Notes under the pieces: generated by a model | The model's database searches: none | What the model saw: the letters and a program-made list of their open reading frames with translations, nothing else | Told to the model about the DNA's origin: nothing | Position numbers and translations under genes: made by a program | In this document: positions 1 through 64,000 of the stretch, piece after piece | How positions within the stretch are numbered: the first letter of the stretch is position 1 | Layout: every line of letters starts with the position of its first letter | DNA from: an uncultured Clostridia bacterium | GTDB lineage: Bacteria > Bacillota > Clostridia > Christensenellales > Borkfalkiaceae | Assembly (NCBI GenBank): GCA_947631195.1 | Contig: CANRKK010000008.1 | Location: 1,052-65,051 of the forward strand | Length of the DNA stretch: 64,000 bases | Direction of reading: 5' to 3'

Positions 1-1629
<1,629 letters not shown>

Positions 1630-1645
1630 TTGATTTTTCTCCCTT

Positions 1646-3199
1646 TCAAGTTAATATAGCAATGGAGCGCCCCGGCATCTCCAGCGACTGTCCGTCGAAA
1701 GAAATGCTTCCTCTGACGCATATGCTCTGCGCAAGTTCGCCTGCGATCCCCGTCACCGTTTTGGCCGCGTCCGACAGGTTTATCGCGATAGTCACCGTGC
1801 TGTCATTGTACGTCTTTTTGACGATAGCCACGTTGGGATCGGAGTACGTCACCGTTTCGGGCACGCCCCGCATTATCGCGGGGAAGGCGTTGCGCGCATT
1901 GTTGCACAGCTTATAGTAGTTCAAAATGGAATTTTCGTCCGCGAGCTGCTCCTTTACGCCGTCAAAGACGTAGGTGGGAGTTTTTGCACCCGGAGGCGTT
2001 CTCGTCAAGTTGGTTTTTGCGTTGTCCCACAGCATGCCCACCCGCTTGTCGGGGTCGGACGCGCTTCCTATCATTCCTATCTCGTCGCCGTAGTAGGTGA
2101 ACGTGTTGCCGTTATACATTGAGAGCAGGCCGTACGCAAACTTGATTTTATCGGCGTTTCTGCCCATCACTCCCGCTATCCTGCCCACGTCGTGGTTGTC
2201 GAGGAAGGGCGCGGGTATGTATCCGCCCGCTATTTCGTACACCCTCTGTACCGACGACAAATATGTGGCGGCCGATTTTGCGTTTATCGACTTGTTGACG
2301 TATCCGTCAGCGCCGTGCGAGGGGAAGCAGAAAAAGCTGTCCGCGCCGCACTTATAGAATTCGGTGAGCGAGCCCGTGCTCATGCCGTCCCACATTTCGC
2401 CGACAATGTACGCTTCGGGGTTGTACTTTACGGCCGTGTCCTTTATCCAGCCGCAAAAATCCGCGCTCTTCTGTCTTTCGCCCGTGTAGTAGTACAGGCA
2501 GCCGTCGAGGCGGAAGCCGTCCGCGCCCTGTTCCAGCCAGAATTTGATTATGTTGTCAATCTCGGCGCGCACGTCCTCGTTGTCGAGGTTCAAGTCGGGC
2601 ATACCGCCGTCAAACCTGCCCTCGTAGTACACGTTGCCGTTCTTGTGGTAGCCCGTGAGCTGTGTCGCGGAAAAGTTGTACCAGTCCCTGTACTTCGCGT
2701 CCGCGCCCGGCACGCCGTTGCGGCTGTTCACCGCGTTTACGAACCACTGGTTGGAGGAGGCCGTGTGGTTGACCACCAAATCGGTGATTACCTTTATCCC
2801 CCTCTCGTGCGCGGCCTGCGTAAGCTCCCCGAAGTCCTCCAAAGTGCCGTATTTGGAATTTACCTTGTAGTAGTCCCTCACGTCATAGCCGTGGTAGCTG
2901 GGGGAATCGCAGATGGGCATCAGCCATATGCCCGTGTAGCCCATATCGCGTATGTAGTCGAGCTTGGATGTAACGCCGTCTAAATCGCCGTAGCCGTCTC
3001 CGTCCGAATCGCAAAAGGAATACACGAATATCTCGTAGTAGTTGTCGTAGTTGTCGTCCACTATGTTTTCGGCAAGCAGATCGAGCTCCGCCGCGCCCGA
3101 CGGTTCGGCACACGCCCCGAGGGGAACGGCCGCCAAAACCGCCGCGCACACTATACATATTATATATAATAGTCTTTTATATAATAGCCGTTTTTTCAT
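1646..3199 (-). CDS. GH13 alpha-amylase-family lipoprotein (secreted alpha-glucan hydrolase)
   Basis: 517 aa. Signal peptide with lipobox (..AAVPLGAC). GH13 conserved regions DLVVNHTAS, GFRLDG, VGEMWD, FLDNHD. Confidence 0.85.
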   Translation of the reverse strand: MKKRLLYKRLLYIICIVCAAVLAAVPLGACAEPSGAAELDLLAENIVDDNYDNYYEIFVYSFCDSDGDGYGDLDGVTSKLDYIRDMGYTGIWLMPICDSPSYHGYDVRDYYKVNSKYGTLEDFGELTQAAHERGIKVITDLVVNHTASSNQWFVNAVNSRNGVPGADAKYRDWYNFSATQLTGYHKNGNVYYEGRFDGGMPDLNLDNEDVRAEIDNIIKFWLEQGADGFRLDGCLYYYTGERQKSADFCGWIKDTAVKYNPEAYIVGEMWDGMSTGSLTEFYKCGADSFFCFPSHGADGYVNKSINAKSAATYLSSVQRVYEIAGGYIPAPFLDNHDVGRIAGVMGRNADKIKFAYGLLSMYNGNTFTYYGDEIGMIGSASDPDKRVGMLWDNAKTNLTRTPPGAKTPTYVFDGVKEQLADENSILNYYKLCNNARNAFPAIMRGVPETVTYSDPNVAIVKKTYNDSTVTIAINLSDAAKTVTGIAGELAQSICVRGSISFDGQSLEMPGRSIAILT

Positions 3200-3200
3200 T

Positions 3201-4070
3201 TTAACCCTTTACGGAGCCGCCCGTAACGCCCTCCACATAGTAGCGCTGCAACAGGAAGAACAAAATGGTTATCGGCAAGGATATCACCACCGCCCCCGCG
3301 CAGAAACGGGTGAAATACTTGGGCGCGTTTTCGCGCTGGAGCATTTCCCTCAAGCCTACCGCCACGTTGAAATATTTGGTGTTGCCCGAAAAGATAAGCG
3401 AGGCAAACATAAACTCTCCCCACGGCGCCATAAAGGACGTGAGTATGGTATAGATTATTATCGGCTTTGCCAGCGGCAGTATTATCTTTAAAAATACCAC
3501 GTGGCGGCTTGCGCCGTCTATCCGCGCCGCCTCGTCCAGCGAGCGGGGAATGGTGTCGAAGAAACCCTTGCTTATGTAGTAGCCCATGCACGAGCTGCCC
3601 ACGTACACCAGAATCAAGCCGACTATGCCGAAGTCCTGCGTGAGTTTCATAAGTTTCAACAGGAAATACAGCGCCGTCATGGACATGAAGCCAGGGAACA
3701 TTCCCAAAACGAGCATAAGGTTCATCAGCGGCTTGCGCATTTTGAAGCGCAGACGGGAGAGCGCGTAGCTCGTAACCAGCGTTATCGTAGTCTGTATTAT
3801 CGTTACCACTACGGAGATGGTCAGCGTGGTGCCGTACCACCGCCAGAAATCGAAGGGGGTTTTATCGGTGAACAGCTTGATATAGTTGTCGAAAGTTATC
3901 TTTTTGGGCCAGAAATATCCGGGGGTAAGTCCCGGCTCGCCGCGGAGGGACTGCAATATCAAAAAGAAGAAAGGAAACAGCCATATGACGCTTATAACTA
4001 TGAGGATGATATATATCACCGCATTGGTGGTGCGTTCCGCCGCCTTTTTACTGCGTAACTTTTTAGCCAT
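3201..4070 (-). CDS. Sugar ABC transporter permease, MalG-like
   Basis: 289 aa, multi-TM. EAA loop DEAARIDGASRHVVFLKIILPLAKP. 1-nt overlap with the upstream permease gene. Confidence 0.85.
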   Translation of the reverse strand: MAKKLRSKKAAERTTNAVIYIILIVISVIWLFPFFFLILQSLRGEPGLTPGYFWPKKITFDNYIKLFTDKTPFDFWRWYGTTLTISVVVTIIQTTITLVTSYALSRLRFKMRKPLMNLMLVLGMFPGFMSMTALYFLLKLMKLTQDFGIVGLILVYVGSSCMGYYISKGFFDTIPRSLDEAARIDGASRHVVFLKIILPLAKPIIIYTILTSFMAPWGEFMFASLIFSGNTKYFNVAVGLREMLQRENAPKYFTRFCAGAVVISLPITILFFLLQRYYVEGVTGGSVKG

Positions 4071-5602
4071 TACATGAAGTCCTCCTCGTTTTTAACTGCG
4101 TTCGAACGGTTGTACAGCACAAGGGAGATGACAGCCGTAATTATGAACATTATTATGCTTATAACCGAGGCGATCCCGTACAATTTTTGGTCCATAATCA
4201 GTTTGTACAGCCACGTTATCAAGAGGTCGGTCTGTCCCGCCCCGCCCGAGGCGCCCTCAGACATCAGCGGACCGCCGCCCGTCAGAAGGTAGATGACGTT
4301 GAAGTTGTTCAGGTTGCCTATAAACTGCGTTATGAGGTAGGGCGTCGTAACGTGGAGCATGTACGGCAGCGTTATGGTAAAGAATGTCTTTACGGGCCCC
4401 GCGCCGTCTATGCGCGCCGATTCGTACAGGTCCTCGGGTATGTTCATGAGTATGCCCGTCACCATCAGCATGGTAAACGGCACGCCCACCCACATGTTTA
4501 CAAAAATTATAGTTATCTTTGCGATGTTGCCGTCCGAGAGGAAGGGAATAGATTTATCTATCCACCCCCAGTTTTTGAGCATTATGTTTATTATGCCCTC
4601 GTTGTCGAATATCTGCGACATCAGCAACAGGGATATAAACTGCGGCACGGCTATTGTCATTATTAAGATGGTGCGCCACAGCTTTTTGAAACGTATGCCC
4701 TTTTTGTTTATCATTATTGCCACTATGATGCCCACAAGGTAACAGGAAAAAGTGGCAACCACCGCCCAGATTATCGTCCACAGCAAAATCCTGCCGAACG
4801 CGTTGCCGAAGTTGGCCGCGCCCGAAACTTTGCCCGAAAACAGCGCCGCAAAGTTGTCAAACCCAACCCAGTCGAAGAGTTGCATCGGCGGCTGGTGGTT
4901 TACGTCGTAGTTGGTGAACGCCACGAAAATCATAAAGATTATGGGCAGTATGGTGAACACGAGCAGCCCCAAAAGAGGGAGCGCGAGCAGCGTTTTGTGA
5001 TATTGCCCGTCGAGCAGTTCCTTTACGTCGTCGCTCGCGGTGGGGAGTTTGCGCCTTGCCTCCTGCAGTTCCTGCGCGGCATAGCCCGATTTTACGTTTT
5101 CGTACCAAAGGAATACAAAAAATACTATGACGAGCATCGTGAGTATGGAATACAGCAGTATCAGCTGGCTGTTATGCCCCAACACCTGCGGCACCCATGC
5201 GCCCGTCGCTTCGTCGTAGTGTCCGCGTTCGGGAAGCTGATATCCCAGCGACGGGAAAAGCGCGAGCTGGCTCCACCCGAAGCAAACCATGTAAAAAATG
5301 AACGCTATTTCCGACAGAAGGAACAGCGCGCCCCTGACTATCTGTCCGCGCGCCAACTGTGAAAAGCCCATCACGCCGAAAGATACGCGCGTTTTCCAGT
5401 CTCCATTTTTTGCAGCCGTGCCTACGGTGACCCCCGCTCCCTTTATGACGAGCCAAATCCTCAGAAAGAAGGCGGGCAATACGGCCTTGAAAAAGCCGAT
5501 AAATTTTTGGGGAATACTCTTGAAAAAGTACGTGAAGTTATAAGCAAACTTTTGCAGCGCGGTCTTTTTCAAGTATTCCAATTCGGAAATTCTTTCAGTC
5601 AT
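4070..5602 (-). CDS. Sugar ABC transporter permease, MalF-like with long N-terminal extension
   Basis: 510 aa, multi-TM. EAA loop YESARIDGAGPVKTFFTITLP. Confidence 0.85.
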   Translation of the reverse strand: MTERISELEYLKKTALQKFAYNFTYFFKSIPQKFIGFFKAVLPAFFLRIWLVIKGAGVTVGTAAKNGDWKTRVSFGVMGFSQLARGQIVRGALFLLSEIAFIFYMVCFGWSQLALFPSLGYQLPERGHYDEATGAWVPQVLGHNSQLILLYSILTMLVIVFFVFLWYENVKSGYAAQELQEARRKLPTASDDVKELLDGQYHKTLLALPLLGLLVFTILPIIFMIFVAFTNYDVNHQPPMQLFDWVGFDNFAALFSGKVSGAANFGNAFGRILLWTIIWAVVATFSCYLVGIIVAIMINKKGIRFKKLWRTILIMTIAVPQFISLLLMSQIFDNEGIINIMLKNWGWIDKSIPFLSDGNIAKITIIFVNMWVGVPFTMLMVTGILMNIPEDLYESARIDGAGPVKTFFTITLPYMLHVTTPYLITQFIGNLNNFNVIYLLTGGGPLMSEGASGGAGQTDLLITWLYKLIMDQKLYGIASVISIIMFIITAVISLVLYNRSNAVKNEEDFM

Positions 5603-5623
5603 AAATCACCTGCATTTACCGAA

Positions 5624-5652
5624 TTTTGGGGCAAAATAACTTTGCCCCAAAA
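5624..5652 (-). promoter_or_regulatory. Intercistronic stem-loop between the binding-protein and permease genes
   Basis: Perfect 12-bp inverted repeat ttttggggcaaa / tttgccccaaaa with a 5-nt loop, in the 74-nt gap between CDS 5677..6948 and 4070..5602. No U-tail on either strand, so probably an mRNA stability or processing element rather than a terminator. Confidence 0.35.
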
Positions 5653-5676
5653 ACGTCGGTATGTTATTTTTTTAAA

Positions 5677-6948
5677 TCAGCTGACTGCGGTAAGGTCGGA
5701 AATCAATGTCTCCAGACGCTTCTGTAATAACTCATAGGTGAAGCTTCCCTTGTCAACCCACTCGATTACCTGCGTGCCGAAGGATTCCATAGACGACCAG
5801 TAGCTGCTGGGCATGGGATTCTGGGTTACGGAATAGCCGTCGAACTGCTTGTTTATGGCCGCAAGCGCGATGTTGTTCTTTACTTTGTCGAGGGCGGCAA
5901 CCTTCTTGTTGGAAGGGCCTACTTCAACCGCGTCGAACCTCTTTTCCTGCATAGCTTCGCTTGAAAGGTATGCCGCGAGCTGCTGTGCCTTTTCAACGTC
6001 TCCGAAGTTGGGGTTTACGCCGTACAGCTTGTAGCCTGCAAAGGACTTCCAGCTGTATGTGCGGCCGTCGAGCGAGCTTACGTGGTCGGGCAGACGGGTG
6101 GCGGCATAATGGTCGCCCAAGTAATCTCTGAGCATGGTTGCGTTCCACGTGCCGGTTATAACCGCGCCGAGTTTGTCTTTGCCTATGTACGTGCTTACAA
6201 CCTTGTCGTCACCGTTCACAAGCGCGTCGTGTTTGGCGAGGTCGTACAGGGCCTGGCCGCCTATCTCGGCGATGGTGTAAGTGTCGCTTGCCGCGCCGTT
6301 GATATCGATCGCCTTCTTGTCGAAGTTGGTGTTTATTTTCTGCGCCAATGCGCCGTTCCACTCAACTTCGTAGGTGCCGCCCGCGCCGTACATAAACGAA
6401 CCTACATACCAGCCCGTGCCTACCTGATATATCATGTATTTGCCGGCGTCTTGGCATGCGTCGAGCACTTCGCCCAGCTTCATGTCTTCTCTTATAATGG
6501 AGCTGTCGTAGTACATAAAGAAGCCGTTGTCCGCCTGGTACGGATAGCCGTAGTACTTGTCGCCTATCTTGCCCGCTTCTACCGATTCGGCGGTGTTGTC
6601 GGCCTTAATCTTTTCTACGGCGCTTTGGGGAAGCTCGGCAAGCGCGCCCATGCTGTAGAGGTCGATGAGCTGGTCGTTGGCGTATGCGTAAACGGCCGCG
6701 CCCGTGGTGGGATCTTTTTCGAGATTGCTCTTCGCGTCGCCCTCGCCGACTACGCCGAACTCGAATTCATATCCGAAATCGGGGTTTTCTTCAAGGAACT
6801 GCGCGCACATTTGCTGCAAAACTTCCTGCTGCGCGGAAGGGCCCCAGACCAACATCTTTTTGCTACCGCCTCCGCAGGCCGAAAGCCCCATCACGGTTCC
6901 TGCGGTCAATGCGCCGCATGCAAGTAGAGAGATAATACGTTTTTTCAT
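5677..6948 (-). CDS. Extracellular solute-binding lipoprotein (maltodextrin/sugar ABC transporter, MalE-like by context)
   Basis: Start moved to ATG 6948 (MKKRIISLLACGALTAGTVMGLSAC, lipobox LSAC, GGAGG upstream). The track start at 7098 reads through a repeat element. Assigned by context with the MalF/G-like permeases. Confidence 0.8.
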   Translation of the reverse strand: MKKRIISLLACGALTAGTVMGLSACGGGSKKMLVWGPSAQQEVLQQMCAQFLEENPDFGYEFEFGVVGEGDAKSNLEKDPTTGAAVYAYANDQLIDLYSMGALAELPQSAVEKIKADNTAESVEAGKIGDKYYGYPYQADNGFFMYYDSSIIREDMKLGEVLDACQDAGKYMIYQVGTGWYVGSFMYGAGGTYEVEWNGALAQKINTNFDKKAIDINGAASDTYTIAEIGGQALYDLAKHDALVNGDDKVVSTYIGKDKLGAVITGTWNATMLRDYLGDHYAATRLPDHVSSLDGRTYSWKSFAGYKLYGVNPNFGDVEKAQQLAAYLSSEAMQEKRFDAVEVGPSNKKVAALDKVKNNIALAAINKQFDGYSVTQNPMPSSYWSSMESFGTQVIEWVDKGSFTYELLQKRLETLISDLTAVS

Positions 6949-7006
6949 TTTTTCCTCCAAAATTTTATAAAATCGCACTTTGCGTGCTAAAAATTTTTTG
7001 TTTGTG

Positions 7007-7180
7007 TTCACAAAAATTTTCGTGTGGTTGCGCACACTCAAATTTTTCGTGATCTGAGGGCTTCTCGCCCTCTGCCTGCGATTTTTAAGTGCCCACAATT
7101 ATATAATCGCAGGCATTCACCCCGCCGAGGCGCAGGTATGCGCAAATTGGGTGCGCCGGCGCAGGGAAACCCTGCTTGCG
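7007..7180. repeat. Dispersed intergenic repeat, family B (inverted orientation relative to 11003..11381)
   Basis: ttcacaaaaattttcgtg...gagggcttctcgccctc...ctgcgat..atataatcgcag...gcgcaggtatgcgcaaatt... aligns by eye with the reverse complement of 11199..11381 and with 13906..14066. Confidence 0.75.
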
Positions 7181-7190
7181 CCGTTTATTA

Positions 7191-7310
7191 TTTTAAATAG
7201 TTGCAACGCAAGTTAAGGCTTGTCATTTCGAACGATATGAGCCCCACGCAGTGGGCGATTGAGTGAGAGAATCCCCCCGTGGGTTGCTCTTGGCTGTTTG
7301 AAACGGCAAT
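7191..7310. repeat. Dispersed intergenic repeat, family A
   Basis: ...gtcatttcgaacgatatgag[ccccacgcagtgggc]gattgagtgagagaatccccccgtgggttgctcttggctgtttg recurs at 10437..10568. There the internal hairpin is replaced by acccgctgaaagcgggc. Confidence 0.75.
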
Positions 7311-7451
7311 CAAAATTTTCTTTTTGGTCGCTCCGAGCGTTACAACCTCAACTTCCGTTAGCCATTCATTCCGCTGAGCGCTACAAACCGTTTCAAATAA
7401 TTCACAAAAAGTTCGCGCAGCGACTTTTTTTTCACCGATAACATTTTTTTC

Positions 7452-7487
7452 GGGGCAGGCCGCAAGGTCTGCCCCCCTTTATTTTTG
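7452..7487 (+). terminator. Intrinsic-terminator-like hairpin oriented for the plus strand
   Basis: 10-bp stem ggggcaggcc/ggtctgcccc with GCAA tetraloop, followed by cctttattttt. The U-tract exists only on the plus-strand transcript, and no plus-strand CDS lies upstream. Confidence 0.4.
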
Positions 7488-7537
7488 GAACAAAAATAAA
7501 GGCGTGTATTCAAAATTTTTGGTGTTTTACCTTCGGC

Positions 7538-9043
7538 TCAACGCGCCCTGCCGCTTACTTTGGCAAGGCCGCACAGCCACTGCTGCACGCGGGGGGTAAA
7601 ATCCCCTTTTTCAAAGCGGAACGACCAGTTTTTGTTTGACACGGTGGAGGGCAGGTTTATCCTCGCCTCGCCGCCGAGCGCCAACAGATCCCAATAGGGA
7701 ATAATGGCCGTCTTTGCCACGGACTTAAACGCAAGCTCCACTACGCTCAAGCACATGCTCTCCGCCGAGGAGACATCGGCCTCAAAGCCCGCAAGCCTGC
7801 ACTCTTTTTTTAAGTCCTCTTTGTATATTTCAAGCTGCCGCCCGCCCAAATCTTCTATGTATTGCCTGAGCGGCATATTGTCGTGCGTGCCCGTATAGCA
7901 CACGTAATTTTCGGTGTAGTTGGAGGGTTTGTGCTCGTTGTCGGCAGTGCCGTCAAAGGCAAACTCCAGAATCTTCATTCCGGGATATCCGACGTTTTTC
8001 ATCAGCCGTCTGACGCCGTCGTCTATAACCCCCAAATCTTCCGCCACTATGTTATAGTCCAACTTGTCTGCAAACAGCTCCTCCTTGGGGCCGTCGCACC
8101 AATGCCCGTTGCGGGCCGTCGTTTCGCCCACGGGCACTTCGTAGTATCTGTCAAACCCGCGGAAGTGGTCTATCCTCAAAATATCGAACAGCTTAAGGCA
8201 GTTGTCTATGCGCCTGTTCCACCACTCGTAGCCGTTCTTTTTCATCTTTTCCCAGTCGTACACGGGATTTCCCCAAAGCTGCCCGTCGTCCGTAAAGGCG
8301 TCAGGCGGAACGCCGGCTACGCACTTCAACCGCCGCTCGCCGTCGAGCTTGAACAGCCTGTCTCCGTACTTCCATACTTCGAGGCTGTCGTAAGCGACGT
8401 ACAGGGGGATATCCCCCATGATCTTTACGCCGCGGCTGTGTGCGTAGGCTTTTAAGGCGTCCCACTGATGGAGAAAAATATATTGCGTAAACTGCCAAAA
8501 CTCAAACTCAAAGGCGTTTACACGGATAAACTCGTCAATTACTTTTTGGTCGTACGTCTTGTACTCTTCGTCCCACCCGTCAAAGGGCCTGTGGCCGAAC
8601 TTGCATTTAAGCGCCATGAACACGGCAAACTCGGCGTATTCGCCGCGGTTTACAAACTCCCTGAATTCGCCGCAATCGCGGTTGAAGCGCGAAAAGGCCT
8701 TTCTTAGCAGCGCTACCTTGTTTGCAAACTGCGCGCCGTAGTCCACCCTGCGCAGATCCCCGAAAAGATATGTCCCGCGGATTTCGTCCGCGCAGAGCAA
8801 CCCCTCCTTTTCCAACTCCTCCAAATCAATAAAATAGTAGTTGAGCGCGTTTGCGCAGCACGACGAATAGGGGCTGTCGCCGTAGTTGGTGGGATTTAAG
8901 GGCAATACCTGCCATATTGTCCCGCCAGATGATGACAGGAAATCAACAAAGCGGTAAGCCTCTGCTCCGAGTGTTCCTATGCCCTCGCCCGAAGGCAGGC
9001 ACGAAACCGGCATCAGTAAGCCGTAGTTCCTGTTTTTTTCCAT
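7538..9043 (-). CDS. malQ: 4-alpha-glucanotransferase (amylomaltase, GH77)
   Basis: 501 aa. GH77 hallmarks PLNPTNYGDSPYSS, LRIDHFRGF, IVAEDLGVI, TGTHDN. Confidence 0.9.
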   Translation of the reverse strand: MEKNRNYGLLMPVSCLPSGEGIGTLGAEAYRFVDFLSSSGGTIWQVLPLNPTNYGDSPYSSCCANALNYYFIDLEELEKEGLLCADEIRGTYLFGDLRRVDYGAQFANKVALLRKAFSRFNRDCGEFREFVNRGEYAEFAVFMALKCKFGHRPFDGWDEEYKTYDQKVIDEFIRVNAFEFEFWQFTQYIFLHQWDALKAYAHSRGVKIMGDIPLYVAYDSLEVWKYGDRLFKLDGERRLKCVAGVPPDAFTDDGQLWGNPVYDWEKMKKNGYEWWNRRIDNCLKLFDILRIDHFRGFDRYYEVPVGETTARNGHWCDGPKEELFADKLDYNIVAEDLGVIDDGVRRLMKNVGYPGMKILEFAFDGTADNEHKPSNYTENYVCYTGTHDNMPLRQYIEDLGGRQLEIYKEDLKKECRLAGFEADVSSAESMCLSVVELAFKSVAKTAIIPYWDLLALGGEARINLPSTVSNKNWSFRFEKGDFTPRVQQWLCGLAKVSGRAR

Positions 9044-9067
9044 AACCGAATATATTAACTGTGTATT

Positions 9068-9122
9068 TGTCGAAAATTTATTAACTCGTTTTCGAAAATA
9101 TTATACCATATTTTTCGCAAAT
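9068..9122. promoter_or_regulatory. Candidate LacI-family operator sites (TTTTCGAAAA palindrome) in the malQ / regulator divergent region
   Basis: Perfect ttttcgaaaa at 9090-9099. Imperfect copies ttgtcgaaaa (about 9069-9078) and ttttcgcaaa (9113-9122). The same 10-mer recurs upstream of the lipoprotein pullulanase (20475..20584). Confidence 0.3.
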
Positions 9123-9202
9123 GTCAATAGGAAAAATATATAAAATAATAAAAATTTTCAGAAATTGTAAATTGTTTTCAATGCGATTTAAGCTAAAACA
9201 GC

Positions 9203-9231
9203 TTGACACAATCGGGCCTTATATATATAAT
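9203..9231 (+). promoter_or_regulatory. Consensus sigma-A-type promoter for the LacI-family regulator
   Basis: TTGACA (9203-9208), 17-nt spacer, TATAAT (9226-9231), about 40 nt upstream of ATG 9273. Confidence 0.5.
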
Positions 9232-9272
9232 TTGGTATAACTAAAATACAATAGATACAATCGGAGAATTTT

Positions 9273-10256
9273 ATGACAATAAAAGAGATCGCCGAAGCTC
9301 TGAATATTTCGATAAGCACCGTATCCAAAGCTCTGAACGACGCCACCGATATTGCCGAAGAAACGAAGGCCACCGTAAGACAGTACGCCGAAAGCATAGG
9401 ATATCCGATGAAATCGAAAAACAAAGACTCGCGCCGCATTCTGGTTATGTATGAACGCGTGGACACCGATATCCGCAACCATGTTTTTGCGCAGGTTGTT
9501 TCGTCCTTTACCGACGTTGCCGTGCGCAACAACTATGAAGTTATAATCGACACCGTGTCCACAAAGCCCGACGATTTTGAGTTGGAGAGCTATCTGCGCC
9601 AAAACAATTTTTGCGCGGCCTTTATTATGGGAATGAACTTCAGAAGCCCCATATACGGGCAGCTTAAAAAGACCTCGGTGCCCCTCGTGTTGCTGGACAA
9701 CCGCGTGTCCAACTGCCCCCTTATCTCCTCCGTTTCCAGCGAGAACGCCGCCGCGATTATCATAGCCATGCGGCACCTTCAGAAGCTCGGGCACACGAAT
9801 ATAGGGTTTTTGATGGGCGAAAAGGACTCGCTTGTTTCCGCCGAGCGGCTTGCGGGCTATATTTTGGGACTTGCGCAGGCGGGGCAGGACTTTAAAAACG
9901 AATACGTCTACTACGGCGATTTTACGAGGGAAGCGGGCGAACACGCCGCAAAATTCTTCTGCGAAACCAACGTTACGGCAGTTATATGCTGTTCGGACAT
10001 AATGGCGATAGGGCTTATAGACGGGCTTGCCGCCGCAGGCAAAAAGGTGCCCGACGACATCTCGGTTATGGGCTTTGACGACTTGAGTATTCTGAAATTC
10101 ACGCCCTATAACCTGACCACGATGAAACAGGACTACGGTCAGATGGGCGAGCGCGCCTTTATGCAGATCCGCGAGATGCTCGGCGGCAGACAGTCCCAAA
10201 ACGTATATCTCCCCTGCACCCTCGTCGAGCGCAGCTCGATTAAACAATTGGTATAA
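9273..10256 (+). CDS. LacI-family transcriptional regulator (likely maltodextrin locus repressor)
   Basis: 327 aa. N-terminal HTH MTIKEIAEALNISISTVSKALN and a periplasmic-binding-protein-like core. Divergent from malQ. Confidence 0.9.
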   Translation: MTIKEIAEALNISISTVSKALNDATDIAEETKATVRQYAESIGYPMKSKNKDSRRILVMYERVDTDIRNHVFAQVVSSFTDVAVRNNYEVIIDTVSTKPDDFELESYLRQNNFCAAFIMGMNFRSPIYGQLKKTSVPLVLLDNRVSNCPLISSVSSENAAAIIIAMRHLQKLGHTNIGFLMGEKDSLVSAERLAGYILGLAQAGQDFKNEYVYYGDFTREAGEHAAKFFCETNVTAVICCSDIMAIGLIDGLAAAGKKVPDDISVMGFDDLSILKFTPYNLTTMKQDYGQMGERAFMQIREMLGGRQSQNVYLPCTLVERSSIKQLV

Positions 10257-10272
10257 ATATAGACATATTTTA

Positions 10273-10315
10273 AGCGGCGGGCGCGAATTTTCGCGCCCGC
10301 CGCTATTATTTTGTT
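10273..10315 (+). terminator. Rho-independent terminator after the LacI-family gene
   Basis: 14-bp GC-rich stem agcggcgggcgcga/tcgcgcccgccgct, 4-nt loop, then attattttgtt. Confidence 0.7.
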
Positions 10316-10373
10316 AACAATATTGGGGGGGTGGGCGGGACAAAATAAAAAAGAAAAATTATTATTATGGTTA

Positions 10374-10432
10374 CTCCCACCCGTCGACTGCGTCGCCACC
10401 CTCCCCCGTTGACACGGAAGAGGGCAAGGTTT
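10374..10432. repeat. Dispersed intergenic repeat, family C (inverted copy of 14291..14346)
   Basis: ctcccacccgtcgactgcgtcgccaccctcccccgttgacacggaagagggca is about 85-90% identical by eye to the reverse complement of 14291..14346. Confidence 0.7.
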
Positions 10433-10436
10433 AGGG

Positions 10437-10568
10437 TTAACTTGCGTTGCAACTATTTAAAATGTTTTACGGCGCAAGTTAAGCCGTGTCATTTCGAACG
10501 ATATGAGACCCGCTGAAAGCGGGCGATTGAGTGAGAGAATCCCCCTGTGGCTGCTCTTGGCTGTTTGG
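10437..10568. repeat. Dispersed intergenic repeat, family A (second copy)
   Basis: See 7191..7310. It additionally begins with ttaacttgcgttgcaactatttaaaa, the reverse complement of 7191-7216. Confidence 0.75.
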
Positions 10569-11002
10569 AATAGTAACCTTAAATTACTTCGACCAATCCA
10601 CGAGGGGACGAGCGCGGACTTCTCAAAACAGCACAGTGCGCTGTTTTGCCGCGCGAGATGAGTGCGCGCATAGTGCAAGGCGCGCACGGTGTCGTACCGA
10701 AGGCGCCAGCCTTACCGAACACGGCGTTGCCCTTACGCCGTGTGAGAGACCTCGCGCTCCGCCCTCTGCCGTTTCCCAAAGGGAGCCCTCGGCAGGGCAG
10801 CGGCGGCGAAGCCGCCTCGCGCGGAATGACACGTTTCATCAAACCGCGTACATGTATTTAAAAGTCGCTGTGCGACAGATTCTTCGTCGGGCTGTGCCCG
10901 ACTCAGAATGACAAGAGAAGGAAAGGTCCCTCGCGCGGAATGACAGAAAAAGGAAGGAATGACACAGAGTAAGTTGCGGTGATATTATTTTAAAATAATT
11001 TA

Positions 11003-11381
11003 TGGTGCAAGCAAGCTACGCTTGCGCTAGCACGACACAATTTGCGCATACCTGCGCCTGAGCGAGGTGAATGTCTGCGATTATGTAATATGTGCGCCCC
11101 TAAAAATAGCGCAAAGGGCGGCAGAGCCGCCCTAACTCACGAAAAATCGCAACGCCCGCAATGGCGCGAGATTTTTGTGAACCTTTCTAAAATAATCAAC
11201 GTTGCAAGCAGGGTTTCCCTGCGCCGCAAGACACAATTTGCGCATACCTGCGCCTCGGCGGTGGGAATTTGCGCCATTATATAATATGTGCGCCCCTAAA
11301 AATGGCGCAAAGGGCGGCAGAGCCGCCCAAAATCACGAAAAATTTGAGTGCGCGCAACCGCACGAAAATTTTTGTGAACTT
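11003..11381. repeat. Two tandem direct copies (about 196-bp period) of intergenic repeat family B
   Basis: Copies 11003-11182 and 11199-11381 share acacaatttgcgcatacctgcgcc...atatgtgcgcccctaaaaat.gcgcaaagggcggcagagccgcc...tttttgtgaac. The element abuts the pullulanase stop codon (11384). Confidence 0.8.
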
Positions 11382-11383
11382 TT

Positions 11384-13192
11384 CTAAATCTTCTTCACGT
11401 AACCCGCAAAGACGTTGCGGGCCTTTATTATTATCTTCCCGCGGGAGACGGCAAAGGGCTGCGTTCCCGCCCTGTCTATGTCGCACACCTGCGCGATATC
11501 GCAGTCTTGTAAGGCAATCTCCGCGTCGGTTTCGGTTGCGTTTACTCCGTACACCACGCCGCCGACGGTATATGCCGCCACGCCCGCGGGCGCGTTCAGC
11601 CGCGTGAAATATTGGCGGGAATTTGCCAAATCGTCAAATGCGTGATTGCTTTTGCGCAGCGCGATCAAGCCCCTGTAATAGTTTACCGTATCCCACTCGG
11701 CGGACATTCTCCGCCAGTCGAGCTTGTTTACGCCGTCGCCCGAACGGTAGGAATTGCCGTCGCCGTACTTGGTGCGGTAAAACTCCTGTCCCGCCAAAAT
11801 AAAGGGTATGCCCAGACCCGAAAATATCATAAAGTCGGCCATTCTGTGCATGCCGCGCCTGTCCTCCCCCTCGTCCGTGGTGATGCACAGCTGGTCGTAG
11901 AGGGTGTAGTCGTCGTGGCAGGCGGTGTACAGCACCTGTTGCACGGGGGATTTTACCCGCATAAACTCACTGTTTTGGGGATCGCCGCCCGCGATGCCGC
12001 TCATGGCCTCCTCGAGGCACTCGAGATTTCCCTGCACGTAGCCCCTTGCGGCGTTGACGAAGTGCAGGCCGCGTATACCGTTGCGGGTGGAATCGTTGAA
12101 CATTCCCACGCGCTCGTTCAGCTTGAAGTAGTGCGCCTTGTCGGCCCCCTCCACCCTCGTGGGCGCCTCCACGTACCACGGTTCGCCGTAGAGCAGAATT
12201 TTTTTGCCGCGGCCGTCGGGATAGATGCCGTCCAGCGCGCGCCGCACGCAGTTCATCGTCTCCACGTCGGTCAGCCCCATCAGATCGAAGCGGAAACCGT
12301 CCACGTGATACTCTTTCACATAGTGGCACACGCAGTCGACGATCAGTTTGCGGAACATTTCGTTCTCGCTCTTGGTCTCGTTGCCGCAGCCCGAGCCGTT
12401 TTGGGGCTGTTTGCCGCGCATCCTGTAATAGTAGTCGGGCGCGCAGATATCGAGGGGGTTCCCCTCCTTGGTGTAGGTGTGGTTGAACACCACGTCCAAA
12501 ATTACGCCTATGCCCGCTGCGTGCAGGTTTTTAACCAGCGTTTTAAGCTCCCTCACCCTCGCCGCGCCGTCGTGCGGGTCGGAGGAATAGCTGCCCTCGG
12601 GCATAAAATAGCACACGGGGTCGTAGCCCCAGTTGTAGCCGCCCTCGAGCTCGTCCACGCTGCCGAAGTCGGCAACGGGCATCAGCTGGACGTAGGTCAC
12701 GCCGAGGTATTTCAGATAGTCGATGAGCGCGGGTTTGCCGTCGGGCGTGGTTACTCCCTCCCTGAACGCGGTAAATTTGCCCGCGTCGGGAAGATCGAGC
12801 CATTCGTCCGAGGAAAAGTCGCGGACGTGCACCTCCCACACGACGGGCGGAACGGGCGTAAAGCTGTCATTTTCCCACCCTTCGGGGTCTGCGGCGCCCT
12901 TTGAGAGTATATAGCCCCGCCCCGAATTGGCCCCGCCGGACAGTGCGTAGGGGTCGATGGTTTCCACGTCGTCTATAGAATAGGTGTAGTACAGCCCGCC
13001 GAGGTTGCCCCGCAAAACGCAGGTATATAGCCCGTCGCCCATATATTTGAGCGATTTTTTGATGGACCAACCCGCGGACGTGTCCGAAGCGTAGAGTTGC
13101 AGGCTGACGGCGTGCGCGCAGGGCGCAAACACGCAGAACGTTGTGTAGTTTTTAGTGCAGGTCGCACCCGGTGGAAATGCCGGTTTTGTCAT
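11384..13192 (-). CDS. Type I pullulanase / alpha-1,6 debranching enzyme (GH13), no signal peptide, so probably cytoplasmic
   Basis: Motifs YNWGYDP, VILDVVFNHT, GFRFDLMG, LYGEPW, ACHDDYTLYD. Start placed at ATG 13192 (MTKPAFPP..), which overlaps the HAD stop codon in an ATGA arrangement. The track start at 13219 is an alternative. Confidence 0.85.
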   Translation of the reverse strand: MTKPAFPPGATCTKNYTTFCVFAPCAHAVSLQLYASDTSAGWSIKKSLKYMGDGLYTCVLRGNLGGLYYTYSIDDVETIDPYALSGGANSGRGYILSKGAADPEGWENDSFTPVPPVVWEVHVRDFSSDEWLDLPDAGKFTAFREGVTTPDGKPALIDYLKYLGVTYVQLMPVADFGSVDELEGGYNWGYDPVCYFMPEGSYSSDPHDGAARVRELKTLVKNLHAAGIGVILDVVFNHTYTKEGNPLDICAPDYYYRMRGKQPQNGSGCGNETKSENEMFRKLIVDCVCHYVKEYHVDGFRFDLMGLTDVETMNCVRRALDGIYPDGRGKKILLYGEPWYVEAPTRVEGADKAHYFKLNERVGMFNDSTRNGIRGLHFVNAARGYVQGNLECLEEAMSGIAGGDPQNSEFMRVKSPVQQVLYTACHDDYTLYDQLCITTDEGEDRRGMHRMADFMIFSGLGIPFILAGQEFYRTKYGDGNSYRSGDGVNKLDWRRMSAEWDTVNYYRGLIALRKSNHAFDDLANSRQYFTRLNAPAGVAAYTVGGVVYGVNATETDAEIALQDCDIAQVCDIDRAGTQPFAVSRGKIIIKARNVFAGYVKKI

Positions 13193-13893
13193 AGTGCCTC
13201 CCCAATCAGATATTTGCACAGCGCGCCGAAGTCGTCGGTTGCAAAGCCGGCTGCGGCGGCGCCCTGTTTTAAGCTGTCGGTTTGCGGGGAAATGCCCGAA
13301 AAGATGTACGCCGTTTTCAGTTTCAGCGCTGCGGCGGGAACGATGTCCGCAAAAATGTCGTTGCCTATGTAGATAGTTTGGGCGACGTTCAGTGAGTATT
13401 TTGAAATCAGATAGTTAAAAAACGCGGGCGAGGGTTTTTTTTGGCCGAACTGCGAGGATAGCTCCACGCCTTGGAAATATTGCAGTATATTCAACTTTTT
13501 GAGTTCGGGCAGAGTGAAAGCCGCCTGTGCGTTTGATAAAATAAACATGCGGGCGCCGCGCAGGCAAAGAGTTTTAAGCAAATCTTCGGCGCCTTTATAT
13601 AATTTTAAGCGGCGGGTGGACAGTGCGCGGAACATTTCCGCGGCTTCGCGCGATTGCCGCACCGTCATTGTGCCCCCGCTTCTCTCTGTTGCAAGTTTTA
13701 ACACCGCGCATATATCGGGCTCGTCAAAGCCCCCGTATGCGCCCAAAAGCGCGTCGTATTCCCGCTTCAGCCCCTCGCCCGCGCCAAATTTTTCGGCGGC
13801 GTAGCCCGTAAAGCGTTTCCAGAATTTTTGCGAACACTCGTCGGTGGAAATATCCACGAGGGTGCCGTATAGATCGAATACAAAATTACGCAT
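13189..13893 (-). CDS. HAD-superfamily hydrolase (haloacid-dehalogenase-like phosphatase)
   Basis: 234 aa. Motif I FDLYGTLVD, motif II ILSNA, motif III/IV K..YIGNDIFADI. Confidence 0.75.
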   Translation of the reverse strand: MRNFVFDLYGTLVDISTDECSQKFWKRFTGYAAEKFGAGEGLKREYDALLGAYGGFDEPDICAVLKLATERSGGTMTVRQSREAAEMFRALSTRRLKLYKGAEDLLKTLCLRGARMFILSNAQAAFTLPELKKLNILQYFQGVELSSQFGQKKPSPAFFNYLISKYSLNVAQTIYIGNDIFADIVPAAALKLKTAYIFSGISPQTDSLKQGAAAAGFATDDFGALCKYLIGEAL

Positions 13894-13905
13894 AAAAAAG
13901 TTATG

Positions 13906-14217
13906 TTCACAAAAAGCTCGGCAGGCCGTGCCTGCGCTTTTTCGTGATTCGAGGGCTGCTCGCCCTCTGGCTGCGATAGTTTAAGGGCCCTCGATTATAT
14001 AATCGCAGCCATTCACCTCGCTCAGGCGCAGGTGTGCGCAAATTGAGTTGTGCTGCGCACGCGAGCGTTAGCGACGCTTTGCACACCGCATTATAAAAAA
14101 TTCTATAACAAGGTGCAAAAAGCGTGGTTTTGCTTGCACCGTTAATTATTTTTAAAATGTTCACAAAAAGCTCGGCAGGCCGTGCCTGCGCTTTTTCGTG
14201 ATTCGAGCTGCTCTGCC
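13906..14217. repeat. Intergenic repeat family B: one full copy (13906-14066) plus a truncated second copy (14160-14217)
   Basis: ttcacaaaaagctcggcaggccgtgcctgcgctttttcgtgattcgag occurs twice. The first copy continues through the gagggc..gccctc and ctgcgat..atcgcag palindromes and gcgcaggtgtgcgcaaatt. Confidence 0.75.
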
Positions 14218-14346
14218 GCCACTGTCGGGGCGCGAGTGCCGCTTCCCCGTGCCCTCTTCCGCCACTGTCGGAGCGTGAGTGCCGCTTTCCCGTGCCCTCT
14301 TCCGTCACCGACGGGGGAGGGTGTCGACGTAGTCGACAGGTGGGAG
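14218..14346. repeat. 43-bp tandem duplication followed by a family C repeat
   Basis: gccactgtcggggcgcgagtgccgcttccccgtgccctcttcc (14218-14260) is repeated with 4 mismatches at 14261-14303. 14291-14346 matches 10374-10432 in inverted orientation. Confidence 0.75.
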
Positions 14347-14451
14347 CGGGGCAAGTATTTAAATGTTTTTGCGGCGCGGGAAATAAATTCCCGCGCCGCC
14401 TGCCACTGCGTTTAACTTTATTTTATAAGGAGAGATACATTTTTTATAAAG

Positions 14452-17400
14452 TTACGCGGTCTTTTGTGTTACGGTTATTGTATTTGTTGACGTGTCAAAC
14501 GTTACGGTGTACTCGCCCGCCGTGTGGAAGCAGAGATTATCGCCATCGGAACCGTTATCCACAACGTTGTTCTTCGTGTAGTTGCCGTACCAGTCTCTTA
14601 CGTCGCCCAGAACGGAGCCGTAACCGATCTTGATTGCAAATATGGTTCCAGCCGTAAGTTTGTTTTTCGAAATATCCTCGGCAAGCCAGCTGTAACCGGC
14701 ATTTTGGGATATGTCGGTAACAGTAAGGTCAACCGTCAGCACGTTGCCGTCGCCCGTAAGTTTGGGAGAGCCTTCCGCTATGGTGAAGCTTACGGCTTTG
14801 TCGTCTATAACGAGCGTGCCTACGATATAATATTCACACTTTTCGTATTGAACGGTTTTGGCCTCTACGTTGAACTTAACAAAGTATTCGCCTGCGGGAA
14901 GGTTGCCGTCGCCTACGGGATATTCCTTGTTGCCGTCGTACTTATCGATGAGCTTTAAGGGCTTTGTGCCGTCAACGGTTATATATCCCGTCCACGCGTC
15001 CGTACCCGCAGCCATCTTTGTTTCATCTTCGCCGTATACAAAGTACATATCGTTGGGATTTGCAAAGGGTTCAACCGTCCAGGTGAGCTTCCATGTGTCT
15101 GCACTTGCATAGAGAACGTAATCTCCGCTCACCGCAACTTTTATGTTTCCACCGTCATTACCGGGCTCATCATATACAAGTTCGTTGCCACAGCTTGAAT
15201 CTATAGCCCATGCACTGAATTTAAAATCATTCCAGCTTGTTGTTGTGCCAAGAATTTTGAATTTATCACCCACAATCAGTCTTAAAGAAATAGTGAACAT
15301 GTTTTCGGTAGGGTGAGATTCCGAATGGCTGAGCGGCGTTTTATCATTTTCAAGTTGCCATGTTACAGTAGGATAATTCTTTAATTCTCCTAAAATGTGA
15401 TAGTTGTGAGTATCTATTGCGCGCCAATGAGCGTAAACGGTCTTATTTTCGGTTACAAGCTCGTTGAAGTTTACAAGCTCGCCGTTGTTCTGGGCTGTGT
15501 ACCAGCCGAGGAAGTAGTGGCCTGCCCATTCGGCAGCTTCGGGAGCGACAAGGCCGTATTCGTCTATGTCGACGTCCTTATCGGGGGTTCCGTTGCCGTT
15601 AAAATTAAAGGTCACTTTTGTGCCTTGGGGGATATCGGAAGTCTTTACCCAGCGGGCATAGAGCTCGGTGTTTGCGTTTACGGGCTTTGTAAAGTCAAAC
15701 TTGTTTTCGCAATTCTCTTCGGTATACCAGCCGTAGAAAGTGTATTCCTCGCGCTCGGGTTCGGTGGGTTCGGTTACGGTTGTGCCCTGAGTTATGGTTT
15801 CAACTTGGGGTTCTGCCGCGTCCGTGTAGTTGAGGTTGAAAGTTACCGTTACTTCGTGCACTACTTCGGCAACGGTTATCGCCTTGGTTGCGGGGTCGAA
15901 AGTTACGGAGTATTCGCCTTCCGCATGGAAGAAGTAGTTGTCGCCGTTGTCGCCGATGCCGTACCAATCCTTTGCGCCGAGCAATACCGAGCCGTAAACG
16001 ACCTTTATCGCAAATATGGCGGTGGCACCACCCTGTTCTTTAAGCCATTTGTAGTTGCTGGTGCCGTCGACAACTTCGGAAACGTCGGTTACGTTGACGG
16101 TTGCAACGTATTTGCCGTCGGACTCCGTCATGGCGGGAGTGAGGTCCTTAACTATTACAAAGTTCTGGATATGATCGTCATCGTCTACAAAGGTACCCAA
16201 TACAAAGTAACCTAACTTTTCGTACTTGATTTCTTTGGTTTCGGGGTTGTAATAGAACGCATAGTCGCCCGCGGTGAGCATTATGTTGCCGCTGCCGTCC
16301 AAATTGCCTTCGGAAGGAGCAAGCCAGTTGTCTTTGCCGAGCTTGTTGTACAGCTTAACCGTTGCATAGTCGCGCTGAACATCCTTCTCATCTACCTTGT
16401 CTACGGCATAGTCTTTTTCGGTTATGGTGAGATAACCCGACCATATGCCCGTTGTGGGATCCTCGGTGAGTTTCCATTCTTCACCCATATCGGTGTTCCA
16501 ACCGTTCATGGAGCCGATAAAGTAGATGTCGTTTGTAAGCGCCCTTATGCTTACGGAATTATCCGCGCTGTTATAGGTTACGGTGTATTTGCCCGCGGGA
16601 ACAAGGTTGTATTCGTCCTGTTCGTGTATGGCCGTTGCGTAGTCCTCGGAAGTATATACCGCTTTTACGCCGTTTTCGTCCTCGACGTTGTTCATAACGC
16701 CTATCATGGTGTAGTCGGTGCCCGCCTCGCCCTCTGCGTTATATTTGAGGTGCTCCTCGGTAACTTCAAGGGTATAGCGCCAAACGTCGCCGGTCTTGGT
16801 CATGTGCGATTTGTTAAATTGCTTCTGGTTGTCCCCGAAGTCGTTGAAATCGCCGACTACGTACATATCCGAAAGAGCCTTTAATTCGCCGACCTTTTCC
16901 CAGGTAATCTTTGTATCTTCTTCACCGTCGGGATAGGTGTGTAAACTGAATTTGTATGTACCGTCGTGGCCGCTTTCAAGGGTTATATTGCCTTTATAGG
17001 CGCCGCCCTCGTAAAATACCACTTCGCCGTCCTCGTTTTTGCTCACGGCGCCCGTAGCATATGAATCGCCGTTTGAATAGCCGTCTGCAAGCATCTCGTA
17101 AGGATAAATCGCGTCGAAAACTAAATTGTCGTCATAATCACTGTCGTGAACAATCTTAAATTCATCGTGCGCATACATGTCTATGGTGATTGTAAACACG
17201 TTGTGGTCCGCTTCCTCGTCCCTTACGAGTTTGAGAGTAGTGTTGGTTGCGGACCATTCGGGAACTTGCTTTAAACTTCCCGCGCCTTTGCCTGCGAGGT
17301 AGTATTCGGTTTCGTCAAGGGTGTAGTCGTAGTTGCCGCCGGTACCGCCACCGCCTCCTTCATCGCCGCCGGCCGGACCGCCGCCGGAGCCGCCTCCGTT

Positions 17401-17481
17401 GTTGCACGCCGCCGCAAATGTGCCCACGGCTGCCGCCATGACGCCCGTCAGCAAGAGCGCCAATAATTTCTTTGCCTTCAT
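14452..17481 (-). CDS. Large cell-surface lipoprotein with repeated beta-sandwich (CBM-like) modules and two Listeria-Bacteroides repeats; candidate starch-binding protein
   Basis: Start set to ATG 17481 after GGAGG; the track's TTG start adds MEAK. Lipobox FAAAC followed by a Gly-rich linker. Two Flg_new-type repeats (VTFNLNYTD..YTFYGWYTEEN..ELYARW and KVTFNFNGNG..HYFLGWYTAQN..TVYAHW). Internally duplicated modules (..IFAIKVVYGSVLLGAKDWYG..FHAEGEYSVTFD.. and ..IFAIKIGYGSVLGDVRDWYG..FHTAGEYTVTFD..). Adjacent to a pullulanase gene. Confidence 0.7.
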   Translation of the reverse strand: MKAKKLLALLLTGVMAAAVGTFAAACNNGGGSGGGPAGGDEGGGGGTGGNYDYTLDETEYYLAGKGAGSLKQVPEWSATNTTLKLVRDEEADHNVFTITIDMYAHDEFKIVHDSDYDDNLVFDAIYPYEMLADGYSNGDSYATGAVSKNEDGEVVFYEGGAYKGNITLESGHDGTYKFSLHTYPDGEEDTKITWEKVGELKALSDMYVVGDFNDFGDNQKQFNKSHMTKTGDVWRYTLEVTEEHLKYNAEGEAGTDYTMIGVMNNVEDENGVKAVYTSEDYATAIHEQDEYNLVPAGKYTVTYNSADNSVSIRALTNDIYFIGSMNGWNTDMGEEWKLTEDPTTGIWSGYLTITEKDYAVDKVDEKDVQRDYATVKLYNKLGKDNWLAPSEGNLDGSGNIMLTAGDYAFYYNPETKEIKYEKLGYFVLGTFVDDDDHIQNFVIVKDLTPAMTESDGKYVATVNVTDVSEVVDGTSNYKWLKEQGGATAIFAIKVVYGSVLLGAKDWYGIGDNGDNYFFHAEGEYSVTFDPATKAITVAEVVHEVTVTFNLNYTDAAEPQVETITQGTTVTEPTEPEREEYTFYGWYTEENCENKFDFTKPVNANTELYARWVKTSDIPQGTKVTFNFNGNGTPDKDVDIDEYGLVAPEAAEWAGHYFLGWYTAQNNGELVNFNELVTENKTVYAHWRAIDTHNYHILGELKNYPTVTWQLENDKTPLSHSESHPTENMFTISLRLIVGDKFKILGTTTSWNDFKFSAWAIDSSCGNELVYDEPGNDGGNIKVAVSGDYVLYASADTWKLTWTVEPFANPNDMYFVYGEDETKMAAGTDAWTGYITVDGTKPLKLIDKYDGNKEYPVGDGNLPAGEYFVKFNVEAKTVQYEKCEYYIVGTLVIDDKAVSFTIAEGSPKLTGDGNVLTVDLTVTDISQNAGYSWLAEDISKNKLTAGTIFAIKIGYGSVLGDVRDWYGNYTKNNVVDNGSDGDNLCFHTAGEYTVTFDTSTNTITVTQKTA

Positions 17482-17691
17482 TTTTGCCTCCAAAAAATTT
17501 ATAAATTTTTGCGAATAAAGGCGTGTTCCGGGCGCCTTTACTCAAATTGCCTTTGTCTGTGCGGAGCCAAACTCCGCCGCGCAGGCCGCGCCTGCGCTAT
17601 TCTGTTTTAAAACTTCGCCCGTCCGCAAAAGCGGCCCCTTTGGCGCACTTGTTCCCGCGGCTTGGGGGGGGTAAGCCGCGGGTTTTCCGGT

Positions 17692-20421
17692 TTACGCCTG
17701 CTTATATACGTAGCAGCTTACGGGGGTTATGCTAACCGAACCGTTGCAGCCGCTCTGTATTGCAGTCGTGCCGGCCTGTGTGCCGTCGATATAAAGATCC
17801 CAATTACCTGCGGGGAGCTTGAGGGTGTGCGCCGTCGTGCCGCCGTTGTAAACCACAAGCACCTTTTCGCCGTTGGGATTGGTTATGGTGAACGCCGCAA
17901 ACGCGCCGCTCTTTTCAACTATGGTGCAGGTTGACGCCGTTATCGAAGCAAGGCGCAGCGTAGGGCACGATTTGCGGAATGCGATAAGCCCCTTGTAGTA
18001 CTGCATCATCTTATATTCGTTTGAATCTTTGGTGAGAAGATCCCACTTCAGATTGTTTACTTCGTCCGAAGCATTGTAGCTGTTTTCGTTGTAGCTGCCG
18101 TCCTCGTTTATCTTGGCGCGGAGCATCTCCTCGCCCGCCTGCATAAACGGAACGCCCAAAGAGGTTTGAACTATCGCCGCGGACAGCCTGTTCTTTGCAA
18201 GCCTCGTATCGAGGGTCGAAGCGTCGGTGCCGTCAACGTGGCAGATCCTGTCCCAAAGGGTGTTGTTGTCGTGCGCGGAGCAATAGTTTATGACGTTCGT
18301 GGGGCTTGCCGAACTCCAGCTTGCGCTGTAACCGCTGAACGAGGCGTTTGCAAAGCCGCCCTGCGCGCCGAAGAGCACGCGGCCGAGATAGTCGGCCTTG
18401 GCGCCCGTCGCAAAGCCCGTGTCGTTGATATCGAACACAGAGCCCTTTATGCCGTCGCGGATAACGTCGTTGAACATGGCCACGCCGTTTACCTTGCTGC
18501 CGTTGAGCTTGCCTATGTTGTCGAGCTTGGCCTGCTGTTCGCCCGGAAGGGTGGAAGTGCCGCCCGTCCAGCCCTCGCCGTAGATGAGAGCGTGGGGATT
18601 CTTTGCATGGACGGTGCTTTCAACCTCTTTCATTGTCTCTATGTCGTGCAGACCCATGAGGTCAAAGCGGAAACCGTCGAGGTTGTACTCGTCAAGCCAA
18701 TAGTTTACGGAATCGACTATGAACTTTTTGACCATCGAACGCTCGGAGGCCGTTTCGTTGCCGCAGCCCGAGCCGTTGGAAAGCACGCCGTTGTTGTATC
18801 TGTAGTAGTAGTTGGGAACTATCTTCGTAAAGTTGGAATCGGCCGAATAGGTATGGTTGTAAACCACGTCCATGATAACGCCTATGCCCGCTTCGTGCAG
18901 GGCCTGAACCATCTGCTTGTATTCGGTTACTCTCACCGCGCCGTTGGAGGGGTCGGATGAATAGCTGCCCTCGGGCACGTTGTAGTTTTGGGGATCGTAG
19001 CCCCAGTTGAACGCCGCGTCGGGGTCGGATTCGTTTACGGATGCATAGTCGTACGAGGGCAAAAGGTGAACGTGGGTTATGCCCAATTCCTTCAAGTAAT
19101 CTATGCCCACGGGCTTGCCCGCCGCGTTTGTAAGACCCGTCTTGGTGAACGCGAGGTACTTGCCGCGCTCGGCTTCCGAAAGTCCGCTTATTTTATTGGA
19201 GAAGTCGCGTATATGTATTTCCCAAATGTTGGCGTCGGTGTAGTTTTCAACCTTGTAGCCGTCCGCATAGTCGGTGAAATTCTCGTTTGTCCAGCCGTCG
19301 GGGTCGGTTGTATCGAGGTCCAATATCATGCCGCGCTTGCCGTTGGTGCCCGCCGAACGCGCATAGGGGTCAACTGCCTCCTGCTCGCCCATCGAAGTCG
19401 TAACGGTATATGTATAGTATTTGCCTACAAATTTTTCCTTGCCGTTCGCGTCGAGGCGGTCGCCCTCGTAGCTCCAAACGCCCTTTTCGCCCTTTACGAG
19501 GGGATAGTGCGTCTTGCTCTCGCCCCATTCGCCGTCGCTGAACAAATTGAGGAGCACGCTGCTCGCCGTAGGCGCCCAAAGGCGGAAAGTGACCTTGTCC
19601 TCGCCTATCTCTACGCCCAACTCGCCGTCATAGGTGTACTGGTTTTCGAAGTCCTCGCTCGAATAGTACGTCGAGGGCACTATGCCCGCGGGATCGTAGC
19701 CCTCGATATTCAGGGTGTAGGGCTTGGAGATATCTATGTTCTCCTCCGTTACGATCACGTTCTGGTTGGTGATTGTCTTGTATTTAAGCTCGTTGCCGTC
19801 CGCGTCGAGTATGCGCACGTTGTTGAGCTTGTTCACGAGGATCTTGGGGTCGCTCATCGTGATTTTTATGTGCTTTAAGTCGGTTATGTCGGCAAGGGCT
19901 ATGTAGCGCACGAGCTGCAGCGTTTTGCCGCCGTCGTCGCTCTCGTAGGAGTTGCCGTCGCCCGATTTGGTGTATATTACCGTGCTCTGTCCGCGCAGGG
20001 TCACCCATCTGTCGGCGTCGGTGCCGTCCTTAACCACGCCGTCCCACGCGGCAACGCCGGGGTTGGTGCAGTTGGTCCTTATGATAAAGCCCACTTTAAC
20101 CGTCGTGTCGGGCACGTTGAGTATCACTTTGCCGCCGTATTCGCACTCGTGGAAGAGAAGCGCAACGCCGTCGGCATTGTCGTACCACAGCCAAACGTCG
20201 CAGTCGTCGTATTTGCCCGAACTGCGGTTCCAGTAGATAGTGAGCTGCCTTTGCCCGTCGGGAATTTCGAGAGTGTACTCGTCCCCCGTCTGCTGTCCGC
20301 CGCCTTCGTTTCCGCCGCCTTCGCCGCCTTCACCGCCCTGTTCTGCGGGCGCGCACGCGGCAAAAACAAACAGCATCGAGAACAGTACGCAAAATACTGT
20401 CCACAGTAGTTTTTTCTTCAT
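17692..20421 (-). CDS. pulA: Cell-surface lipoprotein pullulanase, type I (GH13) with N-terminal carbohydrate-binding modules
   Basis: Start at ATG 20421 after GGAGG. Lipobox VFAAC plus a Gly/Glu-rich linker. Motifs NWGYDPQNY, VIMDVVYNHT, GFRFDLMG, IYGEGW, SAHDNNTLWD. Confidence 0.9.
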   Translation of the reverse strand: MKKKLLWTVFCVLFSMLFVFAACAPAEQGGEGGEGGGNEGGGQQTGDEYTLEIPDGQRQLTIYWNRSSGKYDDCDVWLWYDNADGVALLFHECEYGGKVILNVPDTTVKVGFIIRTNCTNPGVAAWDGVVKDGTDADRWVTLRGQSTVIYTKSGDGNSYESDDGGKTLQLVRYIALADITDLKHIKITMSDPKILVNKLNNVRILDADGNELKYKTITNQNVIVTEENIDISKPYTLNIEGYDPAGIVPSTYYSSEDFENQYTYDGELGVEIGEDKVTFRLWAPTASSVLLNLFSDGEWGESKTHYPLVKGEKGVWSYEGDRLDANGKEKFVGKYYTYTVTTSMGEQEAVDPYARSAGTNGKRGMILDLDTTDPDGWTNENFTDYADGYKVENYTDANIWEIHIRDFSNKISGLSEAERGKYLAFTKTGLTNAAGKPVGIDYLKELGITHVHLLPSYDYASVNESDPDAAFNWGYDPQNYNVPEGSYSSDPSNGAVRVTEYKQMVQALHEAGIGVIMDVVYNHTYSADSNFTKIVPNYYYRYNNGVLSNGSGCGNETASERSMVKKFIVDSVNYWLDEYNLDGFRFDLMGLHDIETMKEVESTVHAKNPHALIYGEGWTGGTSTLPGEQQAKLDNIGKLNGSKVNGVAMFNDVIRDGIKGSVFDINDTGFATGAKADYLGRVLFGAQGGFANASFSGYSASWSSASPTNVINYCSAHDNNTLWDRICHVDGTDASTLDTRLAKNRLSAAIVQTSLGVPFMQAGEEMLRAKINEDGSYNENSYNASDEVNNLKWDLLTKDSNEYKMMQYYKGLIAFRKSCPTLRLASITASTCTIVEKSGAFAAFTITNPNGEKVLVVYNGGTTAHTLKLPAGNWDLYIDGTQAGTTAIQSGCNGSVSITPVSCYVYKQA

Positions 20422-20474
20422 TTTTGCCTCCAAAATTGCCTTTATTTTTGTTTTTTTATTTTTGTTTCCTAATT

Positions 20475-20584
20475 ATTTTCGATTGTTTTCGAAAATTATT
20501 ATATCACATTTTCGAAAGATGTCAAGCGGTATTGTAATTATTTTTCAAAAAATGTTAACTATTTAAAGCGCGCATTTTCGAAAA
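20475..20584. promoter_or_regulatory. Cluster of TTTTCGAAAA palindromes (candidate LacI-family operators) in the pullulanase / cls divergent region
   Basis: Perfect ttttcgaaaa at 20486-20495 and 20575-20584. Near copies ttttcgaaag at 20509-20518 and ttttcgat at about 20476-20483. Confidence 0.3.
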
Positions 20585-20703
20585 CCTTTTCGGGCGGCTC
20601 TCGGGCGGGGAAAAAGGGCGCAAAATTATAAAAATAAATTGCAACACGGGGGTTGCAAACGAGCAAAAAGTGTATTATAATACCCTATACTTCGGGTGAG
20701 TTT

Positions 20704-22212
20704 ATGAAGATTTTAAAGTTACTTTTCAGCAAAATTTTGGTTGTCGCCCTGCTGTTCGTCGCGCAGGCGGCGTTGATTTATGCGGCCATCGCCGTATTGG
20801 AAGTATTTCCGCTGTTCCAGCTCGTCAGCGTGGTTGTCGCGCTGGGCGTGCTGCTCACGGTCATTAACAAAAAAGAACCGCCCGAATTTAAAATTCCGTG
20901 GCTGGTTCTTCTGATATTTTTGCCCTTTTTTACCGTTGTGACCTACCTGCTGTTTGCCAACGCGAAGATGTCGCGGCGGGACTGCAGGCGCATAACCCTC
21001 ATCCGCGAACGCACGCAAAAATTTTCGGACGCGCACGGCTGCGAGCCGCCCGTCCGAAGCGGGGGCGTCGACGGGTATCTTGCCGCCACGGCCCTGCTGC
21101 CCTGCCACAGCGGGAACCGCATAACCTACTACGACGTGGGCGAAAAGTTCTGGCAGGCCCTTTTGGAGGAGCTTGAAAAGGCCGAAAAATATATATTTAT
21201 GGAATACTTTATCGTGCACGAGGGCGTTATGTGGGACTCCATACACGAAATTTTGGCGCGCAAGGCGGCCGCGGGCGTGGAAGTGCGGCTGATGTACGAC
21301 GATATCGGCTCGGTGGGCGCGGTTAAGGCGGGCTTTTGCGGGCGGCTGAAAAAAGAGGGCATAAACTGCCGCAAGTTCAACCCCTTCCGCCCCGTCGTTT
21401 CGGGCGTGCACAACAACAGGGACCACCGCAAGATAACCGTCATAGACGGCAGGGTGGGCTTTACGGGCGGCGTAAACATAGGCGACGAATACATAAACCG
21501 GAACAAGCGGTTGGGGCACTGGAAGGACACCGCGATAAAGATCGAGGGCTCCGCCGTGGACAACCTGCTTGCGCTGTTTTTGCAGCTGTTCGACATGAAC
21601 GCCAAGGCCGCGGAGTGCGACTATTCCAAGTACTTTTTGCCCGAACACGAAAAATTTGACGGCGGGGGCTATATCCACCCCTTCGGCGACGGCCCCAAGC
21701 CCTTCTACACCGAACAAATCGGCGAAAACAACTTTATTAACCTTATAAACGCCGCCAAGGAATACTGCTACATAACCACGCCCTATCTTATCCCCGACTT
21801 CAACCTGACGACGGCGCTGAGGAACGCCGCCCTGCGCGGGGTGGACGTGAGGATAATAACCCCGCACATTCCCGACAAAAAGACGGTGTTCAACATAACC
21901 CGCTCCAACTACTCCTTTTTGCTTAAAACGGGCGTAAAGATTTATGAGTACACCCCCGGCTTTATGCACGCGAAAATGCTTATCGCCGACGACAATTTGG
22001 CCTTTGTGGGCACGATAAACCTCGACTACCGAAGCCTGGTGCACCACTACGAGTGCGGCGCGGTTATGTGCGGCGCCCCCTGCATAGCGGAGATAAAAGA
22101 GGACTTTACGGCCACTCTCGCCCGCTCGCAGCAGATGCCCGCCGGCTTTAAGTTGGGCAAGCTGAAATCGCTGTACGCGGCGATAGTGAATATCTTTTCG
22201 CCCATGCTTTGA
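20704..22212 (+). CDS. cls: Cardiolipin synthase (phospholipase D superfamily)
   Basis: Two N-terminal TM helices and two HKD motifs (HRKITVIDGRVGFTGGVNIGDEY and HAKMLIADDNLAFVGTINLDYRS). Start taken at ATG 20704 (MKILKLLF..); the track start 20653 is a TTG. Confidence 0.9.
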   Translation: MKILKLLFSKILVVALLFVAQAALIYAAIAVLEVFPLFQLVSVVVALGVLLTVINKKEPPEFKIPWLVLLIFLPFFTVVTYLLFANAKMSRRDCRRITLIRERTQKFSDAHGCEPPVRSGGVDGYLAATALLPCHSGNRITYYDVGEKFWQALLEELEKAEKYIFMEYFIVHEGVMWDSIHEILARKAAAGVEVRLMYDDIGSVGAVKAGFCGRLKKEGINCRKFNPFRPVVSGVHNNRDHRKITVIDGRVGFTGGVNIGDEYINRNKRLGHWKDTAIKIEGSAVDNLLALFLQLFDMNAKAAECDYSKYFLPEHEKFDGGGYIHPFGDGPKPFYTEQIGENNFINLINAAKEYCYITTPYLIPDFNLTTALRNAALRGVDVRIITPHIPDKKTVFNITRSNYSFLLKTGVKIYEYTPGFMHAKMLIADDNLAFVGTINLDYRSLVHHYECGAVMCGAPCIAEIKEDFTATLARSQQMPAGFKLGKLKSLYAAIVNIFSPML

Positions 22213-22229
22213 CTTAAAAAACGCAAAAG

Positions 22230-22270
22230 CGCGCCCCGCTCTGACGAGCGGGGCGCGTAAAATTTTTGTT
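22230..22270. terminator. Bidirectional rho-independent terminator between convergent cls and SDR genes
   Basis: 12-bp GC stem cgcgccccgctc/gagcggggcgcg, 4-nt loop, flanked by an A-run (left) and a T-run (right). Confidence 0.7.
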
Positions 22271-22275
22271 TATGG

Positions 22276-23076
22276 TTACGGCTGTTTGCCTATATATGCA
22301 AGGATGCCGCCGTCCACGTACAGAATGTGGCCGTTTACGAAGTTGGAAGCGTCCGAAGCGAGGAACACGGCGGGCCCCATGAGGTCGCTCGTTTCGCCCC
22401 AGCGCTCGGCGGGCGTCTTTGCTATTATAAAGCTGTCGAAAGGATGGCGCGAGCCGTCGGGCTGGCGCTCCCTCAAGGGAGCCGTCTGCGGGGTGGCAAT
22501 GTAGCCCGGGCCTATGCCGTTGCACTGTATGTTGTATTTGCCGTACTCCGAACAGATATTGCGGGTAAGCATCTTGAGGCCGCCCTTCGCCGCAGCGTAG
22601 GCCGACACGGTCTCCCTGCCGAGTTCGCTCATCATGGAGCAGATATTTATTATTTTGCCGTGACCCTTTTTGATCATCGAGGGTATAACCGCCTTGGAGC
22701 AGATGAAGGGCGCGTTGAGGTCAACGTCCACCACCTTTCTGAACTCTGCCGCCGACATTTCGGTCATCGGTATGCGCCTTATGATGCCCGCGTTGTTGAC
22801 GAGGATATCCACAACGCCGACCTCCTTTTCGATTTGGGCAACCAGCGCGGTTACCGCCTCCTCGTTTGTGACGTCGCACACATAGCCGTGGGCCTGTATT
22901 CCCGCCTGCTTGTAGGCTTCCACGCCCTTATTTACAAGGTCCCGGTTGATATCGTTGAATACTATCGTTGCGCCCGCCTGAGCGTAGGCCGAAGCAATTG
23001 CAAAACCTATGCCGTAGGACGCGCCCGTGATCCACGCAACTTTGCCTTTGAGAGAAAAATTTTGTTCAAATCCCAT
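22276..23076 (-). CDS. Short-chain dehydrogenase/reductase, gluconate 5-dehydrogenase-like
   Basis: 266 aa. TGASYGIG, NNAG, S..YAAAK catalytic motif. Overall resemblance to IdnO/Gno-type enzymes (..FSLKGKVAWITG.., ..NGHILYVDGG..). Confidence 0.8.
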   Translation of the reverse strand: MGFEQNFSLKGKVAWITGASYGIGFAIASAYAQAGATIVFNDINRDLVNKGVEAYKQAGIQAHGYVCDVTNEEAVTALVAQIEKEVGVVDILVNNAGIIRRIPMTEMSAAEFRKVVDVDLNAPFICSKAVIPSMIKKGHGKIINICSMMSELGRETVSAYAAAKGGLKMLTRNICSEYGKYNIQCNGIGPGYIATPQTAPLRERQPDGSRHPFDSFIIAKTPAERWGETSDLMGPAVFLASDASNFVNGHILYVDGGILAYIGKQP

Positions 23077-23185
23077 TGGAGTTTCTCCTTAAAAATTTAT
23101 TTGCGCTATCATTATAACACGCAAAACGCAAGATGTAAATACCGCCCCGCGATTTTTTAGTGTAAGATTTGTCCCCCTGCGGCTA

Positions 23186-23602
23186 TTATTTCCTTTCCCC
23201 TGTTATTTCGGCATTGCTCTCAACCAACGCGTTTATATTCACTACAGGTAAATCTATTGTGGGGAAATTAGGTTGCGCCGTAACAAGCGATATCTCCGCC
23301 CTTAAATAAGGGAACAATATGGTAAGCGTATTATAAGTATTAATTTCTCTGCGTTTTACCTCGTCTTGTTCGGTGTTTTGAAATTCGCCCACCAAAACCA
23401 CTTCCATATTGAATTTACAATCCGATTTGATTTGGCAAACCAATTTTACGGTAATTGTATCACTCTCCAAATCTTTGTACTCGGGTGTAATTTTGATTTT
23501 GAATTCCCGGGGTACCGTCTCATCCCTTTCAAACGATATTTTTTCAAAATATAAATTTTTAAGGATTAAAACACTCTGTAATTTTTCGTCCATAACTCCC
23601 AT
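23186..23602 (-). CDS. SecB-like chaperone (third gene of a toxin-antitoxin-chaperone module)
   Basis: 138 aa. LKNLYFEKISFE.. and ..TLTILFPYLRAEISLVTAQPNFPTIDLPVVNINALV align by eye with E. coli SecB IQRIYTKDISFE.. and ..[36 protein letters not shown]. Overlaps the antitoxin stop codon. Confidence 0.85.
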   Translation of the reverse strand: MGVMDEKLQSVLILKNLYFEKISFERDETVPREFKIKITPEYKDLESDTITVKLVCQIKSDCKFNMEVVLVGEFQNTEQDEVKRREINTYNTLTILFPYLRAEISLVTAQPNFPTIDLPVVNINALVESNAEITGERK

Positions 23603-23979
23603 TATGCTACTCCTTTAATTTTATTATCATAACTGCTAAACGCCAGTTTAGAATTAAACGAAAAGCTCCATGCCGTCTGTTTGTTTTGTTCTTCTTTTTT
23701 CTCTTTTGCCGGCACGCCTAATTTTATTCTAGCCAGCGCTTCATCATAGAGCGATTGTAAATTTAACCAGTATTGAGCGTCACTGTAAAGTACAGACTCC
23801 AATTTAATTGCTATTTCGGCATTGATATCCCTTTTACCGTGTATAATTTCATTGATAACGGTTTTAGATATCCCCGTTTTCTCGGCAAGCGATTTCTGAG
23901 AGATTTTTAAGCTATCCATCTCTTCCCTTAAAAATGTTCCCGGATGTATTGCATAGTTAGGATTGAATTTAGTCGCCAT
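23602..23979 (-). CDS. higA: HigA-family antitoxin (XRE HTH) with a C-terminal extension
   Basis: 125 aa. IHPGTFLREEMDSLKISQKSLAEKTGISKTVINEIIHGKRDINAEIAIKLE is a typical HigA/VapI HTH. An extra tail of about 35 aa follows (..KEKKEEQNKQTAWSFSFNSKLAFSSYDNKIKGVA). 11-nt overlap with the toxin ORF. Confidence 0.85.
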   Translation of the reverse strand: MATKFNPNYAIHPGTFLREEMDSLKISQKSLAEKTGISKTVINEIIHGKRDINAEIAIKLESVLYSDAQYWLNLQSLYDEALARIKLGVPAKEKKEEQNKQTAWSFSFNSKLAFSSYDNKIKGVA

Positions 23980-24290
23980 AATGGTTTGAAACCTCCCAAA
24001 TGGTAATTTCGTCTCTATTATTAATATTCGTAACCAATATTTTAATTGTCATTCTGTATTGATAGTCAAGTTTTAATGCGATTAGTTCTTTTTTATCCCC
24101 CTGTAGTTTATGAATTCTGTATTTTTTATTGGCAGGGTTATTTTGGAACTTGTCAAACGTTGCAGTGACAGATAATTTATACATAAGCTCTTGCAGGATT
24201 CGTCACTACTTTTGGTGGGAGCTTTTTTGAAGCATATTCGGCGTCTTCACACAATTTTTGCGTTGACTTGTCTCTATATCCAATATCCAT
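23969..24290 (-). pseudogene. higB: HigB-like (RelE/ParE superfamily, 'killer protein' type) toxin gene split by a frameshift
   Basis: The track ORF 23969..24184 (71 aa) carries the C-terminal core ..YRIHKLQGDKKELIALKLDYQYRMTIKI..ITIWEVSNHYGD. My translation of 24290..24177 gives MDIGYRDKSTQKLCEDAEYASKKLPPKVVTNPARAYV*, a typical HigB N-terminus. The two parts join if one base near 24203 is skipped (..KVV/RILQELMYKLSVTATFDKF..). Confidence 0.55.
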
Positions 24291-24317
24291 TATTGCCCTT
24301 TATATAAAAAACAAACA

Positions 24318-24368
24318 AAGTTCACAATTTTGTGAACTTATAATAAACTATTTTAGTGACAAAGTCAA
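24318..24368 (-). promoter_or_regulatory. Promoter plus palindromic operator of the TAC module
   Basis: Minus strand: TTGACT (24368-24363), 17-nt spacer, TATTAT (24345-24340), immediately followed by the perfect palindrome AAGTTCACAAAATTGTGAACTT (24339-24318). About 28 nt upstream of ATG 24290. Confidence 0.5.
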
Positions 24369-24486
24369 TCATTTTTTTTATTTTCTATTGACGACATCTA
24401 TTTTATCATGGTTTTTATGTGTTTAACAATTTAAAACACATGATTTTTTATATAAAACAAATAACCGTTATTTTAAGATGCCGTCC

Positions 24487-25986
24487 TTAAAATCTGCAGA
24501 CGGTGCCCTCGAACGAGCCGTTTAAGTTGGCCTTCAAAAGCCCCGAAGCCTTTTTCCACCTGCCCGAAAGCAGCCGCGAGAAAAACAGCACCGAGCGCAG
24601 CACCCAGTCCGAACACATGCCTATCCAATATCCCATAGCTCCGAGCTGCGGCAGCCCCGGAATGAGGTCGGTGGTCAGCAAAAACGCCAGACCCACGCGC
24701 ATTATGAACATAGAGGCTATGGCGCAGTACATCACGTATTTTACGTCGCTGGTGGCCTTTAAAATTCCCGGCGTGGTGAAGGAGAGCGGATAGGTGAAAA
24801 ATTGGAACATCAGGCAAAAATACAGACAGTTGCGGCCTATCTCCTTTGCCTCGGCGACGTAGCCGTACATCTGCGAGATGGCGGGCACCAGCGCGAGTAT
24901 AGTGCCCACGCATATGCCGTTTGCTATATAGGACAAAAGGAACATCCGCCGCATGTAGTACTTTACCTGTTCGGGGTCGCCCGCGCCCACGGACTGCCCT
25001 ATGACCGTAAGGCAGGAGGTGCCCACTCCGCCGCCCACGACCGAGGCGATATTGTTTATCTGGTTGGCTATCGCGTTGCCGTTTGCCTGCACGTTGATGT
25101 TTATCAGCTCGCCCTGTTCGTTGAGGCCCTGTATGCTCTTTGCGCCCGTGGCGTACACGCCCGCGTTCACGAAGGTGTTGGTCATCAGCTTGCCCAACTG
25201 GAACAGCGCGCTCTCCACGCCGCTCGGCACCGCGATTTTAAGTATTTTTTTGATCATCGGGCCGTCGAAACGGAACTTTTCAAACAGCCGCACGCACACC
25301 GTGTTGTTTTTATTACCCAATAAAACGAGCATAAACACTGCGGGAACGGCGCGGCAGAACAGCGTCGCCAGCCCCGCGCCGAGCACTCCCATATTCAGCA
25401 CGAACAAAAATATCGCGTTCAGTCCCACGTTTACGCCGCAGCTTATGGCCGCGCTCGCCATCGTGGAAAAGCTCTTGCGCTGGGCGCGCAGCAATGCGGC
25501 GCAGGCGTTGAACAGCCCTATAAACGGGAAAGACGCGGCGGTGACGTAAAAATATACGCGCTGGTAGGAGAACGTGGAGGCGTCCACGTCGCCGTAGAAC
25601 AGCTTGATTATCGGCCGGTTCAAGGCAAGGCAGGCAACGCCTATCCCCGCCGAAACGCAGATAACCAGCATCAGCATCTGTTTTGCGCTCTTTTGCGCCG
25701 CCGTGCCGTCGCCCGCGCCCAAAAACTGGGAGGTGATTATCGCCCCGCCCGTGGCAAACGCCGAAAAGAGCTGGATTATGAGGTTGTTTATATAGTCCAC
25801 GTTGCCTATAGCGTTGCTCATGTTGCTGCGCACGGCCTCGGCGGCCCTTATGTTGGACACCATAAGCGAATCGAACAGCCCCAGCGACGTAGAAAATATC
25901 TGCTCGATAACTATGGGCAATATCAGCCACAAAAGCTGCTTGCCCGTAAACAGCGTGTATTTTCTTTTAACCTTTGCCCCTGCCAT
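24487..25986 (-). CDS. MATE-family efflux transporter
   Basis: 499 aa, about 12 TM segments. MATE-like N-terminus LWLILPIVIEQIFSTSLGLFDSLMVS and internal duplication. Confidence 0.8.
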   Translation of the reverse strand: MAGAKVKRKYTLFTGKQLLWLILPIVIEQIFSTSLGLFDSLMVSNIRAAEAVRSNMSNAIGNVDYINNLIIQLFSAFATGGAIITSQFLGAGDGTAAQKSAKQMLMLVICVSAGIGVACLALNRPIIKLFYGDVDASTFSYQRVYFYVTAASFPFIGLFNACAALLRAQRKSFSTMASAAISCGVNVGLNAIFLFVLNMGVLGAGLATLFCRAVPAVFMLVLLGNKNNTVCVRLFEKFRFDGPMIKKILKIAVPSGVESALFQLGKLMTNTFVNAGVYATGAKSIQGLNEQGELININVQANGNAIANQINNIASVVGGGVGTSCLTVIGQSVGAGDPEQVKYYMRRMFLLSYIANGICVGTILALVPAISQMYGYVAEAKEIGRNCLYFCLMFQFFTYPLSFTTPGILKATSDVKYVMYCAIASMFIMRVGLAFLLTTDLIPGLPQLGAMGYWIGMCSDWVLRSVLFFSRLLSGRWKKASGLLKANLNGSFEGTVCRF

Positions 25987-26107
25987 ACAGCGTATGCGGC
26001 TCCTTTTTTTTATACATTAATATAATACATTGGTTTTTCTTGATTTTCCATTGATTTTGGGATATAATTATCATAAAGTACGGATTTTTCAACAATCAGG
26101 TGTGCCT

Positions 26108-26926
26108 ATGGGCGAAACGCAGACGGAAAACACTATATTTGCGGGGTGCGAAACGCGGGAGGCGGGATACATTATGCCCGGCCCCCACTGCCACGGCTGT
26201 TTTGAGCTGTTTTACGCCGAAAACGGGAACTGCAACTTTTTTATTGACAACAATATGCACTATATACATTCGGGGGATTTTATACTGATTCCGCCCGACG
26301 TGTTCCACTACACCCGCTATTCGGGCGGGCCGTGCAGGCGGTGCATGGCGCACTTTTCCCGCGCGGACCTCGGCGGGGAGATAATAGATTTGCTGCCCGG
26401 CCGCGAAAAATTTTTGGAGGCGGTGCGGATATTCCAGCTGCCCGAACCCTACCGCGAACAGATAAGCGGTCTGTTTGCGCGGATGGCGGGCGAGATAAAG
26501 CTGTCGGACAGGTGTTCGGCGCACCTGCTGCGGGCGATGCTGAGGGAGCTGTTCTTGCGGTGCATACGCGAATGTCTGTTTTTGGAGGACATACCCGAAC
26601 AGATCCACACCACTGACAGGCAGATAGTCGCCGCGGCGCAGTTTATAAGCGGGCACTATTCCGAGCGCATAGACGCGGCGGAAATTGCCGCGGCGGCGGG
26701 ATACAGCCCCAACTACCTCAGCCGCAAATTCAAAAAGGCCGTGGGCATAGGCGTGCACGAATATCTGCTGTTCGTAAGGCTCAAACAGGCCGCCCTCGAG
26801 CTTGTAACCACCTCCGACTCGGTGACGGAGATTGCGTTCAGGTGCGGCTTTTCGGACAGCAACTACTTTAAGGACGCCTTTAAAAAAAAGTACGGCGTAA
26901 CTCCCCGCGCATACAGAAAAACATAA
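26108..26926 (+). CDS. AraC-family transcriptional regulator (cupin sensor plus HTH)
   Basis: C-terminal AraC HTH ..SPNYLSRKFKKAVGIGVHEYLLFVRLKQAA..IAFRCGFSDSNYFKDAFKKKYGVTPRAYR. N-terminal cupin-like GPHCHGCFELFY. Start at ATG 26108; the track start 26030 is a TTG. Confidence 0.85.
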   Translation: MGETQTENTIFAGCETREAGYIMPGPHCHGCFELFYAENGNCNFFIDNNMHYIHSGDFILIPPDVFHYTRYSGGPCRRCMAHFSRADLGGEIIDLLPGREKFLEAVRIFQLPEPYREQISGLFARMAGEIKLSDRCSAHLLRAMLRELFLRCIRECLFLEDIPEQIHTTDRQIVAAAQFISGHYSERIDAAEIAAAAGYSPNYLSRKFKKAVGIGVHEYLLFVRLKQAALELVTTSDSVTEIAFRCGFSDSNYFKDAFKKKYGVTPRAYRKT

Positions 26927-26940
26927 AATAAAAAATATTT

Positions 26941-26972
26941 AAGCGGCGCAACCGTGAACGGTTGCGCCGCTT
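26941..26972. terminator. Terminator hairpin closing the 11-gene cluster (also downstream of the convergent araC-family gene)
   Basis: 14-bp stem aagcggcgcaaccg/cggttgcgccgctt with 4-nt loop. On the minus-strand transcript it is followed by AAAUAUUUUUUAUUUUA. Confidence 0.7.
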
Positions 26973-26997
26973 TAAAGTTGCCGCAAGGCAACGCCTT

Positions 26998-27330
26998 TCA
27001 ATAAAGTTTTTTAAGGATATCCCTGTAAGTGCCGTCGTCCGTCTCGATCAAAAAGTTTTTGCCGCTCTTTAACTGGAAAGAAACAAGCATGCGGCTCTTG
27101 GAATGGGCGCTCAGGCCGCCCCAAAGACCGCCCAAGCCCAATTTTGAAAACAACAAGCCCTTGGCCGCCATTCTCGTGCCGCTCGTATGCGTGCGGGAAT
27201 CCAGCACCTCTATGTTCACCACGTCGTCGCGCACGATATGTATGGTGTCGTTGCCCTTTTTGAGCCGCACACCCTTGAATTCCACTGTGAGGTGATATCC
27301 GACATAATCTCCGCCAACTACTTTTGTCAT
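26998..27330 (-). CDS. Hypothetical 110-aa protein, last gene of the cluster
   Basis: Co-directional, 21 nt after the preceding stop. Contains a Gly-zipper-like stretch KGLLFSKLGLGGLWGGLSA. No family recognised. Confidence 0.5.
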   Translation of the reverse strand: MTKVVGGDYVGYHLTVEFKGVRLKKGNDTIHIVRDDVVNIEVLDSRTHTSGTRMAAKGLLFSKLGLGGLWGGLSAHSKSRMLVSFQLKSGKNFLIETDDGTYRDILKKLY

Positions 27331-27351
27331 AAAATTATTTTTCCTTTAAAC

Positions 27352-28491
27352 TTATTCGATTTTGACCGTCAACGTCTCGCCGCATATCTCCACGGAGATC
27401 TGCCCGCCCATCGCCAGCTTCTGCATAACCATCTTGACGGCGTTCATGGCCATCTTCATCTTTTCTTCCGCCGAAGAGCCCACGCACAGCGCAAACTGCA
27501 TCTCTCTTTTGCCCTTTTTAAGCTCCTCCTCGATAAAGCCCCTCAGCTCGTACAGGCTGTTCAGCCTCTTCAGGTTGCCGCCCGCCTGCGGTGCGGTTTG
27601 CCTCTGCGCGGGCTGCGGTTGGGGTTGGGGAGCGGGCCTGCCGTAAGGACGGGGTTGGGGTTGAGCCGTGTTTTGGCTCCCGTAAGGGCGGGGTTGAGCC
27701 GTGTTTTGGCCGCCGTAGGGGCGGGGGCGGACGGGCTGCGTCTGCCGCGAGTCCCGACTTTCCTCCTCACCCCACGTTTGTGTGCATGCGGGGAAGTGCG
27801 GCCTGTTCCACGCGTGGCTTGCAAGCATCTGGTCGTCCGTACGGTTGAAGTAGCGTTTGTCTACAAAACTGCGCGTAGGATTGGAGCCCAATATGCTCGT
27901 TGCGTCGAGATGATAATTTTTGCCCTTTATCTCTATGATATTCCATGCGTGCGGGCCGCCGCCCGACAGCTTTATGGAGCCGTCCACAAAGATGCACTTT
28001 ATATTGTTGCAGTCGCACAGATACTTTACGGCCCTGGCTATGCCCGAACACTGCGCCTTTTTGAAGTAGAGCGCCGACGCCGCGTTCTGGTTGTAAGTTA
28101 TGTCTATCTCGTAGACGGTGTTCTTTACAATCAGTTCGACGATATTGATTTCCGTCTGTTCGTCGTCAGCTCCCCTCACCTTTGAGGCCGCGGCTTCGAG
28201 GGCCGCCTGTATGGTCCGTATTTCGCCGTCGGAGTACAAGTTACGGAGCATCAACGCTATGCACGCCCCGCGGAAAGACCGCGTCATTTGCGCGGAGATG
28301 CGGCAATCCATCCAAAAAAGTTCGGAATGGTCGCAGTACACGGCGTTGTAAGCCGCGCTGAGGTCGTCGGGGTCGGTCAAATTTAAGTTGACAGAAGTCT
28401 TTTGTTTTTTGACCGCCTCAACTATTTCATCGTAGGCTGCGCCGAGCCGCCTGTCGAGTTTGCCGCGGTGATACTCATAAATATAAGCCAT
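27352..28491 (-). CDS. Transglutaminase-like (papain-fold Cys-His-Asp) protein with Pro/Gln-rich tandem-repeat linker and a small C-terminal domain
   Basis: 379 aa. Putative triad KKAQCSGIARAV (Cys148), GGGPHAWNII (His181), NYHLDATS (Asp196). Linker RPRPYGGQNTAQPRPYGSQNTAQPQPRPYGRPAPQPQPQP. Confidence 0.65.
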   Translation of the reverse strand: MAYIYEYHRGKLDRRLGAAYDEIVEAVKKQKTSVNLNLTDPDDLSAAYNAVYCDHSELFWMDCRISAQMTRSFRGACIALMLRNLYSDGEIRTIQAALEAAASKVRGADDEQTEINIVELIVKNTVYEIDITYNQNAASALYFKKAQCSGIARAVKYLCDCNNIKCIFVDGSIKLSGGGPHAWNIIEIKGKNYHLDATSILGSNPTRSFVDKRYFNRTDDQMLASHAWNRPHFPACTQTWGEEESRDSRQTQPVRPRPYGGQNTAQPRPYGSQNTAQPQPRPYGRPAPQPQPQPAQRQTAPQAGGNLKRLNSLYELRGFIEEELKKGKREMQFALCVGSSAEEKMKMAMNAVKMVMQKLAMGGQISVEICGETLTVKIE

Positions 28492-28500
28492 TGCTTATCC

Positions 28501-29979
28501 TTAAACCTTGAACTTGAGCGAAGGACAATTTTTGCCGATGAGCCACAGCACGCTGTCCTCTACCCTTACGGGCGTGAACTGCTTGCCGTTTTGGTTGTGG
28601 CCCAAAGGAGCGCAGGTGAAGAACCGCACGTCGGTAAACTTCTGCTTCAAGACGTGCACGAAGTTTGTTTCGCCGTAGTCCAAAAGGAACTTTTCGCACA
28701 CGGCGTTCGTTGCCTTTACCGCGTCCGCGCCCTTGTTGGAATTCATGTAGTTCGTAACCGCCGCGGGGCCTATCTTATCCTCCAAACCGGGGATATCCAG
28801 CTTGGTGAACACTACCGCGCACACCTTTTTGACCCGCGCGCCGTTTTTGTGCAGCATGTTGTCGAGGGTGCCCAAAAGCATCGTGGTCACCTCGTCCATC
28901 GGCATATCGCTCGCGCCGTAGCTGTAGGGATCAAAGGAAGGATCCTGCGCCAGCTCGTCGCGGTAGTCCTGAATGGAGAGAGGGTCGAGCACCACTATAA
29001 ATCCGTCGGCCTGCGTCAGACCTATCTGGGCAAGGTCGGTGTCGCTTGTGAAGATTTCGCCCGGCATATCGCACAGGGAAATAAAGTTGCCCACGTTGCC
29101 CTTGGGGGGATTTAAGTTGAACTGATAGTACTTCATCTGCATGTTGCTTGCAGAAGCGTCCGTCTTGGGGGGCGTATAGCCCTGCTCTATCGCGCTCATG
29201 TTGGTTTCATACAGGTCCTCGCGGTTGTCCGAAACGTTGGGCTTGTATGTAAATTCAAGATTATATTGGGGGGCTACGTTCTTCTCTATTTGGGAAATAG
29301 CCATGGTTATAAGGCAGGTTTTACCCGAAGAAGGGCCGCCGATTACGGGCACCCAAACCTCAACGTGCGCGCCCGCGTCCGAAAGGGGAGCGCCGCAGTG
29401 GGGGCAGAGGCCGTCCAACTTTTGTCTGCCGTTCAAGAAAGTGGTGGGCAGTTTTTCGCCGCACTCACATTCGCGCTTCAATATACCGTATTTGCTGGGT
29501 ATAAGGCGGGAATGTTCCACCCCGCAGGAGGGGCAGACATATACGGGCAAATCAAATTTGTGCTGGCACGCTGGGCAGCCGCTGGATATCTTCTTTATCT
29601 TTCTGTACAGCCAGTCGAGGAAGTTCACAAAGGTAAAGAAAAGATAGATAAAGAACATCGTGAGGGTCATCACAATGATGTAGAGCAGCGAGAATACGGC
29701 GCATATAGCGGGCGTAAACACTACGTTCAGCAATAATATGGCCAAAGACCAGCCGAACAGTACGGCTCGGAACAGCGAGCGGAAAAAGCCTGAAATGGGA
29801 GCTTCGAAGGTGATTATGTCGAGCACGCCGTCCTTTAATTCACCCGCGTTGTCCACAAACTTTTCCCAATAGTCGCCCATGCGGTCGAGCCACTTTTCGA
29901 ATACGTTTTTGATTACGGCTCCGCATTCCTTGTACACGTCGCCGAAAAAGTAATTCACTTGTGCAGGTTGTGTTTTCAT
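28501..29979 (-). CDS. Membrane-anchored zinc-ribbon P-loop GTPase (paralogue of 34390..35508)
   Basis: 492 aa. TM segments at about aa 65-120. Cys clusters CPACQHKFDLPVYVCPSCG and CECGEK..LCPHCG. G1 GGPSSGKT, G3 DMPGE, G4-like FTKLD. Confidence 0.7.
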   Translation of the reverse strand: MKTQPAQVNYFFGDVYKECGAVIKNVFEKWLDRMGDYWEKFVDNAGELKDGVLDIITFEAPISGFFRSLFRAVLFGWSLAILLLNVVFTPAICAVFSLLYIIVMTLTMFFIYLFFTFVNFLDWLYRKIKKISSGCPACQHKFDLPVYVCPSCGVEHSRLIPSKYGILKRECECGEKLPTTFLNGRQKLDGLCPHCGAPLSDAGAHVEVWVPVIGGPSSGKTCLITMAISQIEKNVAPQYNLEFTYKPNVSDNREDLYETNMSAIEQGYTPPKTDASASNMQMKYYQFNLNPPKGNVGNFISLCDMPGEIFTSDTDLAQIGLTQADGFIVVLDPLSIQDYRDELAQDPSFDPYSYGASDMPMDEVTTMLLGTLDNMLHKNGARVKKVCAVVFTKLDIPGLEDKIGPAAVTNYMNSNKGADAVKATNAVCEKFLLDYGETNFVHVLKQKFTDVRFFTCAPLGHNQNGKQFTPVRVEDSVLWLIGKNCPSLKFKV

Positions 29980-29989
29980 TTATTTCACC

Positions 29990-30259
29990 TCACGCTATGG
30001 CGCCCGCAACCCCGAAGATAATGGGGAAGCTGACAATTGCCGCTATCGGCAATATCGCAATTATGATAACTGCTGCGATGGTAAAGCCCTTTGCAAACGG
30101 ATTGGTGACTTCTTCCTTTACCGAGTTGATGTAGCTGATAGTTGCGCGGAAATACATGAACACCAATCCCGCAACGGCACCGACTGCCATTATCACCAAC
30201 AGAGTAGCAAGGAAAAATATCATAAACACAATGAATAATACAATTCCCAATACTAACAC
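29990..30259 (-). CDS. Small integral membrane protein (3 predicted TM helices)
   Basis: 89 aa, almost entirely hydrophobic (MLVLGIVLFIVFMIFFLATLLVIMAVGAVAGLVFMYF..). 10-nt spacer to the next gene. Confidence 0.55.
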   Translation of the reverse strand: MLVLGIVLFIVFMIFFLATLLVIMAVGAVAGLVFMYFRATISYINSVKEEVTNPFAKGFTIAAVIIIAILPIAAIVSFPIIFGVAGAIA

Positions 30260-30272
30260 GCTGCTACCTCGC

Positions 30273-31745
30273 TTATTTTATGAATTTCTTGCGTATGAAG
30301 AAGTAAACGGGCAGAAGCACGAGCATAATTACGCCGAGCGCTATGTTGTTGTTGGTAAAGCCCACGATGGCCAGCGCAATCAGTATGAGGTACGGGATAA
30401 GGCTGATTCTCCTCTTCAGTCTGCTCCAACGGCTTCCGCCTCTCCTGCCGCTTCTGCCGCCGCTCTTTGCGTTTCTCTCCGCCTTGCTCTGGCTTGCGCC
30501 GCCGCCCTGCGCAACGTTGTCGTCCTCGCTGAACTGTCCGAAAGGATTGTCTACAAAGTAATCAACTTCGCCGCTGTACGCGTTTACCCTTACGGTTACG
30601 CTCTTCTTGCCGCCCATGGATACCGTGAAGAAATAGAAGGGCACGAACACGTAGGAAAGTTCCTTTATGTCGGAAGCCTTGTCGTTATAGATGATCTCTA
30701 TGTATTTGGTATCCCAGTTCTTGGCCTTGTGGAAGGCTTCCTTTATCTCCTGTCTTGCGCCCTCGGTGGCATCCTTGGAGGAGAGCTCGATTGCCCTCTC
30801 TATAACGGCCTTTTGGCCAACGGGATGAATACGTACCCTGCCGTCCACATAGTTGCTTGTAAAGGTTGCGTTCTTGTAAACTTTCCACAGATCGCGCTGC
30901 GTCTGCTTGGTTTTGAAGGTTGCGCAGTAGTTGGTCCAGTACATATCTACTGTATAGTCCGTGCTGCCGCTGGAAACGGTGCTGTAGCTCGGGTTGTCGT
31001 ACTTATATCTTACGTTGGGGGTGCCCACTTCAACCGCGCACTTTACTATGGGCTGATATTCGAGCTGGGCCTGGGGCGCGCCCTTTAACAGCTTGCTGAT
31101 CTGCGCGTAGGTCAAAATCTTTTTGGTGGCCTTTTCCTCGAGGTTGGCCTTGGCTATAGACCACGCCTCCTCTGCCGACCTGTTGCAGGGCACGAAGGTG
31201 CTCGACTTGCCGTCGGAGGTGTTCTTTTGCCAGATATCCATCTCCGTCTTGCCGGTAAACACGCCGCGCTCCCTGCCTATGGAAGCATAGGTTTCGTCGG
31301 GCATGTATTCGCTGCCGAGGAATGCCGCCATATCGAAGCTGTCGTGTATCTCTTTCGTCTTTTCGGGATAGCCCTTCTGGAGCAGCACGCCGTAGAAGTA
31401 GTAGCTTTCGGCGTCAAACTTGTCGTGATAAGCAAACGCCTTGTCTGCGGCCGTCTGTGCAAACGTAGGGTCCTTTTTGTTCTTTGCAACGAGCTTTGTG
31501 AGAACGAAGAGATAGTCCTCTACCGCGTCCTGATCGGAGAGCGTGCCCGCTTCGTAGTAAGGAAGGGATTCGGCGTACTTGCCCTTTTCCACCCACAGAT
31601 ATTCGCCCCACTCTTCGCGGGCTTTCTGGTTACCGGCGTCAGCCGCTTCCTTGAGCTTTGCATAGCCCTTTTTGGGATTTTTGGGGAAACCGTTGGTCCC
31701 GTTTAAGAGGTTTTGCGCTTCTTGGTAAAGTTGATTTGCGTCCAT
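30273..31745 (-). CDS. Sel1/TPR-like repeat protein with C-terminal Arg/Gly-rich segment and two TM helices
   Basis: 490 aa. N-terminal helical repeats (..GYAKLKEAADAGNQKAREEWGEYLWVEKGKYAESLPYYEAG..). C-terminus ..GGRSGRRGGSRWSRLKRRISLIPYLILIALAIVGF..LGVIMLVLLPVYFFI. Confidence 0.6.
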   Translation of the reverse strand: MDANQLYQEAQNLLNGTNGFPKNPKKGYAKLKEAADAGNQKAREEWGEYLWVEKGKYAESLPYYEAGTLSDQDAVEDYLFVLTKLVAKNKKDPTFAQTAADKAFAYHDKFDAESYYFYGVLLQKGYPEKTKEIHDSFDMAAFLGSEYMPDETYASIGRERGVFTGKTEMDIWQKNTSDGKSSTFVPCNRSAEEAWSIAKANLEEKATKKILTYAQISKLLKGAPQAQLEYQPIVKCAVEVGTPNVRYKYDNPSYSTVSSGSTDYTVDMYWTNYCATFKTKQTQRDLWKVYKNATFTSNYVDGRVRIHPVGQKAVIERAIELSSKDATEGARQEIKEAFHKAKNWDTKYIEIIYNDKASDIKELSYVFVPFYFFTVSMGGKKSVTVRVNAYSGEVDYFVDNPFGQFSEDDNVAQGGGASQSKAERNAKSGGRSGRRGGSRWSRLKRRISLIPYLILIALAIVGFTNNNIALGVIMLVLLPVYFFIRKKFIK

Positions 31746-31763
31746 AATAAATAACTCCTGATA

Positions 31764-34379
31764 TTAATTTTTCCAAACTTTGTTTTTGACCGAGAAATCG
31801 AGATAGGCCTTGGCCTGCGATTTCAGCTTGTTGTTCCCCGAAAGTTGTTTTGCGAGTTTTTTGGTCTTGCCTCCGCCCAACTCGGTAAAATACACTCCGA
31901 GGAAAGTTTTTATTTCGTTGAGGTCGGTGCGGTTCACGAGATAGATGAGGTAGTCCGCCGCCTCTTTGAAATTGATTTTTGAGGCAAATTTCTTTGCCAT
32001 GTCCTGTATGAACGGGTTGTTTACGCCCACGTAGCCCGCCGCCCTTGCAAGGGGCGCGAACGCATTGTCCAAAACGTTGTCCACTTCGTCGGGCCGCTTT
32101 GTCACCATGCGGCAATACAGGTCGAATATTTCGTCGGTGTAAACCCTTGCAATCACCTTGTTGCCGTTGTCGTCGGCAAGCAGCATATTGTTTGCCAAAA
32201 GGCGGCAGACCTCGTCGAATATCGCGTTTTCGTTCCTTACGCCCAAGGCCTGGTGCAGCTTGTTGCCCAAATCCACCACCTTGTACGCCGCGGGATATTC
32301 GCCCGCCGTCGCGCGGTATTTTTCGGCGAAGTTGTCGATATCGGCGATCAGCCCCTTGTTTCTGCCCTTATACAGGTCCATCAAATCGCCCGTGTGCGCG
32401 CCGCCGAACACCGAGCAGATTATGTCGTATGCGCGCGCGCCGTCGCGGCCGGGCATGGAATATGCGCCGAAGTATGCGTTCCACGCGAGGGCCTGTTCGG
32501 CAAGCCTCTCGTAGTTGTGCTTCAGGCTGTCAAAATACTCCTCTAAAGCCTTGAGGAAGGTGCCGTTGGTATCCTTGCCCTTCAGATACACGTTTGTATA
32601 GTACTTTTTGAGGTCGGCCTCGGTGTGCGGTCTGTCTGCAAAGGTGTATGCAAACATGTCGTCTATAAAGTTCTGCACGGCGGGGTCGTTGCCCGAGAGC
32701 GCCGCAAGGCCGTTTATATCCAGATTCTTTTTGTTGGAATAGGCGAGGAACTTGTTTTTGAACACGGGATCGGACCCGCAGTTCTTGATGAGAATAATCA
32801 CGCCCTTGTTGCAGTCCTGCGGAGAAATTTCGTCCAGCACGGACAGAACGTAGTCGTAGTCCCTTATATTGAGCGCGCCGTTGGGCGAGGCGAGGTCGTC
32901 TATAACCACCCTGTCGAGCAGTGCGGAGCCCGTCTTTTGCTTGGTTATCGCGTTAAGTTCGCGCACGGGCTTGAGAATTTTGGCCTGCAGCCTGTCGAGG
33001 AAGTAGGCCTCCACCACCTTGACATCGCCCGCGGGAAGGGCCTCGGCGCACATTCTCGCAACGAAGTACTTTACAAATTCGTTGGACCTGTTGGCCGAGA
33101 GATAGCCCCTGAGCGAGCCGTGTTTGCCCGTTATGTAGGTCAGGATATCCTGCGCGGGGAACACCATCTTGCCGCAGAACTCCGTATAGCGCGAATCGAA
33201 CAGCGACGGATCGGTTGCGCCGCAGGCCTCCACCGCCGCAAGATAGCCCGAAAGCACATACTCGCGCGAGGAGATGTCGTTCTCGTACATATAACCGTAG
33301 AATCTTGCGTTTTCGAGCACGTCGAAGTTGCGCGCCCGCTCAAACGCGGCAAGAACGGAGGTGACGGAAGTTTTGTCGCCGCCGTTTGCAAGCACGCGCT
33401 CTGCCACGGACATGAGCTCCTCAGAGGAAGCGAAAACCGCCAGATCGGCATTGAAAAAGGAATTGAGGGTGAGGGCGTAGTCGGGGTCGTTGCCCGCAAG
33501 CGCGAGATATGCGTCTATCTTCGCAGCTTCGGCGCGGGCGGAGTCCACGGACCGCGCAAGAGCGTTCGCCACGTTCTCTACATACCTGCCCACCGTCACC
33601 TTGTTGTTGATAATCTTTTCTTTTATGCTGTAGACGAGGTCGCCCGCAAGCATCGCCGTTCTGTAATTTACTACGCCGCCCGGCTTTAACGCCTGCAGGA
33701 CGAAGCTGTTGGACTTGCTTATGGAATAGGTGGAAAAAGTGACCTTATCCAGCACGGCGGCGGGCAGACACTTTGCCACCCCCTCAAACCAATACACGAG
33801 CGGGGAAGGATCGTCGTAGATATATACCGTCTTGTTGGTCCTTATGCCCTCCAGCACGGCCGCAACCAGATACTTTAAAATCTGCAACCTTTCGGGATTG
33901 TTGAAAAACGCCGAGAGCGAAGCGTTGTCTACGGGCTGCGCCTGCGCGGGAACCTCAACTTCGGGAAGGGGCGGGGGATTGCTGTCCGCGTTGGCCTCCT
34001 CGTCCGTAAGTCCCGTCTTGAAAATAGGGCTGCCGATATAGTCAAACGCGTTGAAGTCGGGCTTTTGGTCAAGCACAAAGGCGTGTATTATGTAATTGCC
34101 CTGCCTGCCGCTGTAGTCCCTGCCTATATATGTGGACTGGCCCAGACAATACATGCCCGAGGGCAATCTGAAGAACGCGCAGCCGCGGGGGAACATTGTT
34201 TCTATCTGTTCGGGCGTGGGCGCATAGGGCAAACCCGCGGGCGGCAGGTATTTTAACGCCGTCTGGATGGCTGCCGAATCGTCGGCGGAAATCCCCGCGC
34301 TCATGGAATATACCATAAAGCCCTTCGATGGGGAGTTTCCGTTTTTCCAGGACGTATAAATAAACTGTTTTGCCTTCAT
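31764..34379 (-). CDS. Large uncharacterised protein; N-terminus resembles the GAP1-N (GTPase-associated protein 1) domain
   Basis: 871 aa. N-terminus KQFIYTSWKNG..KGFMVYSMSAGIS..YIGRDYSGRQGNYIIHAFVL, followed by a long helical region. Lies between the two GTPase genes. The GAP1 assignment is from memory of the family pattern and has not been searched. Confidence 0.55.
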   Translation of the reverse strand: MKAKQFIYTSWKNGNSPSKGFMVYSMSAGISADDSAAIQTALKYLPPAGLPYAPTPEQIETMFPRGCAFFRLPSGMYCLGQSTYIGRDYSGRQGNYIIHAFVLDQKPDFNAFDYIGSPIFKTGLTDEEANADSNPPPLPEVEVPAQAQPVDNASLSAFFNNPERLQILKYLVAAVLEGIRTNKTVYIYDDPSPLVYWFEGVAKCLPAAVLDKVTFSTYSISKSNSFVLQALKPGGVVNYRTAMLAGDLVYSIKEKIINNKVTVGRYVENVANALARSVDSARAEAAKIDAYLALAGNDPDYALTLNSFFNADLAVFASSEELMSVAERVLANGGDKTSVTSVLAAFERARNFDVLENARFYGYMYENDISSREYVLSGYLAAVEACGATDPSLFDSRYTEFCGKMVFPAQDILTYITGKHGSLRGYLSANRSNEFVKYFVARMCAEALPAGDVKVVEAYFLDRLQAKILKPVRELNAITKQKTGSALLDRVVIDDLASPNGALNIRDYDYVLSVLDEISPQDCNKGVIILIKNCGSDPVFKNKFLAYSNKKNLDINGLAALSGNDPAVQNFIDDMFAYTFADRPHTEADLKKYYTNVYLKGKDTNGTFLKALEEYFDSLKHNYERLAEQALAWNAYFGAYSMPGRDGARAYDIICSVFGGAHTGDLMDLYKGRNKGLIADIDNFAEKYRATAGEYPAAYKVVDLGNKLHQALGVRNENAIFDEVCRLLANNMLLADDNGNKVIARVYTDEIFDLYCRMVTKRPDEVDNVLDNAFAPLARAAGYVGVNNPFIQDMAKKFASKINFKEAADYLIYLVNRTDLNEIKTFLGVYFTELGGGKTKKLAKQLSGNNKLKSQAKAYLDFSVKNKVWKN

Positions 34380-34389
34380 AGTACTCCTT

Positions 34390-35508
34390 TTAACGTTTTA
34401 CCGTCTTTATATAATTATTTTCCGCAAGCAGCCAAAGCAGGGGGTCGAGCACTCTCCTCGGCTTTACGCCGTTGAGGATCTGGCCGTTGACGTCGGGCAT
34501 GCTGCCGAGGGCAGACACGCCGAACAGCGCGTGCGTTTTAAACCGCTTCAGCTTTGCGTTGAGCTCTGCATTCATTTCGAGGAAGTTTTCAATCAGCGTT
34601 TCCATCGCGCGCTGCGTGGTTTCGAACTCCTCCTTTATGAACACGCCCCTGTCGAGATATTCCGAGTCGTATCTGAGGCAGCTGTCCTGCGGCAGGATAT
34701 CCTCGAAACCCTCCAGCGCGTCTATCTTTGTGAACGCCAGCGCTATGGGCATGTCAAAGGGCTTTTTGGAGTTGTTCGTAAAACTTTCTATGTTATAGAT
34801 AACTCTGTCGAGGATATCTATCGCGTCCCTGTTCTGTTCGGGGAGGGGTATTTTGCCCTCCAGCTGCTGGCGGATTTCGGTCACCTGCAGGGGGTCGATA
34901 AGCAAGATTATGCCCTTTGCGTGGGCAAGATAGCCCGTGAATTGGAGCATCGAGTCCTCGCTGTCAAAATTCTCGCCCGCGGTGTCGTAGAAGGTGAGCG
35001 TGACCTGCTTGCCCGAACTGAAGTCTATGGGGAATATCATCGGGGGGAGGTCGCCGCTGTCCGTCGCGCTTATCTGCATCTTTTCCTTAAAGAGGGGACG
35101 CGCGTAGTTTTCGTCGTACAGGTCCTTGGAAACGGGGTTGCAGTTCATCGTTATGGAACAGTCGAAGCTGCTCGTCATTCTCTTTCTTATCTCGTTTACG
35201 AGCACGCCTATGTAGTTGGACTTGCCCGAAGCCTTCGCGCCGACCAGCGCAATGGGAATACCGTTGCTGGCGGTGCAGCGCATCGGAATGACGTAGGGGT
35301 TGCCCTGCTTCAAAGTTTCGGGGCAGACCAAATCCTTTTTGGCGCGCGTGCAGTTCAAACATTTTTTATAGTATTTGGGGTCGATGAACATCTGGCTGTC
35401 GAAGGGAACGTTGTCGGGACAGTAGCCTGTTTTAAGCACCTGCGAGCACCTCATCGCGCAGTCCTTTACATCGTGTGTTGCATAACAATACGGACAAGTA
35501 AAACCCAT
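34390..35508 (-). CDS. Soluble zinc-ribbon TRAFAC-type GTPase
   Basis: 372 aa. N-terminal CPYC..CAMRC and CLNC..VCPE. G1 GAKASGKS, G3 DTAGE, G4-like FTKID. Confidence 0.75.
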   Translation of the reverse strand: MGFTCPYCYATHDVKDCAMRCSQVLKTGYCPDNVPFDSQMFIDPKYYKKCLNCTRAKKDLVCPETLKQGNPYVIPMRCTASNGIPIALVGAKASGKSNYIGVLVNEIRKRMTSSFDCSITMNCNPVSKDLYDENYARPLFKEKMQISATDSGDLPPMIFPIDFSSGKQVTLTFYDTAGENFDSEDSMLQFTGYLAHAKGIILLIDPLQVTEIRQQLEGKIPLPEQNRDAIDILDRVIYNIESFTNNSKKPFDMPIALAFTKIDALEGFEDILPQDSCLRYDSEYLDRGVFIKEEFETTQRAMETLIENFLEMNAELNAKLKRFKTHALFGVSALGSMPDVNGQILNGVKPRRVLDPLLWLLAENNYIKTVKR

Positions 35509-35526
35509 ATATCTCTCTCCTTTGAA

Positions 35527-38500
35527 TTATAAATTTATTACTTCTTTCATCTGGACGTTGGCGGCCGCGCCGTCCGCTATGAACATGGCAAGTTTGAACA
35601 TCTTGCCCATAGGCGGCACTTTTACCGTCGCCTTGCCCACGTATTTGCCGTGGGAGAACATGCCCTTTTTGAGCTGTACTCCGCTGACTCTCTCCACCAT
35701 CTCGCCCACGTTTTTGTTGAGCGGGCGGGGGTTGCCCTTGACCAAAACGAAGTCGGGCAAATCCACCTCGGCGTCGGCCTCGAACTTGATTGTCACCGCA
35801 AAGGGTTTGGCGGGCGAAGGCTCGTATTCCAAAGCATACTTTACTATCTGCTTTTTTCTGTAGTCGATGGGGTCGGGCAGCTGCACGGGCGCGCACATGG
35901 CTATCTCCGAGCTGGAGACCCCCTTTATCTTGCCGAACAGCGTCACGTACGACACCGTGTCGGCGCGGAGCTTGAGCGATATCTCCCCGTCCCTCTTCAA
36001 TTTGTCTGCGGGGAAGTTGAACGTGTCGCCGGGGCGGTCGGGCGCGTCGGCAAACTCCTTGTTGCTCACGTGCACCACGAGCTCGGTTATAACGCTGTCG
36101 AGCGAACAGGTAATTTTGAGCGTGCCGTTGTCCTCGGTGTACTTAACGTTGCTTATGCCCTTTATCGAGGACATAAACACGGGGTCGGAGGCGTTGAACA
36201 GCTGCTCGTTGACGTTTACCGCGTACACGTATCCCGTGAAGTTTGCGGGCAGGCTGAACCCGTAGGCGCCGTTGCCGTTGTCATAGGCGGACAGAAGTTT
36301 TGCGTTCCCCTTGTTTTTGGAGAACACCTCTATCTTTTCCACCTTTTTGAGGGGTATGGGCAACCTTTCGGGCGAACACCAGAACTGCGCGTTCTTCTCT
36401 ATGTTTTTGCCCGTCGCCTCGCACACGCCGCCCGGCAGCTGGCCCACCTTTAATCCCTCTACGGCCTTGGGGAAGTAGAAGGGCTTGAAGAACATCTGTA
36501 TGCCCGAAGAAAATACTTCCTTGCCGTCTATATCGTACACGCACCTGACAAAATAGCTGTTGCCGGCCGCGTCGCAGCCGCCGTCCTCGAACCCGTCGGC
36601 GTTCGCGCCGTGGAAGGCCGCGCCGTTTTCGGCGGGAGCGGAGCCCGCCGCCTTCAATACGTCTATTCTCTTTACGTTGGAGGGGCTGCTCCACTTCACG
36701 TGGATCTTGCCCTCGGTCATCTCCTGCTTGTAGTTGGAGACGTTCAAAAGCACCACCACGGGGCTGTTGCAGGCAACCACCGCCGTCTGCACGCCGAATC
36801 TTTCGGCAAACACGCCGTAGTAGTAGTTGACGGCCGCGCCGGGGTTGTTGTCCTCAAAATAGTTGATTGTAAGCCCCTTTACCATTGGCGTGCCGTCTGC
36901 GGGGCTCTTGGGAACGGAGCCCGCCTTTCTCACCACCGTGTAGCTTATCATTCCGTCGGCCTTGCCGTCCCACTGAACGTTCACCTTGCCGTCGTCGGTG
37001 ACGCGGCAGCGCACGTTTTGCGGGGCCTGCGGGGGATATTTTTTGATCAGCTGCTGTGCCTCGAGGTTGTCGGCACATTCCTCCAAAGCCTTGGCCGCAA
37101 AGTTGATAATCTGCCCCACGTCCTGCGTTCTTTTAGCCGATTCGAGATATTGCGCCGACTTGGAAAGCCCCGCCTTTATCTTGTTTTTATAGGACTCTAT
37201 GTCGTCGGCGTTGTAGCCGGGCAGCGCGGTCGCTATCTCGCGCACCTTTGCCTCGGCCTTGTTGAGCTGTTTTATGACTATGAGTTTATCCACCTCGGCA
37301 ATCATCTCGCGGTATTGCTTCAGCATGGATTCTTCGGCCTTTTCCTTGGTGGCCACTTCCTTGTCGTAGAAAGCTATCTTTTTGGCCACTTCGGAGGTGG
37401 GCATCTTTTCATATCCGGGCACCGTGCTCTTTAAATTGTTGAGCGCCGTCTTTAAAGTGGGGAGGGGCGTCCTCGGGTTTTTGAACAGATTGCCCAGCTC
37501 GTTCACCTGTTTCTGGAAAACGGGCTGCATTTTGTCCGTCATGGAGCACTTGGGGCACACGCGCGCGCCCGCCCCGTAGCGGATAGGGTTCTGGCAGTTC
37601 CAGCAGAGCACGGTGAGCGGTTTGCCGCAATGGGGGCAGACCGTTATGTTTTGCGTAACTATGTAGGGCTTGCCGCAATCGGGGTAGGGGCAGAGCTCTA
37701 TCTGCATCTTTGCGCCTATGGAAGCGTCGCTCGACAACTTTAAGTTGAGGGCGTTGAGCATCGCGCCTAAATCTTCCTCGGCGACCTCCAACGAGCAGCC
37801 CGTATTTTTTACTATTAATTCAAAGTATTTGAGGTATTCCTCCGCGCGGATAACCACTATGCCGTTATCGCTGCGCGCCTTGAGGGGGAAGTACACGGCG
37901 TCCTTTATCTGCAGGTACTTCTGGTACTGCGCCCTGCCGGGTTTGCCGCTGTTGCCCTCCTCCTTGAATATCGTCTCCGCACAGCCGTACAGCTGTTTCA
38001 AAGAGGGGCCCACGCCCTTCTTGAGCGAAGTTTTGGCGGCGTCCCTCTGCATGTACGACTTCAGCCGGTCCTGTATCGTTTTGAGGTCGGCGGTAATGGG
38101 CAAGTCAAGCAAATCGTAAAGGTTTGTGATTTTGCTGTCGCCGAGGCCCTTTAAATATTTTTCTATTTCGTTATACGTATGGAAGTCGAACCTGTTCTGG
38201 GTGTCGTCCACATACTTTACGCCCTTTGTGAGCAGGTTTTTGAGGCCGGCCTCTATCTCGTCCACCGACATCTTGTTCTTGTCGGCAACCTGCCTGACTT
38301 CGCTCTTATATATGATTCCGCGCTCGCACAGGCTGACGAGGAACTGGATTATCGGCTCCATCTTCAGTTTTTTATAGAGAGCCGCCTCCCTCGCCCTGCC
38401 GCCGCTGTTGGGCCTGTATGTGCCCGAGCTTTCGTCGTAGGTGGAGTCGTTAGCCAAAACCTCTATGGCGTCCTTTTTCAAATCCTTGCCGAGGCGCACC

Positions 38501-38658
38501 GAAACGGGGTCGTCGCTGTTCGCCTTGGTGTTGCACAGATTGTTTATTTTAGACGCTATAACCTTGGGGTCGGTCTCGTTTAAATCGATTTTGAAGGCGT
38601 TGTAGTAGTTAAAACCGATATCCGCCAATTCTTCGGGTGTACGAACGTTAGATGCCAT
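35527..38658 (-). CDS. 1043-aa multidomain protein: degenerate J-like segment, double zinc ribbon, coiled coil, C-terminal Fn3/Ig-like beta-sandwich array
   Basis: aa 178-250 NLYDLLDLPITADLKTIQDRLKSY..GRAQYQKYL resembles J-domain helices, but no HPD motif is visible. aa 323-371 CPYPDCGK..CPHCGK..CWNCQ..CPKC. aa about 545 onward PPQAPQNVRCRVTDDGKVNVQWDG..ISYTVVRK is Fn3-like. Confidence 0.6.
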   Translation of the reverse strand: MASNVRTPEELADIGFNYYNAFKIDLNETDPKVIASKINNLCNTKANSDDPVSVRLGKDLKKDAIEVLANDSTYDESSGTYRPNSGGRAREAALYKKLKMEPIIQFLVSLCERGIIYKSEVRQVADKNKMSVDEIEAGLKNLLTKGVKYVDDTQNRFDFHTYNEIEKYLKGLGDSKITNLYDLLDLPITADLKTIQDRLKSYMQRDAAKTSLKKGVGPSLKQLYGCAETIFKEEGNSGKPGRAQYQKYLQIKDAVYFPLKARSDNGIVVIRAEEYLKYFELIVKNTGCSLEVAEEDLGAMLNALNLKLSSDASIGAKMQIELCPYPDCGKPYIVTQNITVCPHCGKPLTVLCWNCQNPIRYGAGARVCPKCSMTDKMQPVFQKQVNELGNLFKNPRTPLPTLKTALNNLKSTVPGYEKMPTSEVAKKIAFYDKEVATKEKAEESMLKQYREMIAEVDKLIVIKQLNKAEAKVREIATALPGYNADDIESYKNKIKAGLSKSAQYLESAKRTQDVGQIINFAAKALEECADNLEAQQLIKKYPPQAPQNVRCRVTDDGKVNVQWDGKADGMISYTVVRKAGSVPKSPADGTPMVKGLTINYFEDNNPGAAVNYYYGVFAERFGVQTAVVACNSPVVVLLNVSNYKQEMTEGKIHVKWSSPSNVKRIDVLKAAGSAPAENGAAFHGANADGFEDGGCDAAGNSYFVRCVYDIDGKEVFSSGIQMFFKPFYFPKAVEGLKVGQLPGGVCEATGKNIEKNAQFWCSPERLPIPLKKVEKIEVFSKNKGNAKLLSAYDNGNGAYGFSLPANFTGYVYAVNVNEQLFNASDPVFMSSIKGISNVKYTEDNGTLKITCSLDSVITELVVHVSNKEFADAPDRPGDTFNFPADKLKRDGEISLKLRADTVSYVTLFGKIKGVSSSEIAMCAPVQLPDPIDYRKKQIVKYALEYEPSPAKPFAVTIKFEADAEVDLPDFVLVKGNPRPLNKNVGEMVERVSGVQLKKGMFSHGKYVGKATVKVPPMGKMFKLAMFIADGAAANVQMKEVINL

Positions 38659-38673
38659 AACTATACTCCAAAA

Positions 38674-40731
38674 TTAAATTTCCTTTGCTATATTTCCCGC
38701 TATATCGCCAAACGCTTTGGCAAGATTGTTTATGTCTATCATCTGCGCGCAGCCGGGGGAGGCTATGCGGCTGAGGAAGTCGTAGTCCGCGTCGCCCACG
38801 CCAACCGCGTATATGAGCACGCCGTCCGACTTGAGCTCCTCCGCCTCGCGGATGGCGACGTCCGACTTTTCCCAGCAGCCGTCCGTGAGGACTATCGCCG
38901 CCTTTATAGTGTTGCCGCCGCTGAACTCCCTGCCGTACTTTTTAAACAGCCGCTCGCCGTTGGTGCCGTAGCCGCAAACGCCGTCCACCTGCACCTTCTT
39001 TATGGCGCGCTGCACCGCGCTGTACTTGTTTGTTATCCCGCACACAAGCTCGTTGGTCTTTGCAAACCGCACGATGCCCACCGACGTGTTTGAAAAATCG
39101 CAGGTGGATATAAACCGCTCCATCGCGCGCTGGGCCTCCTCTATGGGCCCGTCGTCCATACTGCCCGACACGTCCACTATCAAGAGTGCCTCTATCTTGC
39201 GGTTCTTCATCTCTTCGCGCTCGGCCTTGAGGCGGGCTATAATCTCGTCGAGGCTCTCGGAGAGCTTTTCCTGTATCACTTTGAGCGCCCTGCCCGAGCT
39301 GTCCTTTGCGGTGACTTCCACTATGCCGTTCTGGTTGTAGAGGAAGGACACCGAGAACACGTTCTTCTGCCCGCTCACAAGTCCCGTAACCGTGTATTTG
39401 TAGAGCAGCGAGCACTCGAAGGGGTCCTCCGTTTCGCCCTGCAGCACGTACACTTCGCAGCGGTCGCTCCGCACCTCGTACTTTTTGTCCTTGGCCACGC
39501 CTATCTTGCTGTTTTTGGCAAGTATTATACTGTTTATGTAGTCCGTTTCGCTGTCGTTTAAGGTGAGCATGCCGAGGCTGTGCGCCGTGATGTCCTCTAT
39601 GTCGGCGCCGCGTATCGTCAGTCCTCCCCTCGCGCCCGCGGCGGCAGCCCCGCCGAGGGTGAGCGAGCTGGCCGTGCAGAGTTCAGCCTGCATCGCCGCG
39701 CCCGAAGCTACAATCGTGTCCACGTTGATGTTTTTGGTCACGGGTTCCTTGCCGTAGGACTTGACTATCATGTTTTTGACCTGCGGCATTCTCGTGGACC
39801 CGCCGACGAGCACCACCTCGTCTATATTCTTCCAGCCGAAGCCGGGAATGGTCTTGCGCAGGTCCGCAAAGCACTTGTCTATAAGCATCGTCGTCTGGTT
39901 CAAAAGGCTGAGGGTCTTTTCCTCAAACTCCTGCCGCGTGATGGTGTACTTTCCCACGAAGCCGCTGCACCGCACCACTACCGTAGTTTCGCTCATGGCG
40001 GTCAGCTTTTTCTTGGCTTCCTCGCACTGGACCTGAAGTTCGGCCGCCTCCTCGGGCATGCCGTTTATATCTATGTTGTATTCTTCTTCGAATTTGTTTG
40101 CAAAGTAATTGAACAGTATGCTGTCCCAGTTTTTGCCGCCGAGCGTATGGTCGCCGTTCGTAGTCAGAACCTTGACGTGCGTGCCGTCTATCGCGGCTAT
40201 CGTAACGTCGAACGTTCCGCCGCCCAAATCGTAGACCATGGCGTTCTTTTTGCCCTGCCCCGTTAGGCCGTAGGCTATTATCGCCGCCGTCGGCTCGTTT
40301 ATAATTTTCAGCACGTTGAAGCCCGCGCGCTTGCCGGCGTTCAAAGTTGCCGTGCGCCTCGGCTCGTCGAAGTAGGCGGGCACCGTTATTACCGCACCGT
40401 CTATCTTTACGCCGTTTGCGCTCTCTATGTCCCTCTTGAGTTCACGGAGGAAAAGTGCAGAGATGTCCTCTGCACTGTATTCTTTGCCGTCGATGTAGAA
40501 GGAATAATCCTCCCCCATCATATTCTTATAAAAAGCCACGCTGTTGCAGTTGCCCTGCGACATCATATTTTTGGCTTCGTTGCCTATGTAAACTCTTCCG
40601 TCTTCGACGCAGGTGACCGAGGGGGTTATCTTTTCGTCCTCGCCGTTCTTTAAAACGACTACTTCCCCCAACTTTTTATCGAAGTAAGCAACCGCAGAAT
40701 AGGTTGTTCCCAAATCAATTCCAACGTTCAT
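38674..40731 (-). CDS. Hsp70-family ATPase fused to a C-terminal von Willebrand A (vWA) domain
   Basis: 685 aa. Hsp70 NBD motifs VGIDLGTTYSAVA, YDLGGGTFDV, LVGGSTRMPQV, and an SBD-beta-like segment. Then LLIVDVSGSMDDGPIEEAQ (MIDAS DxSGS) ..IVLTDG..IYAVGVG, which is a vWA fold signature. Confidence 0.85.
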   Translation of the reverse strand: MNVGIDLGTTYSAVAYFDKKLGEVVVLKNGEDEKITPSVTCVEDGRVYIGNEAKNMMSQGNCNSVAFYKNMMGEDYSFYIDGKEYSAEDISALFLRELKRDIESANGVKIDGAVITVPAYFDEPRRTATLNAGKRAGFNVLKIINEPTAAIIAYGLTGQGKKNAMVYDLGGGTFDVTIAAIDGTHVKVLTTNGDHTLGGKNWDSILFNYFANKFEEEYNIDINGMPEEAAELQVQCEEAKKKLTAMSETTVVVRCSGFVGKYTITRQEFEEKTLSLLNQTTMLIDKCFADLRKTIPGFGWKNIDEVVLVGGSTRMPQVKNMIVKSYGKEPVTKNINVDTIVASGAAMQAELCTASSLTLGGAAAAGARGGLTIRGADIEDITAHSLGMLTLNDSETDYINSIILAKNSKIGVAKDKKYEVRSDRCEVYVLQGETEDPFECSLLYKYTVTGLVSGQKNVFSVSFLYNQNGIVEVTAKDSSGRALKVIQEKLSESLDEIIARLKAEREEMKNRKIEALLIVDVSGSMDDGPIEEAQRAMERFISTCDFSNTSVGIVRFAKTNELVCGITNKYSAVQRAIKKVQVDGVCGYGTNGERLFKKYGREFSGGNTIKAAIVLTDGCWEKSDVAIREAEELKSDGVLIYAVGVGDADYDFLSRIASPGCAQMIDINNLAKAFGDIAGNIAKEI

Positions 40732-40871
40732 ATCTGTTCCCGGATACCGCCCCTTGCGGGCGCCATCTTATATATTTGTATATATTATTTGCGAATACTA
40801 TTCGCTTTTTTATGCGGAACGGCCGCCCAAGGAGTTTCCTCCCCGGGCGCGTTCCGTAGTTTTCAGTTATT

Positions 40872-42473
40872 TTACTGTTGCAGCTTGAGCGAGCTCTCCA
40901 TGCCCACCATGTTGGTGTCGTTGCCCAGACGAACGGGAGTAACTTTCTGCTTGGGACCGCCGTTTACCGAAAGTTCTACTTCCAGCGTGCCGTCCTGGTC
41001 CATTACGAAGGTAACCTCCAAAGGAGTGCCCTTGGGTACGGGGTTGGGGAACTGTATGGTGGAGTCCTCATACATCTTGGTGCCCTCTTCCTCGGGGCAG
41101 CTCTCCTCGACGCTGTTGTTCTCGAGTATCTCGATGAGCGCCGCGCTCTGGTTGTTGACGCTTGCCGAGAAGTTGCGGCTTACGGCGCAGGGCTTTTCGG
41201 TATCCTTGAGGATTATGTTGCTCAGAATTCTCTGGTTGTTTTCGTCGTACGCGATGAGGCCGTAGCTCTTGGTGCACTTTACCTTAACCACGAAGTCTCT
41301 GCCCTGGGGATCGGTGAACTCCGTCGCGCCGCCCAAAGAGAGTTCGGACGAACCGCCGCCCGCAGAGGAGCCGCTGCCGTCGCTCGTCTTGGTGGTCGCA
41401 TAGTTTGCAAAACTTGCCATAAGGGCCGCGCCCATCGCAACTGCCTTGTCGGGCTCAAACGAGGAGATGGGCTTGCCGTATTCGGCCTCGAGACGGGCCT
41501 TTACCTGAGGCATTCTGGTGGAACCGCCGACGAGGATTATCTCGTCTATGTCGTTCATGCTCATGTTCTTCGCGTTGAGCATGTTGTCAATGAGGCTTAT
41601 CGTCTGGTTGAGTTTGCTCTCGGTTATCTCGTCAAACTTCTCCCTCGTGATTTCGATTCTCTCTTTCTGGCCGTCGTAGTTTACGGTCATGGTCGCGCTC
41701 TCCTTGGAGGTGAGGAGCTTCTTGGTCTTTTCGGTGTTCTCGCTGAACATCTGGATACATTCGGGATCGCACGCCATTTCGTCGGGGTCGCAGCCCGTTC
41801 TGCTGCAGAATTCCTGCGTGATGTATTCGGTCAGTTTAGCGTCCCAGTCCTTGCCGCCGAGCAGGTGGTCGCCGCCCGTGGTTATAACTTCCATCTCGCG
41901 CTTGTCGCCGACGAAGTTCAGCTTCATGACCGTGCTGTCGAACGTGCCGCCGCCGAGGTCGTAGATAAGGATGGTCTTGTTCATGTCCTCCTGCTTGGAA
42001 TAGCCGTACGCCAGCGCGGCCGCCGTGGGCTCGTCGAGTATCTGCAACACGTTCAGGCCCGCCTTTTCCGCCGCAAGCCTCGTCGCCGCTCTCGCGTGGT
42101 CGCCGAAGTATGCGGGGCAGGTAACTATCGCGCCGTCGATGTCGTCGCCCAACTTATCCTTTGCGTCTCTCACGAGCTTCTCGAGAATGTATCTCGATAT
42201 AGCCGCGGGGGAATAGTCCGTGCCGTCAACGTTGAGGGTGTAGTCGGGGTCGCCCATGTAGTTCTTTACGCGCTCAACTATACATTCGGGCTGCAAACCG
42301 CCCTCCTGCCGAGCCGTGGAACCAACCACCACTTCGCCGCCGCTGATAAATACAACCGACGGGGTTGTCTGCTCCCCCTCAGAGTTGTCTATTATCTGCA
42401 CTCTGCCCGTCTCGTCAACGTACGCTACGCACGAATACGTTGTTCCCAAGTCAATGCCTATCTTCTTTCCCAT
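40872..42473 (-). CDS. Hsp70-family ATPase lacking the helical lid
   Basis: 533 aa. IGIDLGTTYSCVA, YDLGGGTFDS, LVGGSTRMPQV. C-terminal SBD-beta-like region of about 150 aa ending ..PLEVTFVMDQDGTLEVELS.. with no lid or EEVD tail. Confidence 0.85.
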   Translation of the reverse strand: MGKKIGIDLGTTYSCVAYVDETGRVQIIDNSEGEQTTPSVVFISGGEVVVGSTARQEGGLQPECIVERVKNYMGDPDYTLNVDGTDYSPAAISRYILEKLVRDAKDKLGDDIDGAIVTCPAYFGDHARAATRLAAEKAGLNVLQILDEPTAAALAYGYSKQEDMNKTILIYDLGGGTFDSTVMKLNFVGDKREMEVITTGGDHLLGGKDWDAKLTEYITQEFCSRTGCDPDEMACDPECIQMFSENTEKTKKLLTSKESATMTVNYDGQKERIEITREKFDEITESKLNQTISLIDNMLNAKNMSMNDIDEIILVGGSTRMPQVKARLEAEYGKPISSFEPDKAVAMGAALMASFANYATTKTSDGSGSSAGGGSSELSLGGATEFTDPQGRDFVVKVKCTKSYGLIAYDENNQRILSNIILKDTEKPCAVSRNFSASVNNQSAALIEILENNSVEESCPEEEGTKMYEDSTIQFPNPVPKGTPLEVTFVMDQDGTLEVELSVNGGPKQKVTPVRLGNDTNMVGMESSLKLQQ

Positions 42474-42505
42474 AATTGTCTCCTTAAAAATTTATATAAT
42501 TTTTT

Positions 42506-43492
42506 TTATTTTTTGAATTTATACACTTCCGTTTTCTGCAGGAAAATCACTTTCCCCTCGAAAACGTATGCGTCGGTGAGTTTTGCCGCTATCTTTCTGT
42601 CGAGCGCGGGGTCGTCCGTCTCCACGGCCTTTAACAGCCTGTGCTGGGAGGTGTTGAACTCGTCGTCGGTAACCAGCACGTCGCAGCCCATAAGGGAGAG
42701 GGCCGCCTCCAATTCATTCACGGCGTGCGTCAAAATTTCGGCATAGAGTTGCTTTGCGTCCCCTTCGCCGTCCACAGACCCGAGCTTGCCGCCGACATAC
42801 TCCTTTAACCCCTCCATCTTTTTGAGGACGGGATATATGTACAGCAACTTGTTGTCGGCGTCTATCGACCCGCTCGCCTTTGCAAGCGCAAGGCAGGCCG
42901 CGTCGAGCGTCTCGTTGTTTTTCAGCTCCTCCATTATCTCCGCGTGATAACGCCCGAGCAGTTCTTCGAGGGTGGGGGCGGGCGCTTCGGCCTGTTCCCC
43001 GCTCTCTGCGGCGGGCTCCTCTTCGGCTGCCGCCTCTCCGGGCGCGCTGTCGGTCACGGCAACTTCGCCGTCGGCAACTTCGGCGGGCTCCTCTTTTTCG
43101 CTCTGCCCGTATGTAAGGGGTTCCGAAAGGCTGTGCCCGTTGTAAACCCAGCCGCCGTCCTCCTCCGAAACGCCGTTTTGCAGCATCATCTCGGTGAAGT
43201 CCTCGAGAAGATATCCGAGGTTCTTTTTAACCTTTTCGGCGTCGTAGTCATACTTGGCCGTGTTGGCAAGATCCTTTTTCAAGTCCTCCCTGAACGCTAT
43301 GACGGCAAGCGCGAAGGGCTTGAACGCCCACGCGGTGAAGCCGTCGCGGTAGTGCTGCAGGTCCTTGCCGAGCTGGGCGATTATATCGTCCTTGGACTTG
43401 GTGTACCTCAATAGCTGTTTGATCTTGTTGAAGTACTCCTCTAAGAGCCGAGCCTCAACATTTTCGCCTGTTACGTTTTTTTCTTCTTCCAT
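42506..43492 (-). CDS. GrpE-like nucleotide-exchange-factor candidate with acidic low-complexity insert
   Basis: 328 aa, first gene of the cluster, GGAGG RBS. C-terminus ..DDEFNTSQHRLLKAVETDDPALDRKIAAKLTDAYVFEGKVIFLQKTEVYKF resembles the GrpE beta-domain (FDP..HeAv..GY..g.v.R.a.V.V). Acidic linker EKEEPAEVADGE..AAAEEEPAAESGEQAE. Confidence 0.5.
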   Translation of the reverse strand: MEEEKNVTGENVEARLLEEYFNKIKQLLRYTKSKDDIIAQLGKDLQHYRDGFTAWAFKPFALAVIAFREDLKKDLANTAKYDYDAEKVKKNLGYLLEDFTEMMLQNGVSEEDGGWVYNGHSLSEPLTYGQSEKEEPAEVADGEVAVTDSAPGEAAAEEEPAAESGEQAEAPAPTLEELLGRYHAEIMEELKNNETLDAACLALAKASGSIDADNKLLYIYPVLKKMEGLKEYVGGKLGSVDGEGDAKQLYAEILTHAVNELEAALSLMGCDVLVTDDEFNTSQHRLLKAVETDDPALDRKIAAKLTDAYVFEGKVIFLQKTEVYKFKK

Positions 43493-43804
43493 AAGACCTC
43501 CCGGGGTGATTTTGGCTTAGCGGCGGGGTTCCGCACACTATTATATACTTGCCGGCCGCGGGGACGAAACTTTAAAGTCCCCGTCATGCAACCGAAGTAT
43601 ATCAAACAAAGTGCTAAAAAAGTGCTAAAATAAGCCCCGCCGTCCGAAAAAATTTATAAATTTTTCGGCGTTTTATCGCGCGTTTTCGCTTATTTTTGGA
43701 ATTTATGCCCATTACGGGCATTTTTTTACAAAAAAACGCACCCCCCCCCCGCCGTTTTTTGCGAATGGGAGCGCTTTTGTACAAAATTGCCCTAAGGCTT
43801 TTTT

Positions 43805-43833
43805 ATTATATAATAAAACCCGCGCGTTGTCAA
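43805..43833 (-). promoter_or_regulatory. Consensus sigma-A-type promoter upstream of the Hsp70/GTPase cluster
   Basis: Minus strand TTGACA (43833-43828), 17-nt spacer, TATAAT (43810-43805). This would give a leader of about 300 nt before ATG 43492. Confidence 0.45.
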
Positions 43834-43864
43834 CCCCGCCGCAAAAAATTTTGCAGGTACGTCC

Positions 43865-44404
43865 CTACAGAAGCCTGACGAGGGCCGTGTTTTCGGTGAG
43901 GGCCTGCCAGAAATCGCACAGGGGTATGCCCTTTATGCGGCAGATTATGGCGGCGTTCATTGCGCCGTGGCCCACGACGAGCACGCTCTTGCCGCTATTT
44001 GAGAGGGGCAGGGCTATTTCTTCCATAAATTCGCCCGTCCTCAAAAACAGGCTTTCGAGGCTCTCCGCGCCGCCGTCGGGCAGGTAGTTTTGCGGGCTTT
44101 CGAACAGCGTCTGCATGCGCGGGGGCAGCTCGTCCGCGCGGCAGCCCTCGTATATCCCGAAGCCCATTTCGGCAAGGCGGGCATCGCAAATTACGGGGGT
44201 ACGTCCCCCCAAAAATATGCGGGCGGTCTCCTCCGCGCGGGAGAGAGGGGAACAGTAGCACGCGTCAAAAGGAATGTCCGCGTACTTTTTCGCGGCCTCC
44301 TCCGCCGCCCTTCTTCCCTCGTCACCGAGCGGGATATCCGTTTGCCCCTGCAGCCTTCTTTGCTCGTTCCATTTTGTTTTTCCGTGGCGCATTATGTACA
44401 GCAT
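43865..44404 (-). CDS. Histidine phosphatase family protein (phosphoglycerate-mutase-like)
   Basis: MLYIMRHGKTKWNEQRRLQGQTDIPL (RHG motif) and VVGHGAM. Start at ATG 44404, preceded by AAAGGAAGG. The track start 44434 adds 10 aa. Confidence 0.8.
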   Translation of the reverse strand: MLYIMRHGKTKWNEQRRLQGQTDIPLGDEGRRAAEEAAKKYADIPFDACYCSPLSRAEETARIFLGGRTPVICDARLAEMGFGIYEGCRADELPPRMQTLFESPQNYLPDGGAESLESLFLRTGEFMEEIALPLSNSGKSVLVVGHGAMNAAIICRIKGIPLCDFWQALTENTALVRLL

Positions 44405-44619
44405 ATCCAAACACCTTCCTTTCGCATTATACACCCCCCCGCCCCCTTAAATCAACATCTTCGGCAAAAAATAATGAAAAACTCAACATATATCGCCATT
44501 AGGCCGCTTTCGCGCGCCCGCCCCGGCGGGTTAAAAAGGCGCGGGCGGGCATATAAAACCCTTGCAATCGCGCGGCGCGTATGGTATAATCGGTATATAT
44601 ATTCAAAAAAAATCAAAGG

Positions 44620-47568
44620 ATGTGGGGAGTGAAAAACAACGGAACCGCCGTAAGAAGGCTCAAAAAAATAATACCGCCCGTTGCCGTCGTGCTTATTATG
44701 GGCGCGGTGGCGGCGATTTTGGCGGGATATTTCAACTTTATATCCGCCCAGATGCGCGTCGACAGCCAAAGGCACCTGCAGGAAGTTTACGGGCAGGTGA
44801 CCCGCTCTTTCGACGCGTTTATAAACGACAACTGGGGGCTGCTCGACGGGTGCGCCGTATATTATGCGGCGGACGGCGGAACGGACGGGGGCGGCGGATT
44901 TGCCGGCTTTGTGGAAACGCAGAAACAAAACCGCGGCTTTTCGGAATTTTATTTTTTGGATACGGACAAAAACTACCGTACCCTCGGCGGCGCGGCGGGC
45001 TCCTTAAAACCCGACGGCGACTACGAGGCGATGATAGCCGCCAAACAGCCCGTCATGGCGGGGGAAACGATAGGCGGCGTAAAGACGACGATGTTCGCCG
45101 TTGCCTTCGAGGGGGTTTACGGCGGCTTTGCCTTTGACGCGATAGGCGTAAGCTACACCAACACGGACATCGCCAAATCGCTGAACGCCAACGCTTTCGA
45201 CGGCGTGGCGGAATGTTACGTGATAAACCCCGAGGGCAACGTATTGCTGACCACGGCGGTGGGCGGCGGCGCAAGGACGAACTACCTCACCTATCTTAAA
45301 AACGCGCTGGACGCAGACTCCTACAACGGCATAGCCGACGACATACGGAACGGGCGGCAGGGATTTTTTCAGGGCGAACTCCGCAACGAGGAATACTCGA
45401 TAATTTATATGCCCGTGGGCTACGGCGACTATTTTTTGCTGAGCGCGGTGCCCCTTTCGGCCGTGAGCCGCGGCTTTTTGACGGCGCAGCGCGCCACCAT
45501 GCGGGTGCTGCTCATCACCTTTTCCATAATCATAGCCGCGCTTATCGCCCTGTTGGTGTTCCGCATAGTTACGCAGTCCAACAAAAACAAACAGGAACTG
45601 CAATACCGCGAGCGCATGTTTGACGTGCTCTCCAACACGGTAAACGATATCTTTCTGATGCTCGACCCCGACACGCAGGCGGTGGAATACATAAGTCCCA
45701 ACGTGGAGCGGCTGATAGGCATCAGCGCAAAGGAGGCGCGCGCCGACATACGCAACATGGCGGCCTGCGCGGTGGACCGCAACATAATTGTGCCCGACGC
45801 CGAACTGCGCGGGATACCCCTGAACGGCAGCAAGAGCTGGGAGTGCGAATATATGCACCAGTCCACGGGGGAAAGACGGTGGTACCGCGTTTCGATATAC
45901 AGAATGAGTATACAGGGCACCGAAAAATATATAATCGTCATGTCCGACAGGACGCTGGACAAACAGCTCAACCAAAAGCTGCAGGAGGCCCTCGACGCCG
46001 CCAAGAGCGCCAACGAGGCCAAGAGCAACTTCCTCTCCAACATGTCGCACGACATAAGGACGCCTATGAACGCCATAGTGGGATTTTCGGTGTTGCTTGA
46101 AAAGAATGCCGACAACCCCGCCGCCGTGCGCGACTACACCCACAAAATAATGGCCTCGGGGCAGCACCTGCTCTCGCTTATAAACGACGTGCTCGACATG
46201 AGCAAGATAGAGAGCGGCAAAACTTCGCTCAACGTGGAGGAGTTCAGCCTGCCCGCGCTGCTTGAAGATTTAAACATAATAATCATGCCGCAGGCAAAGG
46301 CCAAACAACAGGATTTTACGATACATACCCACGGCAATCCGCCCGACAAGCTGACGGGCGACAGGCTGCGCTTGAACCAGATACTTATCAATCTTTTGTC
46401 CAACGCGGTAAAATATACCCCGCAGGGCGGCAAGATAGATTTTTCGGTGCAGAGCGTAAAGGGCGCGGGCCAGCTGGTTAACCTGAGGTTTGTGGTAAAG
46501 GACAACGGCATAGGCATGAGCGGGGAATACATAAAGGAAATCTTCAAGCCGTTCAGCCGCGAAAAAAATTCGGTGGTGAACGCCGTGCAGGGCACGGGCC
46601 TCGGCATGGCGATAACCAAAAACCTCGTGGACCTGATGGGCGGCGTGATACAGGTGGAGAGCGAACCCGGCAAGGGCAGCACGTTCACCGTGGACCTCTC
46701 CTTTGCGCCCGCGGCCGAACAGCAGGCCGACCGCCTGCCCGTCAAGATGACGCGCATGCTGGTGGCCGACGACGAGGAGGACGTGTGCCTGGGAATCTGC
46801 GGAATGATGCGCGGCACGGGCGTGGACGTAAAATACGCGCTCGACGGCAATACGGCGGTGGAAATGGCCGACGCGGCCCACGAAAACGGCGAGGGATACC
46901 ACGTCATTCTGCTCGACTGGAAGATGCCGGGAACGGACGGCGTGCAGACGGCGCGGCTTATCCGCGAAAAGGTGGGGACGGACGTGCCCATACTCGTTTT
47001 AACCTCCTACGACTGGAGCGACATCGAACATGAAGCGCGTCAGGCGGGAATAAACGCGTTTATGCCCAAGCCCTTTTTCCCCTCCACTTTCTTCAGCGCC
47101 GTAAAACCCTTCTTCGGCGGGGAGGCGAGCCAAACGGAGACCCCGCCCGCAGACGGAACGCTGCAGGGCAAAATGTTCCTCGTGGCGGAGGACAACGACC
47201 TCAACGCAGAGATACTCACCGAGATGCTCGCTTTGGAGGGCGCGCGCTGCGAAGTGGCGCAAAACGGGCGAATCGCCGCAGATATGTTTTTGAAGGCGCC
47301 CGAGGGATACTACGACATGATTTTGATGGACGTGCAGATGCCCGTCATGAACGGCTATGAGGCCGCGCGGACGATACGCGCCTCCTCGGACTACGGCCGC
47401 CGCATACCCATAGCGGCGATGACTGCCAACACCTTTACCGAGGACGTGCAAAACGCGCTGAACGCGGGCATGGACGCCCACCTTGCAAAACCCGTGGATA
47501 TGGACGCCGTGAAAAAGACGGCGGCCGCGCTGCTGGCAAAAGGGCGCGGCAAGGAGGAAACGGAATGA
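44620..47568 (+). CDS. Hybrid sensor histidine kinase (extracytoplasmic sensor domain, PAS, HisKA, HATPase, two receiver domains)
   Basis: 982 aa. Two TM segments flank a domain of about 250 aa. H-box FLSNMSHDIRTPMNAI; G-boxes ..DNGIGM.., GTGLGMAI. REC domains with ..LLDWKMPGTDG.. and ..LMDVQMPVMNG.. Confidence 0.85.
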   Translation: MWGVKNNGTAVRRLKKIIPPVAVVLIMGAVAAILAGYFNFISAQMRVDSQRHLQEVYGQVTRSFDAFINDNWGLLDGCAVYYAADGGTDGGGGFAGFVETQKQNRGFSEFYFLDTDKNYRTLGGAAGSLKPDGDYEAMIAAKQPVMAGETIGGVKTTMFAVAFEGVYGGFAFDAIGVSYTNTDIAKSLNANAFDGVAECYVINPEGNVLLTTAVGGGARTNYLTYLKNALDADSYNGIADDIRNGRQGFFQGELRNEEYSIIYMPVGYGDYFLLSAVPLSAVSRGFLTAQRATMRVLLITFSIIIAALIALLVFRIVTQSNKNKQELQYRERMFDVLSNTVNDIFLMLDPDTQAVEYISPNVERLIGISAKEARADIRNMAACAVDRNIIVPDAELRGIPLNGSKSWECEYMHQSTGERRWYRVSIYRMSIQGTEKYIIVMSDRTLDKQLNQKLQEALDAAKSANEAKSNFLSNMSHDIRTPMNAIVGFSVLLEKNADNPAAVRDYTHKIMASGQHLLSLINDVLDMSKIESGKTSLNVEEFSLPALLEDLNIIIMPQAKAKQQDFTIHTHGNPPDKLTGDRLRLNQILINLLSNAVKYTPQGGKIDFSVQSVKGAGQLVNLRFVVKDNGIGMSGEYIKEIFKPFSREKNSVVNAVQGTGLGMAITKNLVDLMGGVIQVESEPGKGSTFTVDLSFAPAAEQQADRLPVKMTRMLVADDEEDVCLGICGMMRGTGVDVKYALDGNTAVEMADAAHENGEGYHVILLDWKMPGTDGVQTARLIREKVGTDVPILVLTSYDWSDIEHEARQAGINAFMPKPFFPSTFFSAVKPFFGGEASQTETPPADGTLQGKMFLVAEDNDLNAEILTEMLALEGARCEVAQNGRIAADMFLKAPEGYYDMILMDVQMPVMNGYEAARTIRASSDYGRRIPIAAMTANTFTEDVQNALNAGMDAHLAKPVDMDAVKKTAAALLAKGRGKEETE

Positions 47569-48827
47569 AAAAACTCTGCGTGGCTCTCGCCGTTGCAATG
47601 TGCGCCGCGGTTGCGCTTGCGGGCTGCGGAAACGGGGACGGCGGGCCCTCCTTCGACCCCTCGGCAATAACGATAATGGGCAAGGAGAGCGACCTTAAAA
47701 AGAACTATATGCAGCGCATTTTCGACCTGTACAGGGCGAGCGGGGAAAATATAAACGTTATGTACGTTGAGGACGGCCTTTACGAACAGAAATCGCTCGA
47801 ACTCGAAAGGGCGGGGAAGCTGCCCGATTTGTACCTCCACTTCCACAACGCCGACCTCGACAATCTGGACGTGGAGAACAACTTTGAATATTTAAACGGC
47901 GCGGAGTGGGAGACCGAACTCACCGCAAGCGCGGCAAAATACTGCACGGACGGGGACGGCAATCTGCTGGGACTGCCCTTTTGGGAAAGCTCCGTTTCGG
48001 GCTGCTACTACAACAAGACGATATTCGCAAAATACGGTTTGGGGCCCGTGACCGACCAGGCCGATTTCGACGGGCTGTGCCGCCTTCTGGCGGGCGAGGG
48101 CGTGACCCCCGTATGCTGGGCCGCAGACGGCTGCTCGTGGATGCAGCAATTTGCGCTGGACCCCGTGTTTGCGGACGACGCTAAACTTTTGGAGGACCTG
48201 AACGCAAGCCGCATAACCTATGCGGAAATACCCGGAGTGCGCGCGATGACCGAATGGATATACAACGCGGCAAAAAGCGGCTGGTTCGGCAAGAACTACC
48301 TCTCGACGGGCTGGGACGGGATAAGCCGCGCGCTCAGCTCGGGCGAGGCGGCGATGACCTTTATCTGGGACACCTGGTTCTACACCGATTTTACCCCCGG
48401 CGCGTACGGCGTGGACGACTTTGCCCTGATGCCCGTGTTTATGAACACGGCGGAGGGCGGAACGTACGAGGGCGGCAACCTCAACATGATGATGGTGAAC
48501 AAAAAGGGCGACAAAAAGGAAAAGGCGCTTGACTTCCTCTCCTTTTGCGCCGACCCCGAAAATTATAACGCCGCCTTCAAGGATATCTCCACCGTGAGCG
48601 TGTTCCGCCGCCAGACTACCAATATCCAGTCGAAAATGGTCACCGACGCGGCGGAGTCCATAGCGGCGCACGAGCGCGTCTCCACGGCCAGCACCAAAAT
48701 AGCGGGCTACAGCAGCGACAAAGTGTGCGCCGTATTCAAGGAGCTGCTGAGCGGCGCAATCACCGTTGACCGGTGCATAGAGCGGCTGGACCGCGACAGG
48801 CTTGCCGCGGCGCACGGCCTTATATAA
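47565..48827 (+). CDS. Extracellular solute-binding lipoprotein, translationally coupled to the sensor kinase
   Basis: 420 aa. Lipobox LAGC. Sugar-type family-1 SBP composition. ATGA overlap (4 nt) with the kinase stop codon. Confidence 0.75.
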   Translation: MKKLCVALAVAMCAAVALAGCGNGDGGPSFDPSAITIMGKESDLKKNYMQRIFDLYRASGENINVMYVEDGLYEQKSLELERAGKLPDLYLHFHNADLDNLDVENNFEYLNGAEWETELTASAAKYCTDGDGNLLGLPFWESSVSGCYYNKTIFAKYGLGPVTDQADFDGLCRLLAGEGVTPVCWAADGCSWMQQFALDPVFADDAKLLEDLNASRITYAEIPGVRAMTEWIYNAAKSGWFGKNYLSTGWDGISRALSSGEAAMTFIWDTWFYTDFTPGAYGVDDFALMPVFMNTAEGGTYEGGNLNMMMVNKKGDKKEKALDFLSFCADPENYNAAFKDISTVSVFRRQTTNIQSKMVTDAAESIAAHERVSTASTKIAGYSSDKVCAVFKELLSGAITVDRCIERLDRDRLAAAHGLI

Positions 48828-48847
48828 TTTATACCTGTATTGAAAAA

Positions 48848-48893
48848 ATGCCCGCCTGCGCCGTTATTTCGGCGCAGGCGGGCATGCGTTTTT
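48848..48893. terminator. Bidirectional rho-independent terminator between convergent SBP and pilO-like genes
   Basis: 15-bp stem atgcccgcctgcgcc/ggcgcaggcgggcat, 8-nt loop, with an A-run before and gcgttttt after. Confidence 0.75.
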
Positions 48894-48903
48894 CCCCAAA
48901 ATT

Positions 48904-49476
48904 TTACGAGGGGCTGCCCTCCAATTCATAAAAACTTATCGCGCAGCCCACCGAGAGAGCGGAGGCGCTTTCCAAATCCCCGCCCGCGGGCGTGAGTTCA
49001 AGCGCGTCCAGCGAGCATTTAAAGCCCGTGCCGAGCAACCCGCGGAGAATGTCCGCCGCTTTGGAAAAGGCATTTTCGCCGCTTACGGAAAAGCTGAACC
49101 TCACCGTGCGCCTCAGCACCCCGTCCGCGGGACCCGAAGGCGTGCCGTAGGAGACGGTCGCCCTCTCCAAACCGTCCAAAACCGCGGCAAAACGTCCCGC
49201 AAGCACCGCCTGCTGCGCGTTGTTGTCGTAGTAGGGCATGGGCGCGGCGTTTTCCTGTTTCAGGCTTTCGAGTTCGGCAACCATTCTGTCGTAGTTGTTT
49301 TTCCTGTTCAGCGCGGCGCTTTTTTGTATTGCCGCCCCGTCAAGTTTTGCCTCCACCTCCGCGGTGCGCGCGTTGAGCGGAGCTATGGCCAGCCCGAAAT
49401 ACAGCCCAGCAGCCAGGGCTATCACGAGAAGGGCTATCGCCGCTATGACCGTCTTCTTTTTAAACTTGCTCTTCAT
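48904..49476 (-). CDS. PilO-like type IV pilus assembly protein
   Basis: 190 aa. N-terminal TM, coiled coil, C-terminal alpha/beta domain. Position after the pilM/pilN-like genes, with a 17-nt overlap with the upstream gene. Confidence 0.5.
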   Translation of the reverse strand: MKSKFKKKTVIAAIALLVIALAAGLYFGLAIAPLNARTAEVEAKLDGAAIQKSAALNRKNNYDRMVAELESLKQENAAPMPYYDNNAQQAVLAGRFAAVLDGLERATVSYGTPSGPADGVLRRTVRFSFSVSGENAFSKAADILRGLLGTGFKCSLDALELTPAGGDLESASALSVGCAISFYELEGSPS

Positions 49477-50059
49477 GGTCCGCCTCCGTCTTTAAATATA
49501 TCACGAGGCTGAGCGTCGTGCCCGTCGCGCCGAGCTCCGTGCCCGTCACGGCCACGCTCTCCGCCGCCCCGCTGCCGCGCACGTCACTAAGCAGCGTCTC
49601 CACGTCGGCTGCCGCAACGCCAGTGACCGTCAGCGAAAGGACGTTCCCCGAAAGCGACGCGCGTTCAACCTTGCCCTTGCCGAAAACCGCGTCCCCGAGC
49701 AGCCCGAACGCCGCGTCCAAATCCGCCGTTTCGGGGAAATTTTCCATAACGTATCTCCTGTACTCCTCGCGCACGTCCGCAAGCTCCCCGTCGGACACAT
49801 AGTCTTTAAGCTCCTGCACGGCGGCGTTTTCCGCTTCCAGCCGCCTCTCCTTTTCTCTCAGCGCGGTATAGGGCAGATAGGCGCCCAAGAATCCCGCCGC
49901 CGCCAAAACTATGAACAGCAGGGAGAAAAACAGCGCCAGCCCGCGGGCCGAAAGCCCGTTCTTTTCCCTTACGCAGAGATTCAGGGTATCTTTTTTAAAT
50001 GTCTTTGCGGGCCTTATACCCGCCTTTTTTTTATCAAACAACATAAGTAAGCTCCTCAC
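49460..50059 (-). CDS. PilN-like type IV pilus assembly protein
   Basis: 199 aa. Single TM (LALFFSLLFIVLAAAGFLGAYL) followed by a coiled coil. 4-nt overlap with the pilM-like gene. Confidence 0.5.
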   Translation of the reverse strand: MRSLLMLFDKKKAGIRPAKTFKKDTLNLCVREKNGLSARGLALFFSLLFIVLAAAGFLGAYLPYTALREKERRLEAENAAVQELKDYVSDGELADVREEYRRYVMENFPETADLDAAFGLLGDAVFGKGKVERASLSGNVLSLTVTGVAAADVETLLSDVRGSGAAESVAVTGTELGATGTTLSLVIYLKTEADHEEQV

Positions 50060-50919
50060 TGCAGCGCGGCGCCTGCGGCTGCCGCTACGGAGGCCGCGTC
50101 CGTTTGCGCGCTTACCTCCGGAAATTCGGAAAGATCGTCAAGCGGCAGGGGCAAAGCCTTGCGCAGGGTATCCATAAACTCCGCGTTGTGGACGCCGCCC
50201 CCGCAGCAGTGCAGATGTTCGAGCGCTTCCCCGCTGCTGAAACGGTAAAAATTCACCGCCTTTAAAATTTCCAGCGCGGCCGAAGCGTAACTTTCGCCCG
50301 GGCCGCCGTAGCCCGCCGTGCGCACGCTCACCGAAGCGTCCCCGTTATAGAGATAGAGCCGCACCGAGTTTTGCCCGATATCCATTATGCCGTGGCGGTG
50401 GACGGTTGCCGCCCGCTTTAAAAGGTTGGCGTAGGCAAATTCGGGCGGGATCACGGTTTTCAGTTTAAACCCCGCCTCCCCGAACATGCCGACGTAGTTT
50501 TTTATCGTTTCCTTGCGCGCGGCGGCGGCAAACACTTCCATGTAGGGCGTGCCGTCCTCCCTCTGCCCCGAACCGAGCAACACGCAGTCGAAAAAATAGT
50601 TTTCCTTGCCGTCCGTTATATAGTCCCTGAACCCGTAGGGAAGGTTGAACGTCATCTGTTCCCGCGTGGCGGCGGCAATTTCGAACCGCCTGCAATAATA
50701 CTGCCCCGCAGGCAGCACGAGAGCCGCGTTGCGCGCAGGCAATTTTTCAGTGCGGCGGAGCGTCTTTAAAAATTCCGCCATATCCGCGAAGGACTTTACG
50801 GCGCCCCCTTCCGCAAGGCCGCCGTGAGCGGCGTTGATCCCCGCCGTCACCTTGCCGTTTTTCACCACGGCAACGTGGACCGCAAGGCTCCCTATATCGA
50901 AACCGACGCAGTTTTTCAT
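50056..50919 (-). CDS. pilM: PilM-like actin-fold pilus assembly ATPase
   Basis: 287 aa. N-terminal VGFDIGSLAVHVAVV phosphate-1-like motif. Assigned partly by context. Confidence 0.6.
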   Translation of the reverse strand: MKNCVGFDIGSLAVHVAVVKNGKVTAGINAAHGGLAEGGAVKSFADMAEFLKTLRRTEKLPARNAALVLPAGQYYCRRFEIAAATREQMTFNLPYGFRDYITDGKENYFFDCVLLGSGQREDGTPYMEVFAAAARKETIKNYVGMFGEAGFKLKTVIPPEFAYANLLKRAATVHRHGIMDIGQNSVRLYLYNGDASVSVRTAGYGGPGESYASAALEILKAVNFYRFSSGEALEHLHCCGGGVHNAEFMDTLRKALPLPLDDLSEFPEVSAQTDAASVAAAAGAALQ

Positions 50920-50932
50920 ACAGTTCTCCTTT

Positions 50933-51718
50933 TTAAGTAACCAAAGATAAATAAAAATCTATTACGGGCCTGCCGAAAAGCAGGGTAAATACCGCCGCCG
51001 CGACTATCGCGGGCCCGAACGGGAATTGCCCCTTGCCGCTCCTTCGGGCAAAGGCGAACGCCAGCCCCGCAATGCAGGCGACGATTATCATCAGCAGTCC
51101 GCCCCACAGCCCCGTGTACAGGCCGAGCATGGCTATCAGCTTTACGTCCCCGCCGCCGAGCGTCTCCTTTTTGAGCGCCGCGTCCATGGCTATGGAGATT
51201 AAAAGCATGCCCCCGCCGTATATGAGCGCGGCCGCCATCCCTTCCGCCGCCCGCCGTTCCCCGCCGCCGTGCGGATAGAGGAACAGGCCGAACAGCACCG
51301 CGCCGAACAGCACGAGCCCGTCGGGAATTTCAAACGAATCGTAGTCTATAAGCGCGACGGCAATCAGGGCGGAAACCAGCGCGATATATTCCAGCGTTAT
51401 AAACCCGAAGCCGTAGACGAGGTAAACGGCGACGTAAACGAGGGCCGTTATAAGCTCGCAGAAAAGACACCTTACGGGAATGGGCGCGCCGCAACGGCGG
51501 CACTTGCCGCCCAGAAATATATAACTGAATATGGGTATAAGCTCCAAGGCTCCCAACGCGGCTCCGCAGGAGACGCAGCGGCTTCTGCCCTTTAAAAAGC
51601 TCTCCCCCGCGACGCGGCGACCCGCAGCGCAGTCTATAAAACTGCCCATGCACGCTCCGAACACGAAGAGGATTGCCAAAACAAAGATATCCGCCGCAAG
51701 AGGCAACTTCAAATACAT
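50933..51718 (-). CDS. pilD: Prepilin peptidase (A24 family)
   Basis: 261 aa. Cys-rich N-terminal box CMGSFIDC..CVSCG..CRRCG, multi-TM, GGGDVKL active-site motif. Confidence 0.85.
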   Translation of the reverse strand: MYLKLPLAADIFVLAILFVFGACMGSFIDCAAGRRVAGESFLKGRSRCVSCGAALGALELIPIFSYIFLGGKCRRCGAPIPVRCLFCELITALVYVAVYLVYGFGFITLEYIALVSALIAVALIDYDSFEIPDGLVLFGAVLFGLFLYPHGGGERRAAEGMAAALIYGGGMLLISIAMDAALKKETLGGGDVKLIAMLGLYTGLWGGLLMIIVACIAGLAFAFARRSGKGQFPFGPAIVAAAVFTLLFGRPVIDFYLSLVT

Positions 51719-51749
51719 ATCTATCTCCTGCCCGCCCGCAGACGCGCCG

Positions 51750-52202
51750 TCAGCCCGAAGCGGAAACGTCGGTGACGGTTATAAACACCGAGATATAGTA
51801 CACGCCTTCCGACAGGTTGGCGAGCCCCCTGTTTTCGACGCTCAAAGTGGGATATTTGCCGTCCGTATAGGTGTGCCTGTCCCCGGGATAAATTTTTATG
51901 TTGGACATTTCTCCCGTGGAGCTTACGTCGGCGGTGACTATCCAGCACAGACGGGGGTCTGCGCCCGTGTTGTAAAACGGTCTGACGTTGTACTTTGCGC
52001 CCGTGTACGTTTCGGGGTCGTCGAGTATTTTTGCGATGGCCGTGGAGCGCACCGCGTTGATGTTTGCGTCCCGCGTGGCGTTCTGCGCCCTGGAGAGCGA
52101 AGTGGCGAATATCGGCGCCGCTATGGCGGTGAGCACGGCTATTATGGCAACCACTATCAGAAGTTCCGCCAGCGTAAAGCCCTTTTTACTTCTCTTTAAC
52201 AT
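51750..52202 (-). CDS. Type IV major pilin (paralogue 1)
   Basis: MLKRSKKG/FTLAELLIVVAIIAVLTAIAAPIF: class III signal peptide with Gly-1 and Glu+5. Confidence 0.85.
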   Translation of the reverse strand: MLKRSKKGFTLAELLIVVAIIAVLTAIAAPIFATSLSRAQNATRDANINAVRSTAIAKILDDPETYTGAKYNVRPFYNTGADPRLCWIVTADVSSTGEMSNIKIYPGDRHTYTDGKYPTLSVENRGLANLSEGVYYISVFITVTDVSASG

Positions 52203-52224
52203 ATTCTTTTATTTCCTTTTTATT

Positions 52225-52668
52225 TTATTCGGACGTGACCGCCGCCTGGTCTATGTACACGGCAACGTAGTGTATGCCGTCCGCCTCGTTTACGCCCGAC
52301 GTGTTCCCCGCGCCGAGTTTGGGATAGTTTGCCCCGTAGTCGGCGGAATTCCCCTTGTGTATCTTCACGTTGGAAATTTCCCCGCGTTGGTTTACGTCCG
52401 CCGTAACTATCCAGCACAGCCTTTCGGGCTCCTCCGAATTGAACGGCTTGACGACGTATTCCGCGCCGAGATATTTGTCGGACTCTTCAAAAATGGTCAC
52501 TATCGCCGTGGAGCGCACCGCGTTCACGTTTGCGTCACGCGTGGCGCTTTTCGCTTTTGAAAGCGACGTGGCGAATATCGGCGCGGCTATGGCGGTGAGT
52601 ACGGCTATTATGGCAACCACTATCAGAAGTTCTGCCAGCGTAAAGCCCTTTCTGTTCCTTTTAAGCAT
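52225..52668 (-). CDS. Type IV major pilin (paralogue 2)
   Basis: MLKRNRKG/FTLAELLIVVAIIAVLTAIAAPIF. About 55% identical to the downstream paralogue, with a shared internal RLCWIVTADV motif. Confidence 0.85.
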   Translation of the reverse strand: MLKRNRKGFTLAELLIVVAIIAVLTAIAAPIFATSLSKAKSATRDANVNAVRSTAIVTIFEESDKYLGAEYVVKPFNSEEPERLCWIVTADVNQRGEISNVKIHKGNSADYGANYPKLGAGNTSGVNEADGIHYVAVYIDQAAVTSE

Positions 52669-52755
52669 TGCTGTTTCTCCTTTAAAGAAAGATTGATCTA
52701 TTGTCCGCCGCAGAGATAAAGCAGCGTTTTTTCCGGTTTTTTTAGGGGACGGGCG

Positions 52756-53973
52756 TCAATACGCCATGCCCGCGCCCGAACTCATGGAGAACATGGGCAC
52801 GTAAATCGCTATCACCACAAAAGCGACGATGAGGCCCAAAACCACGGTGATGGCAGGTTCCAGCACGGCAATAGCCGCGTCCGAAGCCGCCGTCGCCTCC
52901 TCGTAATAGTACAGTCCCGCCGTGCGCAGGGCTTCGGAAAGGTTGCCCGACGTCTCCCCCACGGCTATCATTTCAACCAGCATGGGGGGGATATACAGCG
53001 CGTCCGCGAGCGCCTCTCCGAGGCTCATGCCGTTTTCTATTTTGGCTATCGCCCCGCCGAGTTCCGCCCCCACGCAGCGCAGGCTCGAAACGCGGGCGGC
53101 TATGCCGAGAGCCTTCGTAAGGGACATTCCCGCGTCGAGGAGGGTCGCAAGGGTGTTTGCCGTCTGCGCGGCGGCGTTGTGTTTTGCTATTTTGCCCGTT
53201 ACGGGCATCTTTATTTTCAGTTTCGAAAAGTTGAGTTTGCCCCTCTCCGTCCTTCCGTACAGCGTTAACCCCGCAATAACCGCGGCCAGCGCGGCGAGCA
53301 CGGCGTACCAATAGTTTTTGAAGAAGCCCGACACGGCTATGAGCGCCTTCGTAACCGCGGGCAGCTCTGAGCCGAAAGACAGCAGCGTTTCGGTCATCGT
53401 GGGCACGAGCACCGTCATTATTACCGCTATGACGACTATGGCGAGGGCGAGCACTATGGCGGGATAGGTCAAAGCCTGCCGCACCTTGGTCTGCATCTTG
53501 TTTATGCGGGAGTAATACGTTTCAAGGCTCTTGAAAGACTGCTCTATCGTGCCCGATTCCTCCCCCGCGCGCACCGTTTCGATAAATACGGGGGGGATTT
53601 TTTTGCCGTTTCTCTGCAGCCCGTCCGCAAGCGAAAAGCCCGCGGCGACGTCCTTAGAGGCGGCGGTGAGATATCTGCGCATCAGCCTGTCGCCGCACTG
53701 TACGGCAATCAGCTCTACCGCGCGGGCGACGGGGATCCCCGCCTGCAACATTATGGCAAAGCGGCCCGCGGTGAGGGCGAGCGTCTTGTTGCTTACCCAC
53801 AGCGGTTCGTTTAAATCTATATGCAGGCCGCGGCCCTTTACGGGCTTGACAAATTCAACTACGGGGTACGTTTTCCGTATTGAATTTATCGCCTCGAATT
53901 CGTCGTAGGCGTCGATTTTGCCCTTTACCTTGCGGCCGTCTTTTGCCACCGCGCGGTATTTGAACGTCTGCAT
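52756..53973 (-). CDS. pilC: Type IV pilus platform protein (GspF/PilC family)
   Basis: 405 aa. Two T2SSF-type repeats with 3 TM segments. Adjacent to pilB. Confidence 0.85.
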   Translation of the reverse strand: MQTFKYRAVAKDGRKVKGKIDAYDEFEAINSIRKTYPVVEFVKPVKGRGLHIDLNEPLWVSNKTLALTAGRFAIMLQAGIPVARAVELIAVQCGDRLMRRYLTAASKDVAAGFSLADGLQRNGKKIPPVFIETVRAGEESGTIEQSFKSLETYYSRINKMQTKVRQALTYPAIVLALAIVVIAVIMTVLVPTMTETLLSFGSELPAVTKALIAVSGFFKNYWYAVLAALAAVIAGLTLYGRTERGKLNFSKLKIKMPVTGKIAKHNAAAQTANTLATLLDAGMSLTKALGIAARVSSLRCVGAELGGAIAKIENGMSLGEALADALYIPPMLVEMIAVGETSGNLSEALRTAGLYYYEEATAASDAAIAVLEPAITVVLGLIVAFVVIAIYVPMFSMSSGAGMAY

Positions 53974-54003
53974 GCGCCCCTCCTTTGCCCTGTTTTTTTA
54001 TTT

Positions 54004-55689
54004 TTACTTGACGGTGAGGTTCAAAACGCCCATCGCCTCTTTTGCGGTGGTCACGCCGCCGAGCACCAGCCTGCGGCAGCCCTCCGCGATGGCGGAAAAG
54101 CCCGTGCCCTTCACAACTTCTTCAAGCTGCGCGGCGCGCTTTCCCTCCGCTATGGCCCTCTTTACGGCCCTGTCCAAAACCAAAATTTCAAAGACGGCCG
54201 TGCGCCCCGAATAGCCCGTGTGATAGCAGTGCGGGCAGCCCGCGCCGCGGTAAAATTTTACGTCTTTTTTCCCGCGCAGGCCGAACGCCGCCAGCTCAGT
54301 CTCCCCGGGCGCATATTCCTCCTTGCAGTAGGGGCATATTTTGCGCACCAGCCTCTGCGAGATAACGCCGTTGAGCGCGTCGGCTATCAGATAGGGCTCC
54401 ACGCCTATGTCCGCAAGCCTGTCTATGGCGGAGAGCGAGTCGTTGGTATGCACCGTGGACAAAACGAGGTGCCCCGTTATCGCCGAGCGTATCGCTATTG
54501 CCGCCGTCTCCGCGTCGCGGATCTCTCCTATCGCTATTATGTCGGGGTCCTGCCTTAAAACGGCCCTCAGCCCGTTGGCGAACGTGAGCCCCGTCTTTTC
54601 GTTTATCTGCACCTGCGTTACCCCCTCCACGTCGTACTCTATGGGGTCCTCCAGCGTGACGAGATTGGTCTCTTCCGAGTTGAGCGCGCGGATCATCGCG
54701 TACATAGTGGAAGATTTGCCCGAGCCCGTAGGCCCGACGATTAAAAGCATGCCGTGCGCGGAGGCCAGCAGGCTGTCATACTTTTTAAGGTCGTCCCCGT
54801 CCATGCCGAGGGCGCGCGCGTTCAAAAGCTGCGCGGACTTGTCCAGCAGCCGCACTACCGCCTTTTCGCCGTACATGGCGGGCAACGTGGATATGCGCAG
54901 GTCTATTTCCCTGCCGTCCACTATGATGTTGGCGCGGCCGTCCTGCGGAATACGGGACTCGGCTATGTCCATGCCGCCCATTATTTTTATCCTTGACACG
55001 AGGGTGCGTTTCAATTCTTCGGGCACGGACAGCACGGTGCGGAGTTTGCCGTCCACGCGCATGCGCACCGCCACTTCGCCCGCGCGGGGCTCAAAGTGCA
55101 CGTCGCTCGCCCCGTCGTTTGCCGCCCTCTCCAGAATGGAGTTCACCAGCCGCACCGCGGGAGCCGCGTCCGCGTCCCCGGCTATATCCTCGCCCTTTAC
55201 GCTAACGGGGGCCGTGCCCGCGCCGTCGAGCTTCATCTCCTCTATCGCCCGCGCCGCGTCCTCGTTGCCGTACAGCGCGGTTATTGCGTCCTCCACGGCG
55301 GAGGTTGCGGCGATTTTGGGAATCACGTGCCTGCGCGTCGCCGTGCGGACCTCCTCCAGCGCAACAAAATTGAGCGGGTCGGCCATGGCGACGGTCAGCT
55401 CCTCCCCCGTAACCTTGACGGGCACCACCGAATGGCGCTTTGCAATGCTCTGCGGCACTACGGCGGCCAGTTCGACGGGTATCTTTACCGCGGTGAGGTC
55501 GATAAAATCTATGCCGAGCTGTATCTCGAGCGCCTTTATGAGCCGCTGCTCGTCGATTATTCCCTCTTCTATGAGTATCGTGCCGAGGCGCCGTTTGCTC
55601 GTCTTTTGTATTTCCAGCGCCCCTGCGAGCTGTTCAGGCGTGATTGCGCCGTCCTTTACGAGTATGTCTCCCAAACGTAAATATTCCAT
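54004..55689 (-). CDS. pilB: Type IV pilus assembly ATPase (GspE/PilB family)
   Basis: 561 aa. N-terminal GSPII_E_N-like domain (LGDILVKDGAITPEQL). Walker A GPTGSGKSST, Walker B DPDIIAIGEIRD, tetracysteine CPYC..CPHC. Confidence 0.9.
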   Translation of the reverse strand: MEYLRLGDILVKDGAITPEQLAGALEIQKTSKRRLGTILIEEGIIDEQRLIKALEIQLGIDFIDLTAVKIPVELAAVVPQSIAKRHSVVPVKVTGEELTVAMADPLNFVALEEVRTATRRHVIPKIAATSAVEDAITALYGNEDAARAIEEMKLDGAGTAPVSVKGEDIAGDADAAPAVRLVNSILERAANDGASDVHFEPRAGEVAVRMRVDGKLRTVLSVPEELKRTLVSRIKIMGGMDIAESRIPQDGRANIIVDGREIDLRISTLPAMYGEKAVVRLLDKSAQLLNARALGMDGDDLKKYDSLLASAHGMLLIVGPTGSGKSSTMYAMIRALNSEETNLVTLEDPIEYDVEGVTQVQINEKTGLTFANGLRAVLRQDPDIIAIGEIRDAETAAIAIRSAITGHLVLSTVHTNDSLSAIDRLADIGVEPYLIADALNGVISQRLVRKICPYCKEEYAPGETELAAFGLRGKKDVKFYRGAGCPHCYHTGYSGRTAVFEILVLDRAVKRAIAEGKRAAQLEEVVKGTGFSAIAEGCRRLVLGGVTTAKEAMGVLNLTVK

Positions 55690-55732
55690 ACCCTTCCCCT
55701 TTGCGGTCGCCCGCGTAAGTTTATCTTTTTGG

Positions 55733-58408
55733 TTATAATAACAGAGATTTAAGCGCGGCGAGAAGCTGCGGGATATCTATCGGCTTGGCAATGTGCGCGT
55801 TCATTCCGCACTGCTTTGCCTTCTCCCTGTCCTCGGCAAACGCGTTTGCCGTCATCGCCACTATGGGCACCGAGGCAAGTTTTTCGTCCCCGAGGGACCT
55901 TATCGCCTTAGTGGCCTCGTAGCCGTCCATGACGGGCATCTGTATGTCCATGAGCACGAGGTCGTAGGGGTTTTCCGCCGAGCCCGAAACCTTGTCCACG
56001 GCAACCTGCCCGTTTTCGGCCGTATCCACGCCGAAGCCGCTTTCAACCAAAAGTTCCTCGGCAATTTCGCGGTTGAGTTCGTTGTCCTCGACGAGAAGTA
56101 TTCTCTTGCCCGTAAAGGCCCGTATCTCCTCGTCGGTGGCTATGACGCTCTCCTCCGCGGGCTTGTTGCCGCGCTCTATGGCCGAAACGAGCGTGTCGCG
56201 CAGTTCGGAGAGGAAAATGGGCTTGTTGCAGTAGGCCGTAACGCCTATGCCGCGCGCCTCCTCTATTATGGCGGAAACGTCGTACGCCGTTATAATTATT
56301 ATGGGCACGCCCTCCCCGACCGTCTTTCTTATCTGCCGCACCACCTCGAAGCCGCTCAAATCGGGCAGTACCCAGTCAATAATGTACACCGCAAACTCGT
56401 CGCCCAGTTCCACGGCCTGCTGCGCGCGGAGAACGGCCTCCTTGCCGTGCAGCGACCACTCTGGCCGCATGCCTATGCGCACGAGCATCTTGCAGACGCT
56501 GTCGCAGGTGTCGAAGCTGTCGTCCACCACCAGCGCGCGCAAGCCCTTGAGCTCCTGTATCGCCGCGGGGCGCGCGTCGCCCTGTTGCAGGCGGAAACGG
56601 AGATTTATTATAAACTCGGTGCCCTTGTCCTTCTGCGTTTCCACGCGTATGTCGCCGCCCATGGCGTCCACTATGCTCTTGGTTATCGCCATTCCGAGAC
56701 CCGTGCCCTGTATGCCGCTCACCGTGGAGGTGCGCTCCCGCTCGAACGGCTCGAATATATGCACCGCAAACTCGGGGCTCATGCCTATGCCCGTGTCCTT
56801 TACGCGTATCTCGTAGGCGCCGTAGCCCTGCGGCGCGCCCGCCTTCTGCCGTACGGTGAGGGAAACCGACCCGCCCGCGGGCGTAAACTTTATGGCGTTG
56901 GACAAGAGGTTGAGGAGCACCTGGTTCACGTGCAGTTTGTCGCAATATATGTTTTCGTCTATCACGTCGAGGGTGTCCATATAGAAGTTGAGCTGTTTGC
57001 TCTTCATCTGCGTCTGGATGATATTCCTCATGTCGCGGAATATATCCGATATCGTACACTCCTTTTCCTCTATGTTCAGTTTGCCGCTCTCTATCCTCGA
57101 CATGTCGAGTATATCGTTTATCAGCGAAAGCAGATGGTTGCCCGACGAAAGAATCTTTTTCAGGTAGTCCTGCACCCGCTCCCTGTTGTCTATGTTGGTC
57201 TCCGCGAGGGCGGTGTAGCCCAAAATGGCGTTCATCGGCGTCCTTATGTCGTGGGACATGTTCGAAAGGAACAGCGTTTTGGCGCGTTCGGCCGCCTCCG
57301 CCTTGTGGAGTTTTTCCTCGAGCAAGGCCCTCTCCACCTGTTGTTGCACGGCCTTTCCCGAATTGTATCGCACGAAGAAGAAATACGCCGCAAGGGCCGC
57401 CGCGTACAGCACGCCCACCACTATAAACACCGTGCGCACCTGTCCCACGCTGCCGAACGCCGCTTCCTCGGACACGACTATGCATATCTCCCACTGGTCC
57501 TTTACGGCGCCGCCCGCGGGCGAATAATAAAAATACAGCCATTCCCCCGTGCTCTGCGATTTGATCCGCGAATAGCCCTTTTGCAGGTTCAGGATATCTT
57601 TCTGTATTTCCGCGGACGACTTGCCGTCTGTCTGCCTGAACCCGTAGTCGTACAGCGATTGGAGCACGTAGGACGAATCGTAAACGGGCTCGCCCGTGAC
57701 GGGGTCCCTGTTCGCGACGTGCCAGGTGTCCATTATGGTCTCTTTCCCCTCGCTCTTCACGTCGAAAATCAAAACGCTCGCGTTGGAGTTATATACGTTG
57801 TCTATGCGCAGCGTTGAGGGCAACCGGAAAAGGGGGGTCACGCCGTAGAGCATGGCCACAATCTGCCCCTCCCTTTCGATCGGCACGAAGTGGGCTATAA
57901 TCTGGATGTCGGCATACTCGTCTATGCGGCTGTTGAGCCTGCCCGAAATATGCTCCTCCCGCGCCTCCTCGGCAAACTTGAAGCGGTGCGTATCCACAAC
58001 CGACATCGAGTCGTCGGGCAAAATAACCGTGTCGTCGGGCAAAAGGATCCTCAGCCTCATGGACTGCTGCAGGGGCTTAAGCTCGAACAGCGTCGCGCGC
58101 AGCTTGTCCTTGTCGGGCTCCGCGCTCAAAAAGGCGTCCGACCCCGACACTATCTCGGCAAGGGAAGCCAACACTTCCCCGTCCCGCTGGAATTTGGAAT
58201 TTATCTGGTCCACAACGGTATTCATGGCGTCGTCGAACTGGTCCATGCCGCGGCTGCGCACTATGTCGTCGCAGCAAAAATAGGCCGTTATAATCCCCGC
58301 GAGCACTACGAGCGTTATTATCAGCGTGGCGACTATGTTGTTCCTGCCCACTATTATCTGTTTTATTTTTTTAAAAAAGTTTTTTACCGTATGTTTTTTT
58401 TCAGGCAT
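55733..58408 (-). CDS. Hybrid sensor histidine kinase with two receiver domains, embedded in the pilus operon
   Basis: 891 aa. Two TM segments flank an extracytoplasmic domain of about 290 aa. H-box FLSNMSHDIRTPMNAI, GTGLGMAI. REC domains (..IIDWVLPDLSG.. and ..LMDIQMPVMDG..). Confidence 0.85.
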   Translation of the reverse strand: MPEKKHTVKNFFKKIKQIIVGRNNIVATLIITLVVLAGIITAYFCCDDIVRSRGMDQFDDAMNTVVDQINSKFQRDGEVLASLAEIVSGSDAFLSAEPDKDKLRATLFELKPLQQSMRLRILLPDDTVILPDDSMSVVDTHRFKFAEEAREEHISGRLNSRIDEYADIQIIAHFVPIEREGQIVAMLYGVTPLFRLPSTLRIDNVYNSNASVLIFDVKSEGKETIMDTWHVANRDPVTGEPVYDSSYVLQSLYDYGFRQTDGKSSAEIQKDILNLQKGYSRIKSQSTGEWLYFYYSPAGGAVKDQWEICIVVSEEAAFGSVGQVRTVFIVVGVLYAAALAAYFFFVRYNSGKAVQQQVERALLEEKLHKAEAAERAKTLFLSNMSHDIRTPMNAILGYTALAETNIDNRERVQDYLKKILSSGNHLLSLINDILDMSRIESGKLNIEEKECTISDIFRDMRNIIQTQMKSKQLNFYMDTLDVIDENIYCDKLHVNQVLLNLLSNAIKFTPAGGSVSLTVRQKAGAPQGYGAYEIRVKDTGIGMSPEFAVHIFEPFERERTSTVSGIQGTGLGMAITKSIVDAMGGDIRVETQKDKGTEFIINLRFRLQQGDARPAAIQELKGLRALVVDDSFDTCDSVCKMLVRIGMRPEWSLHGKEAVLRAQQAVELGDEFAVYIIDWVLPDLSGFEVVRQIRKTVGEGVPIIIITAYDVSAIIEEARGIGVTAYCNKPIFLSELRDTLVSAIERGNKPAEESVIATDEEIRAFTGKRILLVEDNELNREIAEELLVESGFGVDTAENGQVAVDKVSGSAENPYDLVLMDIQMPVMDGYEATKAIRSLGDEKLASVPIVAMTANAFAEDREKAKQCGMNAHIAKPIDIPQLLAALKSLLL

Positions 58409-58440
58409 AACCTTTTACCCCGGGGCCGCGCGGCCGAAAC

Positions 58441-58803
58441 TCAGCCCTGCAATGATTTTTCAAATTCGGCTATCGCCCCCGCGGTGCGTTCATAATCCGC
58501 GCGCACGGCGGGCAGGTACTTGCCGCATTCCGCGAGACTCCCCCCGCGCAGCGCTTCCGTAAGGGCCGACGACGATTTTTCAAGGGCGGTAAAGCCGAGA
58601 TTCTGGCACATGCCCTTTATGGTGTGGGCGGCGCGGAACGCTTCGGCCGCGTTGCCCTCCCCAACCGACTTCAGCAAAAGCCGGTAGCTTCCGTCCTGCG
58701 GGAATTTAAGCAGAAATTTTTGCACCAGCCGCTCGCTGCGCAGCCTGCCGACAACGCCCGCATAGTCCCCGCCGAGTTTTAAGTAACATTCTTCGAGATT
58801 CAC
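58441..58803 (-). CDS. Hpt (histidine phosphotransfer) domain protein
   Basis: 120 aa. AAHTIKGMCQNLG (HxxKG phospho-His motif). Confidence 0.75.
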   Translation of the reverse strand: MNLEECYLKLGGDYAGVVGRLRSERLVQKFLLKFPQDGSYRLLLKSVGEGNAAEAFRAAHTIKGMCQNLGFTALEKSSSALTEALRGGSLAECGKYLPAVRADYERTAGAIAEFEKSLQG

Positions 58804-60857
58804 TCTCCACCTTCCGTTTGTCCCCCGTGCGGGACGATATTTTTTATATCCGAAGCGAACACGTAGGCGCCCCGTCCGGCTTCCTTCGCCGCATACAGCG
58901 CGGCGTCTGCCAGTTTAAACAGTTCCTCGTACGTCTGCCCGCTCTCCGTCATTTCGGCGACGCCCATGCTGACCGTCACTTCGCAGCCGTCCACTTCCCC
59001 GCAGATCGTCTTAAACACGCGGGCGATTATGGGCCGCAGCTCCGTAACGTAGTCGAAAACTATCAAAAACTCGTCGCCGCCTATCCTCGCGCAGACGTCG
59101 TGCACGCGCGTGCCGTGCACCAGCCTTTCGGACACTTCCTTAAGCACCCTGTCGCCGAACATGTGGCCGTTTTCGTCGTTTACGTTTTTAAACTTGTCCA
59201 CGTCGAACACCGCCACGGCGTATTTGTGCGCGGGGAAATTATTGAATTTGTGCTTCAGCTCCTCGGCCGCGCCCTCGCGGTTCAAAAGCCCCGTCAGCGG
59301 GTCGCGTATGGACTTTTCTTTGAGTTCGCTCATTGCAAGGTGGGTGTCGTGCACGTCCATAATCTTGCCTATCACGCCCTCCGCGGCCCCCGCGTCGGAG
59401 TAGAACACGCGTATGAATATGTTGTACCACCTCCGCGCGCCGCCTATCGGCAGTTCGCACTCGTGCTTGAATTCGGGCGAGGCGGGCGAAGTTTTTTGTA
59501 TCAGCGATTCAAATTTTTTAAACCAGCCGCTCACGCCGAACGCCTCTTTTAAGGCGGGATCGGCGGCGGGGTTAACCACTTCCTGCGGCACGCCCAGCTT
59601 TTTCGCCCCCCACGGCGAGAGCTTGAACAGGTCGTCCGCCGCGGTATATTCAAACTGTATCTCCTCGCTCAGTTCGGCAAAGAAGTTGAACTTCATCCGC
59701 TCGTAGTCCAAAAGTTTTAAGGTGCGGTCCGAAGCGGCCTGCCTCGCCGAGGGGAGAGGACCGAGCCTTCTTTTTATGTCCTCCGCGGCGGTTTCGGCGC
59801 CGCTCGCCGCGAGCGCCTGCCTTATGCCCCCGAAATCTTCCGACAAACACTCCAAAAGCAGGGGATTAAAGGCTCCGCACTGCCCCGAAAGTATCATCTT
59901 CATCGCCTCGCCGTGGGAAAACGCGGGCTTGTACACTCGCTTGGAAGTCAGTGCGTCGTACACGTCGGCTATGGCGACTATCTGGGCGGAAATGGGGATA
60001 TCGTCCCCCTTTAATCCGTCGGGATAGCCGCTCCCGTCCCACCTCTCGTGGTGCCAGCGGCTTATCTCGTATGCGTAGCGCACTATGGGGTTGCCGCCGT
60101 TTACGCTCAGCTCCTGCAGCATGTTCGCACCTATCATGCTGTGCGTTTTCATCACCCCGTACTCCTCTTCGGTGAGTTTGCCGGGCTTGTTGAGTATCTT
60201 ATCGTCTATCCCTATCTTGCCTATGTCGTGCAGGGCCGAGGCCATGCTTATGACGGGGATATCCTGTTCGGAAACGGGGTAGCGGTCGGTCTTTTTTATG
60301 AGCCTTCTCAGCAAAAAAGCCGTCAGGGCGCGCACGTGCCGTATGTGCAGGCCGCTCTCGCCGTTTCTGAACTCCACGATATGGCTCAAAATATCAACCA
60401 TGTCGCTGCTGTTTTGTTCCTTTTCGCGTATCTGCTCCTCGATTATCCCCACGAGTTTGCGCTGTTTCGCGTACAAAAATATGGTGTTGAGCACGCGGCG
60501 GTGGACTATGGAGGCGTCGAACGGCCGCATGATAAAGTCCGTCGCGCCAAGCTCGTACGCCCTTTCTATCTGTTCCGAAGCCGTTTCGGAGGAAACCATA
60601 ATCACGGGCAAATCCTCCATCATGCCCCTCTTTTTCATCTCGGCGAGCACGGCAAAACCGTCGGCTTTGGGCATGACTATGTCGAGCAGGACGAGCGAAA
60701 ACCTGTCCGCCCCGCCCGCGAGCACGGCAAGCGCCGCCTCCCCGTCCTCGGCCTCCTCCGTCTCAAATTCGTCGGACAGCATGTCGGCAAGAATGGAGCG
60801 GTTCATCTCCGAGTCGTCAACTATGAGTATCCTTTCTTTAGCTTGTCTTTTTTGCAT
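58800..60857 (-). CDS. Response regulator REC - HD-GYP - sensor-like linker - GGDEF (c-di-GMP phosphodiesterase / diguanylate cyclase)
   Basis: 685 aa. REC (ILIVDDSEMN..LLDIVMPKADG). HD-GYP (ALHDIGK..HHERWDGSGYP). GGDEF (FDVDKFKNVNDENGH..RIGGDEFLIVF), preceded by RVHD at the I-site position. Confidence 0.85.
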   Translation of the reverse strand: MQKRQAKERILIVDDSEMNRSILADMLSDEFETEEAEDGEAALAVLAGGADRFSLVLLDIVMPKADGFAVLAEMKKRGMMEDLPVIMVSSETASEQIERAYELGATDFIMRPFDASIVHRRVLNTIFLYAKQRKLVGIIEEQIREKEQNSSDMVDILSHIVEFRNGESGLHIRHVRALTAFLLRRLIKKTDRYPVSEQDIPVISMASALHDIGKIGIDDKILNKPGKLTEEEYGVMKTHSMIGANMLQELSVNGGNPIVRYAYEISRWHHERWDGSGYPDGLKGDDIPISAQIVAIADVYDALTSKRVYKPAFSHGEAMKMILSGQCGAFNPLLLECLSEDFGGIRQALAASGAETAAEDIKRRLGPLPSARQAASDRTLKLLDYERMKFNFFAELSEEIQFEYTAADDLFKLSPWGAKKLGVPQEVVNPAADPALKEAFGVSGWFKKFESLIQKTSPASPEFKHECELPIGGARRWYNIFIRVFYSDAGAAEGVIGKIMDVHDTHLAMSELKEKSIRDPLTGLLNREGAAEELKHKFNNFPAHKYAVAVFDVDKFKNVNDENGHMFGDRVLKEVSERLVHGTRVHDVCARIGGDEFLIVFDYVTELRPIIARVFKTICGEVDGCEVTVSMGVAEMTESGQTYEELFKLADAALYAAKEAGRGAYVFASDIKNIVPHGGQTEGGE

Positions 60858-60883
60858 TTTTCAGCCCCGAAAATATTGTTTGC

Positions 60884-61369
60884 CTATGCCGCGAGTTTAT
60901 TGCAAAGCGGCACCACCGCGGCGCTGTTTTTCCACAGCGGGGACCCGCTTTTATCCACTATTTCCACCGATATGTCCACGGACGGGCCGCCTATCGTAAA
61001 GGTGAGCGCGCCCACCGCAAGGTCCCCGTAGACTACGCTGCCGAGGGGGCGGTAAAACTCCGAACCGCTTATCACCACCAGCTCGCCGCCGTCGAGGGTG
61101 ATGGTGCAGTTTTCGCCGTAGGAGGAGCTGTCCAGCGTTATGCTGTCCCCCCCGCCGCCGAAGTTGGAGCCGTAGCGCAGCTCGCCGCAGACAATCTCCA
61201 TCACGTCCGAACCGAGCGCGGCCGCGCGGCCCGACGAGGCAATCTGCCCGCCCGACGCCCACGCAGAAGCCAGCCCCGCCGCGGCAATCGCCACAAAAAG
61301 GGCCAGAACTCCCGCCGCCACCAGCGTTTCCGCCAACGTTACGCCGTTGCTTTTAAGCAGCTTTTTCAT
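60884..61369 (-). CDS. Minor (pseudo)pilin with prepilin-type signal
   Basis: MKKLLKSNG/VTLAETLVAAGVLALFVAIA (Gly-1, Glu+5). Confidence 0.65.
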   Translation of the reverse strand: MKKLLKSNGVTLAETLVAAGVLALFVAIAAAGLASAWASGGQIASSGRAAALGSDVMEIVCGELRYGSNFGGGGDSITLDSSSYGENCTITLDGGELVVISGSEFYRPLGSVVYGDLAVGALTFTIGGPSVDISVEIVDKSGSPLWKNSAAVVPLCNKLAA

Positions 61370-61677
61370 CGGCTCTCCCCTAATCGGTAGGACGTAAACC
61401 CGCCGCCGTACCTGTCGGTTTCGGCTTCGACGACGCTTCCGTCCTCGCCCGTTATATACACGTTTAAATTTTCGCCCGAAGGCCCGCCGTTTTCCGTTTC
61501 GGTGACGGCCCCGTAGTAGTTTTGGTCGCTCTCCTTCGCAAAGAGATTCAATCTGAACGCCGCCGAAAGCGTAACAGCCGCCACAAGGCAGCCGAGCGCG
61601 GCCACGAGCACGGCCACGAGAATTTCCGCCAGCGTTTCGCCCTTTTCGGAGCGCAATTTTTCAGTTATTCTGCGCAT
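61366..61677 (-). CDS. Minor (pseudo)pilin with prepilin-type signal
   Basis: ..LRSEKG/ETLAEILVAVLVAALGCLVAA. 4-nt overlap with the downstream gene. Confidence 0.6.
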   Translation of the reverse strand: MRRITEKLRSEKGETLAEILVAVLVAALGCLVAAVTLSAAFRLNLFAKESDQNYYGAVTETENGGPSGENLNVYITGEDGSVVEAETDRYGGGFTSYRLGESR

Positions 61678-61689
61678 AGCCGCCCTCCC

Positions 61690-62493
61690 CTATATTTCCG
61701 TGCGGGACATCGTTATGTTTTTCTTTTCCCACTTTACTTTCAAGCTCTTGGTGCGGGTCACGGTCTCGCCCGTCTGACCGCCGCGGGAAGTTTGCACGTC
61801 TTCCTCCACGGTGGCCTCCCAGTACATTTTTACGGCATACGGCTCGCCGCCGCCCGCCGCAAGCAGGAAGGTGAGATTGTAACTGCCCTCCATTTGCAGC
61901 GAAACCGTCACTTCTTCAAGCCCCTCCGCGCCCACCGTAAAATTCTGCACGACCGCGTCGGGCGTCGGGCTGCCTTCGTAGGGATTGCCCCCCATCCGCT
62001 CGTACCACTCCTGCGGTATCGAGAGGCGGGGCGCCAGACTGTCGCACCGCAACCCGATAAGCTCCGCCATGGAGCTTGCCGCCATATCTTCCCTCGCGGC
62101 GTACAGGCGCGGGCTCTCGTCCGCGGCGTGCGGAATACCGAAAGTCCGCCCGCACTCCGACAAATCCGTTATGCCGTCCTGCGGGAGGGTGCCACGCTTG
62201 AATATGTTCAGCCCGCAAGCGTAGTCCTGCCCGTCCTCGGCAGGCTGCGTCTCAAAAAAAACCACGTTGTCCAGCCCGTACTCCATTCCGTCGAATATGT
62301 CCGCCAGAAGCAGGGCCGCCGATGTGACGGTGTAGTAGGACTGTCCGTCCCGCTTGCCGCCCGCATACCGCCCCGCGTTTGCCGAAGCCGTAGCCAGCGC
62401 CAGAGAACCCGCCAAAGCGCAGACTAAAAATATTATCAGCGCAACCGCCAGAGAGGCGCCGCGCTTAAAGTTTTTGCAAACAGGTTTAATCAA
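61690..62493 (-). CDS. PilX-like pilus-associated protein (N-terminal hydrophobic helix without Glu+5)
   Basis: ..NFKRG/ASLAVALIIFLVCALAGSLALATASA. Assigned by position among the minor pilins. Confidence 0.45.
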   Translation of the reverse strand: MIKPVCKNFKRGASLAVALIIFLVCALAGSLALATASANAGRYAGGKRDGQSYYTVTSAALLLADIFDGMEYGLDNVVFFETQPAEDGQDYACGLNIFKRGTLPQDGITDLSECGRTFGIPHAADESPRLYAAREDMAASSMAELIGLRCDSLAPRLSIPQEWYERMGGNPYEGSPTPDAVVQNFTVGAEGLEEVTVSLQMEGSYNLTFLLAAGGGEPYAVKMYWEATVEEDVQTSRGGQTGETVTRTKSLKVKWEKKNITMSRTEI

Positions 62494-62494
62494 C

Positions 62495-63628
62495 TTACGC
62501 CCCCGCCGTTCCGCCGTCCGCCGCGGAGCGGCTATCGAATATCAACGAACTGCTGCGGGGAACGCAGGCGCGGTTTATCCCGCCGTCCTCCGCAAGACAA
62601 AACACCGTTACCGTCACGCGCACGGGCCCGCCCGCGGTAAACCCGCAGGGATGGCCGCCCGTATTCCCGGCAAAAGCCTTGGTGCGCGCCGCCCAGTCGG
62701 AAAATTTGCCCGCGGGGGGATTTGCAGAAGGCGCGCCGCCCGCGTCCGCCAAATGGGCGTAGGCCAAATTGCCCTCGCCGCCGCAATTCAGAATTATCTT
62801 ATAATATTCCCCCGCAACCACGCCGTGCAGACTTTGGTCTACCGCGTTTCCGCCGTAGGAATAGGACCTGTACACCGCAGTGTCGTCGGGAGTGAGAGCG
62901 GGATATACCGTGTTGCCCGCCCCGTCTTTTACCGCGCCGTAAACCAGCCCTTCCGCGTCCTCGAGGCACACGCGCACCGCAAGGCGCCCGCTTGCCTTTC
63001 CGTCCTCCGCCTTAGGCAGATATATCGACAGGGTTAAATTTTCGCCGTCGGAGAGAGTTATCGCGGGAACGGGCAGCGTCTCCGCCGCCAAAATTCCCCC
63101 GTCCGCGTCCCCCGAACAGTAACCCACGCCTTCGGCCCTGCGCCCCGCGGGATCGCCCGCAAGAGAAGCAAGATATCCGGCGGTGGTCTCCCTAAAAATT
63201 TTGCCGCTCCAGAAAGCCTCCCCCACGGCGCCGCTGACGGAGGAAAACCCCACGGCAAAAAAGCCTTCGGCGACGGATTGGTCGGCCGCCCCCGCGGGGA
63301 GAAGTTCGTCCATCTCGGGATTGCGCGCAACGCTTTCGCTCTGCACCGCGTAGCTGAATACGTAGCGGTAGCCGCCTTCGCCCCCGCCTTCCGCGGACAC
63401 GCCCATGGTGCGGGTCTTTGCCAGCCCGCCGCCGCTCATCGAGGCAAGCCTGCCCTGTACGGCAACGGCTATCGTCTTGGCATTGTTGTCGTTGTTCGCT
63501 CCCTCAAGCCCGCGCGGATTGATAAACGCCGCGCCCAGCGCCGCCAAAACGGAGGCGAGCGCAACCACTATCAGCAATTCCGCAAGCGTGAAACCGCAGT
63601 TTTTATATAGTTTTTTTATACGGTCCAT
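62495..63628 (-). CDS. Large (377-aa) prepilin-type protein, first gene of the pilus operon
   Basis: MDRIKKLYKNCG/FTLAELLIVVALASVLAALGAAF. Start chosen at ATG 63628 (GGGGGA upstream); the track start 63643 adds 5 aa. Confidence 0.6.
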   Translation of the reverse strand: MDRIKKLYKNCGFTLAELLIVVALASVLAALGAAFINPRGLEGANNDNNAKTIAVAVQGRLASMSGGGLAKTRTMGVSAEGGGEGGYRYVFSYAVQSESVARNPEMDELLPAGAADQSVAEGFFAVGFSSVSGAVGEAFWSGKIFRETTAGYLASLAGDPAGRRAEGVGYCSGDADGGILAAETLPVPAITLSDGENLTLSIYLPKAEDGKASGRLAVRVCLEDAEGLVYGAVKDGAGNTVYPALTPDDTAVYRSYSYGGNAVDQSLHGVVAGEYYKIILNCGGEGNLAYAHLADAGGAPSANPPAGKFSDWAARTKAFAGNTGGHPCGFTAGGPVRVTVTVFCLAEDGGINRACVPRSSSLIFDSRSAADGGTAGA

Positions 63629-63733
63629 CTGCGGTTCCCCCATAAACGCCCGCCGCGTTCACACTTATTTTGCCCGCAATATGCGGACTGTTTGCGCCTT
63701 TTTTAAAAATATGAGGCGGGCAAGCCGTACCTC

Positions 63734-63762
63734 ATTATATAATTTCACGCGGAAAATGTCAA
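63734..63762 (-). promoter_or_regulatory. Consensus sigma-A-type promoter of the type IV pilus operon
   Basis: Minus strand TTGACA (63762-63757), 17-nt spacer, TATAAT (63739-63734). About 100-nt leader to ATG 63628. Confidence 0.5.
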
Positions 63763-63846
63763 CGGAATAAGACAAGATGTTGCATTTGCGCACGTTTTGC
63801 GTGTTTTTGTTGCCTGCGGGCGCCTTTCGTGTTACAATGGGGACGT

Positions 63847-64000
63847 ATGAAATATCCCATAGACGGGGAGCTCTTCCCCTACTCCCGCTTCCGTCCGCCG
63901 CTGAACAGGTTTACCCTGCCTGCCGCCAACCTCGTTTTGCGGCTGCTGCCCAAGGGAAACGGCAAAAAGAGCGGGCTCACCTTTAAAAAACTCAACATAT
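63847..64000 (+). CDS. 5' end of an unidentified CDS running off the window (possibly an alpha/beta hydrolase; very tentative)
   Basis: Own translation from ATG 63847: MKYPIDGELFPYSRFRPPLNRFTLPAANLVLRLLPKGNGKKSGLTFKKLNI, open to the window end. A TACAAT -10-like box lies about 12 nt upstream. Confidence 0.3.
   Translation, partial: MKYPIDGELFPYSRFRPPLNRFTLPAANLVLRLLPKGNGKKSGLTFKKLNI

Follow-up and report, generated by a model that had tools for sequence, protein, structure and literature searches.

What kind of system is encoded by an operon that combines two Hsp70 genes and a gene for a GrpE-like protein with genes for two paralogous GTPases, and does it serve the household of the cell or biological conflict? 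This question is raised by eleven genes in a stretch of 64,000 nucleotides (here called the window) from an uncultured Clostridia bacterium. Judged by its sequence, the operon is a GAP1-N2-type double-GTPase (DO-GTPase) system that belongs to the HSP70/GrpE theme and a new member of an already predicted class of conflict systems (Kaur, Burroughs, Iyer, Aravind, eLife 2020, PMC7159879). It does more than resemble the NTP-dependent conflict systems of that paper, with which the original prediction had placed it, because its proteins match the Pfam families DO-GTPase2, GAP1-N2 and GAP1-M that were built from the very same publication. According to Kaur et al., whose prediction is computational only, the theme consists of HSP70 and GrpE, sometimes accompanied by an additional HSP70, and of a protein that fuses FNIII repeats to DnaJ or TPR; it was recorded in firmicutes and actinobacteria, and the FNIII protein is the defining partner of GAP1-N2 (PMC7159879). 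As this theme is explicitly described there, the original view that the coupling of Hsp70 and GrpE is new was wrong. On the other hand, no experimental study of the system was found in the literature, in line with the original statement that an experimentally characterized equivalent was not known.

Operon layout and gene order in relatives

The operon comprises eleven genes (g1 to g11, positions 26998-43492), all of which run in the same direction on the minus strand, as do all features located below. Number, coordinates and spacers (9-32 nt, plus one gap of 140 nt) agree exactly with the original description, and so do the control regions. The promoter (43805..43833) is of the sigma-70 type, matches the consensus TTGACA-17 nt-TATAAT in 12/12 positions and lies 312 nt upstream of the start codon of g1. 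Promoter-like sites are not enriched in the region as a whole (11 found, 10.7 expected), and this site is the only perfect consensus among them. Ahead of it, a hairpin resembling a terminator (43869-43852) closes off the histidine-phosphatase gene upstream; the 312-nt leader between promoter and g1 gave no match in Rfam. The operon ends with an intrinsic terminator (26941..26972) whose stem of 14 bp includes 10 GC pairs and is followed by a T-rich tail. Ordinary genes (AraC, MatE, histidine phosphatase) flank the operon, and an integrase gene is absent from its immediate flanks. A PD-T4-9-like TAC module is located 3 kb away.

Conservation of the gene neighbourhood, a check that had been proposed along with the original prediction, is evident. 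The gene order is retained in six independent firmicute-type metagenome/MAG loci (L001, L002, L019, L020, L022 and L023), down to 33% identity, and 12 of the 15 actinobacterial genomes exhibit the core order Hsp70, FNIII protein, GTPase, GAP1-N2, TM-GTPase. All eleven genes are indeed present in the window, but the unit is better read as a conserved core of eight genes with g7, g10 and g11 as accessories. Relatives carry extra genes at the position of the 140-nt gap (40732..40871) that separates the two Hsp70 genes, g2 and g3: a DUF1292 gene in L002, a third Hsp70 gene in L020, genes for an Hsp70 consisting of the nucleotide-binding domain (NBD) only and for a 113-aa protein in L023, and genes for SUKH-2, Tox-HNH-HHH (146 bits) and an NBD-only Hsp70 in L022. 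The cargo of L022 also includes a TraG-like ATPase, and DUF1292 is present as cargo in L019 as well. A phage integrase gene adjoins L022 and a resolvase gene adjoins L019, whose neighbours include the PADLOC defence candidates PDC-S27 (600 bits) and PDC-S72, while a PhdYeFM/PIN pair is found next to L001. In the actinobacterial locus L004, a gene for an SPFH/Band 7 membrane protein immediately precedes the module. The subfamily is rare and has a patchy distribution; a word-indexed search retrieved seven GAP1 relatives, and no copy of the system was found on phage, plasmid or viral contigs. A PADLOC run, likewise proposed originally, found no defence model for any component, the sole exception being a borderline ZorA-like match (E 0.003).

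Domain architecture of the encoded proteins

Nearly all of the originally proposed domains were confirmed. The genes for GAP1 and a small membrane protein lie between those of two paralogous GTPases, a soluble and a membrane-anchored one, which both have zinc ribbons and intact G-motifs; a private chaperone set (GrpE-like protein, two Hsp70s and a large scaffold) is encoded upstream of them. Both GTPases had been recognized as such originally and exceed the Pfam DO-GTPase2 cutoff of 27 bits. The soluble protein (g5, 372 aa, 34390..35508; 32.4 bits) has two N-terminal zinc ribbons, a P-loop (GAKASGKS, residues 90-97), a Walker B motif (DTAGE, 175-179) and TKID at 260-263. In its membrane-anchored paralogue (g9, 492 aa, 28501..29979; 44.8 bits), an N-terminal cytoplasmic segment is followed by a hydrophobic block (~65-123, hydropathy), a pair of zinc ribbons and a GTPase domain with GGPSSGKT (214-221), DMPGE (304-308) and TKLD (392-395). 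The Walker B glutamate typical of the family is present in both. The GAP1 protein (g6, 871 aa, 31764..34379), originally called GAP1-N-like, comprises a GAP1-N2 domain (residues 3-136, 90 bits), GAP1-M (~166-219, 28.8 bits) and a helical remainder. Residues 1-100 share 86-96% identity with homologues that are ~50% identical overall, and the remainder (30-55% identity) evolves roughly 3-fold faster than the constant GAP1-N2 domain. Non-synonymous divergence amounts to 0.28-0.41 for GAP1 compared with 0.12-0.14 for Hsp70s and GTPases, with dS being saturated; the rapid divergence of GAP1 could reflect relaxed constraint. The small membrane protein (g8, 89 aa, 29990..30259) belongs to the conserved core; in L001, L019, L022 and L023 an orthologue occupies the position between the GAP1 and membrane-GTPase genes. 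Its predicted membrane segments were confirmed by hydropathy, but their number is two to three instead of a definite three.

The first gene encodes a divergent GrpE-like nucleotide-exchange factor (g1, 328 aa, 42506..43492), in which an N-terminal helical domain of ~125 aa and unassigned type and an acidic low-complexity linker (~130-172) precede the GrpE domain (~172-328). GrpE was not detected in a Pfam scan of g1 itself, which gave no match at all, and the original assignment is instead borne out by three orthologues with 31.8, 31.2 and 29.8 bits (Pfam GrpE cutoff 25.8) and by an hhalign comparison of the C-terminal half with the GrpE alignment (probability 95.9%, E 6e-9). All three actinobacterial GrpE-like reading frames that were tested also exceed the Pfam cutoff. 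Pfam likewise corroborates the Hsp70 proper (g2, 533 aa, 40872..42473; HSP70 317 bits, residues 5-354) and the Hsp70-vWA fusion (g3, 685 aa, 38674..40731; HSP70 350 bits, VWA 57 bits). Alignment of g2 with DnaK reveals intact catalytic motifs (IDLGTT 7-12, DEPTAA 147-152, DLGGGTFD 172-179) and a divergent beta substrate-binding domain (SBD-beta); a Gly/Ser stretch (363-376) replaces the VLLL of the DnaK interdomain linker. Intact ATPase motifs and a Gly-rich linker are also features of g3, and in both proteins the alpha-helical lid is missing, just as the original prediction had it. In g3, which consists of NBD, SBD-beta and vWA, the vWA domain (~513-685) takes the place of the lid. Of its MIDAS residues, DxSxS (520-524) and D617 are unchanged across seven orthologues and T590 in five of the seven. 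The fusion occurs in all six firmicute-type loci.

The scaffold (g4, 1043 aa, 35527..38658) starts with a helical region, which is followed by a J-like domain (177-250), a double zinc ribbon (323-371; Pfam DZR 21.8 bits), a coiled coil and FNIII/beta-sandwich repeats (~540-1043). The J-like domain was absent from the Pfam scan of g4. In hhalign, g4 matched J-domains with 94-96% probability (E 1e-8), and for an AF2 model of residues 1-310 (pLDDT 88) the only compact matches in Foldseek were J-domains (TM 0.64-0.68, probability 0.91, but E ~2). These results agree with the original notion of a J-like domain without HPD, a tripeptide that is present in none of 26 g4 homologues. The repeats gained support from a profile match to an Fn3-like PDB chain (E 0.005) and from the detection of Fn3 (PF25833) on g4 orthologues; this part diverges faster than the N-terminal part. 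Among the three loci with a third Hsp70, the N-terminal g4 module is doubled in two (L020 and L023, not L022).

Among the accessory proteins, g7 (490 aa, 30273..31745) has an N-terminus resembling helical repeats, a middle part rich in beta structure and, at the C-terminus, a TM anchor (~443-489, hydropathy). The anchor had been predicted correctly, but the accompanying Sel1/TPR assignment found no Sel1 match in Pfam and for TPR a weak one (TPR_8, E 0.013) in one orthologue; the sole Pfam match of g7 itself is a weak one to PepSY (E 4e-4). A counterpart occupies the same slot in L023 alone (43% identity) and is missing from L001, L019 and L022. The predicted transglutaminase-like thiol enzyme (g10, 379 aa, 27352..28491) is upheld by a transglutaminase-related NCBIfam match (E 3.8e-17) and by orthologues with 25.9 and 33.8 bits for Pfam Transglut_core (cutoff 23), below which the window protein remains with 20.5 bits. 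Its predicted Cys148/His181/Asp196 triad, unchanged in three orthologues, is followed by a linker of Pro/Gln-rich repeats (249-305), and the protein ends in a small C-terminal domain. Orthologues occur in L001 and L023, not in L019. They are immediately followed on the 3' side by orthologues of g11 (110 aa, 26998..27330; 80% identity in L001, 49% in L023), which did not yield any match in family searches.

Comparison with known systems

The operon shares with the HSP70/GrpE theme of Kaur et al. (2020) the paralogous zinc-ribbon TRAFAC GTPases with Walker B glutamate, one of them membrane-anchored, a gene for GAP1 (N2 and M domains) directly downstream of a GTPase gene, the FNIII-repeat protein with DnaJ-type domain, and HSP70 and GrpE plus an additional HSP70. 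The vWA-Hsp70 fusion, the lack of HPD, the Gly-rich linkers and the pair of transglutaminase-like and 110-aa proteins are not mentioned in the text of that paper. Furthermore, the second Hsp70 retains the divergent SBD-beta here, with NBD-only copies in L022 and L023, and the TM block of the membrane GTPase is N-terminal, with no TM helix at the C-terminus. The tubulin theme, which accounts for ~52% of GAP1-N2 neighbourhoods in a set of themes called non-overlapping (PMC7159879), has the same GTPase/GAP1/FNIII core, vWA proteins and, as variable partner, an NTP-driven polymer-forming or remodelling protein, but tubulin homologues replace Hsp70/GrpE; no tubulin-family member emerged when the eleven proteins of the operon were scanned with Pfam. 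The MoxR-vWA 'ternary' systems (VMAP, iSTAND; Kaur et al.) similarly unite an NTPase, a vWA co-factor with MIDAS and a third component with constant and variable parts, with proposed thresholded effector deployment, whereas our operon lacks a MoxR AAA+ ATPase and has its vWA fused to Hsp70. In type III CoCoNuTs, Hsp70-like NBD/SBD units either form fusions with McrB-type GTPases or are encoded alongside them (Bell et al., eLife 2024, PMC11090510). There, too, a non-housekeeping Hsp70-like module is coupled to a GTPase within an operon of predicted defence function, and genes for vWA (TerY-like) proteins are often close by (PMC11090510). However, the GTPase is of the McrB AAA+ type instead of a TRAFAC DO-GTPase, the ATPase motifs of the Hsp70-like units are degenerate and not intact as here, and GAP1, GrpE and the FNIII scaffold are absent.

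As in the canonical DnaK-DnaJ-GrpE cycle, the ATPase has an actin fold, a complete set of catalytic motifs and a beta substrate-binding domain, and it is accompanied by an exchange factor of the GrpE type and a partner with J fold. The operon lacks the lid, the hydrophobic interdomain linker, HPD and the zinc-finger/CTD client-binding body of DnaJ, so that classical J-stimulated allostery appears unlikely for its Hsp70s. A J fold without HPD is found in Pam16/Tim16, an Hsp70-associated regulator or tether that does not activate the ATPase; it bears no sequence relationship to g4 beyond the fold, and its context is entirely different.

Proposed function and competing explanations

A role of the operon in conflict or defence is likely on the basis of sequence comparison, and for the parts of sensor, switch and effector we infer candidates from domain logic and from the reasoning of Kaur et al. 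We consider it reasonably probable that the operon represents a chromosomal, horizontally mobile GAP1-N2-type DO-GTPase conflict system of an HSP70/GrpE subtype that acts as a switch and relay. The GTPase pair and GAP1 would form a membrane-proximal GTP switch, and the FNIII repeats together with the rapidly diverging portion of GAP1 would sense an invader or perturbation. The scaffold g4 might relay the switch, its J-like domain tethering the Hsp70s instead of stimulating them classically. Cycled by their own GrpE, the Hsp70s could then capture or remodel target peptides via SBD-beta and the vWA MIDAS or, alternatively, assemble into a higher-order complex. Variable outputs would come from accessory genes, here from those for the transglutaminase-like enzyme, g11 and the TM-anchored g7, and in one relative from those for an HNH toxin and the matching immunity protein. 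A conflict role is favoured by the constant and variable parts of GAP1, the faster divergence of the FNIII part of g4, the changing cargo, the integrase, resolvase, PDC and PhdYeFM/PIN genes beside relatives, the TAC module near the window operon and the patchy distribution; the PADLOC result, the lack of copies on phage, plasmid or viral contigs and the ordinary flanks speak against it.

We regard it as rather unlikely, yet worth serious attention, that the operon instead specifies an envelope-stress, membrane-remodelling or surface-assembly machine with a housekeeping or developmental task. The membrane GTPase, the small TM protein and g7 would then sense or repair damage to membrane or wall, the private Hsp70s would act on a client, for instance the beta-sandwich protein, by folding or extracting it, and the transglutaminase-like enzyme would work on wall or coat proteins. 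Several components are membrane-associated according to hydropathy, a near-membrane role and wall-binding domains are noted for related systems (PMC7159879), and DO-GTPases are predicted to act in membrane-related stress in a paper on PSP (PMC11237479); the PepSY-like match in g7, the SPFH/Band 7 gene in L004, the negative PADLOC result and the ordinary flanks fit as well. However, the relatives are deeply diverged and very patchily distributed, integrase and resolvase genes adjoin two of them, an orthologous operon (L022) contains genes for a polymorphic-toxin nuclease and its immunity protein, accessory genes differ among otherwise syntenic loci, and GAP1 couples a constant GAP1-N2 domain to a fast-diverging remainder, all of which is atypical for housekeeping envelope machinery.

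The single conflict system that we prefer could also be dissected into two unrelated neighbours, an Hsp70/GrpE cassette (g1-g4) and a DO-GTPase/GAP1 cassette (g5-g11), as the 140-nt gap, the insertions inside the cluster, four added genes between scaffold and GTPase genes in L022, and GAP1-N2 loci without Hsp70 in the fetched stretch (L003, L006) would suggest. To this we attach very little weight, because both halves occur together in identical order in two phyla at 25-30% identity, spacers at the junction measure 10-18 nt, the cluster has a single consensus promoter and a single strong terminator, and the FNIII protein, the defining GAP1-N2 partner, here bears the Hsp70-related J-like domain. 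A variant housekeeping dnaK/grpE heat-shock operon, for which the high scores of the Hsp70s against DnaK models (317-350 bits) might speak and which the original prediction had already dismissed, is refuted by 327 bits against a DnaK equivalog cutoff of 648, by the lidless state of g2 and g3, by the lack of HrcA among the cluster reading frames and immediate flanks and of a DnaJ with HPD, and by the embedding of the genes among those for GTPases and GAP1.

Operon layout and assignment to the DO-GTPase/GAP1 family

The eleven open reading frames lie on the minus strand between positions 26998 and 43492, exactly at the coordinates given in the original prediction, and are separated by spacers of 9–32 nt and a single gap of 140 nt at the junction of the two Hsp70 genes. 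The signals proposed to delimit the cluster were likewise recovered in place, namely a promoter that perfectly matches the consensus (TTGACA-17-TATAAT, 43833–43805, minus strand) and, at the end of the operon, a terminator with a 14-bp stem (26972–26941, minus strand). Because a terminator-like hairpin (43869–43852) ends the upstream histidine phosphatase gene, the eleven genes are apparently transcribed as a single unit that has a leader of 312 nt. When the operon, including the leader and the 140-nt gap, was scanned against Rfam, nothing came near threshold, and we found no convincing flanking direct repeats that would qualify as att sites.

Two of the encoded proteins are DO-GTPases. The Pfam model DO-GTPase2 (cutoff 27) matches the soluble GTPase (372 aa) with 32.4 bits and the membrane GTPase (492 aa) with 44.8 bits. 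The former contains the motifs GAKASGKS, DTAGE (Walker B, residues 175–179) and TKID, the latter GGPSSGKT, DMPGE (Walker B, residues 304–308) and TKLD, and the Walker B glutamate, a hallmark of the DO-GTPase family, is present in both and conserved in their orthologues. The two proteins can be aligned as paralogues across the GTPase domain, and the CxxC pairs in each of them fit two zinc ribbons. In the membrane GTPase, hydropathy analysis revealed an N-terminal hydrophobic block (residues ~65–123) that fits two to three helices; a C-terminal transmembrane segment is absent. The gene for the 871-aa GAP1 protein starts 10 nt past the end of the soluble GTPase gene, that is, directly downstream of a DO-GTPase gene as the GAP1-N2 type requires, and its product scores 90.3 bits for GAP1-N2 and 28.8 bits for GAP1-M (Pfam, cutoff 24).

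DO-GTPases, the domains GAP1-N1, -N2, -M and -C, and the FNIII partner were defined by Kaur et al. (eLife 2020; PMC7159879). These authors also described a 'second theme', found in actinobacteria and firmicutes and accounting for about 14% of GAP1-N2 neighbourhoods, in which HSP70 is accompanied by GrpE, in some cases by an additional HSP70, and by an FNIII protein with a fused DnaJ or TPR domain. The window operon shares with their GAP1-N2 type the Walker B glutamate, the paralogous zinc-ribbon GTPases, the GAP1-N2/M protein and the FNIII partner, and with the HSP70/GrpE theme the linkage of HSP70 to GrpE and the fusion of the FNIII protein to a J-like domain, which here lacks HPD. The initial impression of a Kaur-type system is thus borne out by the Pfam matches to DO-GTPase2, GAP1-N2 and GAP1-M, whereas the Hsp70/GrpE coupling, which had appeared new, was already published (PMC7159879). 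As this theme was predicted in 2020, the locus adds a member to a kind of system already known from computation and does not open a new category. Within the Hsp70/GrpE subtype, it is a compact representative whose promoter and terminator are clean. Details worth noting in this locus and its relatives are a clade-wide Hsp70–vWA fusion, which Kaur et al. may already have recorded, an HPD-less J-like domain, Gly-rich Hsp70 linkers, a definition of core and accessory gene sets, and a cargo hot spot at the Hsp70-gene junction. The original prediction knew of no experimentally characterized system with this gene set, and our literature search returned no experimental study of DO-GTPase/GAP1 and only computational papers or passing mentions. 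Besides Kaur et al., the one paper retrieved that names the DO-GTPase family is a PSP comparative-genomics study, which devotes one sentence to it and gives its predicted role as membrane stress (PMC11237479).

Other assignments fit less well. A canonical dnaK heat-shock operon encodes a full-length, lidded DnaK and a DnaJ with HPD and is under HrcA/CIRCE control; here, the DnaK equivalog score is 327 at a cutoff of 648 and, in line with the original prediction, both Hsp70s are lidless, HPD is missing and no HrcA is found among the ORFs. Ternary MoxR-vWA systems pair a MoxR-type AAA+ protein with vWA, and Pfam detects no AAA+/MoxR domain in the eleven proteins. The operon does not correspond to a catalogued anti-phage system either: no signature model of PADLOC-DB v2 was matched, ten of the eleven proteins remained without any match, and the only one obtained was a marginal ZorA-like match (E 0.003) to the coiled coil of the 1043-aa scaffold protein.

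Lidless Hsp70s, the GrpE-like protein and the J-like scaffold

The Pfam model HSP70 matches the Hsp70 (533 aa) with 317 bits at residues 5–354 and the Hsp70–vWA protein (685 aa) with 350 bits, the latter also containing VWA at residues 517–660. Both were aligned to an E. coli DnaK sequence that served as a ruler only. Every catalytic motif and the beta substrate-binding domain (SBD-beta) are present, the helical lid is absent, and the interdomain linker is a Gly/Ser/Ala-rich stretch instead of the hydrophobic VLLL. In the fusion protein, the position of the lid is occupied by the vWA domain, the MIDAS of which is formed by D520-x-S-x-S524, T590 and D617; across seven orthologues, DxSxS and D617 do not vary, and five of the seven retain T590. 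A second HSP70 without peptide-binding domain is an optional trait of the HSP70/GrpE theme. This is not so in the window, where the 533-aa protein has a divergent SBD-beta, and the trait being optional, its lack is compatible with membership. Copies consisting of the nucleotide-binding domain (NBD) only are encoded in two firmicute-type relatives, L023 (329 aa) and L022 (369 aa).

For the GrpE-like protein (328 aa), the Pfam scan gave no match for the window protein itself. Three of its orthologues exceed the GrpE gathering score (31.8, 31.2 and 29.8 bits), and a profile of the C-terminal half aligned with GrpE in hhalign at a probability of 95.9%. The AF2 model, calculated from a seven-sequence alignment, has a pLDDT of 56, with values below 50 for the C-terminal domain. 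A tandem or 'single-chain dimer' GrpE involving the N-terminal 125 residues was rejected on the basis of hhalign probabilities of 0.6% for the N-terminal versus the C-terminal half and 1.3% for the N-terminal half versus GrpE.

Residues 1–310 of the scaffold protein were modelled by AF2 with 26 homologues at a pLDDT of 88. Foldseek retrieved J-domains as the sole compact matches to this model (CbpA, Tid1, Ydj1 and T. thermophilus DnaJ; target TM 0.64–0.68, probability 0.91, E ~2, an E value that stems from the multidomain query), and hhalign aligned residues 177–250 with four J-domains at probabilities of 94–96%. HPD is absent in 26 of 26 homologues and also in the actinobacterial counterparts, and we therefore regard the domain as J-like and not as a functional DnaJ J-domain. 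A second J-like unit at residues 1–90 was discarded (hhalign probability 0.3%). Pfam furthermore places a double zinc ribbon on the scaffold. A profile of its orthologues weakly matches gp130 and titin FNIII domains and an Fn3-like PDB chain (E 0.005), the model PF25833 (Fn3) hits the homologues P0167 and P0194 and, faintly, the one in locus L019, and the rate of divergence of the C-terminal FNIII half is about double that of the N-terminal half. Weak but consistent, these sequence matches suggest a partner with rapidly evolving FNIII repeats.

In normal pairs of J-domain and Hsp70, HPD contacts the interface of NBD and linker. Here, HPD and the hydrophobic linker are both missing across the family, so that classical J-stimulated allostery is unlikely; one loss seems to have gone along with the other. 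With a GrpE of its own, the system can be expected to have kept genuine ATP/ADP cycling. How an Hsp70 would work without lid, hydrophobic linker and HPD J-domain is a question that matters for chaperone mechanism in general. The N-terminal part of the scaffold (~300 residues, J-like domain included) recurs as a stand-alone 331-aa gene in L020 (8983–9975) and, joined to a different C-terminus, in a 661-aa protein of L023 (6991–8976). Such duplication occurs in two of the three loci that have a third Hsp70 (L020 and L023, not L022), which fits a co-chaperone relationship.

Conserved core, accessory genes and cargo in related loci

In the comparison of gene neighbourhoods suggested in the original prediction, gene order is the same in six firmicute-type metagenome or MAG loci (L001, L002, L019, L020, L022 and L023), in which identity to the window proteins is 33–72% for the scaffold and 23–50% for GAP1. 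The invariant core consists of the GrpE-like protein, Hsp70, Hsp70–vWA, the J-like/zinc-ribbon/FNIII scaffold, the soluble GTPase, GAP1-N2, the small transmembrane protein (89 aa) and the membrane GTPase. Among GTDB representatives, 12 of 15 actinobacterial GAP1-N2 loci carry genes for Hsp70, a protein of ~870 aa, GTPase, GAP1-N2 and membrane GTPase, also in this order; all three of the GrpE-like ORFs tested there score above the GrpE cutoff of Pfam, and the single Hsp70 tested (534 aa) has no lid. Directly upstream of the GrpE/Hsp70 genes, the actinobacterial locus L016 has a separate vWA gene (3437–4528), and the link between Hsp70 and vWA thus recurs as a neighbourhood and not only as a fusion. 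The scan of GTDB representatives retrieved actinobacterial relatives only and no firmicute locus; the window GAP1 fits both search patterns exactly. The GAP1-N2 family comprises ~1,700 clusters at 50% identity, and the close subfamily has seven representatives only. The system is real and rare.

Further genes are accessory. The transglutaminase-like protein (379 aa) stays below the Pfam threshold for Transglut_core; its orthologues are above the cutoff, an NCBIfam transglutaminase-related model matches it with E 3.8e-17, and the triad Cys148/His181/Asp196 is invariant in three orthologues. Its gene contains a 33-nt tandem repeat (27657–27722, two copies, 91% identical) that encodes PRPYG(G/S)QNTAQ units of a linker rich in Pro and Gln. 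Since the length of this linker is not the same in two orthologues, the repeat may be a contingency or length-variable region. The transglutaminase-like gene and the gene for a 110-aa protein form a pair that is shared by the window, L001 and L023; the protein of 490 aa is restricted to the window and L023. The Hsp70-gene junction, a 140-nt gap in the window, holds genes that differ among relatives: DUF1292, extra Hsp70s or a toxin cassette. The latter, of the polymorphic-toxin type, lies between the Hsp70 genes of L022 (5254–6419), within a chaperone/GTPase system, and encodes a Tox-HNH-HHH nuclease toxin (146 bits) together with a SUKH-2 (Syd) immunity protein.

Conflict or envelope function

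Several lines of evidence lead us to consider a role in biological conflict probable. Among homologues, the GAP1-N2 domain is nearly invariant (86–96% identity), whereas the remainder of GAP1 is only 30–55% identical, with 72–82% for the other genes of the same locus pair. Non-synonymous divergence amounts to 0.28–0.41 for the rest of GAP1 versus 0.12–0.14 for the Hsp70s and GTPases, a roughly threefold difference that is to be read as a relative rate and not as a selection test because synonymous sites are saturated between the window and L001 (pS 0.73–0.91). This constant N2 domain with its fast remainder argues for conflict, as do the faster FNIII half of the scaffold, the cargo hot spot between the Hsp70 genes, and the mobile and defence neighbours of the relatives. 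L022 adjoins a phage-type integrase and encodes a TraG/VirD4-like ATPase (13735–15078; PADLOC mad8-like, 60 bits), and L001 adjoins a PhdYeFM/PIN pair. In L019, the PADLOC candidates PDC-S72 (46 bits) and PDC-S27 (600 bits) lie directly downstream of the operon (15721–18668) and a resolvase lies upstream, a setting that is a defence-island context. In the window itself, a three-gene toxin-antitoxin-chaperone-like (TAC-type) module, also in favour of conflict, is located on the minus strand (23186–24184), 3 kb away from the operon and within a patch of low GC content (0.47); it consists of a HigB/RelE-like ORF (71 aa, 23969–24184), an HTH_3 protein (125 aa, 23602–23979) and a SecB-like protein (138 aa, 23186–23602; PADLOC PD-T4-9_C, 62.8 bits).

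Against a conflict role speak the saturated synonymous sites, the lack of GAP1 copies on the phage, plasmid and viral sequences searched, and the flanks of the operon in the window, which are ordinary. The rest of the window (1–20500 and 47500–64000) is apparently ordinary chromosome and encodes a maltodextrin/pullulan utilisation cluster (two type I pullulanases, 4-alpha-glucanotransferase, MalF-like permease), type IV pilus/T2SS components (GspE/PilB with a c-di-GMP-binding N-terminus, PilC/GspF), and signalling proteins (hybrid histidine kinases, a response-regulator diguanylate cyclase). An envelope or assembly role instead of conflict, to which the transmembrane proteins of the operon, a weak PepSY match and the SPFH/Band 7 membrane protein encoded directly upstream of the GrpE/Hsp70 genes in the actinobacterial locus L004 (1930–4116) would point, seems rather unlikely to us when set against the GAP1 pattern and the cargo and neighbours of the relatives.

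If the operon does serve in conflict, the soluble and the membrane-anchored GTPase could form, with GAP1-N2/M, a membrane-proximal GTP switch, and recognition surfaces could be provided by the FNIII repeats and by the variable part of GAP1. A tentative, more specific proposal is an immune device with chaperones as working parts, in which the GTPase/GAP1 unit would license scaffold-held, lidless Hsp70s to seize proteins. The Hsp70s would be tethered by the HPD-less J-like domain of the J-like/FNIII scaffold and recycled by their private GrpE, and invader or key host proteins would be gripped through the lidless SBD-beta and the MIDAS of the fused vWA domain. The captured proteins might be unfolded, sequestered or polymerised upon, and transglutaminase-type cross-linking or proteolysis could act as an optional second blow; the transglutaminase-like enzyme, the 110-aa protein and the 490-aa transmembrane protein may be exchangeable output or adaptor modules. 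Such a device would confer anti-phage activity by ATP-driven protein capture and not by nucleic-acid cleavage, NAD depletion or membrane pores. The locus bears on whether bacteria deploy dedicated Hsp70 machines in conflict or envelope surveillance.

The predicted catalytic sites are all intact (the P-loops of both GTPases, the ATPase sites of both Hsp70s, the MIDAS of the vWA domain and the Cys-His-Asp triad), and with its clean promoter and terminator the operon lends itself well to cloning and mutagenesis. The 312-nt leader contains an AT-rich near-palindrome, AAAAATTTATA[A/T]AATTTTT (43647–43665), which recurs in the 32-nt spacer that precedes the gene for the 533-aa Hsp70 (42486–42504); it could be an operator or simply the AT-rich context of ribosome-binding sites.

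Follow-up and report, generated by a model that had tools for sequence, protein, structure and literature searches.

The window, by which the whole analysed stretch of 64,000 nucleotides is meant, contains an open reading frame that was read in an earlier note as an Hsp70 ATPase fused in-frame to a vWA domain. This raised the questions of whether the fusion is genuine, whether the gene stands alone and what such a protein might do.

The Hsp70-vWA gene and its protein

The gene and its parts were located as follows.

38674..40731, minus strand: gene 3 of the operon described below, Hsp70-vWA fusion; 685 aa, ATG start, one uninterrupted ORF
39667..40731, minus strand: Hsp70 nucleotide-binding domain (NBD), aa 1-355, predicted to be catalytically competent
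39262..39621, minus strand: beta-sandwich substrate-binding domain (SBD-beta), aa 371-490; aligns with DnaK SBD-beta, AlphaFold2 (AF2) strands at aa 371-488
39199..39261, minus strand: single connecting helix, aa ~491-511; AF2 helix at aa 494-509, counterpart of the helix with which the DnaK lid begins
38677..39198, minus strand: vWA domain, aa 512-685; Pfam VWA 3.4e-15, Foldseek TM 0.70-0.78
39160-39174, minus strand: MIDAS D520-x-S522-x-S524, the DxSxS motif of the vWA domain
38962-38964, minus strand: MIDAS T590, in the vWA domain
38881-38883, minus strand: MIDAS D617, in the vWA domain

All of the motifs quoted in the earlier note were found in the translation, both those of Hsp70 (VGIDLGTTYS, aa 3-12; DLGGGTFD, aa 168-175; LVGGSTRMP, aa 308-316) and those of the vWA domain (LLIVDVSGSMDD, aa 516-527; VLTDG, aa 614-618; AVGVG, aa 642-646). 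The two domain calls proved correct in a Pfam domain search, a PDB sequence search and AlphaFold/Foldseek comparisons. Pfam matches above the gathering cut-offs were obtained for HSP70 (E=3e-104, best stretch aa 81-512), VWA (E=3.4e-15, aa 517-660) and VWA_2 (E=1.7e-10). In the PDB sequence search, aa 3-508 aligned with DnaK (2v7y, E=2e-75), and the C-terminal 188 aa matched the vWA domains of collagen VI, BatB (3ibs) and anthrax toxin receptor 2. The AF2 model of the full-length protein had a pLDDT of 86.6, and Foldseek matched the protein to DnaK/BiP with E ~1e-46. When the C-terminal 196 aa were modelled alone (pLDDT 87.5), the top Foldseek PDB matches were all vWA or I-domains (CMG2, TEM8, BatB, TRAP and integrin I domains; E ~1e-12, TM 0.70-0.78), which identifies this part as a vWA fold.

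At least 120 homologue clusters (90% identity), drawn from NCBI, JGI, ENA and Logan, covered 100% of the query, and all of them combined HSP70 with VWA. The same architecture was present in 94 of 149 representatives at 50% identity, and the vWA domain lay on the same ORF in 78 of the 80 loci of a metagenome census. The junction at 39230-39300, at which the earlier note had allowed for a misassembly, was sound: it was covered by contigs free of joints and indels from four independent rabbit/gut metagenome runs (for example, an 807-nt contig in run X3 corresponding to 39086-39892). The idea that two separate genes, one for an Hsp70 and one for a vWA protein, had been joined by assembly or annotation was thus refuted by the 120 of 120 listed clusters from independent sources, the representatives and metagenome loci, and the junction-spanning contigs, and it retains practically no probability. 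It may be concluded that 38674-40731 is one genuine gene, widely conserved in bacteria, whose product runs from an Hsp70 ATPase through a beta-type substrate-binding domain and a single helix to a vWA domain in which the MIDAS is intact.

The NBD kept the equivalents of DnaK D8, K70, E171, D194, T199 and D201, which were invariant in 120 of the 120 clusters listed. The numbering follows a sequence taken to be that of E. coli DnaK; in support of this, the residues classically given these numbers coincided with invariant columns. Between the NBD and the SBD-beta, which holds the family-specific motif D[IV]T[AS]HSLGM, lay a Gly/Ala linker (aa 356-370) modelled with low confidence (pLDDT <50). The hydrophobic interdomain linker of DnaK, VLLL, was replaced with DIED/DIQD (aligned segment D-I-E/Q-D-I), and a conserved L-x-I was found just upstream of this segment, after the Gly/Ala stretch. 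Because of the replacement, the allosteric coupling of Hsp70-vWA may differ from that of DnaK. The protein scored below the NCBIfam equivalog cut-offs for both DnaK (NF001413; 313 bits versus 648) and HscA (274 versus 708).

The two halves of the protein had been described as joined by a short coiled linker. A linker is indeed present; its form in the AF2 model is one helix (aa 494-509), aligned with the start of the DnaK lid. The phmmer alignment with DnaK stopped at aa ~508-517, and the alpha-helical lid (SBD-alpha) was absent from the AF2 models, in which the helix was followed by the vWA domain from aa 512. According to these models, the vWA domain stands in place of the rest of the lid after its first helix.

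The MIDAS of the window protein was intact, with D520, S522, S524, T590 and D617 all present. The catalytic and MIDAS residues were kept throughout the 120 clusters listed: D520, S522, S524, T616 and D617 were invariant in all 120, and position 590 was T in 68 and N in 52. The 'chaperone-gated, metal-dependent capture' suggested in the earlier note is a reasonable hypothesis for a protein with these predicted properties.

The operon and its relatives

Hsp70-vWA is not a stand-alone protein; its gene is a fixed component of a predicted operon of ten genes (~16.9 kb), in which it is the third. The order is GrpE-like, lidless Hsp70, Hsp70-vWA, J-like/zinc-ribbon/FNIII-like, DO-GTPase, GAP1-N2, variable membrane proteins, TM-DO-GTPase and transglutaminase-like. 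The earlier reading was right about the domains and about the GrpE-like and J-like neighbours, and it missed the operon context with its two DO-GTPases and GAP1-N2 protein. The other features of the operon are the following.

43805..43833, minus strand: candidate operon promoter; sigma-70 consensus TTGACA-17-TATAAT, 12/12, ~310 nt upstream of the GrpE-like start
42506..43492, minus strand: gene 1, GrpE-like protein, 328 aa, putative nucleotide-exchange factor; Pfam GrpE matches of orthologues
40872..42473, minus strand: gene 2, Hsp70 paralogue (Hsp70b), 533 aa; Pfam HSP70 1.9e-94
35527..38658, minus strand: gene 4, J-like/zinc-ribbon/FNIII-like protein, 1043 aa; orthologue alignment and profile matches
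34390..35508, minus strand: gene 5, DO-GTPase with N-terminal Cys-rich zinc ribbons, 372 aa; Pfam DO-GTPase2 (PF19993) 9.3e-8, DO-GTPase1 2.4e-5
31764..34379, minus strand: gene 6, GAP1 protein, 871 aa; Pfam GAP1-N2 (PF20013) 1.5e-25, GAP1-M (PF20014) 1.5e-6
30273..31745, minus strand: gene 7, variable 490-aa protein; basic stretch, C-terminal TM helix, a weak PepSY match as its sole Pfam match
29990..30259, minus strand: gene 8, small hydrophobic membrane protein, 89 aa, from the translation
28501..29979, minus strand: gene 9, second DO-GTPase, 492 aa; Pfam DO-GTPase2 1.6e-11 and DZR
27352..28491, minus strand: gene 10, transglutaminase-like protein, 379 aa; Pfam Transglut_core 6e-4, NCBIfam transglutaminase-related 3.8e-17
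26941..26972, minus strand: candidate operon terminator; stem of 14 bp (10 GC) with a T run after it, the strongest terminator-like site in the region

The GrpE-like protein was assigned through its orthologues. The window copy had no Pfam match; Pfam GrpE was matched by three of the five orthologues in alignment A2 (best 1.8e-6) and by the Metabacillus orthologue (1.3e-13). A C-terminal block, 'FDTxKHxILK...YTDCY..GKVIY.SKVDVYK', was conserved. The profile of this protein gave nothing significant against the PDB, and a match to ubiquitin (E=0.27) was dismissed as chance. Hsp70b consists of an NBD 43% identical to that of Hsp70-vWA, a Gly/Ser-rich linker and a divergent beta domain, and has neither lid nor vWA domain. 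It fell below the DnaK and HscA equivalog cut-offs and kept the catalytic residues.

A homologue of gene 4 was found directly 3' of Hsp70-vWA in every close locus. The protein has a helical N-terminus, a J-like domain (~aa 175-250), two zinc ribbons (C323...C371), a coiled coil and beta-rich FNIII-like repeats. The orthologue profile (A3) matched many J domains in the PDB at positions 173-241 (Sis1 8eod, 0.0034; DNAJA3; DnaJ; E from 0.003 to 0.8). The window protein gave no match to Pfam DnaJ, and the HPD motif was absent from it ('YMQRDAAK') and from the orthologues in L001, L003, L006, L008, L010 and L013; therefore, a canonical DnaJ-stimulated cycle cannot be assumed. DZR was matched by all five orthologues searched and TerY_C by four of the five. 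The FNIII matches were weak (fn3 at 0.078 in one of five, Fn3-like 3mpc at 0.26 and a faint Fn3_SaeA match in L091).

The DxxGE Walker B motif was visible in the DO-GTPase translations of the operon. In gene 5, Walker A 'GAKASGKS' and 'DTAGE' were seen, and the GAP1 gene starts 11 nt past its end. The translation of gene 9 has hydrophobic N-terminal TM segments, CxxC pairs (zinc ribbons) and Walker A 'GGPSSGKT'. Just before the TM-DO-GTPase gene, an ORF of 59-99 aa was present in L001, L003, L091, L092 and L093; in L008/L009, a 60-aa ORF was followed by a 503-aa DO-GTPase2 gene, and a transglutaminase-like gene occupied the same position as in the window. A faint Pfam match to the latter was seen in L093. 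Gene 7 was not conserved in the related loci, and phmmer matched it solely in the identical contig L005.

Gene order was compared in ten independent contexts (the window, L001, L003, L006, L008, L010 from Metabacillus litoralis, and L090-L093) and was conserved in all of them. In the metagenome census, in which neighbours were counted where a locus had enough flank, a second Hsp70 was found in 48 of 48 loci, a GrpE-like gene upstream in 47 of 48 and a J/zinc-ribbon/FNIII gene downstream in 48 of 54; a DO-GTPase was present within 8-9.4 kb in 35 of 38 loci and GAP1-N2 in 30 of 38. A full-length profile search of genome contigs returned mostly canonical DnaK, and L010-L013 were informative among the matches listed. 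Rare variants were also found. In L169, the Hsp70/Hsp70-vWA/J-FNIII module was accompanied by a bpMoxR AAA+ ATPase in place of the DO-GTPases; L013 and L173 kept the Hsp70-vWA/Hsp70/GrpE core without a GTPase, and in L173 the module was paired with proteins carrying SH3_3 and PEGA domains. The compact core of three or four genes also occurs on its own. No AAA+ (MoxR) gene was found by Pfam in the window operon.

The flanks of the operon differed in every genome compared, and it adjoined an integrase (L093), a serine recombinase (L092) or an Mrr_N-helicase gene (L169). Its accessory genes varied as well (p490, LRR_5, a TraG-like cassette). No PADLOC defence model was matched by the nine large operon proteins, and tblastn of the SBD and vWA half against phage and plasmid collections gave no match. 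The sole PADLOC match, between the coiled-coil region of the 1043-aa protein and ZorA, was weak and sub-significant (E=0.003).

Judged by its gene content, the operon is a GAP1-N2 GTPase-centric predicted conflict system of the HSP70-GrpE theme, a type of operon already described in a computational catalogue (Kaur, Burroughs, Iyer and Aravind, eLife 2020; PMC7159879, section 29). The Hsp70-vWA fusion is a standard part of this operon type.

Proposed mechanism and alternative explanations

The best explanation as a whole, to which a probability of about 0.55 is given, is that Hsp70-vWA acts in a GAP1-N2 DO-GTPase conflict operon as part of a dedicated Hsp70 machine with a vWA-MIDAS latch. Hsp70-vWA would be the clamp and adaptor of this machine. 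The beta domain would open and close as the NBD binds and hydrolyses ATP, the GrpE-like exchange factor would reset the NBD, and the HPD-less J-like domain on its FNIII scaffold would have a modulating role. The vWA-MIDAS, presumably located where the lid normally closes over the client, would latch in a metal-dependent manner onto a partner or client, via an acidic residue of that protein. Given such a cycle and latch, it is proposed that the nucleotide cycle would control the assembly or release of a membrane-proximal complex. Because the DO-GTPase pair and GAP1 would set the on/off state of this complex, the module might be the functional counterpart of a MoxR-vWA pair, serving as a thresholding switch in an immune-like system.

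This explanation is favoured by the residues invariant in all 120 clusters, the conserved gene order, the census of 80 loci and the cofactors identified via orthologues. The coupling to bpMoxR in L169 supports the MoxR-vWA analogy, and the differing flanks and the integrase, serine recombinase and Mrr_N-helicase neighbours point to the behaviour of an accessory element or island. The lack of any PADLOC model match and of phage or plasmid matches to the SBD and vWA half counts against it, as do the replaced VLLL linker, the Asn in place of the MIDAS Thr in 52 of the 120 clusters and the absence of HPD from the J-like domain, owing to which canonical J stimulation may not occur.

Another explanation is that the two Hsp70s form NTP-dependent multimers, as a polymer or scaffold effector, rather than acting as client-cycling chaperones, with the vWA domain as a cross-linker or docking site. 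The actin-like fold of Hsp70, reflected in MreB_Mbl Pfam matches, would suit such a role, and lidless BiP, which was among the Foldseek matches (7a4u), crystallises as an oligomer. A tubulin pair fills the Hsp70 slot in other GAP1-N2 systems, and the polymer explanation is close to the reading given in Kaur et al. 2020 (PMC7159879). However, the complete chaperone kit is conserved (SBD-beta, the GrpE-like gene in 47 of 48 loci and the J-like domain), which makes a pure polymer hard to accept, and the catalytic and interdomain architecture is DnaK-like. The polymer explanation is considered unlikely.

Less probable again is an operon function unrelated to conflict, namely a dedicated machine that builds or remodels some structure of the cell envelope or of development, in which Hsp70-vWA would fold or insert the FNIII, transmembrane and transglutaminase-like parts. 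The membrane-associated products (the TM-DO-GTPase, the 89-aa protein and the TM-anchored 490-aa protein), the recurrence of the transglutaminase-like protein, the DO-GTPase-free L173 with its SH3_3 and PEGA proteins and the lack of PADLOC, phage or plasmid matches agree with this. On the other hand, the operon occupies a different chromosomal site in every genome, sometimes beside an integrase or recombinase; p490, LRR_5 and the TraG-like cassette vary; the core can be exchanged for MoxR; and the operon adjoins an Mrr_N-helicase gene. These are hallmarks of accessory or conflict systems rather than of housekeeping ones. A general stress DnaK paralogue with an incidental metal-sensing vWA domain and no specific partners is very improbable in spite of its strong similarity to DnaK and of the plain 'DnaK' or 'Hsp70 family protein' annotations of relatives, given the score far below the equivalog cut-off (313 bits versus 648), the missing lid and ~23 aa of subdomain IB, and the strict operon linkage.

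The dedicated Hsp70 machine with a vWA-MIDAS latch may be extended to a broader, tentative proposal that we consider rather doubtful. Hsp70-vWA, its lidless paralogue, the GrpE-family factor and the HPD-less J-like protein might constitute a class of bacterial Hsp70 machine that is self-contained and had so far gone unrecognised, and in which the vWA-MIDAS replaces the lid as a metal-dependent client latch. Such a portable cassette, placed mostly on a DO-GTPase/GAP1-N2 core, on MoxR (L169) or on no core (L013, L173), would set the threshold or deploy the effector in an immune-like system. Should the proposed mechanism prove correct, Hsp70-vWA would be the first Hsp70 to carry a metal-dependent protein-binding domain in place of its lid. 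It would then link client capture to the ATP cycle of Hsp70 in a new way and would be the actin-fold equivalent of the AAA+ pairs of MoxR and vWA proteins. Systems of the DO-GTPase/GAP1 kind occur widely in bacteria of the gut and soil, and it has been proposed that they are the prokaryotic analogues of NTP-switch immune complexes in eukaryotes; they are known from computation only, and the literature search found a single paper that mentions them and no experiments on any of them. Hsp70-vWA has a cultivable host, Metabacillus litoralis (L010), and clear sites for point mutants (ATPase K69 and MIDAS D520/S522).

Comparison with known systems

The window operon shares with the HSP70-GrpE theme a pair of DO-GTPase2 genes, of which the first has N-terminal zinc ribbons and the other TM helices and zinc ribbons, a GAP1 with the N2 domain directly downstream of a DO-GTPase, HSP70 and GrpE genes with a second HSP70, a Firmicute host and a large repeat protein with a DnaJ-like domain; in the catalogue, the latter has FNIII repeats and a fused DnaJ domain or TPR. 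According to that article (PMC7159879), the second HSP70 lacks a peptide-binding domain, whereas Hsp70b of the window operon aligned with SBD-beta. The operon also differs from the theme in that its 'DnaJ' domain has no HPD and in that DO-GTPases can be missing beside the Hsp70-vWA/Hsp70/GrpE core or have MoxR in their place. The article classes SH3_3/PEGA-type domains as peptidoglycan-binding and frames the GTPase-centric systems as analogues of MoxR-vWA systems; its readable text makes no mention of a vWA fusion of HSP70. The literature search found no functional description of the fusion, in line with the earlier note.

The Type III CoCoNuT systems (Bell et al., eLife 2024; PMC11090510) encode the Hsp70-like CnuD/CnuCD. 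The ATPase motifs of CnuD are degenerate, and RNA binding is predicted for it; the TerY-like vWA of these systems is a separate gene, and their GTPase is McrB-like. CnuD resembles the present protein as a non-housekeeping Hsp70 NBD/SBD unit in a GTPase-containing predicted defence operon that also encodes a vWA domain. In Hsp70-vWA, the ATPase motifs are intact and the vWA domain is fused. The CoCoNuT proteins were therefore rejected as the same thing.

With DnaK/DnaJ/GrpE, the module shares the NBD catalytic residues, the SBD-beta, a GrpE-family partner and a J-fold partner. Hsp70-vWA differs from DnaK in a deletion of ~23 residues in subdomain IB, the sub-equivalog score, the DIED/DIQD linker in place of VLLL, the vWA domain in place of the lid and a K at DnaK R167; its J-like partner differs from DnaJ in the lack of HPD.

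In Mg-chelatase BchD/ChlD and in Rea1/midasin, a single chain carries both an AAA+ ATPase and a C-terminal MIDAS/vWA, and a partner protein is contacted through the MIDAS; the AAA+ module of BchD is inactive. Hsp70-vWA has the same arrangement of ATPase and C-terminal MIDAS/vWA. However, its ATPase belongs to a different superfamily without sequence relationship, and its NBD looks active judging by its residues.

Chaperone/adaptor pairs of MoxR and vWA proteins include RavA-ViaA, CbbQ-CbbO, NorQ-NorD and CoxD-CoxE. Like Hsp70-vWA, they combine an NTP-driven remodelling motor with a MIDAS-bearing vWA adaptor and are found in predicted conflict operons, and one relative of the module (L169) lies beside a bpMoxR gene. 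In Hsp70-vWA, in contrast, the motor is an actin-fold Hsp70 rather than an AAA+ ring, and motor and vWA domain form one polypeptide.

The Hsp70-vWA fusion and its domain structure

The possibility, raised in an earlier note, that an Hsp70 gene had been falsely joined to a vWA gene by misassembly at 39230-39300 was checked. When 5.8 billion clustered proteins were searched, at least 120 clusters matched at 49-80% identity, all with 100% query coverage and matches to both HSP70 and VWA in Pfam, from NCBI, JGI, ENA and Logan assemblies. When the SBD+vWA half was compared with 50%-identity representatives, 394 matches below 1e-10 were obtained; among the best 149 of these, 94 contained NBD, SBD and vWA, 25 were SBD+vWA fragments, and the remainder were multi-vWA proteins. 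Near-identical sequence was present in rabbit-gut and other gut metagenome runs, and the junction was crossed by metagenome contigs without joints or indels (for example, an 807-nt contig covering 39086-39892 in run X3). With intact junction-spanning contigs and the fusion in at least 120 clusters of independent source, the probability of an assembly artefact is negligible.

The open reading frame at 38674..40731 (minus strand) encodes 685 aa, and the motifs quoted in the earlier note were all found in place in its translation. The protein matched HSP70 (E=3e-104), VWA (E=3.4e-15, aa 517-660) and VWA_2 in Pfam, all above gathering cut-offs. Among PDB sequences, DnaK of Geobacillus (2v7y) aligned with aa 3-508 (E=2e-75), and the last 188 aa alone matched the vWA domains of collagen VI, BatB (3ibs) and anthrax toxin receptor 2. 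The full-length AlphaFold2 model, built from a 38-sequence alignment, had a mean pLDDT of 86.6, with values below 50 confined to the Gly/Ala stretch that separates NBD and beta domain (aa 361-368); in Foldseek the whole model matched DnaK/BiP (E about 1e-46). When aa 490-685 were modelled separately (pLDDT 87.5), the top PDB matches were all vWA/I-domains, namely CMG2, TEM8, BatB, TRAP and integrin alpha I (E about 1e-12, TM 0.70-0.78). The C-terminal 180 aa thus have a vWA fold, as had been proposed.

Segments of Hsp70-vWA
aa 371-490: beta domain
aa 494-509: single helix, aligning with the first lid helix of DnaK
from aa 512: vWA

Since a single helix follows the beta domain and the vWA begins at aa 512, the vWA stands in place of lid helices B-E.

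Hsp70-vWA was aligned with an E. coli DnaK reference sequence, whose classical residue numbers fell on invariant columns. The equivalents of DnaK D8, K70, E171, D194, T199 and D201 were invariant, and these catalytic positions were kept in 120/120 homologues listed. In contrast to DnaK, Hsp70-vWA was short of about 23 residues of subdomain IB, carried D-I-E/Q-D-I instead of the hydrophobic linker VLLL and had a longer L1,2 loop in the beta domain. In addition, R167, which in DnaK contacts the HPD Asp of DnaJ, was replaced by Lys in all 120 homologues listed, whereas this position was variable in Hsp70b, the lidless paralogue encoded in the same operon. The MIDAS residues D520, S522, S524 and D617 were invariant among the 120 homologues listed; at the position of the MIDAS Thr (T590 in the window protein), 68 of them carried Thr and 52 carried Asn. 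Judged by these residues, the Hsp70 ATPase is apparently active, and the vWA in the lid position is predicted to be MIDAS-competent.

The operon and the published system class

Hsp70-vWA is encoded by the third of ten genes that lie on one strand with short intergenic gaps and form a predicted operon.

Features of the window operon
43833-43805 (-): candidate promoter, perfect TTGACA-17-TATAAT; consensus match only
43492-42506 (-): gene 1, GrpE-like protein, 328 aa
42473-40872 (-): gene 2, Hsp70 paralogue without lid or vWA (Hsp70b), 533 aa; NBD 43% identical to that of gene 3
40731-38674 (-): gene 3, Hsp70-vWA, 685 aa
38658-35527 (-): gene 4, 1043-aa protein
37546-37692 (-): double zinc ribbon of the 1043-aa protein, aa ~323-371
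35508-34390 (-): gene 5, DO-GTPase with N-terminal zinc ribbons
34379-31764 (-): gene 6, GAP1 with GAP1-N2 (1.5e-25) and GAP1-M domains
31745-30273 (-): gene 7, 490-aa protein, TM-anchored
30259-29990 (-): gene 8, 89-aa membrane protein
29979-28501 (-): gene 9, second DO-GTPase with TM helices and zinc ribbons
28491-27352 (-): gene 10, transglutaminase-like protein
26972-26941 (-): candidate terminator, strongest terminator-like hairpin of the region; consensus match only

The candidate promoter and terminator bracket about 16.9 kb. The leader of about 310 nt that separates the GrpE-like start from the candidate promoter contained a run of ten G at 43741-43750 (minus strand), which adjoins a hairpin at 43705-43721; slippage or assembly errors could readily occur at such a run. 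The remaining window was an ordinary gut-anaerobe chromosome (amylase, pullulanase, 4-alpha-glucanotransferase, MATE pump, AraC regulator, histidine phosphatase, hybrid sensor kinase). Within its starch/glycogen utilisation cluster (1.6-20.4 kb), otherwise composed of ordinary genes for amylase, pullulanase, 4-alpha-glucanotransferase and ABC permease, a protein of 1013 aa that carries Listeria-Bacteroides repeat (Flg_new) domains was encoded at 14452-17493.

The Pfam families DO-GTPase1/2 and GAP1-N2/M found in the window are named in the accessible text of Kaur, Burroughs, Iyer and Aravind (eLife 2020, PMC7159879). According to that text, GAP1-N2 systems pair a zinc-ribbon GTPase with a TM GTPase and encode GAP1 downstream of a GTPase; there is an FNIII-repeat component, and the linked genes fall into three non-overlapping themes. 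In the second theme, which accounts for about 14% of the neighbourhoods and occurs in actinobacteria and firmicutes, the linked genes encode GrpE, one or sometimes two HSP70 proteins, and an FNIII protein that is fused with DnaJ or TPR (PMC7159879). The window operon matches this description, as the accessible text gives it, in its GTPases, GAP1, HSP70 and GrpE genes, and the 1043-aa protein is the putative counterpart of the FNIII-DnaJ component; the operon very probably belongs to the GAP1-N2/HSP70-GrpE class.

In the literature searched, no further paper on DO-GTPase or GAP1-N2 and none on 'Hsp70-vWA' or its variants was found; the accessible text of PMC7159879 contained no statement on an HSP70-vWA fusion. 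No operon component matched a PADLOC defence model significantly, and in databases relatives of Hsp70-vWA carried no annotation beyond 'Hsp70 family protein' or 'DnaK'. Because Kaur et al. was the sole paper found and no PADLOC model exists for it, the system class may be regarded as catalogued computationally and experimentally uncharacterised. The earlier note had the domains right, and its view of the protein as functionally undescribed agreed with the literature searched, but it had missed that the operon type was already catalogued in 2020.

The GrpE-like and J-like neighbours that the earlier note mentions were both recovered, the former through its orthologues and the latter by profile comparison with J-domain structures. 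The window GrpE-like copy had no Pfam match; three of five orthologues matched Pfam GrpE (best 1.8e-6), the Metabacillus orthologue did so at 1.3e-13, and a conserved C-terminal block was similar to the GrpE beta domain. Positions 173-241 of the 1043-aa family profile matched a long series of J-domain structures (Sis1 at 0.0034, then DNAJA3, DnaJ and others), and the J-like domain covered aa ~175-250 of the window protein. The HPD tripeptide was absent from this protein and from every orthologue inspected. The N-terminal 70 aa ('FNYY.AF.ID..ETD...I') resembled a second degenerate J-like helix pair, and the Metabacillus counterpart carried 'NHPRD' in its N-terminal region.

The J-like domain was followed by two zinc ribbons, a coiled coil and beta-rich repeats with weak FNIII signals. 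In Pfam the ribbons matched DZR in 5/5 orthologues and TerY_C in 4/5 (best 5e-4). TerY proteins combine a vWA with TerY_C, and the third GAP1-N2 theme (kinase/PP2C/vWA) was similar to the TerY-P triad; a vWA with a TerY_C-type ribbon may be a constant element across GAP1-N2 themes.

Conservation of the operon and exchange of its core

Nine further contexts with the window gene order were found by exact-protein look-ups or a genome scan: a termite-gut Treponema MAG (L001), gut MAGs (L003, L006, L008, L090-L093) and cultivated Metabacillus litoralis (L010). The shared order began with GrpE-like, Hsp70, Hsp70-vWA, a protein of ~1006-1045 aa, DO-GTPase2 and GAP1-N2 and ended with a small ORF, a second DO-GTPase2 and, in some loci, a transglutaminase-like or LRR gene. 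The flanking genes differed in each of the contexts compared; the operon adjoined a phage-type integrase in L093 and a serine recombinase in L092. For the metagenome census, loci were collected by D[IV]T[AS]HSLGM, an SBD motif specific to the family, and the resulting 80 loci were scored with orthologue-built profiles.

Genes found in the metagenome census, in which motif-bearing metagenomes from gut and termites are over-represented
vWA on the same ORF: 78/80 loci; the other two truncated
Second Hsp70: 48/48 loci with at least 3 kb upstream
GrpE-like gene: 47/48 loci with at least 3 kb upstream
J/ZnR/FNIII gene: 48/54 loci with at least 3.3 kb downstream
DO-GTPase: 35/38 loci with at least 8 kb downstream
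GAP1-N2: 30/38 loci with at least 8 kb downstream; the downstream flank was ~9.4 kb, and inserted cassettes can put GAP1 beyond range

An inserted cassette lay between the J/ZnR/FNIII and DO-GTPase genes in L006 (15291-19052) and L090 (16104-19400). It encoded a TraG/VirD4-like coupling ATPase of ~445 aa (T4SS-DNA_transf, TrwB_AAD_bind, TraG-D_C) together with unannotated proteins of 403 aa and 226-243 aa in both loci and 137 aa in L006. In L092 (4760-6619) a gene for a 619-aa TraG-like protein and clpP were found upstream. The 490-aa protein of the window (30273-31745), which has a repeat-like N-terminus, a weak PepSY match, a basic stretch and a C-terminal TM helix, was conserved in none of the related loci; since its place is taken by an LRR_5 protein or left empty in other loci, the position may be a slot for variable sensors or effectors.

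Several loci departed from the common order. In a Pseudomonadota MAG (L013, 1204-8404), Hsp70-vWA, GrpE and Hsp70 were accompanied by a J-like membrane protein without HPD and by a TPR-zincin protein, with no DO-GTPase on the 10-kb contig. In a Deltaproteobacteria MAG (L012, 9929-14099), Hsp70-vWA, GrpE and Hsp70 were followed by the contig end. A metagenome contig (L173, 5514-14949) encoded GrpE, a BNR/sortilin protein, Hsp70-vWA, Hsp70 and an SH3_3+PEGA membrane protein, with no GTPase within 9.4 kb. GrpE was canonical-scoring in these three DO-GTPase-free loci. In L155 the order was rearranged, with DO-GTPases on both sides. In L169 (468-14929, metagenome contig Ga0207874_1000896), the genes that followed GrpE, Hsp70, Hsp70-vWA and J/ZnR/FNIII encoded, in place of DO-GTPase/GAP1, a bpMoxR AAA+ ATPase (match to PF20030 at 2.5e-48) along with two large unannotated proteins; the upstream neighbour was an Mrr_N + UvrD/SLFN-like helicase gene. 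This locus suggests that the Hsp70-vWA module is able to serve a MoxR ternary-type core. From these exceptional loci it may be concluded that the conserved unit is Hsp70-vWA, Hsp70 and GrpE, usually with the J-like protein, and that the switch core is exchangeable.

Proposed mechanism and alternatives

Hsp70-vWA was almost always co-encoded with the lidless Hsp70 paralogue and a GrpE-family protein and frequently with the J-like scaffold protein, two GTPases and GAP1. In the proposed mechanism, it would act as an ATP-driven clamp and adaptor, the nucleotide state of which would be reset by the GrpE-like factor. The HPD-less J-like domain would provide tethering or modulation, not classical stimulation, and the vWA-MIDAS would act as a metal-dependent latch for a partner or client, gripping an acidic residue of the bound protein. 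The Hsp70 cycle would thereby govern whether a membrane-proximal complex is assembled or released, and this complex would be gated by the DO-GTPase pair together with GAP1. Operon membership and mechanism taken together are given a probability of about 0.55; the clamp mechanism itself is tentative, at somewhat under even odds.

An NTP-dependent polymer or scaffold, as proposed in the accessible text of the 2020 paper (PMC7159879), is the strongest alternative and is considered unlikely. An envelope or developmental biogenesis machine, instead of a conflict system, seems slightly less likely still. A conflict role of the operon is indicated indirectly by its changing location, the integrases nearby, the variation in its accessory genes and the swapping of its core; against it, there were no PADLOC matches and no homologue in the phage or plasmid collections searched. 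Because the NCBIfam scores fell well short of the equivalog cut-offs for DnaK and HscA, Hsp70-vWA is not a housekeeping chaperone, and a general stress paralogue is very improbable.

Three features go beyond the accessible text of PMC7159879: the vWA in place of the lid, the J-like partner without HPD, and the portable Hsp70-vWA/Hsp70/GrpE core, including its MoxR-coupled variant. MoxR-vWA pairs are proposed as a functional parallel for Hsp70-vWA, and this parallel is strengthened by the MoxR-coupled locus L169.
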